The notes beneath the pieces are model-generated. The model saw only the letters and a program-made list of their open reading frames with translations. It made no database searches and was not told the DNA's origin. Below are positions 1-64,000 of a stretch of 64,000 nucleotides of DNA, one piece after another (positions within the stretch are counted from its first letter, which is position 1; every line of letters starts with the position of its first letter). The position numbers were made by a program, and so were the translations under genes. Source of the stretch: Hypanus sabinus (taxonomy: Eukaryota); assembly GCF_030144855.1 (NCBI RefSeq), contig NC_082730.1:14136001-14200000 (forward strand), given 5' to 3'.

Positions 1-3000
1 GGAACACCGAGACTGGACTTGGACTCAAGTCGAACACCGAGCCTGGACTTGGACTCAAGTGGAATACCGAACCTGGACATGGACTCGAGTGGAACACCGA
101 ACCTGGACTTGGAACTGAGTGGAACACCGAGCCTGGACTGGACTCGAGTGGAACACCGAGCCTGGACTTGAACTCGAGTGGAACACCGAGCCTGGACTTG
201 GACTCGAGTGGAATACCGAACCTGGACATGGACTCGAGTGGAACACCGAACCTGGACTTGGAACTGAGTGGAACACCGAGCCTAGACTTGGACTCGAGTG
301 GAACACCGAGCCTGGACTTGGACTCGAGTGGAACACCGAACCTGGACGTGGACTCAAGTGGAACACCGAGTCTGGACATGGAACCTAGTGGCGCACTGAG
401 CCTGGACTTGGACTTGAGTGGAACACCGAGACTGGACTTGGAACTGAGTGGAAGACTGAGCCTGGACTTGGACTCGAGTGGAACACCGACTCTGGACATG
501 GAACCGAGTGGAACACCGAGCCTGGACTTGGACTCGAGCAAAACACCGAGTCTGGACATGGAACCAAGTGGAACACCGAGCCTGGACATGGAACCGAGTG
601 GAACACCGAGCCTGGACTTGGACTCGAGCGGAACACCGGGTCTGGACATGGAACCAAGTGGAACACCGAGCCTGGACTGGACTCGAGAGGAACACTGAGC
701 CTGGACTTGGACTCGAGTGGAACACTGAGCCTGGACTTGGACTCGAGTGGAACACCTAGCCTGGACTTGGACTCGAGTGGAACACCGAGCCTGGACTTGG
801 ACTCGAGTGGAACACCGAGCCTGGACTTGGACTCGAGTGGAACACTGAGCCTAGACTTGGACTCGAGTGGAACACCGAGCCTGGACTTGGACTCGAGCGG
901 AAAACCGAGCCTGGACTTGGAACTGAGTGGAACACCGAGCCTGGACTTGGACTCGAGTGGAACACCGAGCCTGGACTTGAACTCGAGTGGAACACCGAGC
1001 CTGGACTTGGACTCAAGTCGAACACCGAGCCTGGACTTGGACTCAAGTGGAACACCGAGCCTGGACTTGGACTCGAGTGGAATACCGAACCTGGACATGG
1101 ACTCGAGTGGAACACCGAACCTGGACGTGGACTCAAGTGGAACACCGAGCCTGGACTTGGACTCAAGTCGAACACCGAGCCTGGACTTGGACTCAAGTGG
1201 AACACCGAGCCTGGACTTGGACTCGAGTGGAACACCGAACCTGGACGTGGACTCAAGTGGAACACCGAGTCTGGACATGGAACCTAGTGGCGCACTGAGC
1301 CTGGACTTGGACTTGCGTGGAACACCGAGACTGGACTTGGAACTGAGTGGAACACCAAGCCTGGACTTGGACTCGAGTGGAACACCGAGACTGGACTTGG
1401 AACTGAGTGGAACACCAAGTCTGGACTTGGACTCGAGTGGAAGACTGAGCCTGGACTTGGACTCGAGTGGAACACCGAGTCTGGACATGGAACCGAGTGG
1501 AACACCGAGCCTGGACTTGGACTCGAGCGGAACACCGACTCTGGACATGGAACCGAGTGGAACACCGAGCCTGGACTTGGACTCGAGCAAAACACCGAGT
1601 CTGGACATGGAACCAAGTGGAACACCGAGCCTGGACATGGAACCGAGTGGAACACCGAGCCTGGACTTGGACTCGAGCGGAACACCGGGTCTGGACATGG
1701 AACCAAGTGGAACACCGAGCCTGGACTGGACTCGAGTGGAACACTGAGCCTGGACTTGGACTCGAGTGGAACACTGAGCCTGGACTTGGACTCGAGTGGA
1801 ACACCTAGCCTGGACTTGGACTCGAGTGGAACACCGAGCCTGGACTTGGACTCGAGTGGAACACCGAGCCTGGACTTGGAACTGAGTGGAACACCGAGCC
1901 TGGACTTGGACTCGAGTGGAACACCGAGCCTGGACTTGAACTCGAGTGGAACACCGAGCCTGGACTTGGACTCAAGTCGAACACCGAGCCTGGACTTGGA
2001 CTCAAGTGGAACACCGAGCCTGGACTTGGACTCGAGTGGAATACCGAACCTGGACATGGACTCGAGTGGAACACCGAACCTGGACGTGGACTCAAGTGGA
2101 ACACCGAGCCTGGACTTGGACTCAAGTCGAACACCGAGCCTGGACTTGGACTCAAGTGGAACACCGAGCCTGGACTTGGACTCGAGTGGAACACCGAACC
2201 TGGACGTGGACTCAAGTGGAACACCGAGTCTGGACATGGAACCTAGTGGCGCACTGAGCCTGGACTTGGACTTGAGTGGAACACCGAGACTGGACTTGGA
2301 ACTGAGTGGAACACCAAGCCTGGACTTGGACTCGAGTGGAACACCGAGACTGGACTTGGAACTGAGTGGAACACCAAGTCTGGACTTGGACTCGAGTGGA
2401 AGACTGAGCCTGGACTTGGACCTGAGTGGAACACCGAGTCTGGACATGGAACCGAGTGGAACACCGAGCCTGGACTTGGACTCGAGCGGAACACCGACTC
2501 TGGACATGGAACCGAGTGGAACACCGAGCCTGGACTTGGACTCGAGCAAAACACCGAGTCTGGACATGGAACCAAGTGGAACACCGAGCCTGGACATGGA
2601 ACCGAGTGGAACACCGAGCCTGGACTTGGACTCGAGCGGAACTCCGGGTCTGGACATGGAACCAAGTGGAACACCGAGCCTGGACTGGACTCGAGTGGAA
2701 CACTGAGCCTGGACTTGGACTCGAGTGGAACACTGAGCCTGGACTTGGACTCGAGTGGAACACCTAGCCTGGACTTGGACTCGAGTGGAACACCGAGCCT
2801 GGACTTGGACTCGAGTGGAACACCGAGCCTGGACTTGGACTCGAGTGGAACACTGAGCCTGGACTTGGACTCGAGTGGAACACTGAGCCTGGACTTGGAC
2901 TCGAACGGAACACCGAGCCTGGACTTGGAACTGAGTGGAACACCGAGCCTGGACTTGGACTCGAGTGGAACACCGAGCCTGGACTTGAACTCGAGTGGAA

Positions 3001-6000
3001 CACCGAGCCTGGACTTGGACTCAATTCGAACACCGAGCCTGGACTTGGACTCAAGTGGAACACCGAGCCTGGACTTGGACTCGAGTGGAATACCGAACCT
3101 GGACATGGACTCGAGTGGAACACCGAATCTGGACTTGGAACTGAGTGGAACACCGAGCCTGGACTTGGACTCGAGTGGAACACCGAACCTGGACGTGGAC
3201 TCAAGTGGAACACCGAGTCTGGACATGGAACCTAGTGGCGCACTGAGCCTGGACTTGGACTTGAGTGGAACACCGAGACTGGACTTGGAACTGAGTGGAA
3301 CACCAAGCCTGGACTTGGACTCGAGTGGAACACCGAGACTGGACTTGGAACTGAGTGGAACACCAAGTCTGGACTTGGACTCGAGTGGAAGACTGAGCCT
3401 GGACTTGGACCTGAGTGGAACACCGAGTCTGGACATGGAACCGAGTGGAACACCGAGCTTGGACTTGGACTCGAGCGGAACACCGACTCTGGACATGGAA
3501 CCGAGTGGAACACCGAGCCTGGACTTGGACTCGAGCAAAACACCGAGTCTGGACATGGAACCAAGTGGAACACCGAGCCTGGACATGGAACCGAGTGGAA
3601 CACCGAGCCTGGACTTGGACTCGAGCGGAACACCGGGTCTGGACATGGAACCAAGTGGAACACCGAGCCTGGACTGGACTCGAGTGGAACACTGAGCCTG
3701 GACTTGGACTCGAGTGGAACACTGAGCCTGGACTTGGACTCGAGTGGAACACCTAGCCTGGACTTGGACTCGAGTGGAACACCGAGCCTGGACTTGGACT
3801 CGAGTGGAACACCGAGCCTGGACTTGGACTCGAGTGGAACACTGAGCCTGGACTTGGACTCGAGTGGAACACTGAGCCTGGACTTGGACTCGAACGGAAC
3901 ACCGAGCCTGGACTTGGAACTGAGTGGAACACCGAGCCTGGACTTGGACTCGAGTGGAACACCGAGCCTGGACTTGAACTCGAGTGGAACACCGAGCCTG
4001 GACTTGGACTCAATTCGAACACCGAGCCTGGACTTGGACTCAAGTGGAACACCGAGCCTGGACTTGGACTCGAGTGGAATACCGAACCTGGACATGGACT
4101 CGAGTGGAACACCGAATCTGGACTTGGAACTGAGTGGAACACCGAGCCTGGACTGGACTCGAGTGGAACACCGAGCCTGGACTGGACTCGAGTGGAACAC
4201 CGAGCCTGGACTTGAACTCGAGTGGAACCGAGCCTGGACTTGGACTCGAGTGGAACACCGAGCCTGGACTTGGACTCGAGTGGAACACCGAGCCTGGACT
4301 TGGACTCGAGTGGAACACCGAGCCTGGACTTGGACTCGAGTGGAACACCGAGCCTGGACTTGGACTCGAGTGGAACTCCGAGCCTGGACTTGGACACGAG
4401 TGGAACACCGAGCCTGGACTTGGACTCGAGTGGAACACCGAGCCTGGACTTGGACTCGAGTGGAACACCGAGTCTGGACATGGAACCTGGTGGAACACCG
4501 AGCCTGAACTTGGACTCGAGTGGAACACTGAGCCTGGACTTGGACTCGAGTGGAACACTGAGCCTGGACTTGGACTCGAGTGGAACACCTAGCCTGGACT
4601 TGGACTCGAGTGGAACACCGAGCCTGGACTTGGACTCGAGTGGAACACCGAGCCTGGACTTGGACTCGAGTGGAACACTGAGCCTGGACTTGGACTCGAG
4701 TGGAACACCGAGCCTGGACTTGGACTCGAGCGGAACACCGAGCCTGGACTTGGAACTGAGTGGAACACCGAGCCTGGACTTGGACTCGAGTGGAACACCG
4801 AGCCTGGACTTGAACTCGAGTGGAACACCGAGCCTGGACTTGGTCTCCAGTGGAACACCGAGCCTGGACTGGACTCGAGTGGAACACTGAGCCTGGACTT
4901 GGACTCGAGTGGAACACTGAGCCTGGACTTGGACTCGAGTGGAACACCGAGCCTGGACTTGGACTCGAGCGGAACACCGAGCCTGGACTTGGAACTGAGT
5001 GGAACAACGAGCCTGGACTTGGACTCGAGTGGAACACCGAGCCTGGACTTGAACTCGAGTGGAACACCGAGCCTGGACTTGGACTCAAGTCGAACACCGA
5101 GCCAGGACTTGGACTCAAGTGGAATACCGAACCTGGACATGGACTCGAATGGAACACCGAACCTGGACTTGGAACTGAGTGGAACACCGAGCCTGGACTG
5201 GACACGAGTGGAACACTGAGCCTGGACTTGGACTCGAGTGGAACACTGAGCCTGGACTTGGACTCGAGTGGAACACCTAGCCTGGACTTGGACTCGAGTG
5301 GAACACCGAGCCTGGACTTGGACTCGAGTGGAACACCGAGCCTGGACTTGGACTCGAGTGGAACACCGAGCCTGGACTTGGACTCCAGTGGAACACCGAG
5401 CCTGGACTGGACTCGAGTGGAACACTGAGCCTGGACTTGGACTCGAGTGGAACACTGAGCCTGGACTTGGACTCGAGCGGAACACCGAGCCTGGACTTGG
5501 ACTCGAGCGGAACACCGAGCCTGGACTTGGAACTGAGTGGAACACCGAGCCTGGACTTGGACTCGAGTGGAACACCGAGCCTGGACTTGAACTCGAGTGG
5601 AACACCGAGACTGGACTTGGACTCAAGTCGAACACCGAGCCTGGACTTGGACTCAAGTGGAATACCGAACCTGGACATGGACTCGAGTGGAACACCGAAC
5701 CTGGACTTGGAACTGAGTGGAACACCGAGCCTGGACTGGACTCGAGTGGAACACCGAGCCTGGACTTGAACTCGAGTGGAACACCGAGCCTGGACTTGGA
5801 CTCGAGTGGAATACCGAACCTGGACATGGACTCGAGTGGAACACCGAACCTGGACTTGGAACTGAGTGGAACACCGAGCCTAGACTTGGACTCGAGTGGA
5901 ACACCGAGCCTGGACTTGGACTCGAGTGGAACACCGAACCTGGACGTGGACTCAAGTGGAACACCGAGTCTGGACATGGAACCTAGTGGCGCACTGAGCC

Positions 6001-9000
6001 TGGACTTGGACTTGAGTGGAACACCGAGACTGGACTTGGAACTGAGTGGAACACCAAGCCTGGACTTGGACTCGAGTGGAACACCGAGACTGGACTTGGA
6101 ACTGAGTGGAACACCAAGTCTGGACTTGGACTCGAGTGGAAGACTGAGCCTGGACTTGGACTCGAGTGGAACACCGAGTCTGGACATGGAACCGAGTGGA
6201 ACACCGAGCCTGGACTTGGACTCGAGCGGAACACCGACTCTGGACATGGAACCGAGTGGAACACCGAGCCTGGACTTGGACTCGAGCAAAACACCGAGTC
6301 TGGACATGGAACCAAGTGGAACACCGAGCCTGGACATGGAACCGAGTGGAACACCGAGCCTGGACTTGGACTCGAGCGGAACACCGGGTCTGGACATGGA
6401 ACCAAGTGGAACACCGAGCCTGGACTGGACTCGAGTGGAACACTGAGCCTGGACTTGGACTCGAGTGGAACACTGAGCCTGGACTTGGACTCGAGTGGAA
6501 CACCTAGCCTGGACTTGGACTCGAGTGGAACACCGAGCCTGGACTTGGACTCGAGTGGAACACCGAGCCTGGACTTGGACTCGAGTGGAACACTGAGCCT
6601 GGACTTGGACTCGAGTGGAACACCGAGCCTGGACTTGGACTCGAGCGGAACACCGAGCCTGGACTTGGAACTGAGTGGAACACCGAGCCTGGACTTGGAC
6701 TCGAGTGGAACACCGAGCCTGGACTTGAACTCGAGTGGAACACCGAGCCTGGACTTGGACTCAAGTCGAACACCGAGCCTGGACTTGGACTCAAGTGGAA
6801 CACCGAGCCTGGACTTGGACTCGAGTGGAATACCGAACCTGGACATGGACTCGAGTGGAACACCGAACCTGGACGTGGACTCAAGTGGAACACCGAGCCT
6901 GGACTTGGACTCAAGTCGAACACAGAGCCTGGACTTGGACTCAAGTGGAACACCGAGCCTGGACTTGGACTCGAGTGGAACACCGAACCTGGACGTGGAC
7001 TCAAGTGGAACACCGAGTCTGGACATGGAACCTAGTGGCGCACTGAGCCTGGACTTGGACTTGAGTGGAACACCGAGACTGGACTTGGAACTGAGTGGAA
7101 CACCAAGCCTGGACTTGGACTCGAGTGGAACACCGAGACTGGACTTGGAACTGAGTGGAACACCAAGTCTGGACTTGGACTCGAGTGGAAGACTGAGCCT
7201 GGACTTGGACTCGAGTGGAACACCGAGTCTGGACATGGAACCGAGTGGAACACCGAGCCTGGACTTGGACTCGAGCGGAACACCAACTCTGGACATGGAA
7301 CCGAGTGGAACACCGAGCCTGGACTTGGACTCGAGCAAAACACCGAGTCTGGACATGGAACCAAGTGGAACACCGAGCCTGGACATGGAACCGAGTGGAA
7401 CACCGAGCCTGGACTTGGACTCGAGCGGAACACCGGGTCTGGACATGGAACCAAGTGGAACACCGAGCCTGGACTGGACTCGAGTGGAACACTGAGCCTG
7501 GACTTGGACTCGAGTGGAACACTGAGCCTGGACTTGGACTCGAGTGGAACACCTAGCCTGGACTTGGACTCGAGTGGAACACCGAGCCTGGACTTGGACT
7601 CGAGTGGAACACCGAGCCTGGACTTGGAACTGAGTGGAACACCGAGCCTGGACTTGGACTCGAGTGGAACATCGAGCCTGGACTTGAACTCGAGTGGAAC
7701 ACCGAGCCTGGACTTGGACTCAAGTCGAACACCGAGCCTGGACTTGGACTCAAGTGGAACACCGAGCCTGGACTTGGACTCGAGTGGAATACCGAACCTG
7801 GACATGGACTCGAGTGGAACACCGAACCTGGACGTGGACTCAAGTGGAACACCGAGCCTGGACTTGGACACAAGTCGAACACCGAGCCTGGACTTGGACT
7901 CAAGTGGAACACCGAGCCTGGACTTGGACTCGAGTGGAACACCGAACCTGGACGTGGACTCAAGTGGAACACCGAGTCTGGACATGGAACCTAGTGGCGC
8001 ACTGAGCCTGGACTTGGACTTGAGTGGAACACCGAGACTGGACTTGGAACTGAGTGGAACACCAAGCCTGGACTTGGACTCGAGTGGAACACCGAGACTG
8101 GACTTGGAACTGAGTGGAACACCAAGTCTGGACTTGGACTCGAGTGGAAGACTGAGCCTGGACTTGGACCTGAGTGGAACACCGAGTCTGGACATGGAAC
8201 CGAGTGGAACACCGAGCCTGGACTTGGACTCGAGCGGAACACCGACTCTGGACATGGAACCGAGTGGAACACCGAGCCTGGACTTGGACTCGAGCAAAAC
8301 ACCGAGTCTGGACATGGAACCAAGTGGAACACCGAGCCTGGACATGGAACCGAGTGGAACACCGAGCCTGGACTTGGACTCGAGCGGAACACCGGGTCTG
8401 GACATGGAACCAAGTGGAACACCGAGCCTGGACTGGACTCGAGTGGAACACTGAGCCTGGACTTGGACTCGAGTGGAACACTGAGCCTGGACTTGGACTC
8501 GAGTGGAACACCTAGCCTGGACTTGGACTCGAGTGGAACACCGAGCCTGGACTTGGACTCGAGTGGAACACCGAGCCTGGACTTGGACTCGAGTGGAACA
8601 CTAAGCCTGGACTTGGACTCGAGTGGAACACCGAGCCTGGACTTGGACTCGAACGGAACACCGAGCCTGGACTTGGAACTGAGTGGAACACCGAGCCTGG
8701 ACTTGGACTCGAGTGGAACACCGAGCCTGGACTTGAACTCGAGTGGAACACCGAGCCTGGACTTGGACTCAATTCGAACACCGAGCCTGGACTTGGACTC
8801 AAGTGGAACACCGAGCCTGGACTTGGACTCGAGTGGAATACCGAACCTGGACATGGACTCGAGTGGAACACCGAACCTGGACTTGGAACTGAGTGGAACA
8901 CCGAGCCTGGACTGGACTCGAGTGGAACACCGAGCCTGGACTGGACTCGAGTGGAACACCGAGCCTGGACTTGAACTCGAGTGGAACCGAGCCTGGACTT

Positions 9001-12000
9001 GGACTCGAGTGGAACACCGAGCCTGGACTTGGACTCGAGTGGAACACCGAGCCTGGAATTGGACTCGAGTGGAACACCGAGCCTGGACTTGGACTCGAGT
9101 GGAACACCGAGCCTGGACTTGGACTCGAGTGGAACTCCGAGCCTGGACTTGGACACGAGTGGAACACCGAGCCTGGACTTGGACTCGAGTGGAACACCGA
9201 GCCTGGACTTGGACTCGAGTGGAACACCGAGTCTGGACATGGAACCTGGTGGAACACCGAGCCTGAACTTGGACTCGAGTGGAACACTGAGCCTGGACTT
9301 GGACTCGAGTGGAACACTGAGCCTGGACTTGGACTCGAGTGGAACACCTAGCCTGGACTTGGACTCGAGTGGAACACCGAGCCTGGACTTGGACTCGAGT
9401 GGAACACCGAGCCTGGACTTGGACTCGAGTGGAACACTGAGCCTGGACTTGGACTCGAGTGGAACACCGAGCCTGGACTTGGACTCGAGCGGAACACCGA
9501 GCCTGGACTTGGAACGGAGTGGAACACCGAGCCTGGACTTGGACTCGAGTGGAACACCGAGACTGGACTTGAACTCGAGTGGAACACCGACCCTGGACTT
9601 GGTCTCCAGTGGAACACCGAGCCTGGACTGGACTCGAGTGGAACACTGAGCCTGGACTTGGACTCGAGTGGAACACTGAGCCTGGACTTGGACTCGAGTG
9701 GAACACCGAGCCTGGACTTGGACTCGAGCGGAACACCGAGCCTGGACTTGGAACTGAGTGGAACAACGAGCCTGGACTTGGACTCGAGTGGAACACCGAG
9801 CCTGGACTTGAACTCGAGTGGAACACCGAGCCTGGACTTGGACTCAAGTCGAACACCGAGCCAGGACTTGGACTCAAGTGGAATACCGAACCTGGACATG
9901 GACTCGAATGGAACACCGAACCTGGACTTGGCACTGAGTGGAACACCGAGCCTGGACTGGACACGAGTGGAACACCGAGCCTGGATTTGAACTCGAGTGG
10001 AACACCGAGCCTGGACTTGGACTCGAGTGAAATACCGAACCTGGACATGGACTCGAGTGGAACACCGAACCTGGACTTGGAACTGAGTGGAACACCGAGC
10101 CTGGACTGGACTCGAGTGGAACACCGAGCCTGGACTGGACTCGAGTGGAACACCGAGCCTGGACTTGAACTCGAGTGGAACCGAGCCTGGACTTGGACTC
10201 GAGTGGAACACCGAGCCTGGACTTGGACTCGAGTGGAACACCGAGCCTGGACTTGGACTCGAGTGGAACACCGAGCCTGGACTTGGACTCGAGTGGAACA
10301 CCGAGCCTGGACTTGGACACGAGTGGAACACCGAGCCTGGACTTGGACTCGAGTGGAACACCGAGCCTGGACTTGGACTCGAGTGGAACACCGAGTCTGG
10401 ACATGGAACCTGGTGGAACACCGAGCCTGAACTTGGACTCGAGTGGAACACCGAGTCTGGACATGGAACCAAGTGGAACACCGAGCCTGGACTTGGACTC
10501 GAGTGGAACACCGAGCCTGGACTTGGACTCGAGTGGAACACCGAGCCTGGACTTGGACTCGAGTGGAACACCGAGCCTGGACTTGGACTCGAGCAGAACA
10601 CCAAGCCTGGACTTGGAACTGAGTGGAACACCGAGCCTGGACTGGACTCGAGTGGAACACCGAGCCTGGACTTGGACTCGAGTGGAACACCGAGCCTGGA
10701 TTTGGACTCGAGTGGAACACCGAGCCTGGACTTGGACTCGAGCGGAACACCAAGCCTGGACTTGGAACTGAGTGGAACACCGAGCCTGGACTTGGACTCG
10801 AGTGGAACACCGAGCCTGGACTTGGACTCGAGTGGAACACCGAGCCTGGATTTGGACTCGAGTGGAACACCGAGCCTGGACTTGGACTCGAGCGGAACAC
10901 CAAGACTGGACTTGGACTCGCGTGGAACACCGAACCTGGACATGGACTCGATTGGAACACCGAGCCTGGACTTGGACTCGAGTGGAACACCGAGCCTGGA
11001 CTTGGACTCGAGTGGAACACCAAGCCTGGACTTGGACTCGAGTGGAACACCGAGCCTGGATTTGGACTCGAGTGGAACACCGAGCCTGGACCTGGACTCG
11101 AGCGGAACACCGAGCCTGGACTTGGAACTGAGTGGAACACCGAGCCTGGACTGGACTCGAGTGGAACACCGAACCTGGACTTGGACTCGAGTGGAACACC
11201 GAACCTGGACTTGGACTCGAGTGGAACACCGAGCCTGGACTTGAACTCGAGTGGAACACCGAGCCTGGACTTGGACTCAAGTCGAACACCGAGCCAGGAC
11301 TTGGACTCAAGTGGAATACCGAACCTGGACATGGACTCGAATGGAACACCGAACCTGGACTTGGAACTGAGTGGAACACCGAGCCTGGACTGGACTCGAG
11401 TGGAACACCGAGCCTGGACTTGAACTCGAGTGGAACACCGAGCCTGGACTTGGACTCGAGTGGAATACCGAACCTGGACATGGACTCGAGTGGAACACCG
11501 AACCTGGACTTGGAACTGAGTGGAACACCGAGCCTGGACTGGACTCGAGTGGAACACCGAGCCTGGACTGGACTCGAGTGGAACACCGAGCCTGGACTTG
11601 AACTCGAGTGGAACCGAGCCTGGACTTGGACTCGAGTGGAACACCGAGCCTGGACTTGGACTCGAGTGGAACACCGAGCCTGGACTTGGACTCGAGTGGA
11701 ACACCGAGCCTGGACTTGGACTCGAGTGGAACACCGAGCCTGGACTTGGACACGAGTGGAACACCGAGCCTGGACTTGGACTCGAGTGGAACACCGAGCC
11801 TGGACTTGGACTCGAGTGGAACACCGAGTCTGGACATGGAACCTGGTGGAACACCGAGCCTGAACTTGGACTCGAGTGGAACACCGAGTCTGGACATGGA
11901 ACCAAGTGGAACACCGAGCCTGGACTTGGACTCGAGTGGAACACCGAGCCTGGACTTGGACTCGAGTGGAACACCGAGCCTGGACTTGTACTCGAGTGGA

Positions 12001-15000
12001 ACACCGAGCCTGGACTTGGACTCGAGCAGAACACCAAGCCTGGACTTGGAACTGAGTGGAACACCGAGCCTGGACTGGACTCGAGTGGAACACCGAGCCT
12101 GGACTTGGACTCGAGTGGAACACCGAGCCTGGATTTGGACTCGAGTGGAACACCGAGCCTGGACTTGGACTCGAGCGGAACACCAAGCCTGGACTTGGAA
12201 CTGAGTGGAACACCGAGCCTGGACTTGGACTCGAGTGGAACACCGAGCCTGGACTTGGACTCGAGTGGAACACCGAGCCTGGATTTGGACTCGAGTGGAA
12301 CACCGAGCCTGGACTTGGACACGAGCGGAACACCAAGACTGGACTTGGACTCGCGTGGAACACCGAACCTGGACATGGACTCGAGTGGAACACCGAGCCT
12401 GGACTTGGACTCGAGTGGAACACCGAGCCTGGACTTGGACTCGAGTGGAACACCAAGCCTGGACTTGGACTCGAGTGGAACACCGAGCCTGGATTTGGAC
12501 TCGAGTGGAACACCGAGCCTGGACCTGGACTCGAGCGGAACACCGAGCCTGGACTTGGAACTGAGTGGAACACCGAGCCTGGACTGGACTCGAGTGGAAC
12601 ACCGAACCTGGACTTGGACTCGAGTGGAACACCGAACCTGGACTTGGACTCGAGTGGAACACCGAGCCTGGACTTGAACTCGAGTGGAACACCGAGCCTG
12701 GACTTGGACTCAAGTCGAACACCGAGCCAGGACTTGGACTCAAGTGGAATACCGAACCTGGACATGGACTCGAATGGAACACCGAACCTGGACTTGGAAC
12801 TGAGTGGAACACCGAGCCTGGACTGGACTCGAGTGGAACACCGAGCCTGGACTTGAACTCGAGTGGAACACCGAGCCTGGACTTGGACTCGAGTGGAATA
12901 CCGAACCTGGACATGGACTCGAGTGGAACACCGAACCTGGACTTGGAACTGAGTGGAACACCGAGCCTGGACTGGACTCGAGTGGAACACCGAGCCTGGA
13001 CTGGACTCGAGTGGAACACCGAGCCTGGACTTGAACTCGAGTGGAACCGAGCCTGGACTTGGACTCGAGTGGAACACCGAGCCTGGACTTGGACTCGAGT
13101 GGAACACCGAGCCTGGACTTGGACTCGAGTGGAACACCGAGCCTGGACTTGGACTCGAGTGGAACACCGAGCCTGGACTTGGACACGAGTGGAACACCGA
13201 GCCTGGACTTGGACTCGAGTGGAACACCGAGCCTGGACTTGGACTCGAGTGGAACACCGAGTCTGGACATGGAACCTGGTGGAACACCGAGCCTGAACTT
13301 GGACTCGAGTGGAACACCGAGTCTGGACATGGAACCAAGTGGAACACCGAGCCTGGACTTGGACTCGAGTGGAACACCGAGCCTGGACTTGGACTCGAGT
13401 GGAACACCGAGCCTGGACTTGGACTCGAGTGGAACACCGAGCCTGGACTTGGACTCGAGCAGAACACCAAGCCTGGACTTGGAACTGAGTGGAACACCGA
13501 GCCTGGACTGGACTCGAGTGGAACACCGAGCCTGGACTTGGACTCGAGTGGAACACCGAGCCTGGATTTGGACTCGAGTGGAACACCGAGCTTGGACTTG
13601 GACTCGAGCGGAACACCAAGCCTGGACTTTGAACTGAGTGGAACACCGAGCCTGGACTTGGACTCGAGTGGAACACCGAGCCTGGACTTGGACTCGAGTG
13701 GAACACCGAGCCTGGATTTGGACTCGAGTGGAACACCGAGCCTGGACTTGGACTCGAGCGGAACACCGAGACTGGACTTGGACTCGCGTGGAACACCGAA
13801 CCTGGACATGGACTCGAGTGGAACACCGAGCCTGGACTTGGACTCGAGTGGAACACCGAGCCTGGACTTGGACTCGAGTGGAACACCAAGCCTGGACTTG
13901 GACTCGAGTGGAACACCGAGCCTGGATTTGGACTCGAGTGGAACACCGAGCCTGGACCTGGACTCGAGCGGAACACCGAGCCTGGACTTGGAACTGAGTG
14001 GAACACCGAGCCTGGACTGGACTCGAGTGGAACACCGAACCTGGACTTGGACTCGAGTGGAACACCGAACCTGGACTTGGACTCGAGTGGAACACCGAGC
14101 CTGGACTTGAACTCGAGTGGAACACCGAGCCTGGACTTGGACTCAAGTCGAACACCGAGCCAGGACTTGGACTCAAGTGGAATACCGAACCTGGACATGG
14201 ACTCGAATGGAACACCGAACCTGGACTTGGAACTGAGTGGAACACCGAGCCTGGACTGGACTCGAGTGGAACACCGAGCCTGGACTTGAACTCGAGTGGA
14301 ACACCGAGCCTGGACTTGGACTCGAGTGGAATACCGAACCTGGACATGGACTCGAGTGGAACACCGAACCTGGACTTGGAACTGAGTGGAACACCGAGCC
14401 TGGACTGGACTCGAGTGGAACACCGAGCCTGGACTGGACTCGAGTGGAACACCGAGCCTGGACTTGAACTCGAGTGGAACCGAGCCTGGACTTGGACTCG
14501 AGTGGAACACCGAGCCTGGACTTGGACTCGAGTGGAACACCGAGCCTGGACTTGGACTCGAGTGGAACACCGAGCCTGGACTTGGACTCGAGTGGAACAC
14601 CGAGCCTGGACTTGGACACGAGTGGAACACCGAGCCTGGACTTGGACTCGAGTGGAACACCGAGCCTGGACTTGGACTCGAGTGGAACACCGAGTCTGGA
14701 CATGGAACCTGGTGGAACACCGAGCCTGAACTTGGACTCGAGTGGAACACCGAGTCTGGACATGGAACCAAGTGGAACACCATGCCTGGACTTGGACTCG
14801 AGTGGAACACCGAGCCTGGACTTGGACTCGAGTGGAACACCGAGTCTGGACATGGAACCTGGTGGAACACCGAGCCTGAACTTGGACTCGAGTGGAACAC
14901 CGAGTCTGGACATGGAACCAAGTGGAACACCGAGCCTGGACTTGGACTCGAGTGGAACACCGAGCCTGGACTTGGACTCGAGTGGAACACCGAGCCTGGA

Positions 15001-18000
15001 CTTGGACTCGAGTGGAACACCGAGCCTGGACTTGGACTCGAGCAGAACACCAAGCCTGGACTTGGAACTGAGTGGAACACCGAGCCTGGACTTGGACTCG
15101 AGTGGAACACCGAGCCTGGATTTGGACTCGAGTGGAACACCGAGTCTGGACATGGAACCAAGTGGAACACCGAGCCTGGACTTGGACTCGAGTGGAACAC
15201 CGAGCCTGGACTTGGACTCGAGTGGAACACCGAGCCTGGACTTGGACTCGAGTGGAACACCGAGCCTGGACTTGGACTCGAGCAGAACACCAAGCCTGGA
15301 CTTGGAACTGAGTGGAACAGCGAGCCTGGACTGGACTCGAGTGGAACACCGAGCCTGGACTTGGACTCGAGTGGAACACCGAGCCTGGATTTGGACTCGA
15401 GTGGAACACCGAGCCTGGACTTGGACTCGAGCGGAACACCAAGCCTGGACTTGGAACTGAGTGGAACACCGAGCCTGGACTTGGACTCGAGTGGAACACC
15501 GAGCCTGGACTTGGACTCGAGTGGAACACCGAGCCTGGATTTGGACTCGAGTGGAACACCGAGCCTGGACTTGGACTCGAGCGGAACACCAAGACTGGAC
15601 TTGGACTCGCGTGGAACACCGAACCTGGACATGGACTCGAGTGGAACACCGAGCCTGGACTTGGACTCGAGTGGAACACCGAGCCTGGACTTGGACTCGA
15701 GTGGAACACCAAGCCTGGACTTGGACTCGAGTGGAACACCGAGCCTGGATTTGGACTCGAGTGGAACACCGAGCCTGGACCTGGACTCGAGCGGAACACC
15801 GAGCCTGGACTTGGAACTGAGTGGAACACCGAGCCTGGACTGGACTCGAGTGGAACACCGAACCTGGACTTGGACTCGAGTGGAACACCGAACCTGGACT
15901 TGGATTCGAGTGGAACACCGAGCCTGGACTTGAACTCGAGTGGAACACCGAGCCTGGACTTGAACTCAAGTCGAACACCGAGCCAGGACTTGGACTCAAG
16001 TGGAATACCGAACCTGGACATGGACTCGAATGGAACACCGAACCTGGACTTGGAACTGAGTGGAACACCGAGCCTGGACTGGACTCGAGTGGAACACCGA
16101 GCCTGGACTTGAACTCGAGTGGAACACCGAGCCTGGACTTGGACTCGAGTGGAATACCGAACCTGGACATGGACTCGAGTGGAACACCGAACCTGGACTT
16201 GGAACTGAGTGGAACACCGAGCCTGGACTGGACTCGAGTGGAACACCGAGCCTGGACTGGACTCGAGTGGAACACCGAGCCTGGACTTGAACTCGAGTGG
16301 AACCGAGCCTGGACTTGGACTCGAGTGGAACACCGAGCCTGGACTTGGACTCGAGTGGAACACCGAGCCTGGACTTGGACTCGAGTGGAACACCGAGCCT
16401 GGACTTGGACTCGAGTGGAACACCGAGCCTGGACTTGGACACGAGTGGAACACCGAGCCTGGACTTGGACTCGAGTGGAACACCGAGCCTGGACTTGGAC
16501 TCGAGTGGAACACCGAGTCTGGACATGGAACCTGGTGGAACACCGAGCCTGAACTTGGACTCGAGTGGAACACCGAGTCTGGACATGGAACCAAGTGGAA
16601 CACCGAGCCTGGACTTGGACTCGAGTGGAACACCGAGCCTGGACTTGGACTCGAGTGGAACACCGAGCCTGGACTTGGACTCGAGTGGAACACCGAGCCT
16701 GGACTTGGACTCGAGCAGAACACCAAGCCTGGACTTGGAACTGAGTGGAACACCGAGCCTGGACTGGACTCGAGTGGAACACCGAGCCTGGACTTGGACT
16801 CGAGTGGAACACCGAGCCTGGATTTGGACTCGAGTGGAACACCGAGCCTGGACTTGGACTCGAGCGGAACACCAAGCCTGGACTGAACTGAGTGGAACAC
16901 CGAGCCTGGACTTGGACTCGAGTGGAACACCGAGCCTGGACTTGGACTCGAGTGGAACACCGAGCCTGGATTTGGACTCGAGTGGAACACCGAGCCTGGA
17001 CTTGGACTCGAGCGGAACACCGAGACTGGACTTGGACTCGCGTGGAACACCGAACCTGGACATGGACTCGAGTGGAACACCGAGCCTGGACTTGGACTCG
17101 AGTGGAACACCGAGCCTGGACTTGGACTCGAGTGGAACACCAAGCCTGGACTTGGACTCGAGTGGAACACCGAGCCTGGATTTGGACTCGAGTGGAACAC
17201 CGAGCCTGGACTTGGACTCGAGTGGAACACCGAGCCTGGACTTGGACTCGAGTGGAACACCGAGCCTGGACTTGGACTCGAGTGGAACACCGAGCCTGGA
17301 CTTGGACTCGAGTGGAACACCGAGCCTGGATTTGGACTCGAGTGGAACACCGAGCCTGGACTTGGACTCGAGCGGAACACCGAGACTGGACTTGGACTCG
17401 CGTGGAACACCGAACCTGGACATGGACTCGAGTGGAACACCGAGCCTGGACTTGGACTCGAGTGGAACACCGAGCCTGGACTTGGACTCGAGTGGAACAC
17501 CAAGCCTGGACTTGGACTCGAGTGGAACACCGAGCCTGGATTTGGACTCGAGTGGAACACCGAGCCTGGACCTGGACTCGAGCGGAACACCGAGCCTGGA
17601 CTTGGAACTGAGTGGAACACCGAGCCTGGACTGGACTCGAGTGGAACACCGAACCTGGACTTGGACTCGAGTGGAACACCGAACCTGGACTTGGACTCGA
17701 GTGGAACACCGAGCCTGGACTTGAACTCGAGTGGAACACCGAGCCTGGACTTGGACTCAAGTCGAACACCGAGCCAGGACTTGGACTCAAGTGGAATACC
17801 GAACCTGGACATGGACTCGAATGGAACACCGAACCTGGACTTGGAACTGAGTGGAACACCGAGCCTGGACTGGACTCGAGTGGAACACCGAGCCTGGACT
17901 TGAACTCGAGTGGAACACCGAGCCTGGACTTGGACTCGAGTGGAATACCGAACCTGGACATGGACTCGAGTGGAACACCGAACCTGGACTTGGAACTGAG

Positions 18001-21000
18001 TGGAACACCGAGCCTGGACTGGACTCGAGTGGAACACCGAGCCTGGACTGGACTCGAGTGGAACACCGAGCCTGGACTTGAACTCGAGTGGAACCGAGCC
18101 TGGACTTGGACTCGAGTGGAACACCGAGCCTGGACTTGGACTCGAGTGGAACACCGAGCCTGGACTTGGACTCGAGTGGAACACCGAGCCTGGACTTGGA
18201 CTCGAGTGGAACACCGAGCCTGGACTTGGACACGAGTGGAACACCGAGCCTGGACTTGGACTCGAGTGGAACACCGAGCCTGGACTTGGACTCGAGTGGA
18301 ACACCGAGTCTGGACATGGAACCTGGTGGAACACCGAGCCTGAACTTGGACTCGAGTGGAACACCGAGTCTGGACATGGAACCAAGTGGAACACCATGCC
18401 TGGACTTGGACTCGAGTGGAACACCGAGCCTGGACTTGGACTCGAGTGGAACACCGAGTCTGGACATGGAACCTGGTGGAACACCGAGCCTGAACTTGGA
18501 CTCGAGTGGAACACCGAGTCTGGACATGGAACCAAGTGGAACACCGAGCCTGGACTTGGACTCGAGTGGAACACCGAGCCTGGACTTGGACTCGAGTGGA
18601 ACACCGAGCCTGGACTTGGACTCGAGTGGAACACCGAGCCTGGACTTGGACTCGAGCAGAACACCAAGCCTGGACTTGGAACTGAGTGGAACACCGAGCC
18701 TGGACTTGGACTCGAGTGGAACACCGAGCCTGGATTTGGACTCGAGTGGAACACCGAGTCTGGACATGGAACCAAGTGGAACACCGAGCCTGGACTTGGA
18801 CTCGAGTGGAACACCGAGCCTGGACTTGGACTCGAGTGGAACACCGAGCCTGGACTTGGACTCGAGTGGAACACCGAGCCTGGACTTGGACTCGAGCAGA
18901 ACACCAAGCCTGGACTTGGAACTGAGTGGAACACCGAGCCTGGACTGGACTCGAGTGGAACACCGAGCCTGGACTTGGACTCGAGTGGAACACCGAGCCT
19001 GGATTTGGACTCGAGTGGAACACCGAGCCTGGACTTGGACTCGAGCGGAACACCAAGCCTGGACTTGGAACTGAGTGGAACACCGAGCCTGGACTTGGAC
19101 TCGAGTGGAACACCGAGCCTGGACTTGGACTCGAGTGGAACACCGAGCCTGGATTTGGACTCGAGTGGAACACCGAGCCTGGACTTGGACTCGAGCGGAA
19201 CACCAAGACTGGACTTGGACTCGCGTGGAACACCGAACCTGGACATGGACTCGAGTGGAACACCGAGCCTGGACTTGGACTCGAGTGGAACACCGAGCCT
19301 GGACTTGGACTCGAGTGGAACACCAAGCCTGGACTTGGACTCGAGTGGAACACCGAGCCTGGATTTGGACTCGAGTGGAACACCGAGCCTGGACCTGGAC
19401 TCGAGCGGAACACCGAGCCTGGACTTGGAACTGAGTGGAACACCGAACCTGGACTGGACTCGAGTGGAACACCGAACCTGGACTTGGACTCGAGTGGAAC
19501 ACCGAACCTGGACTTGGACTCGAGTGGAACACCGAGCCTGGACTTGAACTCGAGTGGAACACCGAGCCTGGACTTGAACTCAAGTCGAACACCGAGCCAG
19601 GACTTGGACTCAAGTGGAATACCGAACCTGGACATGGACTCGAATGGAACACCGAACCTGGACTTGGAACTGAGTGGAACACCGAGCCTGGACTGGACTC
19701 GAGTGGAACACCGAGCCTGGACTTGAACTCGAGTGGAACACCGAGCCTGGACTTGGACTCGAGTGGAATACCGAACCTGGACATGGACTCGAGTGGAACA
19801 CCGAACCTGGACTTGGAACTGAGTGGAACACCGAGCCTGGACTGGACTCGAGTGGAACACCGAGCCTGGACTGGACTCGAGTGGAACACCGAGCCTGGAC
19901 TTGAACTCGAGTGGAACCGAGCCTGGACTTGGACTCGAGTGGAACACCGAGCCTGGACTTGGACTCGAGTGGAACACCGAGCCTGGACTTGGACTCGAGT
20001 GGAACACCGAGCCTGGACTTGGACTCGAGTGGAACACCGAGCCTGGACTTGGACACGAGTGGAACACCGAGCCTGGACTTGGACTCGAGTGGAACACCGA
20101 GCCTGGACTTGGACTCGAGTGGAACACCGAGTCTGGACATGGAACCTGGTGGAACACCGAGCCTGAACTTGGACTCGAGTGGAACACCGAGTCTGGACAT
20201 GGAACCAAGTGGAACACCGAGCCTGGACTTGGACTCGAGTGGAACACCGAGCCTGGACTTGGACTCGAGTGGAACACCGAGCCTGGACTTGGACTCGAGT
20301 GGAACACCGAGCCTGGACTTGGACTCGAGCAGAACACCAAGCCTGGACTTGGAACTGAGTGGAACACCGAGCCTGGACTGGACTCGAGTGGAACACCGAG
20401 CCTGGACTTGGACTCGAGTGGAACACCGAGCCTGGATTTGGACTCGAGTGGAACACCGAGCCTGGACTTGGACTCGAGCGGAACACCAAGCCTGGACTGA
20501 ACTGAGTGGAACACCGAGCCTGGACTTGGACTCGAGTGGAACACCGAGCCTGGACTTGGACTCGAGTGGAACACCGAGCCTGGATTTGGACTCGAGTGGA
20601 ACACCGAGCCTGGACTTGGACTCGAGCGGAACACCGAGACTGGACTTGGACTCGCGTGGAACACCGAACCTGGACATGGACTCGAGTGGAACACCGAGCC
20701 TGGACTTGGACTCGAGTGGAACACCGAGCCTGGACTTGGACTCGAGTGGAACACCAAGCCTGGACTTGGACTCGAGTGGAACACCGAGCCTGGATTTGGA
20801 CTCGAGTGGAACACCGAGCCTGGACTTGGACTCGAGTGGAACACCGAGCCTGGACTTGGACTCGAGTGGAACACCGAGCCGGGACTTGAACTCGAGTGGA
20901 ACACCGAGCCTGGACTTGGACTCAAGTCGAACACCGAGCCAGGACTTGGACTAAAGTGGAATACCGAACCTGGACATGGACTCGAATGGAACACCGAACC

Positions 21001-24000
21001 TGGACTTGGAACTGAGTGGAACACCGAGCCTGGACTTGGACTCGAGTGGAACACCGAGCCTGGACTTGAACTCGAGTGGAACACCGAGCCTGGACTTGGA
21101 CTCAAGTCGAACACCGAGCCAGGACTTGGACTCAAGTGGAATACCGAACCTGGACATGGACACGAATGGAACACCGAACCTGGACTTGGAACTGAGTGGA
21201 ACACCGAGCCTGGACTGGACTCGAGTGGAACACCGAGCCTGGACTTGAACTCGAGTGGAAAACCGAGCCTGGACTTGGACTCGAGTGGAATACCGAACCT
21301 GGACATGGACTCGAGTGGAACACCGAACCTGGACTTGGAACTGAGTGGAACACCGAGCCTGGACTGGACTCGAGTGGAACACCGAGCCTGGACTGGACTC
21401 GAGTGGAACACCGAGCCTGGACTTGAACTCGAGTGGAACCGAGCCTGGACTTGGACTCGAGTGGAACACCGAGCCTGGACTAGGACTCGAGTGGAACACC
21501 GAGCCTGGACTTGGACTCGTGTGGAACACCGAGCCTGGACTTAGACTCGAGTGGAACACCGAGCCTGGACTTGGACACGAGTGGAACACCGAGCCTGGAC
21601 TTGGACTCGAGTGGAACACCGAGCCTGGACTTGGACTCGAGTGGAACACCGAGTCTGGACATGGAACCTGGTGGAACACCGAGCCTGAACTTGGACTCGA
21701 GTGGAACACCGAGTCTGGACATGGAACCAAGTGGAACACCGAGCCTGGACTTGGACTCGAGTGGAACACCGAGCCTGGACTTGGACTCGAGTGGAACACC
21801 GAGCCTGGACTTGGACTCGAGTGGAACACCGAGCCTGGACTTGGACTCGAGCAGAACACCAAGCCTGGACTTGGAACTGAGTGGAACACCGAGCCTGGAC
21901 TGGACTCGAGTGGAACACCGAGCCTGGACTTGGACTCGAGTGGAACACCGAGCCTGGATTTGGACTCGAGTGGAACACCGAGCCTGGACTTGGACTCGAG
22001 CGGAACACCAAGCCTGGACTTTGAACTGAGTGGAACACCGAGCCTGGACTTGGACTCGAGTGGAACACCGAGCCTGGACTTGGACTCGAGTGGAACACCG
22101 AGCCTGGACTTGGACTCGAGCGGAACACCAAGACTGGACTTGGACTCGCGTGGAACACCGAACCTGGACATGGACTCGAGTGGAACACCGAGCCTGGACT
22201 TGGACTCGAGTGGAACACCGAGCCTGGACTTGGACTCGAGTGGAACACCAAGCCTGGACTTGGACTCGAGTGGAACACCGAGCCTGGATTTGGACTCGAG
22301 TGGAACACCGAGCCTGGACCTGGACTCGAGCGGAACACCGAGCCTGGACTTGGAACTGAGTGGAACACCGAGCCTGGACTGGACTCGAGTGGAACACCGA
22401 ACCTGGACTTGGACTCGAGTGGAACACCGAACCTGGACTTGGACTCGAGTGGAACACCGAGCCTGGACTTGAACTCGAGTGGAACACCGAGCCTGGACTT
22501 GGACTCGAGTGGAACACCGAGCCTGGACTTGGACTCAAGTGGAACACCGAACCTGGACATGGAACCAAGTGGAACACCGAGCCTGGACTTGAACTCCAGT
22601 GGAACACCGAGACTGGACTTGGACTCGAGTGGAACACCAAGACTGGACTTGGACTCGAGTGGAACACCGAGCCTGGACTGGACTCGAGTGGAACACCGAG
22701 CCTGGACTTGGACTCGAGTGGAACACCGAACCTGGACATGGCCTCGAGTGGAACACAGAGCCTGGACTTGGACTCGAGCGGAACACCGAGTCTGGACATG
22801 GAACCAAGTGGAACACCGAGCCTGGACATGGACTCGAGTGGAACACCGAGCCTGGACTTGGACTCGAGTGGAACACCGAGCCTGGACTGGACTCGAGTGG
22901 AACACTGAGCCTGGACTTGGACTCGAGTGGAACACCGAGCCTGGACATGGACTCGAGTGGAACACCGAGCCTGGACTTGGACTCAAGTGGAACACCGAAC
23001 CTGGACATGGAACCAAGTGGAACACCGAGCCTGGACTTGAACTCCAGTGGAACACCGAGACTGGACTTGGACTCGAGTGGAACACCAAGACTGGACTTGG
23101 ACTCGAGTGGAACACCGAGCCTGGACTTGGACTCGAGTGGAACACCGAGCCTGGACTGGACTCGAGTGGAACACTGAGCCTGGACTTGGACTCGAGTGGA
23201 ACACCGAGCCTGGACTTGGACAAGAGTGGAACACCTAGCCTGGACTTGGACTCGAGTGGAACACCGAGCCTGGACTTGGACTCGAGTGGAACACCGAGCC
23301 TGGACTTGGACTCGAGTGGAACACTGAGCCTGGACTTGGACTCGAGTGGAACACCGAGCCTGGACTTGGACTCGAGCGGAACACCGAGCCTGGACTTGGA
23401 ACTGAGTGGAACACCGAGCCTGGACTTGGACTCGAGTGGAACACCGAGCCTGGACTTGGACTCGAGTGGAACACTGAGCCTGGACTTGGACTCGAGTGGA
23501 ACACCGAGCCTGGACCTGGACTCGAGCGGAACACCGAGCCTGGACTTGGAACTGAGTGGAACACCGAGCCTGGACTGGACTCGAGTGGAACACCGAACCT
23601 GGACTTGGACTCGAGTGGAACACCGAACCTGGACTTGGACTCGAGTGGAACACCGAGCCTGGACTTGAACTCGAGTGGAACACCGAGCCTGGACTTGGAC
23701 TCGAGTGGAACACCGAGCCTGGACTTGGACTCAAGTGGAACACCGAACCTGGACTGGACTCGAGTGGAACACCGAGCCTGGACTTGGACTCGAGTGGAAC
23801 ACCGAACCTGGACATGGCCTCGAGTGGAACACAGAGCCTGGACTTGGACTCGAGCGGAACACCGAGTCTGGACATGGAACCAAGTGGAACACCGAGCCTG
23901 GACATGGACTCGAGTGGAACACCGAGCCTGGACTTGGACTCGAGTGGAACACCGAGCCTGGACTGGACTCGAGTGGAACACTGAGCCTGGACTTGGACTC

Positions 24001-27000
24001 GAGTGGAACACCGAGCCTGGACATGGACTCGAGTGGAACACCGAGCCTGGACTTGGACTCAAGTGGAACACCGAACCTGGACATGGAACCAAGTGGAACA
24101 CCGAGCCTGGACTTGAACTCCAGTGGAACACCGAGACTGGACTTGGACTCGAGTGGAACACCAAGACTGGACTTGGACTCGAGTGGAACACCGAGCCTGG
24201 ACTTGGACTCGAGTGGAACACCGAGCCTGGACTGGACTCGAGTGGAACACTGAGCCTGGACTTGGACTCGAGTGGAACACCGAGCCTGGACTTGGACAAG
24301 AGTGGAACACCTAGCCTGGACTTGGACTCGAGTGGAACACCGAGCCTGGACTTGGACTCGAGTGGAACACCGAGCCTGGACTTGGACTCGAGTGGAACAC
24401 TGAGCCTGGACTTGGACTCGAGTGGAACACCGAGCCTGGACTTGGACTCGAGCGGAACACCGAGCCTGGACTTGGAACTGAGTGGAACACCGAGCCTGGA
24501 CTTGGACTCGAGTGGAACACCGAGCCTGGACTTGGACTCGAGTGGAACACTGAGCCTGGACTTGGACTCGAGTGGAACACCGAGCCTGGACTTGGACTCG
24601 AGCGGAACACCGAGCCTGGACTTGGAACTGAGTGGAACACCGAGCCTGGACTTGGACTCGAGTGGTACACCGAGCCTGGACTTGAACTCGAGTGGAACAC
24701 CGAGCCTGGACTTGGACTCAAGTCGAACACCGAGCCTGGACTTGGACTCAAGTGGAACACCGAGCCTGGACTTGGACTCGAGTGGAACACCGAACCTGGA
24801 CATGGACTCGAGTGGAACACCGAACCTGGACTTGGAACTGAGTGGAACACCGAGCCTGGACTGGACTCGAGTGGAACACCGAGCCTGGACTGGACTCGAG
24901 TGGAACACCGAGCCTGGACTTGAACTCGAGTGGAACCGAGCCTGGACTTGGACTCGAGTGGAACACCGAGCCTGGACTTGGACTCGAGTGGAACACCGAG
25001 CCTGGACTTGGACTCGAGCGGAACACCGAGTCTGGACATGGAACCAAGTGGAACACTGAGCCTGGACATGGACTCGAGTGGAACACCGAGCCTGGACTTG
25101 GACTCGAGTGGAACACCGAGCCTGGACTGGACTCGAGTGGAACACTGAGCCTGGACTTGGACTCGAGTGGAACACCGAGCCTGGACATGGACTCGAGTGG
25201 AACACCGAGCCTGGACTTGGACTCGAGTGGAACACCGAGCCTGGACTGGACTCGAGTGGAACACTGAGCCTGGACTTGGACTCGAGTGGAACACCAAGCC
25301 TGGACTTGGACTCGAGTGGAACACCGAACCTGGACATGGACTCGAGTGGAACACCGAGCATGGACTTGGACTCGAGTGGAACACCGAACCGGGACTTGGA
25401 ACTGAGTGGAACACCGAGCCTGGACTGGACTCGAGTGGAACACCGAGCCTGGACTGGACTCGAGTGGAACACCGAGCCTGGACTTGAACTCGAGTGGAAC
25501 CGAGCCTGGACTTGGACTCGAGTGGAACACCGAGCCTGGACTTGGACTCGAGTGGAACACCGAGCCTGGACTTGGACTCGAGTGGAACACCGAGCCTGGA
25601 CTTGGACTCGAGTGGAACACCGAGCCTGGACTTGGACACGAGTGGAACACCGAGCCTGGACTTGGACTCGAGTGGAACACCGAGCCTGGACTTGGACTCG
25701 AGTGGAACACCGAGTCTGGACATGGAACCTGGTGGAACACCGAGCCTGAACTTGGACTCGAGTGGAACACCGAGTCTGGACATGGAACCAAGTGGAACAC
25801 CGAGCCTGGACTTGGACTCGAGTGGAACACCGAGCCTGGACTTGGACTCGAGTGGAACACCGAGCCTGGACTTGGACTGGAGTGGAACACCGAGCCTGGA
25901 CTTGGACTCGAGTGGAACACCGAGCCTGGACTTGGACTCGAGCAGAACACCAAGCCTGGACTTGGAACCGAGTGGAACACCGACCCTGGACTGGACTCGA
26001 GTGGAACACCGAGCCTGGACTTGGACTCGAGTGGAACACCGAGCCTGGATTTGGACTCGAGTGGAACATCGAGCCTGGACTTGGACTCGAGCGGAACGTC
26101 GAGCCTGGACTTGGAACTGAGTGGAACACCGAGCCTGGACTTGGACTCGAGTGGAACACCGAGCCTGGACTTGGACTCGAGTGGAACACCGAGCCTGGAT
26201 TTGGACTCGAGTGGAACACCGAGCCTGGACTTGGACTCGAGCGGAACACCAAGACTGGACTTGGACTCGCGTGGAACACCGAACCTGGACATGGACTCGA
26301 GTGGAACACCGAGCCTGGACTTGGACTCGAGTGGAACACCGAGCCTGGACATGGACTCGAGTGGAACACCGAGCCTGGACTTGGACTCGAGTGGAACACC
26401 GAGCCTGGATTTGGACTCGAGTGGAACACCGAGCCTGGACCTGGACTCGAGCGGAACACCGAGCCTGGACTTGGAACTGAGTGGAACACCGAGCCTGGAC
26501 TGGACTCGAGTGGAACACCGAACCTGGACTTGGACTCGAGTGGAACACCGAGCCTGGACCTGGACTCGAGCGGAACACCGAGCCTGGACTTGGAACTGAG
26601 TGGAACACCGAGCCTGGACTGGACTCGAGTGGAACACCGAACCTGGACTTGGACTCGAGTGGAACATCGAGCCTGGACTTGGACTCGAGCGGAACACCAA
26701 GCCTGGACTTGGAACTGAGTGGAACACCGAGCCTGGACTTGGACTCGAGTGGAACACCGAGCCTGGACTTGGACTCGAGTGGAACACCGAGCCTGGATTT
26801 GGACTCGAGTGGAACACCGAGCCTGGACTTGGACTCGAGCGGAACACCAAGACTGGACTTGGACTCGCGTGGAACACCGAACCTGGACATGGACTCGAGT
26901 GGAACACCGAGCCTGGACTTGGACTCGAGTGGAACACCGAGCCTGGACTTGGACTCGAGTGGAACACCAAGCCTGGACTTGGACTCGAGTGGAACACCGA

Positions 27001-30000
27001 GCCTGGATTTGGACTCGAGTGGAACACCGAGCCTGGACCTGGACTCGAGCGGAACACCGAGCCTGGACTTGGAACTGAGTGGAACACCGAGCCTGGACTG
27101 GACTCGAGTGGAACACCGAACCTGGACTTGGACTCGAGTGGAACACCGAGCCTGGACTTGGACTCGAGTGGAACACCGAGCCTGGACTTGAACTCGAGTG
27201 GAACACCGAGCCTGGACTTGGACTCGAGTGGAACACCGAGCCTGGACTTGGACTCAAGTGGAACACCGAACCTGGAGAAGGAACCAAGTGGAACACCGAG
27301 CCTGGACTTGAACTCCAGTGGAACACCGAGACTGGACTTGGACTCGAGTGGAACACCAAGACTGGACTTGGACTCGAGTGGAACACCGAGCCTGGACTGG
27401 ACTCGAGTGGAACACCGAGCCTGGACTTGGACTCGAGTGGAACACCGAACCTGGACATGGCCTCGAGTGGAACACAGAGCCTGGACTTGGACTCGAGCGG
27501 AACACCGAGTCTGGACATGGAACCAAGTGGAACACCGAGCCTGGACATGGACTCGAGTGGAACACCGAGCCTGGACTTGGACTCGAGTGGAACACCGAGC
27601 CTGGACTGGACTCGAGTGGAACACTGAGCCTGGACTTGGACTCGAGTGGAACACCGAGCCTGGACATGGACTCGAGTGGAACACCGAGCCTGGACTTGGA
27701 CTCGAGTGGAACACCGAGCCTGGACTGGACTCGAGTGGAACACCGAGCCTGGACTTGGACTCGAGTGGAACACCGAGCCTGGACTTGGACTCGAGTGGAA
27801 CACCGAGCCTGGACTTGGACTCGAGTGGAACACCGAGCCTGGACTTGGAATCGAGCAGAACACCAAGCCTGGACTTGGAACTGAGTGGAACACCGAGCCT
27901 GGACTGGACTCGAGTGGAACACCGAGCCTGGACTTTGACTCGAGTGGAACACCGAGCCTGGATTTGGACTCGAGTGGAACACCGAGCCTGGACTTGGACT
28001 CGAGCGGAACACCAAGCCTGGACTTGGAACTGAGTGGAACACCGAGCCTGGACTTGGACTCGAGTGGAACACCGAGCCTGGACTTGGACTCGAGTGGAAC
28101 AACGAGCCTGGATATGGACTCGAGTGGAACACCGAGCCTGGACTTGGACTCGAGCGGAACACCAAGACTGGACTTGGACTCGCGTGGAACACCGAACCTG
28201 GACATGGACTCGAGTGGAACACCGAGCCTGGACTTGGACTCGAGTGGAACACCGAGCCTGGACTTGGACTCGAGTGGAACACCAAGCTTGGACTTGGACT
28301 CGAGTGGAACACCGAGCCTGGATTTGGACTCGAGTGGAACACCGAGCCTGGACCTGGACTCGAGCGGAACACCGAGCCTGGACTTGGAACTGAGTGGAAC
28401 ACCGAGCCTGGACTGGACTCGAGTGGAACACCGAACCTGGACTTGGACTCGAGTGGAACACCGAGCCTGGACTGGACTCGAGTGGAACACCGAGCCTGGA
28501 CTGGACTCGAGTGGAACACCGAGCCTGGACTTGAACTCGAGTGGAACCGAGCCTGGACTTGGACTCGAGTGGAACACCGAGCCTGGACTTGGACTCGAGT
28601 GGAACACCGAGCCTGGACTTGGACTCGAGCGGAACACCGAGTCTGGACATGGAACCAAGTGGAACACCGAGCCTGGACATGGACTCGAGTGGAACACCGA
28701 GCCTGGACTTGGACTCGAGTGGAACACCGAGCCTGGACTGGACTCGAGTGGAACACTGAGCCTGGACTTGGACTCGAGTGGAACACCGAGCCTGGACATG
28801 GACTCGAGTGGAACACCGAGCCTGGACTTGGACTCGAGTGGAACACCGAGCCTGGACTGGACTCGAGTGGAACACTGAGCCTGGACGTGGACTCGAGTGG
28901 AACACCGAGCCTGGACTTGGACTCGAGTGGAACACCGAACCTGGACATGGACTCGAGTGGAACACCGAGCCTGGACTTGGACTCGAGTGGAACACCGAAC
29001 CGGGACTTGGAACTGAGTGGAACACCGAGCCTGGACTGGACTCGAGTGGAACACCGAGCCTGGACTGGACTCGAGTGGAACACCGAGCCTGGACTTGAAC
29101 TCGAGTGGAACCGAGCCTGGACTTGGACTCGAGTGGAACACCGAGCCTGGACTTGGACTCGAGTGGAACACCGAGCCTGGACTTGGACTCGAGTGGAACA
29201 CCGAGCCTGGACTTGGACACGAGTGGAACACCGAGCCTGGACTTGGACTCGAGTGGAACACCGAGCCTGGACTTGGACTCGAGTGGAACACCGAGCCTGG
29301 ACTTGGACTCGAGTGGAACACCGAGCCTGGACTTGGACTCGAGCAGAACACCAAGCCTGGACTTGGAACTGAGTGGAACACCGAGCCTGGACTGGACTCG
29401 AGTGGAACACCGAGCCTGGACTTGGACTCGAGTGGAACACCGAGCCTGGATTTGGACTCGAGTGGAACATCGAGCCCGGACTTGGACTCGAGCGGAACAC
29501 CAAGCCTGGACTTGGAACTGAGTGGAACACCGAGCCTGGACTTGGACTCGAGTGGAACACCGAGCCTGGACTTGGACTCGAGTGGAACACTGAGCCTGGA
29601 CTTGGACTCGAGTGGAACACCGAGCCTGGACTTGGACTCGAGTGGAACACCGAACCTGGACATGGACTCGAGTGGAACACCGAGCCTGGACTTGGACTCG
29701 AGTGGAACACCGAACCGGGACTTGGAACTGAGTGGAACACCGAGCCTGGACTGGACTCGAGTGGAACACCGAGCCTGGACTGGACTCGAGTGGAACACCG
29801 AGCCTGGACTTGAACTCGAGTGGAACCGAGCCTGGACTTGGACTCGAGTGGAACACCAAGCGTGGACTTGGACTCGAGTGGAACACCGAGCCTGGACTTG
29901 GACTCGAGTGGAACACCGAGCCTGGACTTGGACACGAGTGGAACACCGAGCCTGGACTTGGACTCGAGTGGAACACCGAGCCTGGACTTGGACTCGAGTG

Positions 30001-33000
30001 GAACACCGAGTCTGGACATGGAACCTGGTGGAACACCGAGCCTGAACTTGGACTCGAGTGGAACACCGAGTCTGGACATGGAACCAAGTGGAACACCGAG
30101 CCTGGACTTGGACTCGAGTGGAACACCGAGCCTGGACTTGGACTCGAGTGGAACACCGAGCCTGGACTTGGACTCGAGTGGAACACCGAGCCTGGACTTG
30201 GACTCGAGTGGAACACCGAGCCTGGACTTGGACTCGAGCAGAACACCAAGCCTGGACTTGGAACTGAGTGGAACACCGAGCCTGGACTGGACTCGAGTGG
30301 AACACCGAGCCTGGACTTGGACTCGAGTGGAACACCGAGCCTGGATTTGGACTCGAGTGGAACATCGAGCCCGGACTTGGACTCGAGCGGAACACCAAGC
30401 CTGGACTTGGAACTGAGTGGAACACCGAGCCTGGACTTGGACTCGAGTGGAACACCGAGCCTGGACTTGGACTCGAGTGGAACACCGAGCCTGGATTTGG
30501 ACTCGAGTGGAACACCGAGCCTGGACTTGGACTCGAGCGGAACACCGAGACTGGACTTGGACTCGCGTGGAACACCGAACCTGGACATGGACTCGAGTGG
30601 AACACCGAGCCTGGACTTGGACTCGAGTGGAACACCGAGCCTGGACTTGGACTCGAGTGGAACACCAAGCCTGGACTTGGACTCGAGTGGAACACCGAGC
30701 CTGGATTTGGACTCGAGTGGAACACCGAGCCTGGACCTGGACTCGAGCGGAACACCGAGCCTGGACTTGGAACTGAGTGGAACACCGAGCCTGGACTGGA
30801 CTCGAGTGGAACACCGAACCTGGACTTGGACTCGAGTGGAACACCGAACCTGGACTTGGACTCGAGTGGAACACCGAGCCTGGACTTGAACTCGAGTGGA
30901 ACACCGAGCCTGGACTTGGACTCGAGTGGAACACCGAGCCTGGACTTGGACTCAAGTGGAACACCGAACCTGGACATGGAACCAAGTGGAACACCGAGCC
31001 TGGACTTGAACTCCAGTGGAACACCGAGACTGGACTTGGACTCGAGTGGAACACCAAGACTGGACTTGGACTCGAGTGGAACACCGAGCCTGGACTGGAC
31101 TCGAGTGGAACACCGAGCCTGGACTGGACTCGAGTGGAACACTGAGCCTGGACTTGGACTCGAGTGGAACACCGAGCCTGGACTTGGACTCGAGTGGAAC
31201 ACCGAACCTGGACATGGACTCGAGTGGAACACCGAGCTTGGACTTGGACTCGAGTGGAACACCGAACCGGGACTTGGAACTGAGTGGAACACCGAGCCTG
31301 GACTGGACTCGAGTGGAACACCGAGCCTGGACTGGACTCGAGTGGAACACCGAGCCTGGACTTGAACTCGAGTGGAACCGAGCCTGGACTTGGACTCGAG
31401 TGGAACACCGAGCCTGGACTTGGACTCGAGTGGAACACCGAGCCTGGACTTGGACTCGAGTGGAACACCGAGCCTGGACTTGGACTCGAGTGGAACACCG
31501 AGCCTGGACTTGGACACGAGTGGAACACCGAGCCTGGACATGGACTCGAGTGGAACACCGAGCCTGGACTTGGACTCGAGTGGAACACCGAGTCTGGACA
31601 TGGAACCTGGTGGAACACCGAGCCTGAACTTGGACTCGAGTGGAACACCGAGTCTGGACATGGAACCAAGTGGAACACCGAGCCTGGACTTGGACTCGAG
31701 TGGAACACCGAGCCTGGACTTGGACTCGAGTGGAACACCGAGCCTGGACTTGGACTCGAGTGGAACACCGAGCCTGGACTTGGACTCGAGTGGAACACCG
31801 AGCCTGGACTTGGACTCGAGCAGAACACCAAGCCTGGACTTGGAACTGAGTGGAACACCGAGCCTGGACTGGACTCGAGTGGAACACCGAGCCTGGACTT
31901 GGACTCGAGTGGAACACCGAGCCTGGATTTGGACTCGAGTGGAACATCGAGCCCGGACTTGGACTCGAGCGGAACACCAAGCCTGGACTTGGAACTGAGT
32001 GGAACACCGAGCCTGGACTTGGACTCGAGTGGAACACCGAGCCTGGACTTGGACTCGAGTGGAACACTGTGCCTGGACTTGGACTCGAGTGGAACACCGA
32101 GCCTGGACTTGGACTCGAGTGGAACACCGAACCTGGACATGGACTCGAGTGGAACACCGAGCCTGGACTTGGACTCGAGTGGAACACCGAACCGGGACTT
32201 GGAACTGAGTGGAACACCGAGCCTGGACTGGACTCGAGTGGAACACCGAGCCTGGACTGGACTCGAGTGGAACACCGAGCCTGGACTTGAACTCGAGTGG
32301 AACCGAGCCTGGACTTGGACTCGAGTGGAACACCGAGCCTGGACTTGGACTCGAGTGGAACACCGAGCCTGGACTTGGACTCGAGTGGAACACCGAGCCT
32401 GGACTTGGACACGAGTGGAACACCGAGCCTGGACTTGGACTCGAGTGGAACACCGAGCCTGGACTTGGACTCGAGTGGAACACCGAGTCTGGACATGGAA
32501 CCTGGTGGAACACCGAGCCTGAACTTGGACTCGAGTGGAACACCGAGTCTGGACATGGAACCAAGTGGAACACCGAGCCTGGACTTGGACTCGAGTGGAA
32601 CACCGAGCCTGGACTTGGACTCGAGTGGAACACCGAGCCTGGAGTTGGACTCGAGTGGAACACCGAGCCTGGACTTGGACTCGAGTGGAACACCGAGCCT
32701 GGACTTGGACTCGAGCAGAACACCAAGCCTGGACTTGGAACTGAGTGGAACACCGAGCCTGGACTGGACTCGAGTGGAACACCGAGCCTGGACTTGGACT
32801 CGAGTGGAACACCGAGCCTGGATTTGGACTCGAGTGGAACATCGAGCCCGGACTTGGACTCGAGCGGAACACCAAGCCTGGACTTGGAACTGAGTGGAAC
32901 ACCGAGCCTGGACTTGGACTCGAGTGGAACACCGAGCCTGGACTTGGACTCGAGTGGAACACCGAGCCTGGATTTGGACTCGAGTGGAACACCGAGCCTG

Positions 33001-36000
33001 GACTTGGACTCGAGCGGAACACCGAGACTGGACTTGGACTCGCGTGGAACACCGAACCTGGACATGGACTCGAGTGGAACACCGAGCCTGGACTTGGACT
33101 CGAGTGGAACACCGAGCCTGGACTTGGACTCGAGTGGAACACCAAGCCTGGACTTGGACTCGAGTGGAACACCGAGCCTGGATTTGGACTCGAGTGGAAC
33201 ACCGAGCCTGGACCTGGACTCGAGCGGAACACCGAGCCTGGACTTGGAACTGAGTGGAACACCGAGCCTGGACTGGACTCGAGTGGAACACCGAACCTGG
33301 ACTTGGACTCGAGTGGAACACCGAACCTGGACTTGGACTCGAGTGGAACACCGAGCCTGGACTTGAACTCGAGTGGAACACCGAGCCTGGACTTGGACTC
33401 GAGTGGAACACCGAGCCTGGACTTGGACTCAAGTGGAACACCGAACCTGGACATGGAACCAAGTGGAACACCGAGCCTGGACTTGGACTCGAGTGGAACA
33501 CCAAGCCTGGACTTGGACTCGAGTGGAACACCGAGCCTGGATTTGGACTCGAGTGGAACACCGAGCCTGGACCTGGACTCGAGCGGAACACCGAGCCTGG
33601 ACTTGGAACTGAGTGGAACACCGAGCCTGGACTGGACTCGAGTGGAACACCGAACCTGGACTTGGACTCGAGTGGAACACCGAACCTGGACTTGGACTCG
33701 AGTGGAACACCGAGCCTGGACTTGAACTCGAGTGGAACACCGAGCCTGGACTTGGACTCGAGTGGAACACCGAGCCTGGACTTGGACTCAAGTGGAACAC
33801 CGAACCTGGACATGGAACCAAGTGGAACACCGAGCCTGGACTTGAACTCCAGTGGAACACCGAGACTGGACTTGGACTCGAGTGGAACACCAAGACTGGA
33901 CTTGGACTCGAGTGGAACACCGAGCCTGGACTGGACTCGAGTGGAACACCGAGCCTGGACTTGGACTCGAGTGGAACACCGAACCTGGACATGGCCTCGA
34001 GTGGAACACAGAGCCTGGACTTGGACTCGAGCGGAACACCGAGTCTGGACATGGAACCAAGTGGAACACCGAGCCTGGACATGGACTCGAGTGGAACACC
34101 GAGCCTGGACTTGGACTCGAGTGGAACACCGAGCCTGGACTGGACTCGAGTGGAACACTGAGCCTGGACTTGGACTCGAGTGGAACACCGAGCCTGGACA
34201 TGGACTCGAGTGGAACACCGAGCCTGGACTTGGACTCGAGTGGAAAACCGAGCCTGGACTGGACTCGAGTGGAACACCGAGACTGGACTTGGACTCGAGT
34301 GGAACACCGAGCCTGGACTTGGACTCGAGTGGAACACCGAGCCTGGACTTGGACTCGAGTGGAACACCGAGCCTGGTCTTGGAATCGAGCAGAACACCAA
34401 GCCTGGACTTGGAACTGAGTGGAACACCGAGCCTGGACTGGACTCGAGTGGAACACCGAGCCTGGACTTGGACTCGAGTGGAACACCGAGCCTGGATTTG
34501 GACTCGAGTGGAACACCGAGCCTGGACTTGGACTCGAGCTGAACACCAAGCCTGGACTTGGAACTGAGTGGAACACCGAGCCTGGACTTGGACTCGAGTG
34601 GAACACCGAGCCTGGACTTGGACTCGAGTGGAACACCGAGCCTGGATATGGACTCGAGTGGAACACTGAGCCTGGACTTGGACTCGAGTGGAACACCGAG
34701 CCTGGACATGGACTCGAGTGGAACACCGAGCCTGGACTTGGACTCGAGTGGAACACCGAGCCTGGACTGGACTCGAGTGGAACACTGAGCCTGGACTTGG
34801 ACTCGAGTGGAACACCGAGCCTGGACTTGGACTCGAGTGGAACACCGAACCTGGACATGGACTCGAGTGGAACACCGAGCCTGGACTTGGACTCGAGTGG
34901 AACACCGAGCCTGGACTTGGACTCGAGTGGAACACCGAGCCTGGACTGGACTCGAGTGGAACACTGAGCCTGGACTTGGACTCGAGTGGAACACCGAGCC
35001 TGGACATGGACTCGAGTGGAACACCGAGCCTGGACTTGGACTCGAGTGGAACACCGAGCCTGGACTGGACTCGAGTGGAACACTGAGCCTGGACTTGGAC
35101 TCGAGTGGAACACCGAGCCTGGACTTGGACTCGAGTGGAACACCGAACCTGGACATGGACTCGAGTGGAACACCGAGCCTGGACTTGGACTCGAGTGGAA
35201 CACCGAACCGGGACTTGGAACTGAGTGGAACACCGAGCCTGGACTGGACTCGAGTGGAACACCGAGCCTGGACTGGACTCGAGTGGAACACCGAGCCTGG
35301 ACTTGAACTCGAGTGGAACCGAGCCTGGACTTGGACTCGAGTGGAACACCGAGCCTGGACTTGGACTCGAGTGGAACACCGAGCCTGGACTTGGACTCGA
35401 GTGGAACACCGAGCCTGGACTTGGACACGAGTGGAACACCGAGCCTGGACTTGGACTCGAGTGGAACACCGAGCCTGGACTTGGACTCGAGTGGAACACC
35501 GAGTCTGGACATGGAACCTGGTGGAACACCGAGCCTGAACTTGGACTCGAGTGGAACACCGAGTCTGGACATGGAACCAAGTGGAACACCGAGCCTGGAC
35601 TTGGACTCGAGTGGAACACCGAGCCTGGACTTGGACTCGAGTGGAACACCGAGCCTGGACTTGGACTCGAGTGGAACACCGAGCCTGGACTTGGACTCGA
35701 GTGGAACACCGAGCCTGGACTTGGACTCGAGCAGAACACCAAGCCTGGACTTGGAACTGAGTGGAACACCGAGCCTGGACTGGACTCGAGTGGAACACCG
35801 AGCCTGGACTTGGACTCGAGTGGAACACCGAGCCTGGATTTGGACTCGAGTGGAACATCGAGCCCGGACTTGGACTCGAGCGGAACACCAAGCCTGGACT
35901 TGGAACTGAGTGGAACACCGAGCCTGGACTTGGACTCGAGTGGAACACCGAGCCTGGACTTGGACTCGAGTGGAACACTGAGCCTGGACTTGGACTCGAG

Positions 36001-39000
36001 TGGAACACCGAGCCTGGACTTGGACTCGAGTGGAACACCGAACCTGGACATGGACTCGAGTGGAACACCGAGCCTGGACTTGGACTCGAGTGGAACACCG
36101 AACCGGGACTTGGAACTGAGTGGAACACCGAGCCTGGACTGGACTCGAGTGGAACACCGAGCCTGGACTGGACTCGAGTGGAACACCGAGCCTGGACTTG
36201 AACTCGAGTGGAACCGAGCCTGGACTTGGACTCGAGTGGAACACCGAGCCTGGACTTGGACTCGAGTGGAACACCGAGCCTGGACTTGGACTCGAGTGGA
36301 ACACCGAGCCTGGACTTGGACACGAGTGGAACACCGAGCCTGGACTTGGACTCGAGTGGAACACCGAGCCTGGACTTGGACTCGAGTGGAACACCGAGTC
36401 TGGACATGGAACCTGGTGGAACACCGAGCCTGAACTTGGACTCGAGTGGAACACCGAGTCTGGACATGGAACCAAGTGGAACACCGAGCCTGGACTTGGA
36501 CTCGAGTGGAACACCGAGCCTGGACTTGGAATCGAGTGGAACACCGAGCCTGGACTTGGACTCGAGTGGAACACCGAGCCTGGACTTGGACTCGAGTGGA
36601 ACACCGAGCCTGGACTTGGACTCGAGCAGAACACCAAGCCTGGACTTGGAACTGAGTGGAACACCGAGCCTGGACTGGACTCGAGTGGAACACCGAGCCT
36701 GGACTTGGACTCGAGTGGAACACCGAGCCTGGATTTGGACTCGAGTGGAACATCGAGCCCGGACTTGGACTCGAGCGGAACACCAAGCCTGGACTTGGAA
36801 CTGAGTGGAACACCGAGCCTGGACTTGGACTCGAGTGGAACACCGAGCCTGGACTTGGACTCGAGTGGAACACCGAGCCTGGATTTGGACTCGAGTGGAA
36901 CACCGAGCCTGGACTTGGACTCGAGCGGAACACCGAGACTGGACTTGGACTCGCGTGGAACACCGAACCTGGACATGGACTCGAGTGGAACACCGAGCCT
37001 GGACTTGGACTCGAGTGGAACACCGAGCCTGGACTTGGACTCGAGTGGAACACCAAGCCTGGACTTGGACTCGAGTGGAACACCGAGCCTGGATTTGGAC
37101 TCGAGTGGAACACCGAGCCTGGACCTGGACTCGAGCGGAACACCGAGCCTGGACTTGGAACTGAGTGGAACACCGAGCCTGGACTGGACTCGAGTGGAAC
37201 ACCGAACCTGGACTTGGACTCGAGTGGAACACCGAACCTGGACTTGGACTCGAGTGGAACACCGAGCCTGGACTTGAACTCGAGTGGAACACCGAGCCTG
37301 TACTTGGACTCGAGTGGAACACCGAGCCTGGACTTGGACTCAAGTGGAACACCGAACCTGGACATGGAACCAAGTGGAACACCGAGCCTGGACTTGAACT
37401 CCAGTGGAACACCGAGACTGGACTTGGACTCGAGTGGAACACCAAGACTGGACTTGGACTCGAGTGGAACACCGAGCCTGGACTGGACTCGAGTGGAACA
37501 CCGAGCCTGGACTTGGACTCGAGTGGAACACCGAACCTGGACATGGCCTCGAGTGGAACACAGAGCCTGGACTTGGACTCGAGCGGAACACCGAGTCTGG
37601 ACATGGAACCAAGTGGAACACCGAGCCTGGACATGGACTCGAGTGGAACACCGAGCCTGGACTTGGACTCGAGTGGAACACCGAGCCTGGACTGGACTCG
37701 AGTGGAACACTGAGCCTGGACTTGGACTCGAGTGGAACACCGAGCCTGGACATGGACTCGAGTGGAACACCGAGCCTGGACTTGGACTCGAGTGGAACAC
37801 CGAGCCTGGACTGGACTCGAGTGGAACACCGAGCCTGGACTTGGACTCGAGTGGAACACCGAGCCTGGACTTGGACTCGAGTGGAACACCGAGCCTGGAC
37901 TTGGACTCGAGTGGAACACCGAGCCTGGACTTGGAATCGAGCAGAACACCAAGCCTGGACTTGGAACTGAGTGGAACACCGAGCCTGGACTGGACTCGAG
38001 TGGAACACCGAGCCTGGACTTGGACTCTAGTGGAACACCGAGCCTGGATTTGGACTCGAGTGGAACACCGAGCCTGGACTTGGACTCGAGCGGAACACCA
38101 AGCCTGGACTTGGAACTGAGTGGAACACCGAGCCTGGACTTGGACTCGAGTGGAACACCGAGCCTGGACTTGGACTCGAGTGGAACACCGAGCCTGGATA
38201 TGGACTCGAGTGGAACACTGAGCCTGGACTTGGACTCGAGTGGAACACCGAGCCTGGACATGGACTCGAGTGGAACACCGAGCCTGGACTTGGACTCGAG
38301 TGGAACACCGAGCCTGGACTGGACTCGAGTGGAACACCGAGCCTGGACTTGGACTCGAGTGGAACACCGAGCCTGGACTTGGACTCGAGTGGAACACCGA
38401 ACCTGGACATGGACTCGAGTGGAACACCGAGCCTGGACTTGGACTCGAGTGGAACACCGAACCGGGACTTGGAACCGAGTGGAACACCGAGCCTGGACTG
38501 GACTCGAGTGGAACACCGAGCCTGGACTGGACTCGAGTGGAACACCGAGCCTGGACTTGAACTCGAGTGGAACCGAGCCTGGACTTGGACTCGAGTGGAA
38601 CACCGAGCCTGGACTTGGACTCGAGTGGAACACCGAGCCTGGACTTGGACTCGAGTGGAACACCGAGCCTGGACTTGGACTCGAGTGGAACACCGAGCCT
38701 GGACTTGGACACGAGTGGAACACCGAGCCTGGACTTGGACTCGAGTGGAACACCGAGCCTGGACTTGGACTCGAGTGGAACACCGAGTCTGGACATGGAA
38801 CCTGGTGGAACACCGAGCCTGAACTTGGACTCGAGTGGAACACCGAGTCTGGACATGGAACCAAGTGGAACACCGAGCCTGGACTTGGACTCGAGTGGAA
38901 CACCGAGCCTGGACTTGGACTCGAGTGGAACACCGAGCCTGGACTTGGACTCGAGTGGAACACCGAGCCTGGACTTGGACTCGAGTGGAACACCGAGCCT

Positions 39001-42000
39001 GGACTTGGACTCGAGCATAACACCAAGCCTGGACTTGGAACTGAGTGGAACACCGAGCCTGGACTGGACTCGAGTGGAACACCGAGCCTGGACTTGGACT
39101 CGAGTGGAACACCGAGCCTGGATTTGGACTCGAGTGGAACATCGAGCCTGGACTTGGACTCGAGCGGAACACCAAGCCTGGACTTGGAACTGAGTGGAAC
39201 ACCGAGCCTGGACTCGATTGGAACACCGAGCCTGGACTTGGACTCGTGGAACACCGAGCCTGGATTTGGACTCGAGTGGAACACCGAGCCTGGACTTGGA
39301 CTCGAGCGGAACACCAAGACTGGACTTGGACTCGCGTGGAACACCGAACCTGGACATGGACTCGAGTGGAACACCGAGCCTGGACTTGGACTCGAGTGGA
39401 ACACCGAGCCTGGACTTGGACTCGAGTGGAACACCAAGCCTGGACTTGGACTCGAGTGGAACACCGAGCCTGGATTTGGACTCGAGTGGAACACCGAGCC
39501 TGGACCTGGACTCGAGCGGAACACCGAGCCTGGACTTGGAACTGAGTGGAACACCGAGCCTGGACTGGACTCGAGTGGAACACCGAACCTGGACTTGGAC
39601 TCGAGTGGAACACCGAACCTGGACTTGGACTCGAGTGGAACACCGAGCCTGGACTTGAACTCGAGTGGAACACCGAGCCTGGACTTGGACTCGAGTGGAA
39701 CACCGAGCCTGGACTTGGACTCAAGTGGAACACCGAACCTGGACATGGAACCAAGTGGAACACCGAGCCTGGACTTGAACTCCAGTGGAACACCGAGACT
39801 GGACTTGGACTCGAGTGGAACACCAAGACTGGACTTGGACTCGAGTGGAACACCGAGCCTGGACTGGACTCGAGTGGAACACCGAGCCTGGACTTGGACT
39901 CGAGTGGAACACCGAACCTGGACATGGCCTCGAGTGGAACACAGAGCCTGGACTTGGACTCGAGTGGAACACCGAGCCTGGACTGGACTCGAGTGGAACA
40001 CTGAGCCTGGACTTGGACTCGAGTGGAACACCGAGCCTGGACTTGGACTCGAGTGGAACACCGAACCTGGACATGGACTCGAGTGGAACACCAAGCCTGG
40101 ACTTGGACTCGAGTGGAACACCGAACCGGGACTTGGAACTGAGTGGAACACCGAGCCTGGACTGGACTCGAGTGGAACACCGAGCCTGGACTGGACTCGA
40201 GTGGAACACCGAGCCTGGACTTGAACTCGAGTGGAACCGAGCCTGGACTTGGACTCGAGTGGAACACCGAGCCTGGACTTGGACTCGAGTGGAACACCGA
40301 GCCTGGACTTGGACTCGAGTGGAACACCGAGCCTGGACTTGGACTCGAGTGGAACACCGAGCCTGGACTTGGACACGAGTGGAACACCGAGCCTGGACTT
40401 GGACTCGAGTGGAACACCGAGCCTGGACTTGGACTCGAGTGGAACACCGAGTCTGGACATGGAACCTGGTGGAACACCGAGCCTGAACTTGGACTCGAGT
40501 GGAACACCGAGTCTGGACATGGAACCAAGTGGAACACCGAGCCTGGACTTGGACTCGAGTGGAACACCGAGCCTGGACTTGGACTCGAGTGGAACACCGA
40601 GCCTGGACTTGGACTCGAGTGGAACTCCGAGCCTGGACTTGGACTCGAGTGGAACACCGAGCCTGGACTTGGACTCGAGCAGAACACCAAGCCTGGACTT
40701 GGAACTGAGTGGAACACCGAGCCTGGACTGGACTCGAGTGGAACACCGAGCCTGGACTTGGACTCGAGTGGAACACCGAGCCTGGATTTGGACTCGAGTG
40801 GAACATCGAGCCTGGACTTGGACTCGAGCGGAACACCAAGCCTGGACTTGGAACTGAGTGGAACACCGAGCCTGGACTCGAGTGGAACACCGAGCCTGGA
40901 CTTGGACTCGAGTGGAACACCGAGCCTGGATTTGGACTCGAGTGGAACACCGAACCTGGACTTGGACTCGAGCGGAACACCAAGACTGGACTTGGACTCG
41001 CGTGGAACACCGAACCTGGACATGGACTCGAGTGGAACACCGAGCCTGGACTTGGACTCGAGTGGAACACCGAGCCTGGACTTGGACTCGAGTGGAACAC
41101 CAAGCCTGGACTTGGACTCGAGTGGAACACCGAGCCTGGATTTGGACTCGAGTGGAACACCGAGCCTGGACCTGGACTCGAGCGGAACACCGAGCCTGGA
41201 CTTGGAACTGAGTGGAACACCGAGCCTGGACTGGACTCGAGTGGAACACCGAACCTGGACTTGGACTCGAGTGGAACACCGAACCTGGACTTGGACTCGA
41301 GTGGAACACCGAGCCTGGACTTGAACTCGAGTGGAACACCGAGCCTGGACTTGGACTCGAGTGGAACACCGAGCCTGGACTTGGACTCAAGTGGAACACC
41401 GAACCTGGACATGGAACCAAGTGGAACACCGAGCCTGGACTTGAACTCCAGTGGAACACCGAGACTGGACTTGGACTCGAGTGGAACACCAAGACTGGAC
41501 TTGGACTCGAGTGGAACACCGAGCCTGGACTGGACTCGAGTGGAACACCGAGCCTGGACTTGGACTCGAGTGGAACACCGAACCTGGACATGGCCTCGAG
41601 TGGAACACAGAGCCTGGACTTGGACTCGAGCGGAACACCGAGTCTGGACATGGAACCAAGTGGAACACCGAGCCTGGACATGGACTCGAGTGGAACACCG
41701 AGCCTGGACTTGGACTCGAGTGGAACACCGAGCCTGGACTGGACTCGAGTGGAACACTGAGCCTGGACTTGGACTCGAGTGGAACACCGAGCCTGGACAT
41801 GGACTCGAGTGGAACACCGAGCCTGGACTTGGACTCGAGTGGAACACCGAGCCTGGACTGGACTCGAGTGGAACACCGAGCCTGGACTTGGACTCGAGTG
41901 GAACACCGAGCCTGGACTTGGACTCGAGTGGAACACCGAGCCTGGACTTGGACTCGAGTGGAACACCGAGCCTGGACTTGGAATCGAGCAGAACACCAAG

Positions 42001-45000
42001 CCTGGACTTGGAACTGAGTGGAACACCGAGCCTGGACTGGACTCGAGTGGAACACCGAGCCTGGACTTGGACTCGAGTGGAACACCGAGCCTGGATTTGG
42101 ACTCGAGTGGAACACCGAGCCTGGACTTGGACTCGAGCGGAACACCAAGCCTGGACTTGGAACTGAGTGGAACACCGAGCCTGGACTTGGACTCGAGTGG
42201 AACACCGAGCCTGGACTTGGACTCGAGTGGAACACCGAGCCTGGATATGGACTCGAGTGGAACACCGAGCCTGGACTTGGACTCGAGCGGAACACCAAGA
42301 CTGGACTTGGACTCGCGTGGAACACCGAACCTGGACATGGACTCGAGTGGAACACCGAGCCTGGACTTGGACTCGAGTGGAACACCGAGCCTGGACTTGG
42401 ACTCGAGTGGAACACCAAGCCTGGACTTGGACTCGAGTGGAACACCGAGCCTGGATTTGGACTCGAGTGGAACACCGAGCCTGGACCTGGACTCGAGCGG
42501 AACACCGAGCCTGGACTTGGAACTGAGTGGAACACCGAGCCTGGACTGGACTCGAGTGGAACACCGAACCTGGACTTGGACTCGAGTGGAACACCGAACC
42601 TGGACTTGGACTCGAGTGGAACACCGAGCCTGGACTTGAACTCGAGTGGAACACCGAGCCTGGACTTGGACTCGAGTGGAACACCGAGCCTGAACTTGGA
42701 CTCAAGTGGAACACCGAACCTGGACATGGAACCAAGTGGAACACCGAGCCTGGACTTGAACTCCAGTGGAACACCGAGACTGGACTTGGACTCGAGTGGA
42801 ACACCAAGACTGGACTTGGACTCGAGTGGAACACCGAGCCTGGACTGGACTCGAGTGGAACACCGAGCCTGGACTTGGACTCGAGTGGAACACCGAACCT
42901 GGACATGGCCTCGAGTGGAACACAGAGCCTGGACTTGGACTCGAGCGGAACACCGAGTCTGGACATGGAACCAAGTGGAACACCGAACCTGGACATGGAC
43001 TCGAGTGGAACACCGAGCCTGGACTTGGACTCGAGTGGAACACCGAGCCTGGACTGGACTCGAGTGGAACACTGAGCCTGGACTTGGACTCGAGTGGAAC
43101 ACCGAGCCTGGACATGGACTCGAGTGGAACACCGAGCTTGGACTTGGACTCGAGTGGAACACCGAGCCTGGACTGGACTCGAGTGGAACACCGAGCCTGG
43201 ACCTGGACTCGAGCGGAACACCGAGCCTGGACTTGGAACTGAGTGGAACACCGAGCCTGGACTGGACTCGAGTGGAACACCGAACCTGGACTTGGACTCG
43301 AGTGGAACACCGAACCTGGACTTGGACTCGAGTGGAACACCGAGCCTGGACTTGAACTCGAGTGGAACACCGAGCCTGGACTTGGACTCGAGTGGAACAC
43401 CGAGCCTGGACTTGGACTCAAGTGGAACACCGAACCTGGACATGGAACCAAGTGGAACACCGAGCCTGGACTTGAACTCCAGTGGAACACCGAGACTGGA
43501 CTTGGACTCGAGTGGAACACCAAGACTGGACTTGGACTCGAGTGGAACACCGAGCCTGGACTGGACTCGAGTGGAACACCGAGCCTGGACTTGGACTCGA
43601 GTGGAACACCGAACCTGGACATGGCCTCGAGTGGAACACAGAGCCTGGACTTGGACTCGAGCGGAACACCGAGTCTGGACATGGAACCAAGTGGAACACC
43701 GAGCCTGGACATGGACTCGAGTGGAACACCGAGCCTGGACTTGGACTCGAGTGGAACACCGAGCCTGGACTGGACTCGAGTGGAACACTGAGCCTGGACT
43801 TGGACTCGAGTGGAACACCGAGCCTGGACATGGACTCGAGTGGAACACCGAGCCTGGACTTGGACTCGAGTGGAACACCGAGCCTGGACTGGACTCGAGT
43901 GGAACACCGAGCCTGGACTTGGACTCGAGTGGAACACCGAGCCTGGACTTGGACTCGAGTGGAACACCGAGCCTGGACTTGGACTCGAGTGGAACACCGA
44001 GCCTGGACTTGGAATCGAGCAGAACACCAAGCCTGGACTTGGAACTGAGTGGAACACCGAGCCTGGACTGGACTCGAGTGGAACACCGAGCCTGGACTTG
44101 GACTCGAGTGGAACACCGAGCCTGGATTTGGACTCGAGTGGAACACCGAGCCTGGACTTGGACTCGAGCGGAACACCAAGCCTGGACTTGGAACTGAGTG
44201 GAACACCGAGCCTGGACTTGGACTCGAGTGGAACACCGAGCCTGGACTTGGACTCGAGTGGAACACCGAGCCTGGATATGGACTCGAGTGGAACACCGAG
44301 CCTGGACTTGGACTCGAGCGGAACACCAAGACTGGACTTGGACTCGCGTGGAACACCGAACCTGGACATGGACTCGAGTGGAACACCGAGCCTGGACTTG
44401 GACTCGAGTGGAACACCGAGCCTGGACTTGGACTCGAGTGGAACACCAAGCCTGGACTTGGACTCGAGTGGAACACCGAGCCTGGATTTGGACTCGAGTG
44501 GAACACCGAGCCTGGACCTGGACTCGAGCGGAACACCGAGCCTGGACTTGGAACTGAGTGGAACACCGAGCCTGGACTGGACTCGAGTGGAACACCGAAC
44601 CTGGACTTGGACTCGAGTGGAACACCGAACCTGGACTTGGACTCGAGTGGAACACCGAGCCTGGACTTGAACTCGAGTGGAACACCGAGCCTGGACTTGG
44701 ACTCGAGTGGAACACCGAGCCTGGACTTGGACTCAAGTGGAACACCGAACCTGGACATGGAACCAAGTGGAACACCGAGCCTGGACTTGAACTCCAGTGG
44801 AACACCGAGACTGGACTTGGACTCGAGTGGAACACCAAGACTGGACTTGGACTCGAGTGGAACACCGAGCCTGGACTGGACTCGAGTGGAACACCGAGCC
44901 TGGACTTGGACTCGAGTGGAACACCGAACCTGGACATGGCCTCGAGTGGAACACAGAGCCTGGACTTGGACTCGAGCGGAACACCGAGTCTGGACATGGA

Positions 45001-48000
45001 ACCAAGTGGAACACCGAACCTGGACATGGACTCGAGTGGAACACCGAGCCTGGACTTGGACTCGAGTGGAACACCGAGCCTGGACTGGACTCGAGTGGAA
45101 CACTGAGCCTGGACTTGGACTCGAGTGGAACACCGAGCCTGGACATGGACTCGAGTGGAACACCGAGCCTGGACTTGGACTCGAGTGGAACACCGAGCCT
45201 GGACTGGACTCGAGTGGAACACTGAGCCTGGACTTGGACTCGAGTGGAACACCGAGCCTGGACTTGGACTCGAGTGGAACACCGAGCCTGGACTTGGACT
45301 CGAGTGGAACACTGAGCCTGGACTTGGACTCGAGTGGAACACCGAGCCTGGACTTGGACTCGAGCGGAACACCGAGCGTGGACTTGGAACTGAGTGGAAC
45401 ACCGAGCCTGGACTTGGACTCGAGTGGAACACCGAGCCTGGACTTGAACTCGAGTGGAACACCGAGCCTGGACTTGGACTCAAGTCGAACACCGAGCCTG
45501 GACTTGGACTCAAGTGGAACACCGAGCCTGGACTTGGACTCGAGTGGAACACCGAACCTGGACATGGACTCGAGTGGAACACCGAACCTGGACTTGGAAC
45601 TGAGTGGAACACCGAGCCTGGACTGGACTCGAGTGGAACACCGAGCCTGGACTGGACTCGAGTGGAACACCGAGCCTGGACTTGAACTCGAGTGGAACCG
45701 AGCCTGGACTTGGACCCGAGTGGAACACCGAGCCTGGACTTGGACTCGAGTGGAACACCGAGCCTGGACTTGGACTCGAGTGGAACACCGAGCCTGGACT
45801 TGGACTCGAGTGGAACACCGAGCCTGGACTTGGACTCAAGTGGAACACCGAACCTGGACTTGGACTCGAGTGGAACACCGAGCCTGGACTTGGACTCGAG
45901 TGGAACACCGAACCTGGACATGGACTCGAGTGGAACACCGAACCTGGACATGGAACCTGGTGGAACACCGAGCCTGGACTTGGACTCGAGTGGAACACCG
46001 AGTCTGGACATGGAACCAAGTGGAACACCGAGCCTGGACTTGGACTCGAGTGGAACACCGAGCCTGGACTTGGACTCGAGTGGAACACCGAGCCTGGACT
46101 TGGACTCGAGTGGAACACCGAGCCTGGACTTGGACTCGAGCAGAACACCAAGCCTGGACTTGGAACTGAGTGGAACACCGAGCCTGGACTGGACTCGAGT
46201 GGAACACCGAGCCTGGACTTGGACTCGAGTGGAACACCGAGCCTGGACTTGGACTCGAGTGGAACACCGAGCCTGGACTTGGACTCGAGTGGAACACCGA
46301 GCCTGGATTTGAACTCGAGTGGAACACCGAGCCTGGACTTGGACTCGAGCGGAACACCAAGCCTGGACTTAGAACTGAGTGGAACACCGAGCCTGGACTT
46401 GGACTCGAGTGGAACACCGAGCCTGGACTTGGACTCGAGTGGAACACCGAGCCTGGATTTGGACTCGAGTGGAACACCGAGCCTGGACTTGGACTAGAGC
46501 GGAACACCAAGCCTGGACTTGGAACTGAGTGGAACACCGAGCCTGGACTTGGACTCGAGTGGAACACCGAGCCTGGACTTGGACTCGAGTGGAACACCGA
46601 GCCTGGATTTGGACTCGAGTGGAACACCGAGCCTGGACTTGGACTCGAGCGGAACACCAAGACTGGACTTGGACTCGCGTGGAACACCGAACCTGGACAT
46701 GGACTCGAGTGGAACACCGAGCCTGGACTTGGACTCGAGTGGAACACCGAGCCTGGACTTGGACTCGAGTGGAACACCAAGCCTGGACTTGGACTCGAGT
46801 GGAACACCGAGCCTGTATTTGGACTCGAGTGGAACACCAAGCCTGGACCTGGACTCGAGCGGAACACCGAGCCTGGACTTGGAACTGAGTGGAACACCGA
46901 GCCTGGACTGGACTCGAGTGGAACACCGAACCTGGACATGGACTCTAGTGGAACACCGAACCTGGACTTGGACTCGAGTGGAACACCGAACCTGGACTTG
47001 GACTCGAGTGGAACACCGAACCTGGACTTGGACTCGAGCGGAACACCTAACCTGGACTTGGACTCGTGTGGAACACCGAGCCTGGACTTGGACTCGAGTG
47101 GAACACCGAACCTGGACTTGGACTCGAGTGGAACACCGAGCCTGGACTTGGACTCAAGTGGAACACCGAACCTGGACATGGAACCAAGTGGAACACCGAG
47201 CCTGGACTTGAACTCCAGTGGAACACCAAGACTGGACTTGGACTCGAGTGGAACACCAAGACTGGACTTGGACTCGAGTGGAACACCGAGCCTGGACTGG
47301 ACTCGAGTGGAACACCGAGCCTGGACTTGGACTCGAGTGGAACACCGAACCTGGACATGGCCTCGAGTGGAACACCGAGCCTGGACTTGGACTCGAGCGG
47401 AACACCGAGTCTGGACATGGAACCAAGTGGAACACCGAGCCTGGACATGAACTCGAGTGGAACCGAGCCTGGACTTGGACTCGAGTGGAACACCGAGCCT
47501 GGACTTGGACTCGAGTGGAACACCGAGCCTGGACTTGGACTCGAGTGGAACACCGAGCCTGGACTTGGACTCGAGTGGAACACCGAGCCTGGACTTGGAC
47601 TCGAGTGGAACACCGAGCCTGGACTTGGACTCGAGTGGAACACCGAGCCTGGACTTGGACTCGAGTGGAACACCGAGCCTGGACTTGGACTCGAGTGGAA
47701 CACCGAGCCTGGACTTGGACTCGAGTGGAACACTGAGCCTGGACTTGGACTCGAGTGGAACACCGAGCCTGGACTTGGACTCGAGCGGAACACCGAGCCT
47801 GGACTTGGAACTGAGTGGAACACCGAGCCTGGACTTGGACTCGAGTGGAACACCGAGCCTGGACTTGAACTCGAGTGGAACAACGAGCCTGGACTTGGAC
47901 TCAAGTCGAACACCGAGCCTGGACTTGGACTCAAGTGGAACACCGAGCCTGGACTTGGACTCGAGTGGAATACCGAACCTGGACATGGACTCGAGTGGAA

Positions 48001-49615
48001 CACCGAACCTGGACTTGGAACTGAGTGGAACACCGAGCCTGGACTGGACTCGAGTGGAACACCGAGCCTGGACTGGACTCGAGTGGAACACCGAGCCTGG
48101 ACTTCGACTCGAGTGGAACACCAAGACTGGACTTGGACTCGAGTGGAACACCGAGCCTGGACTGGACTCGAGCGGAACACCGAGTCTGGACATGGAACCA
48201 AGTGGAACACCGAGCCTGGACATGAACTCGAGTGGAACCGAGCCTGGACTTGGACTCGAGTGGAACACCGAGCCTGGACTTGGACTCGAGTGGAACACCG
48301 AGCCTGGACTTGGACTCGAGTGGAACACCGAGCCTGGACTTGGACTCGAGTGGAACACCGAGCCTGGACTTGGACTCGAGTGGAACACCGAGCCTGGACA
48401 TGAACTCGAGTGGAACACCGAGCCTGGTCTTGGACTCGAGTGGAACACCGAGCCTGGACTTGGACTCGAGTGGAACACCGAGCCTGGACTTGGACTCGAG
48501 TGGAACACCGAGCCTGGACATGGACTCGAGTGGAACACCGAGCCTGGACTTGGACTCGAGTGGAACACCGAGCCTGGACTGGACTCGAGTGGAACACCGA
48601 GCCTGGACTTGGACTCGAGTGGAACACCGAGCCTGGACTTGGACTCGAGTGCAACACCGAGCCTGGACTTGGACTCGAGTGGAACACCGAGCCTGGACTT
48701 GAACTCCAGTGGAACACCGAGCCTGGACTTGGACTCGAGTGGAACACCGAGCCTGGACTTGGACTCGAGTGGAACACCGAGCCTGGACTTGGACTCGAGT
48801 GGAACACCGAGCCTGGACTTGGACTCGAGTGGAACACCGAGCCTGGACTTGAACTCGAGTGGAACACCGAGCCTGGACTTGGACTCGAGCGGAACACCGA
48901 GCCTGGACTTGGACTCGAGTGGAACACCGAGCCTGGACTTGGACTCGAGTGGAACACCGAACCTGGACATGGACTCGAGTGGAACACCGAACCTGGACTT
49001 GGAACTGAGTGGAACACCGATCCTGGACTGGACTCGAGTGGAACACCGAGCCTGGACTGGACTCGAGTGGAACACCGAGCCTGGACTTGAACTCGAGTGG
49101 AACCGAGCCTGGACTTGGACTCGAGTGGAACACCGAGCCTGGACTTGGACTCGAGTGGAACACCGAGCCTGGACTTGGACTCGAGTGGAACACCGAGCCT
49201 GGACTTGGACTCGAGTGGAACACCGAGCCTGGACTTGGACTCGAGTGGAACACCGAGCCTGGTCTTGGACTCCAGTGGAACACCGAACCTGGACTTGGAC
49301 TCGAGTGGAACACCAAGCCTGGACTTGGACTCGAGTGGAACACCGAGCCTGGACTTGGACTCGAGTGGAACACCGAGCCTGGACTTGGACTCGAGTGGAA
49401 CACCGAGCCTGGACTTGGACTTGAGTGGAACACCGAACCTGGACTTGGACTCGAGTGGAACACCGAACCTGGACTTGGACTCGAGTGGAACACCGAACCT
49501 GGACATGGAACCAAGTGGAACTCCGAGCCTGGACTTGGAGTCGAGTGGAACACTGAGCCTGGAGATGGAACCAAGTGGAACACAGATCCTGGACTTGAAG
49601 TTGACTGGAACACAG
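1..49615. repeat. Giant 30-bp tandem (mini)satellite array, ~1,660 monomers, truncated by the left window edge
   Basis: Uninterrupted copies of GGAACACCGAGCCTGGACTTGGACTCGAGT in one orientation. Length variants recur: 29 bp (GGACTGGACTC, e.g. 121-149), 28 bp (GTGGAACCGAG, e.g. ~4,222) and 24 bp (~40,860). The last two full monomers (49,547-49,576 and 49,577-49,606) each differ from consensus at 6 positions. Confidence 0.99.
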
Positions 49616-50154
49616 AAGAGACAGAATACTCAACTCCAAGTAGCAGCAAACGACCAGACCTACTCAATTGGAAACAAGATGACTAAACCAAACAACAACA
49701 CTGAATATGTGTCTTGACACGGAGAAGCTCATGAAGCAGAAAACGGCCAGCAATCACAGCTGGACATGAAAGAGACAGAATTCCTAACTTAGTGTAGGGG
49801 CAAACGGCTGGACCTAATCAGCTGGAAATGAAATGTCTAAAACAAACTACGACAGACCACTCGCATCCCGGCTTGGAGCAGTGGCAAAATGGCCAGCAAC
49901 ACTCAGCTGGACATGAGGCTCTCGACACGACTCAGGAACTGCAGACGTCAGGCTCTCGACTTCACCCATTCTCGACGGATCCGAACAAGCATAGCCACCC
50001 TTCTGAGGTGAGGAACCAGCAGCGAGTAGATGCAAGCTGGAGTATTTATGCAGCGGGTTCGAATGAGGATCAGTTGCCCTAATCAAGGAGCCCAGTGGAA
50101 CATGGGGAATTGGAAATTAACTGAAATGAGTAGATAATGGACCGGATCATGACA
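49616..50154 (-). mobile_element. 5' part of a probable LTR-retrotransposon LTR, running into the satellite
   Basis: The minus strand begins TGTCATGATCCGGTCC at 50,154 (TG start typical of LTRs; the solo LTR at 60,252 also starts TGTCA). A TATA-like CATAAATA lies ~105 bp inside. There is a sharp boundary with a CR1 3'-end fragment at 50,155. The 3' ...CA end and TSD are not in the window. Confidence 0.55.
50043..50050 (-). promoter_or_regulatory. TATA-like box of the putative LTR, pointing into the satellite
   Basis: CATAAATA on the minus strand at a U3-like position; motif match only. Confidence 0.35.
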
Positions 50155-50270
50155 TATGGCTGATCTTGCCATGGACTCAACTTCACCAACCTGCATTTCC
50201 CCCATACCCTTTAAATCCCCTACTATGTAAAAATCTATCCAACCTTGCCTTAAATATATTTACTGGTTAA
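50155..50270 (-). mobile_element. CR1 LINE 3'-end fragment (antisense); host of the putative LTR
   Basis: TATGGCTGATCT...CCCCATACCCTT...AAAAATCTATCCAACCTTGCCTTAAATATATT resembles the antisense CR1 3' sequence at 58,570-58,690 (ATCATGGCTGATC...CTTTAAATACA). Confidence 0.6.
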
Positions 50271-50369
50271 ACCTCTTGAAATAATGTACATGTTGTGTTT
50301 GCCTTAATTAATTGGGGGATTGAGCTTAAAAGACATCAGGTATTATAACAATTCTATAATTCAAGGTAT

Positions 50370-51053
50370 TATACCTTGAATGCTGTCTACTTAGACCTTA
50401 ACAAGGCTTTCTACAAGGCTCCAGAAAGCTGGTCCCCATGGAATCCAGGGAGAGATAGTGAGGAGGAATTAACATTGGCTTTAAGTAGGAAGCAGAGGTG
50501 GTGTTTGAATGGAGTTTGGTGCCTCATGTCATGTCACAAGGATCAGTCTCAGGGCCCTTGTTATTCCTTATTTATTTATCAATCATTCGGAAGCAAGTGC
50601 ACAAGTAAGTTTGTGAAGAGCAGAAAATTAGGAGATACAATTGATAGGGGAGAATGTTAGTGTAGATTACAGAAGTATCTTGATCATTTAGGGAAGTGGA
50701 CTGAGGAGTGGCACATGGATTTCAATACATATGAGTGTGTGATGATGAACTTTGGAAAGTCCAGCCACCATCGGACTTATGCTACAAATGACATGGTGCT
50801 TGTGTGCGTAATGCAACAGTGTGACCTAGAAATACAAGGGCACAGTTCATCGAAAACAGTGACAAAGGTGCTGAAACAAATGTCCAGCACTCCAGCCTTC
50901 ACCTGCCAGGGCACCAAGTGTTAGAGGATTAGAGGACATTGAGTTATCGGGATAGGTTGTCCAGGTTAGATCATTATTCCTCAGAACGCAGGAAAATGAG
51001 AAGTGACCTTATAGAAGTGCCTAAAATTATGGGAGACATAGATAAGGTGGACA
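50370..51053 (+). mobile_element. Degenerate CR1 LINE ORF2 (reverse transcriptase and C-terminus) remnant
   Basis: Broken motifs in the correct order: AVYLDLNKAFYKAP (cf. YLDFSKAFDKV), QGPCYSLFIY (cf. QGSVLGPLLFLIY), SKFV..RKLG (cf. KFADDTKLG), MDFNTYECVMMNFG, SYRDRLSRLDHYSSERRKMRSDLIEVPKIMGDIDKVD. Multiple stops and frameshifts. Confidence 0.85.
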
Positions 51054-51556
51054 CCATACCTTACAATAAATACAAGCCTGATTCAATTTTAGAGTTAGAA
51101 TCCACAAATTATGTTATGACCCATGGAATATTGCAGACAGGGTAACCCATAATAACCATCTGGATAGAACACTACAGGATAGACAAGCAAAATCATCTAA
51201 CTTCATAGATGGAACCATTCCAGACACACATAACTTGTAGAAATCAAGAAGTGAAAAACATCAGAAATATGCTAAATTAAAAGAGGAAGTTGAACAACGT
51301 TGGAACATTAACACGGTAAGCATTGTCCTGATAGTAATATCTGCAACTGGTATCATCCCAAAGGCACTACACAATAGCAATAAGCAATTAGTGCTACTCA
51401 CCAATATCTATGTAAATCTTAAGAAAGCCACAATACTAAACACAATCAGAATAGTCTCAAAGTACTTAGCAATTGAGAAATGAGTGTGTTTGGCTCTTCC
51501 TGTACCTCAGCTGTACAGCTGAGAGCCAGCTGTACCCAGCTTGAGCTGAGAAAAAA
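51051..51556 (+). mobile_element. 5'-truncated R4/Dong-clade non-LTR retrotransposon 3' end (REL endonuclease remnant plus 3' UTR)
   Basis: 51,145-51,483 translates to THNNHLDRTLQDRQAKSSNFIDGTIPDTHNL*KSRSEKHQKYAKLKEEVEQRWNINTVSIVLIVISATGIIPKALHNSNKQLVLLTNIYVNLKKATILNTIRIVSKYLAIEK*. This fits the decayed PD-(D/E)xK REL pattern (RPD..D...EK..KY..L...VP.V.S..G). It ends in CCAGCTTGAGCTGAGAAAAA followed by TAA-rich sequence. Confidence 0.75.
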
Positions 51557-51739
51557 TAATTAATAACTTAATTATTTTAAAAGTGATAATATTATTATTT
51601 AACAGTTTAAATCAATCTAATTACTTACATGGGCACAACCAAGTGGCAAACACCTTTCACCAAAATCTTGCTTTAAAGTACAAACTTATAAAAGGACTTC
51701 ATAACTTACTCTTCATACATGCCTTATCCAGCTTTGGAG

Positions 51740-51812
51740 TCATAGTCCAATAAATAGAGCTTGACTCTGGCTGTACCACTGGTTTTACCAGCTTGAGCTG
51801 AGAAAAAAAAAA
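51740..51812 (+). mobile_element. Second short 3'-end copy of the same R4/Dong-like family
   Basis: CCAGCTTGAGCTGAGAAAAA at 51,788-51,807 is identical to 51,536-51,555 and is followed by an A-tail. Confidence 0.6.
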
Positions 51813-52177
51813 TATTGGTTGGGCTTGTCCACGGATGTTGTATCCCAGCTGTCTATGTGATAAGCAAGCTGTTGCCTGTGTACCAGGCTCCCACTCTCCA
51901 CACAACTAATAATACCAAAGGAACAGCAGAGACAAATAGAGTTTTGCACAAGTGGCATCACAGTGCCGATCAGCATTGAATTCAACGTAGGACCGGCATA
52001 GAGACTCCAGCTCCAGATCCTCTCCAAGCTTTACCCATGAGTGTGTATAGCCGCAAGGCAGCAGAGGTTTGAGCTGTGGAGTCTTCCAGAGGAAGTGATG
52101 AGGCAGGTACAGGAGGCACCTGGATAGGTACATGGAGGGGCAGGGCTCAGAGAGATGTGGGCTGAATGCTGGAAATC

Positions 52178-52400
52178 AGAATCAAGTTTAATATCACTGC
52201 CCTACGTCATGAAATTTGTTGTTTTACTTCAGAAGTACATTGATATACATAATTATAAAAAATTGGGAATTACCCTAAGTACAAATATGGAAAATTAAAT
52301 TAAATCAGTGATGCAGAAAGAGAGGAATAAATAGTGAGTTGATGTTCAGAAGCTGTTTCTGGAACACTGAGTGTGTGTCTTCAGGCTTCTGTGCCTCCTA
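52178..52400 (-). mobile_element. LINE 3'-end remnant (Rex1/Babar-like, antisense)
   Basis: AATCAGAATCAAGTTTAATATCACTG... and AGAAGCTGTTTCTGGAACACTGAGTGTGTGTCTTCAGGCTTCTGT resemble fish LINE 3' ends as I recall them; family assignment not verified. Confidence 0.4.
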
Positions 52401-53055
52401 AAAATCCCATGAATCTTTCTCGGAAAACTTTGGCTGTACTCAGTCTAATGTAAGTGTATCCTTCCTCAGGTGGGAAGAACCAGACCTGTAGAAAGTGGTC
52501 CAGATACAGTCTTACCAGAGCTCTGTATAATGGGAACATGATAAACACTCTGTTATTACTTAACTTCCTGAAAGAAATTAAGATTGAAGGGGGTGTGGTG
52601 GGAGTGGGGTGTCAGGGTGGTTATTATACCCTGAGGGACAAAAGCATTTTGACATTTGTAGTGATGATCTAGCCTCCAAGCGGGCCAAAACCATGTCATG
52701 GTTTGGAGGTTTGTGTGCCTCAATGACCCAGAGAACTATGTTGGCTGGATTCAAGCACTGTTTTGGCTCTTGGTCTGGTCATCTTGCCAAACAGGTCAAA
52801 TGGTAGAGGCCAGGCTAAGCGTGGTTCACAGGTCCTCCAGTTTTGGGGTTCAGTTCAGGTAAAACAACACTTTTTGGACCTCCATTGCTGCCCCAAACAC
52901 CAGTGGTGCAACAGAGGATATCTAGTCAGGCCCTCATTGCCAATAGGTCATACTTGCTGATGAAGGGAACTGGAACGTGGGGGGTGTGGAAGAAGCAGCT
53001 CAGAAAAAAGCTTGACAAAGTAATTATGTGGATTGATTAAGGTAGAAGAATTATG

Positions 53056-53886
53056 CCCAGTGGCCACGTTATTAGGTACACCTCAGCTCATAAATTCAAG
53101 TAACTAATCAGCCAATCATATGGCAGGAATTCATTGCATAAAAACATATGATTAAGAGGTTCAGTTTCATTTAGACGAATTGAGAAGAAATGTGACATCA
53201 GCGATAAACAAAAAAAATCCATTGAGTGCCATTTCTGTGCATGCAAATGCTTGTTTATGAGAGAGGTCAAAGGTCTTGTAAACTAGTGTTTTTTTAACAA
53301 TACTTTTTATAAGATTTGTACTTTTCAGTATTCATTTTTCACAGTATGTGCTGGCTTTTCCACACTCACTGGCAGAAAGTGGTATTGCAGTTAAAGTGAT
53401 CGTTTATCACCACCTTCTTTTTTCATTGGCAAAGTATTAGCCCATTACCCACGTGATGTAATTGTTTGAATTATGTAGCCCATTAACTAATTTATTTCTG
53501 TTGAAGGAACATTCCTAATCCTAACTTTAAAAGTAATATATTTTTCAGATATGCCATCTTTTTGTCTTTGCATCCATTGCTGTTCATTTACTTCTTAGCT
53601 CTTTATTTAGTTTGCATAGTATTTCTATGATTGTTTGTACTTTAAAATAGATGATCATTAGATTCAAGATTGTTCATCATTCCTGAATCCCGGAAGAACC
53701 CAAAGGATCAGAAAGTAAACTGAGGTCCAGTAGCGGACAATAGCGAGACTGGTTCAATCTGATAGGAATGTGACAGTAACTCATTAGCCGATATGCGTGC
53801 TGTTATGTAGTTGCCGCCACATGATTGGCTGTTTAGGTGTTTCTGTTAACAAGCAGGTGTACAAGTGTAAGATGGCCACCAAGCAT
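53056..53886. mobile_element. Non-autonomous Tc1/mariner-derived element with long inverted ends, just 3' of the receptor stop codon
   Basis: Left end CAGTGGCCACGTTATTAGGTACACC...CTAATCAGCCAATCATATGGCAG. Right end is its inverse (ATGATTGGCTGTTTAG...AAGCAGGTGTAC...ATGGCCACC). Shares the TIR motif CAGTGGCCACTTTATTAGG and internal pieces (GAGAGAGGTC, GACTGGTTC) with the copy at 59,901. Confidence 0.7.
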
Positions 53887-53929
53887 AACTATTCTGCCTT
53901 CACTGATCCACATAATTACTTTATCAAAC

Positions 53930-54184
53930 TTATTCCAAGTCCTGTGGATCACCAGGAGAGAAAGATTTCCGTTTGAGTATTGCTGGTTGATATTCGAATT
54001 TGATATCTGCATAGTTGACGTTGTCCACATCAGTAACAGAGTGTAATGCTTCAGATTTCCCTGTATATTCCACTTTTGCATACACAATTCCATTTTCATT
54101 GTTAGCCAACTGGGCAGCTGCCTCATTGTTTCGAACATGGTGTAGATCTGCAGAAGTGACATTTTCTACCATCGTGGCCATTTC
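53930..54184 (-). CDS. CD300-like/MDIR-like inhibitory receptor, exon 7 (cytoplasmic tail with ITIM-like motifs and stop)
   Basis: Acceptor TTTTTTTTTCAG|GAA (phase 0). Encodes EMATMVENV...NGIVYAKV...DNVNYADI...PQDLE*. IVYAKV fits the ITIM consensus and VNYADI is ITIM-like. Confidence 0.85.
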   Translation of the reverse strand, partial: EMATMVENVTSADLHHVRNNEAAAQLANNENGIVYAKVEYTGKSEALHSVTDVDNVNYADIKFEYQPAILKRKSFSPGDPQDLE

Positions 54185-54876
54185 CTGAAAAAAAATCCAA
54201 GTTCTATTTTATGACTGATGAATATGAAATTTGAGAGTGTGAAAGGTTATGGGGAGAAGGTAGGAAAATTGCGTGAGGAGGAAATAAAACAGCCATGATT
54301 GAAGGGTGGGGCAATATTGATGGGCCAAATGGCCTAATTCAGCTCTTACACCATATGCTCTTAAGGTTTTAAATTCCTGGAGTTTTTAATTAACTATCTT
54401 ATGTTAATGGCTCATTCTGTTCACATAGAATACCTTTATTCTGTAAAACAATTTGATACTCTTGCAGACAACTACCAGATCACCCTCAGTTTTCACCCTT
54501 TATATTAACCCTGATTGTTTCAATCAGCTTGCAGAGGTTAAATTTCCTGAATGTTTAATAACAGCTTTTGACTTAGTGGCTGTGATCCTTAGTGAGGACC
54601 CGCTACTAAATATACAACAACAGCATGTTGCTTCACAGCACCAACAGACTAAACTGGTCCTGGGTGTTTCACAGAAGCTCAGCAAGAGAAGAGCTTAAAA
54701 AGGAACTAGGGAACTATTTGGGCAAATTACAATAATATTACAATTCTTTAACAATTTCCACCATTTAGTTATATTTGGGACAGTGAAAGGCAACTAATGA
54801 AATTGAAGAAAATAATTGAAGCTCTTTGAGTATATTGATCTTAATTAATCAATTCATTCATGTGTTGTAAACCCAC

Positions 54877-54908
54877 ACATTGGCACTCTAATCCTGGCTT
54901 TTTGTTGA
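54877..54908 (-). CDS. Same gene, tentative exon 6 (32-bp juxtamembrane exon, VNKKPGLECQC)
   Basis: A phase 1-to-0 exon is required between exons 5 and 7. This candidate has CTGCAG| and |GTGGGT around an 83-nt upstream intron and makes the CDS 1,125 nt (374 aa plus stop). Its polypyrimidine tract is weak. Confidence 0.45.
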
Positions 54909-54991
54909 CTGCAGCCGAATCAAGTTCCATAAAATTCAGCAGCTGGCTATCATATTCATCGTGAAATAATTAAAGGAAAAAACAAACCTAC

Positions 54992-55074
54992 CCCTGTTTT
55001 TTCTCTTCAGGTAGCAAAGTAGACAAACAACAAGCAGGATGAGTAGAATCCCAACAACACTGAACACAGTGGAT
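54992..55074 (-). CDS. Same gene, exon 5 (transmembrane)
   Basis: CTGAC branch plus CTTTCCTATTCTTTACCACAG| acceptor. Encodes STVFSVVGILLILLVVCLLCYLKRKNR: an uncharged TM followed by a basic stop-transfer. Donor |GTAGGT. Confidence 0.85.
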
Positions 55075-55136
55075 CTGTGGTAAAGAATAGGAAAGAGTCA
55101 GTGCTGGTTCATCACTTATTCTTGGCCATTTGTAAA

Positions 55137-55365
55137 GTCTGGCATTTACACATTTTTCATGAGCTCAGGATTTCTGCAGCTCAGAAAATGAACTTTAGAC
55201 ACCGTTGACAGTGTGGTAAATTGCAACAGCCAATCTGTTCACTCCAAGCTCTCACAAGTAGAAATGTGATCATGGCCAATGATAGTTATGTTGGTTAAAG
55301 CGTAACTACTGTCCAGGTCATTCGGGAATACTACCATATTCCTTTACAAACATTTCATCGGAACT
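55137..55365 (-). mobile_element. Ancient SINE remnant (DeuSINE-like 3' half)
   Basis: CAGCCAATCTG..CAAGCTCTCACAAG..AATGTGATCATGGCC..ATGTTGGTT..CCAGG resembles the antisense Deu-domain SINE 3' region as I recall it; not verified. Confidence 0.45.
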
Positions 55366-55762
55366 GCTGCACAGTAGGATTGATTGGTGGTTTCTTCTCT
55401 GACAGACAACATAGCCGAACCTCTTCTTTGAATGGTTTCCATGGTTTTCTTTGTTTTGTGACTGTCTAGACTCTTGGTTGGCTTGGGCGTGTCAGGCTGA
55501 GGGTCCTGTTGTTCTAGTCTATAACAGTGACTTTATAACTCAGAACATGAGCTTCAACTGCTATACTTTAATTATTAAATATTTAGTGTAAGAAAATTAT
55601 CTGTGACAACTGCACAAGAACATCAGGAATACTCAGTTTCCAATAAATGATTTCATTGAAGTTAATTATGTCAAACATGTTTATCATCAGTTAAAGTGAA
55701 ACAAATTTCTCTCCCAAATGGGTCTGTATGAAATGACCTGTAGAGAGAACCTTATACTTTAC

Positions 55763-55838
55763 ACTTTATTTGTAGATTCTTTGTTTTGTGCAACTGTAAT
55801 TATTCCATTCACAGTATTTTCACAGAAATGAATCGGCC
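55763..55838 (-). CDS. Same gene, exon 4 (stalk, RPIHFCENTVNGIITVAQNKESTNKV)
   Basis: Strong acceptor TTTTACTTTCTTTCAACAG|. Phase 1 in and phase 2 out, exactly matching exon 3 and exon 5. Its Cys could pair with the Cys of EICSY. The donor |GTAAAG is weak. Confidence 0.7.
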
Positions 55839-56729
55839 CTGTTGAAAGAAAGTAAAATTCAGTTTCTTGCTTTGTTCTGGGATCAGCCTGCAAATGTTCC
55901 ATGCTTCCAGTGCCAAAGTAGGTTGCCTATACATTACTAATGCTAACACTTGTGTTTTTGAGCAGGGGAGGAGACCCAAGCACCAGGAGGAACCCATGTA
56001 GTAACTGGAAGAACATGTGTGTAAACTTTATGTCTGGCACTCTGCGTTTGCACTAGTGACAGATATCTCATTCACAGGATCTGTCATTAAATCTTGGCAC
56101 TAATTTTCCATCATATAATTTCTCTGATTCTCCTGCTGGTGGGAGAGTTTCTACCCCTCCAATGAGCACTCAGAGATTTGAATAAAGCTCTTCATTTTTG
56201 AAACATCTGTTCAAACTGCACAGTGAAATACATTTACGTACAAGATCAAAATGATGATCAATATTCTCCTGGAATTGCCCCCATTCCAGACCCTGCAGCC
56301 TGTGAAACATCCCTTTTAAAATGAACTCCATCCATCCCTCAGGGAATATTTCATGCATTACAGAGATCCCCTCAGAAGTTTTTAGACGATCAAACAGAAC
56401 ACTCAAAACATGTCTGTCAATCAGTTAGATCCAAGGAAATGTGTCATGTTCATCAAAAGCAGCAAAACTGAGTATTTGAAGTAGTTTACAATTGAAAACA
56501 AAACAAGTTAATCGATTAAAACATTGAAAATATATGAGACAGTTTGTAGGGAATGTATACACCTACATGGAAACTTCAATAGGTATATGAAGAGACGGTT
56601 AATTAACAATATAGGATATCTAACAGATAGAAATGGAGGAATTTATACTGGGCATAAAAAAATCACAAAGCCAATCTAATACATTGGATTTGTCTTTTGC
56701 CCTCTTCAGCACATTTCCTGATACCAATG

Positions 56730-56960
56730 TCAGGCTAATTGCTCTGTAATTCCCTCTTTTCTCTCTACCTCCTTTTTAAAATAGAATTGTTAGCTTCTCT
56801 CCAATCCATTGGGAAGAAATGGCCAATAATGCATCTCTATTTTTCTCATGCCAATTCTTCATGTTCTCTGGGATGTAGAGTATCAGAGCCTGGAGATTTA
56901 TTGGTTTTCAATCACATCAATTTTTCATCACCTTTTCTCTATTATTGATGATTACTTACT
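56730..56960 (-). mobile_element. Degenerate CR1 ORF2 fragment (antisense)
   Basis: TCTGGGATGTAGAGTATCAGAGCCTGGAGATTT resembles the antisense of the CR1 KSPGPD..HPR region also seen at ~58,990-59,030. Confidence 0.45.
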
Positions 56961-57329
56961 TTCTGCCTTGCAATAAACCCGATGATCTCCAGAAATCAGT
57001 CTGCTGATCCTTTGCTTGCCTCCTTCCATAATAAGAAAATCTTTCATCGGACCAAATCTGCACACAATATCTGTGGCCCAAGAGCAAGGAACGAGTCAAT
57101 GTCTGACCTATTTAAGCTTTGGTCCAGAATGGAAAGGTCGAGTATGAGCCAAATCGGGGCAGCAGGACCCAGGCATGAGAGTGCATTGAAGAGGCAGGGA
57201 CTGGGTCCGAGAGTGAGGAACAACCTGCTGCTTGGCTGAATTCAGTAGCAGGCCAGTTTGAAAAGATCAGGATGACAGGACTGGACAAGAGGGATGGGCT
57301 CATGTGAAGCCAACTGCTCCTCAAGGGTT

Positions 57330-57608
57330 ACTTGTCTCTGCACTGAACTGAGGCTGTGACCTGCAACTAATGGGTCCTAGATCATGGCCGTGGACTCACT
57401 TGTATGAAATTCAGTCCTGAATGTTATTTGCTTACTCTTACTATTTACATGATTTGTTTTTTTTTTCTCTGCAATTTGGGTGTTTGATGGTCTTTTTTCA
57501 ATAGGTTCTATTGGATTTCTTTGTTTTATGGCTGCCTGTAAGAAGACAAATTTCAAGGCTGTATATGGTATACATTCTAGAATAAATGTATTTTGAACTT
57601 TGAACTTA
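57330..57608 (+). mobile_element. Retroposon 3' end with AATAAA and (TTGAAC)n tail (L2/CR1-group-like)
   Basis: T-rich 3'-UTR-like segment ending AATAAATGTATTTTGAACTTTGAACTT; family not verified. Confidence 0.4.
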
Positions 57609-58510
57609 ACCCAATCCTATCAAATAAATGTTCTGTGCTTGAAACTGCTCATCATAGGATTCATTTGAGTTCAATCTTTCTACACTTTTGCTTAGAGGCT
57701 CAGTGAACTAGGATACACAATTTTTTGAGTCACATCTTACAACTCCATCTACAAGGAAAAGATAAGTGGGTTTTCAGGACTCAGAATCCGTGTGATTTCT
57801 TTACTTTTTATCAAGATTCAACTGCTTTGATTTAATGACTCAGCCCAGCGTCTATAAAATGCAGAACAGATAATTGTTTATAAATTCAGGCAGAAGAAAT
57901 ACAGATAAAAGTCTACAAGGAACACTGCCATGAGAAATCATCATCCATCTTCAAGGACTGCTACCATCAAGGCCATGCCTTTCTCTCACTGCTGCCATTG
58001 GAAAGGAGGTTGAAACTTGTGTAATAGTGACCTGCTACATTCATTCATATAAATGTGGCCTTTGGTCTTATTACTTCCTCATCCACTGTATGAAAAATGT
58101 TATTCGATACCACATCATTATCTGACTACAAAGAATCTTCTAATATTTCTAACTTTCTTATCATGCAGTGATTACTCTCACTTTTGCAAATAGCTCCCTT
58201 CATGCTCCGAGGCTAAATGTACATCCACGGGTTACAGTTACATGTCATTTCTGAGAAAAGTAGCAACTTCTATTTGCAGATTCACACCCCACTGACCATT
58301 GTAAGCTGCATCAAGCTGCAAACACTCATTTTGTTCAACACCCAACTTTTAATTCTATTGTTCATTCAACTTTAAGGCCTTTGAGTATTGTTTGCAAATA
58401 TACTCAATTTCAATTAATTCTTATTTAATGTTGATCAAATTGTTGTATCATTCTCAGAAGAGAAAATTAAATTTATTATTAAAAAAACATATTGTATACG
58501 TCTCAATGAA

Positions 58511-59105
58511 AGACCATAAGACAAAGGAGCAGAATTAGGCCACCTGGCCCAGCGAGACTGCTCCGCCATTCAATCATGGCTGATCCTTTTATTCAATCTC
58601 CTCCTCAACCCCAGTTCCCAGCCTTCTCCTCGTAACCTTTGATGACATGTCCAGTCAAGAACCTATCACTCTCTGCTTTAAATACACCCAGTGACCTGGC
58701 CTCCACAGCTGCATGTGGCAAAAAATTCCACAAATTCACCACCCTTTGGATAAAGAAATATCTCTGCATCTCTGGTTTGAAAGGACGTCCCTCTATCCTG
58801 AGGCTGTGCCCCTTTGTTATCAACACTCCCACCATGGGAAACAACTTTTCCACATCTAATCTGGAGCATTGTCTACAATTTCCCTTCCTTTGCCTCCCTT
58901 CCTTCTTAAACTGTGAAATGATATTTCCAGAGTCTGGTTATTTTTCAAAGATAACCACTAATGCCTTCACTTCCCTCTTCCTGAAACCTGGGTGTAGTCC
59001 ATCTGATCCAGGTGACTTATCGACCACCCTGAGCATCTTCTCCTTAGTAAAAGTGAAAACATTCACTTCTGCCCCCTGACATTGCCGAATTTCTGTCATT
59101 CCCAC
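58511..59105 (-). mobile_element. Internally deleted CR1 LINE remnant in intron 3
   Basis: The minus-strand frame MEKLFPMVG..TKGHSLRIEGRPFKPEMQRYFFIQRVVNLWNFLP..AVEARSLGVFKAESDRFL is the CR1 ORF2 C-terminus. It is directly fused to an upstream DKSPGSDGLHP piece. The 3' tail is at 58,511. Confidence 0.85.
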
Positions 59106-59527
59106 CATATATTTGATATATTTTATGTCCAATTCCCAATTGCAATGTCCAATTATGCCCAATTTCCCTCAGGCTCAATAAAGGATATCTGTCTGTCTGT
59201 CCTTCCTTTTGTTTTTATGACAGTATCAATGTCTCACAACTTAACAGCTCTTCTAGCTTTTTCAGAGCTGAAGCCAGAAGTATGAATGGAATGCTCTCAA
59301 TTTGTCTAGATTTGCTAGACCAATTATGTTTGAGATGCTCCACGTTTTCCAGGAGGAAATGACAGACTTAACTGTTGACACATTTTATTTCCACCCCATG
59401 GAAGCTGCAATGTGTAGCTCTACAAATGCAAAGAAATTCATTACCCTCACTAGAAGTATAAGAGCACATGTAACAGAGTACCTTGAATAATTATTTAAAT
59501 GTATCCCCCCTTAAAATTAGAACTTAC

Positions 59528-59848
59528 TGGTGCCATTGATTTCTGTCACATAACTGCAGATCTCTCCGTTGTTGAAAACTGTCATATTAACCATTGCACT
59601 GGATCTTGCTCCAAGCCAATTCGAAGCACTGCAGTAATATAGATGGTGCTGGTGGTTGAAAGATTTACAGCATAGATTCAGTTCATTTGTATCTGAGATC
59701 TTTGTATGTCCAGATGAGGTTTGTTCATACCATCTGTAATGAATGGGAAGGGATCCCTGGGAAGACTCACAGGAAAGAGAGACTAAGCCTCTGAGATGTG
59801 AATTATTTGCTGGTGATGGATATCGAAGCAAAGGAACAGACACAGGTT
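59528..59848 (-). CDS. Same gene, exon 3 (C2-type Ig domain, FcRL/PECAM-like)
   Basis: Acceptor TTCCTTTCCACAG|, donor |GTAAGT, 321 bp, phase 1-1. Motifs VSLSCESSQGSLPIHYRWY...YYCSASNWLG. Confidence 0.9.
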
Positions 59849-59900
59849 CTGTGGAAAGGAATTCAACAATCAGACACTGAATGAACATCTGAAAATCAAA

Positions 59901-60988
59901 CACTCTTCTGCCACTTTATTAGGTACTCCTGTTCACCTGCTTGTTAATGCAAATATCTAATTAATCTATCATCTGGCAACAACACAGTCCATAAAAGCAG
60001 GAAGACATAGTTAAGAGGTTCAGTTGTTGTTAGGCCAATCATCAGAATGGGGAGGAAATGTGATCTTAGTGGCTTTCATCATGGAATCATAGTTGGTGCC
60101 AGAAGGGGAGGTTTGAGTATCTCAAAAACTGTTGATGTGCTGGGATTTTCATGCACAACAGTCACTAGAGTTTACAGAGAATGGTGAAAAACAAGAAATA
60201 TCCAGTGATCAGCAATTATGTGAGCAAAATGCCTTGTCAATGAGAGAGGTCTGTCATTACCTCCAGTTGAACTTTGTCTCTTTGTGTGTTTTCCTACTAG
60301 CTGTCAGAGTCTGGTTTTGTATTGTCATGTGCTGTTGTCTGTGTTCATGCCCCATGTGCTCCTGTCCCCGCTCCTGCTCTACTCCGGCCACTGTATCACT
60401 GAGAACTCCCCTCTCATCTGTTTCTCATTATTACCTGTTTTGCTGCCACTTCTGTCTCATTGTACTCCACCTATCATCTGCCTCTCTGCTTATTGCTCAG
60501 TGTACTTTAACCCTGTGTTGTCACCTGTTTGTTGCCAGATTGTGCCAGTGAATTTTCCTGAGCCTTTCCACTATTCGTATCTGTACTCTGTCTGTCTGAC
60601 TATCGACTCTGCCTGTTTCCCGATTCTGGTTTTTGGATTTATCTGGATGTGTTGGTTTCTGCCTGAACTTTGACACTGACTTTGTTTGTAACTCGGGATT
60701 TGTACTCAATTAATATCACTGTGTGCACGGTGCCAGATCTGCGAATGGATCCCTTCTCCAGTGCCCTGACAAGGTCAGAGATGAATGGCCAGACTGGTTC
60801 TAGCTGACAGAAAGATGACAAAAATACAGATAACCACATTTTATGTCAGTGGTGTGCAGAAGAGCATCTGGACACACAACACATCGAACCTTGAAATGAA
60901 TCGGCCATAGCAGCAGAAGACCATAACAATAAACTCAGTGGCCACTTTATTAGGCAGAGGAGGGTCCTAAGGAATTGGCCATTGAGTA
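59901..60988 (+). mobile_element. Non-autonomous Tc1/mariner-derived element, interrupted by a solo LTR
   Basis: Left TIR-like CACTCTTCTGCCACTTTATTAGGTAC. The right end has a direct TIR copy (ACTCAGTGGCCACTTTATTAGG, ~60,933) followed by the inverted TIR (CCTAAGGAATTGGCCATTGAGTA). Sequence rejoins seamlessly as GAGAGAGGTC|AGAG when 60,252-60,776 is removed. Confidence 0.75.
60252..60771 (+). mobile_element. Solo LTR (520 bp)
   Basis: Starts TGTCA and ends TGACA (terminal inverted repeat). Flanked by a perfect 5-bp TSD AGGTC (60,247-60,251 and 60,772-60,776). No internal coding region. Confidence 0.85.
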
Positions 60989-61339
60989 TTTCGACACGTG
61001 TATGGAGACTGTCAGGAGAAAATGAAATTGTGACTGGGTTCAGTGACCTGCTGTAGACAGGGAAACATTTGGCACTGATATTAATGCAGAGATAGTGAGG
61101 GATGGGCAGGGTCTGGACAAAGATCTTGTAATCTGTGCAGAGGCTGATCAGTAGTAGGAGGAGATTGCTGTTCTTTGGACACATCCATGAAATGGGCATT
61201 TCTCCATTCTACAAGCTCGAACCTGGGATAGGCACGTCATCACTTCCCAGGACAACTAATGCACTGACCCTTCCCAGAGGAAAGATGGATGGGACATTTA
61301 CTTTACAGAAAGCCCAAAGTCAATCACTGAGAAACCTAC

Positions 61340-61660
61340 CTTCAGATACTTGTAAATGTACACTAAACTTCGGATCGATACCTCGTTCTGTAAATCCACA
61401 GCTGTACCATCCTGTATCTCCAGAGTGAGGATTCTTCATAGTAACAGTAAATATTCTCCATTCTGGGTTATCTGTGATTGACACTCGTCCACTCTGTCCG
61501 TGTTGCCCTTTTGTTTCCACTAAAACTGAACATTGGAAAGTCCATCCATGGCACCAATACTTTGTGTGGGAGCGGTACTTTTCTTCATAGTGACAATCGA
61601 TTGTGATCGCTCTTCCCACAACTCCTCTTACATATTTCTCTGCCCACAATGCACCTGAAA
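61340..61660 (-). CDS. Same gene, exon 2 (end of signal peptide plus CD300/pIgR-type IgV domain)
   Basis: Acceptor CCTCCCTCAG| (with an alternative in-frame CAG 6 nt downstream), donor |GTAGGT, 321 bp, phase 1-1. Motifs IDCHY, KYWCHGWTFQC (extra CD300/pIgR-type Cys pair), RVSITDN, DTGWYSCG. Confidence 0.93.
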
Positions 61661-61819
61661 CTGAGGGAGGCATCTTCAGATTTGAAGGGGAAAGAACAAC
61701 TTAATTCAAACAACTAACTTTGAACATCACGGTAAAAACAGGTCCAGGTCACGTCCAACATGTCGTCCATGACACCACAGCCAATGATTTTGGTGTGAAG
61801 TGCAGTCAGTGCTGTTACT

Positions 61820-62010
61820 GTGTCAGTGCTCTCTCCCCTGTGTCAGTACATTGTGGGTTCACTTCCCACTCCAGAGTCCTGAGCAGAAACCAGGGTTAAC
61901 CATCCAATACAGTTAGAGGGAGAGCTGCAACATTGAATTATAAATTACCTCAGATCATGCTGCACGTTCAAATGCCCACAAAGATCCCAGGCAATTTATT
62001 TGGGATAGAT
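61820..62010 (+). mobile_element. tRNA-derived SINE remnant (DeuSINE-like 5' half)
   Basis: B-box-like GTGGGTTCACTTCCCACTCCAGAG followed by ...AAAGATCCCAGGCA; family call from recalled similarity only. Confidence 0.45.
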
Positions 62011-62334
62011 AGCGCTACTCTACATGGAGATTTGTGAGGGTATGGTTCGGTTCTCTCCATGATGCCGATGTCCTGACTTCCTCCTCACTTATGACAAGTT
62101 TATTAGCTGCAGAAAGAAACTCCTCATGAACTCTGAAACTGTGCCCTCTGGTTCTGATGGAAATGTTATATTTCTATCTGTCAGATATTTCTATGGGTAC
62201 TTAGAAGGTGGTGCAACAGTGGTCGTTACCACTTTAGTGTCTAGAAATCCAGGTGTGTTTTCAATTTCTGCTGGGATATACTGTGTGTTTAAATCTAATT
62301 TATTATTTCTGGAATTAAAAACCACATATCCATA

Positions 62335-62610
62335 TATTTAATCCTGTCTTTTGTAAATAAGGGCTCCAAATTTTCAAAAATGTTTCAGGGGAAAGAAATA
62401 AATATACATTTAAAACTATTACGAATTCCATGGAGCATGTGGAGATCTTCCAATAACCAGGCATTCTTTCTTTCTTTCTTTCTTTCTTTCTTTTTTTTTT
62501 CTATAGGGCAGTTAGGGGGGAGGGGTTAAGGGGAGGGGGTATGGGTTATATACATTGTTTTTTCATACTTTGTAATCATTTAAAAATGCAATAAAAAAGT
62601 TAAAAAAAAA
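62335..62610 (+). mobile_element. 5'-truncated poly(A) retroposon (L1-like 3' end) with TSD, in intron 1
   Basis: G-rich tract, AATAAA (~62,590) and an A-tail. Flanked by the direct repeat CATATCCATA (62,325-62,334 and 62,611-62,620). Confidence 0.65.
62464..62500. repeat. (TTTC)n microsatellite plus poly-T
   Basis: TTCTTTCTTTCTTTCTTTCTTTCTTTCTTTTTTTTTT read directly. Confidence 0.95.
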
Positions 62611-63299
62611 CATATCCATAATGATAGTGATCAACTACAAGATTGTCAAAAGCCCATCTGGATCAGTAAGGCCTTTAAGGACAGAAATCTCTCATCCCTC
62701 CCCACCCTGGTTTACCTGTGACTCCACATCTAGTAATGTTCTTTACTAATTGCCCCACTGGAATGGCCCAGGAAAGACATTGATATCAATAGAATAAAGT
62801 CCATTTACGTAGTGATCCCTGCAGAGTGAGATCAGTTTCCAATAAACCTGATGTTCCCACTTAACACCCTCTAGATTCCATCAGCAGAATATATATATAT
62901 TCTTCCCTCACCTGACTCCACACTATATCCTTTTTCTTCTTATCTGCTTCCTCCTCTTATGCATCTCCAAAGTCCACCCCTTTTCCTCTCCATTCCAGTT
63001 GCATGTCATGCTTCACCCCTCCTAAGTCCCCGACCCCCTAGTGGATCCAACCTCACACTTCCCCCTCTCCTACTTATACTCTCCACTCACATTTGAGGCA
63101 GTGTCACAGAAAAATCTTAGCCAATTCCCCTCCCCCTAACAGACGCTGCTTGAGCCGTTGAGTTCCTCCAGGGTGCACTCTGAACTCCAATTTCTCATAT
63201 CTTCTGTGTCTACGGGTTTTCAAGTACTGTTCTGTAAATGGTGTATGACACCCAAACCAACACTGATTATGCAAACGTCCAGCAAAATTTGTCACTTAC

Positions 63300-63336
63300 C
63301 GGGTAGGAAACCAATCAGGACAATTGAAGTCCACAT
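63300..63336 (-). CDS. Same gene, exon 1 (signal peptide MWTSIVLIGFLP)
   Basis: ATG at 63,336 and a perfect donor G|GTAAGT in phase 1. Joins exon 2 to give the hydrophobic leader MWTSIVLIGFLPVSGALWA. Confidence 0.85.
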
Positions 63337-63400
63337 TTTTTTTATTCACAGAGACCCAGCCAGGACCTGTCTGTCCTCAGAGAGAAATAACTGTGAAATA

Positions 63401-63427
63401 AAAATGAGGAAGAAGACAGCAGGAAGT
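63401..63427. promoter_or_regulatory. ETS/PU.1-type motifs upstream of the receptor ATG
   Basis: AAAATGAGGAAG (63,401-63,412) and CAGGAAGT (63,420-63,427), 65-90 bp upstream of the ATG; motif match only. Confidence 0.35.
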
Positions 63428-63724
63428 TAGGTCAAAAAATTAAGAGTGACACAACTGATACGTGACAATCTGGAAAGCTTTTTGGTATATTTAGCAAAAC
63501 AGAAATACTTAAATAATTGCTAAAAATTGAACAAAATTGTGAAAAGAGTTGAAATATTTGACACAATCTACAGTAGATGTTCTACTCTGAATGAACAGTA
63601 AATAGCTGAGGGTGTCCTGAAACAGGGGATTAATCTGAAATGTTGACCACTCTGCCTCCACAGATCCCACATGATTCCAGAAGTTCATCCAGAAGTTTTA
63701 TTTTTTCCTTGACTTAAAATATAC

Positions 63725-63935
63725 TCACTGGAGTTTAGAATAATGAGATGGAATCTCGTAGAAACCTATTGAATATTGAAAGGCCTCAAGTGAGTGGATA
63801 TGGAGAGAATATTTCCTGCAGTAAGTGTGTCTACAAGCAGATGGCACAGCCTCAGAGTACATGAGGTTGATAGGTTCTTGATTTGTAAAGGCATCAAGGG
63901 TTATGGGGAAAACAGGAGAATAGGGTTGAGAAGGC
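63725..63935 (+). mobile_element. CR1 LINE 3'-end remnant
   Basis: VDMERIFPAVSVSTSRWHSLR...EVDRFLICKGIKGYGE is an internally deleted CR1 ORF2 C-terminus. Confidence 0.75.
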
Positions 63936-64000
63936 CTAATTCTTCTTCAATGCCTTTTGTGTCTTCTGGGCTTCTAATACGGGCACCAATCTTGTGAATC

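Follow-up and report, generated by a model that had tools for sequence, protein, structure and literature searches.

A satellite array of at least 49.6 kb in the Atlantic stingray (Hypanus sabinus) appears to have grown inside a transposable element, with a 30-bp subrepeat internal to a long terminal repeat (LTR), itself lodged in the tail of a CR1 LINE, amplified to the length now seen, an account to which we assign a probability of about 0.6. The window, by which we mean the whole stretch of 64,000 nucleotides analysed, shows both the array and the element from the right flank only. That the array originated from a transposon of one class or another is very likely, and the element that ends at position 50,154 is probably an LTR read on the minus strand. 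LTR identity, the orientation of the element, and the order of events are what we infer from the arrangement described below.

Positions 1–49,613 of the window form a single head-to-tail array of the monomer GGAACACCGAGCCTGGACTTGGACTCGAGT, with a period of 30 bp, 1,661.2 copies, 91% matches, and a score of 81,918 in Tandem Repeats Finder, in agreement with an earlier note on this DNA that had claimed a satellite of at least 49.6 kb. As the first base of the array is base 1 of the window, the array continues past the left side of the window, and its length is a lower bound. The G+C content lies between 0.57 and 0.59 throughout the array, and drops to ~0.40 at 50 kb. A total of 159 distinct monomer types is found, with the most frequent 30-mer (in the GTGGAAC phase) accounting for 430 of 1,429 units, and monomers of 28 or 29 bp making up ~10% of the array. 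In the monomer map, variants form long ordered strings that come back at shifting periods of 48, 61, 68, 121, 131, and 192 monomers, and nucleotide comparison within the array reveals blocks of 2.3–3.9 kb that are 98–99.5% identical at lags of 1.4–10 kb, compared with a whole-array identity of 84% at an offset of one monomer. This disparity between block and monomer identity indicates growth and continuing reshaping by unequal exchange of kb-scale blocks. The long head-to-tail arrangement, the single monomer, and the kb-scale higher-order structure are those of a satellite.

The ratio of observed to expected CpG is 0.71 in the array, compared with 0.21 in the flank. Departures from the consensus are mostly transitions, with 24% of departures falling on the four CpG positions, which constitute 13% of the monomer, a pattern in keeping with an array that is young or under continual homogenisation. 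Every monomer of the array (window 1–49,613) contains the 8-bp palindrome ACTCGAGT, which includes an XhoI site, as well as two or three GGAC subrepeats, and the most frequent length variant, seen in 146 units, is missing one T from between the two TGGAC copies. Open reading frames cross the array on both strands, but an interpretation of the array as coding sequence was rejected, with the 28- and 29-bp monomers shifting the frame again and again; the long reading frames over the array edge stem from the repeat-driven absence of stop codons. No family match was returned by an Rfam scan of positions 47,000–64,000, an exact scan of metagenome contigs with the monomer gave 0 matches, and a search of the literature library consulted found no papers on stingray satellites. 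The 30-bp monomer is probably an undescribed satellite unit.

The right-hand edge of the array (49,487–49,613) is decayed, as the earlier note had described, with the final four monomers scoring 20 (at 49,487), 26 (49,517), 18 (49,547), and 18 (49,577) of 30 against the consensus. The 541-bp segment that follows was previously taken to be non-repetitive, a description that has to be revised, as it contains two tandem units of 154 bp and a shorter duplication. Unit A (49,616–49,769, minus strand; repeat family D1, spacing 154) and unit B (49,770–49,916, minus strand) match at 74% between 49,616–49,700 and 49,770–49,854, at a spacing of 154, and at 87.5% between 49,740–49,769 and 49,886–49,916. 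The duplication (49,910–49,960, minus strand; family D18) comprises the 17-mer GACATGAGGCTCTCGAC, present at both 49,910 and 49,944 and thus 34 bp apart, in the pair GACATGAGGCTCTCGAC and GACGTCAGGCTCTCGAC. The remainder, at 49,917–50,154 on the minus strand, is the terminal single-copy part of the element, which has the highest abundance in other sequencing runs according to the contig depth table, and which carries the terminus common to many copies. The array joins unit A at a position equivalent to the junction between units A and B, where CTGGACATGA is followed by AAGAGACAGAAT.

A seed for the array within this copy of the element is suggested by the sequence of unit B, whose tail (49,898–49,921) is the most monomer-like stretch of the segment, matching at 20 of 25 bases. 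This similarity is not significant against shuffles (p ~0.06), with local alignment of the consensus and the edge monomers giving p values of 0.06–0.3 against shuffles, and a nhmmer profile built from trimers of the monomer finding nothing significant in 49,641–64,000 (E 0.81); it is for this reason that the seed in this copy is put forward as a suggestion.

Comparison of positions 49,540–50,900 with Logan contigs from four runs, representing three organisms, reveals that the segment belongs to a dispersed family, as the earlier note had anticipated. The interval 49,614–50,154 is covered by many contigs at 80–96% identity, with pieces at 84–96% spanning its whole length, and run X1 has a record of 151 bp that shows no difference from the window. 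The match is lost directly behind 50,154 in 44 contigs of run X2 and 20 of run X5, and the flanks beyond this point agree at 0.35–0.39, the level expected by chance, which marks 50,154 as a genuine terminus of a mobile-element family and upholds the abrupt end previously claimed there. Dispersed copies with one exact terminus in common and unrelated flanks are what an LTR family is expected to show. A conserved 22-mer of the terminus had 0 exact matches in the metagenome contigs scanned, and protein-word searches with reading frames from the segment and the array edge yielded no candidate for other copies.

Copies of the family in these runs also bear on the origin of the monomer. In a contig of organism A sequenced at a depth of 177, the match to 49,591–49,616, which corresponds to the last decayed monomer, is immediately preceded by GGACTTGGACATGACGAGGACTCGAAGCCA, a 30-bp unit that has GGACTTGGAC in common with the monomer and agrees with it at 20 of 30 bases by eye, and the contig continues for at least 239 letters beyond this unit. 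In a second contig CTTGGACAGAGACTCGGACTTGACA adjoins the unit sequence, and one contig of X5 carries an additional unit of the type found at the array edge. Furthermore, joints between copies step back by 41 or 44 bp, or skip 95, 171, or 227 bp, in a manner that resembles copy-number variation. Together, the monomer-like units and the joints of 41–227 bp suggest that the family carries here a tandem region that varies between copies, and that it is this region which the copy in the window amplified. The earlier note had proposed looking for monomer-like sequence in the homologues, and since 30-mers of this kind do occur at the corresponding position of other copies, these sequences are best read as the product of amplifying a repeat that already belonged to the element.

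The site into which the element inserted can also be read. The terminus, TGTCA at 50,150–50,154 on the minus strand, opens the sequence TGTCATGATCC read on that strand from 50,154, and is followed on the plus strand by the 3' end of a 5'-truncated CR1 element (50,155–50,265, minus strand) of very high contig depth. The minus strand of this flank encodes the C-terminal motif of CR1 ORF2, and other CR1 copies in the Logan contigs run on beyond 50,265. As claimed, the CR1 3' end that abuts the segment is cut. The flank aligns with a CR1 copy at 58,545–58,700 through GATCAGCCAT, within which the cut lies, and the homology breaks exactly at TGTCATG, while the reference copy reads on past GATCAGCCAT with GATTGAATGGCGGAG on the minus strand; it follows that the element was inserted into the tail of the CR1. 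The plus-strand spelling of the rest of this tail is CCGCCATTCAATC. The reference for the cut tail is the CR1 3' end at 58,510–58,860 on the minus strand, which comprises the C-terminus of ORF2 and the tail GGATCAGCCATGATTGAATGGCGGAGCAG, and to which further CR1 pieces at 54,290–54,362 and 63,863–63,912 are related. The base at 50,155, between the terminus and the CR1 match, is a T, with a C at the equivalent position of the CR1 copy at 58.6 kb, and the consensus of the flanks behind the terminus starts with GTAT in both X2 and X5. These two observations could reflect a weak target preference, or a terminus that lies 1–4 bases further out.

LTRs begin with TG and finish with CA, and are flanked by target site duplications of 4–6 bp. 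The visible end of the element is consistent with this structure, with the second terminus lying beyond the left window edge. The window also contains a solo LTR of 520 bp at 60,252–60,771, already recognised in the earlier note, whose ends are TGTCA, as in the element, and TGACA, and which is flanked by the duplication AGGTC at 60,247–60,251 and 60,772–60,776. A BLAST comparison between the segment and the right flank, this solo LTR included, gave no homology above 13–19 bp. Two contigs of organism A, with depths of 166 (650 bp) and 177 (1,243 bp), read 222 and 530 bp beyond the terminus respectively, into sequence that must be high-copy as well. Such a double context, with unrelated flanks behind the terminus in many copies and a conserved interior adjoining it in others, is the pattern expected of 5' or solo LTRs as opposed to 3' LTRs. 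On the minus strand, the letters of the read-through run AAGGAAGGGGC and then directly TGTCATG, like a polypurine tract ahead of a 3' LTR, although this similarity concerns 30 letters, seen in one or two contigs from a single subfamily that is only 84% identical to the copy in the window. On the plus strand, the same letters lack a TGG start, unlike a primer-binding site. By eye, the terminus does not fit the ends of Helitrons, of Tc1/mariner elements, or of other inverted-repeat transposons.

In the history that we propose, a retrotransposon LTR in minus-strand orientation, with its 5' end at 50,154, would have landed in the 3' tail of a CR1 LINE, either as what is now a solo LTR or as the 5' LTR of an element with its body to the left. 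The interior of this LTR family would have been prone to repeats, both 154-bp units and short subrepeats of the 30-bp type, and in this one copy a 30-bp subrepeat would have been amplified. The initial steps would probably have been replication slippage or unequal exchange among neighbouring subrepeats, with unequal exchange of multi-kb blocks carrying later growth to the 49.6 kb or more now present. In all likelihood the array is a neutral by-product.

Three other explanations of the locus need to be weighed against this history. If the segment were the plus-strand 3' end of a non-LTR retrotransposon or SINE, or of an element of another class, the array would derive from repeats of a 3' UTR. 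A terminus that is sharp and common to the copies is also what the 3' end of a LINE or SINE would give, and with one end visible the TG/CA rule says little. Additionally, contig depth climbs about tenfold across the last 110 bp, from ~1,000 in the 154-bp units to 13,300 at 50,046–50,091 in X2, and from ~350 to 5,200 in X5, a gradient towards the terminus of the kind expected from 5' truncation of a LINE or SINE; a conserved module common to several subfamilies accounts for it equally well. Neither a poly(A) nor a microsatellite tail is present at 50,154, however, and the passage of the high-copy contigs of organism A across the terminus into 222–530 bp of conserved sequence is unexpected for a LINE or SINE 3' end. 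The TGTCA end is moreover that of the proven solo LTR at 60,252, and the window contains no inverted copy of the terminus. We regard a non-LTR origin as unlikely, and the LTR as the favoured source.

The satellite might alternatively be older than the element or unrelated to it, with the element having inserted at the border of an array already present or captured a piece of one. Both scenarios have been discussed for satellites linked to plant Ogre elements (PMC7004042), and the similarity of the monomer to the segment past 49,640 falls short of significance. Against them, the array fades gradually into unit A, and does so at the position equivalent to the junction of units A and B, while monomer-like units occupy the corresponding place in a high-copy contig of the family and in contigs of another organism. 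The right flank of the element, furthermore, is CR1 sequence without satellite. A pre-existing satellite is on this evidence improbable. Less probable still, to the point of being hardly credible, is that the array owes its length to an assembly artefact. Long tandem arrays are hard to assemble, and low-coverage runs contain few exact words of the array, the share found in X1 being 0.24 without and 0.14 with a further 660 bp of array; the 159 monomer types, however, are arranged in ordered, non-identical kb-scale blocks, unlike the outcome of either collapse or artificial inflation. Amplification within an LTR copy remains the reading that we prefer.

The position of the array relative to a promoter was central to the earlier note, which had pointed to a TATA-like box facing the array. 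The heptamer ATAAATA, a putative TATA-like word, is indeed present at 50,049–50,043 on the minus strand, and a CCAAT at 50,113 on the same strand lies ~60 bp from it, with both located upstream of the array. An LTR promoter composed of these motifs might drive a long non-coding satellite transcript, but we consider this improbable. A single A/T heptamer in 541 bp says little for a promoter, and the contig comparison shows that most other copies have a T at 50,044 and so read ATAAAAA. Neither AATAAA nor ATTAAA, the poly(A) signals sought, occurs on either strand of 49,614–50,154, and searches of sequencing runs with the stretch found no RNA run that contains it. The implied layout, a U3 of ~135 bp and then over 400 bp of repeats, would also be unusual for an LTR. 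Tandem repeats in LTRs are more often located in U3, upstream of the promoter, and the array could therefore equally sit upstream of the real promoter. It is very unlikely that such a promoter yields a long satellite RNA from the array, whether to act in chromatin or to silence the LTR family. Were it true, the locus would represent a promoter-equipped new satellite in a vertebrate, whose birth could be traced from seed to array. From the earlier claim of a satellite inside an LTR, then, the mobile-element family, its common terminus, and its place inside a cut CR1 are retained, with an LTR the favoured class, while promoter-driven RNA is unsupported.

The route from transposon to satellite is already well known, and here it is the monomer that is probably undescribed, the kind of event being a familiar one. 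Nine satellites of Lathyrus come from subrepeats of Ogre retrotransposons (PMC7004042), and the Ogre (Ty3/gypsy) satellites of Lathyrus sativus resemble the stingray family in that short arrays occupy a fixed place in dispersed copies (Vondrak et al. 2020, PMC7004042). They are also alike in the growth of a few copies into long homogenised arrays with higher-order structure (PMC7004042). The source in Lathyrus is the 3' UTR between pol and the 3' LTR (PMC7004042), whereas that in the stingray apparently lies inside the LTR. The Ogre satellites are found in plants, in contrast to the stingray array, which is found in a cartilaginous fish and is seen from one flank. LTRs are listed among the commonest sources of satellites by a review (PMC9659126), which also cites minisatellites of the mouse with an origin inside transposon-like LTRs (Kelly 1994, Genomics 24:509; PMC9659126). 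As far as that citation describes them, the mouse minisatellites are alike in that a short repeat lying in an LTR-type element expanded in situ at a single locus (PMC9659126).

If our account is correct, the Atlantic stingray locus offers a clean cartilaginous-fish example of how satellite DNA begins, with a short internal repeat of one element copy expanded to tens of kilobases while sister copies keep a few units. The mouse arrays of 1994 reportedly reach kilobases, not tens of kilobases, unlike the array described here. As the array edge, the host element, and the insertion site can all be read, the locus could be used to date and to model array growth, although, given how well transitions from transposon to satellite are documented, it opens no new question.

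To the right of the element, exons of an immunoglobulin-superfamily receptor are located at 53,930–61,673 on the minus strand. These include a V-set domain at 61,320–61,673 (Pfam E 1.8e-11), an Ig domain at 59,517–59,903 that scores under the Pfam cut-off, and a tail reading frame at 53,930–54,181 with two ITIM-like motifs, IVYAKV and VNYADI. The solo LTR at 60,252–60,771 probably lies within an intron of this receptor gene.
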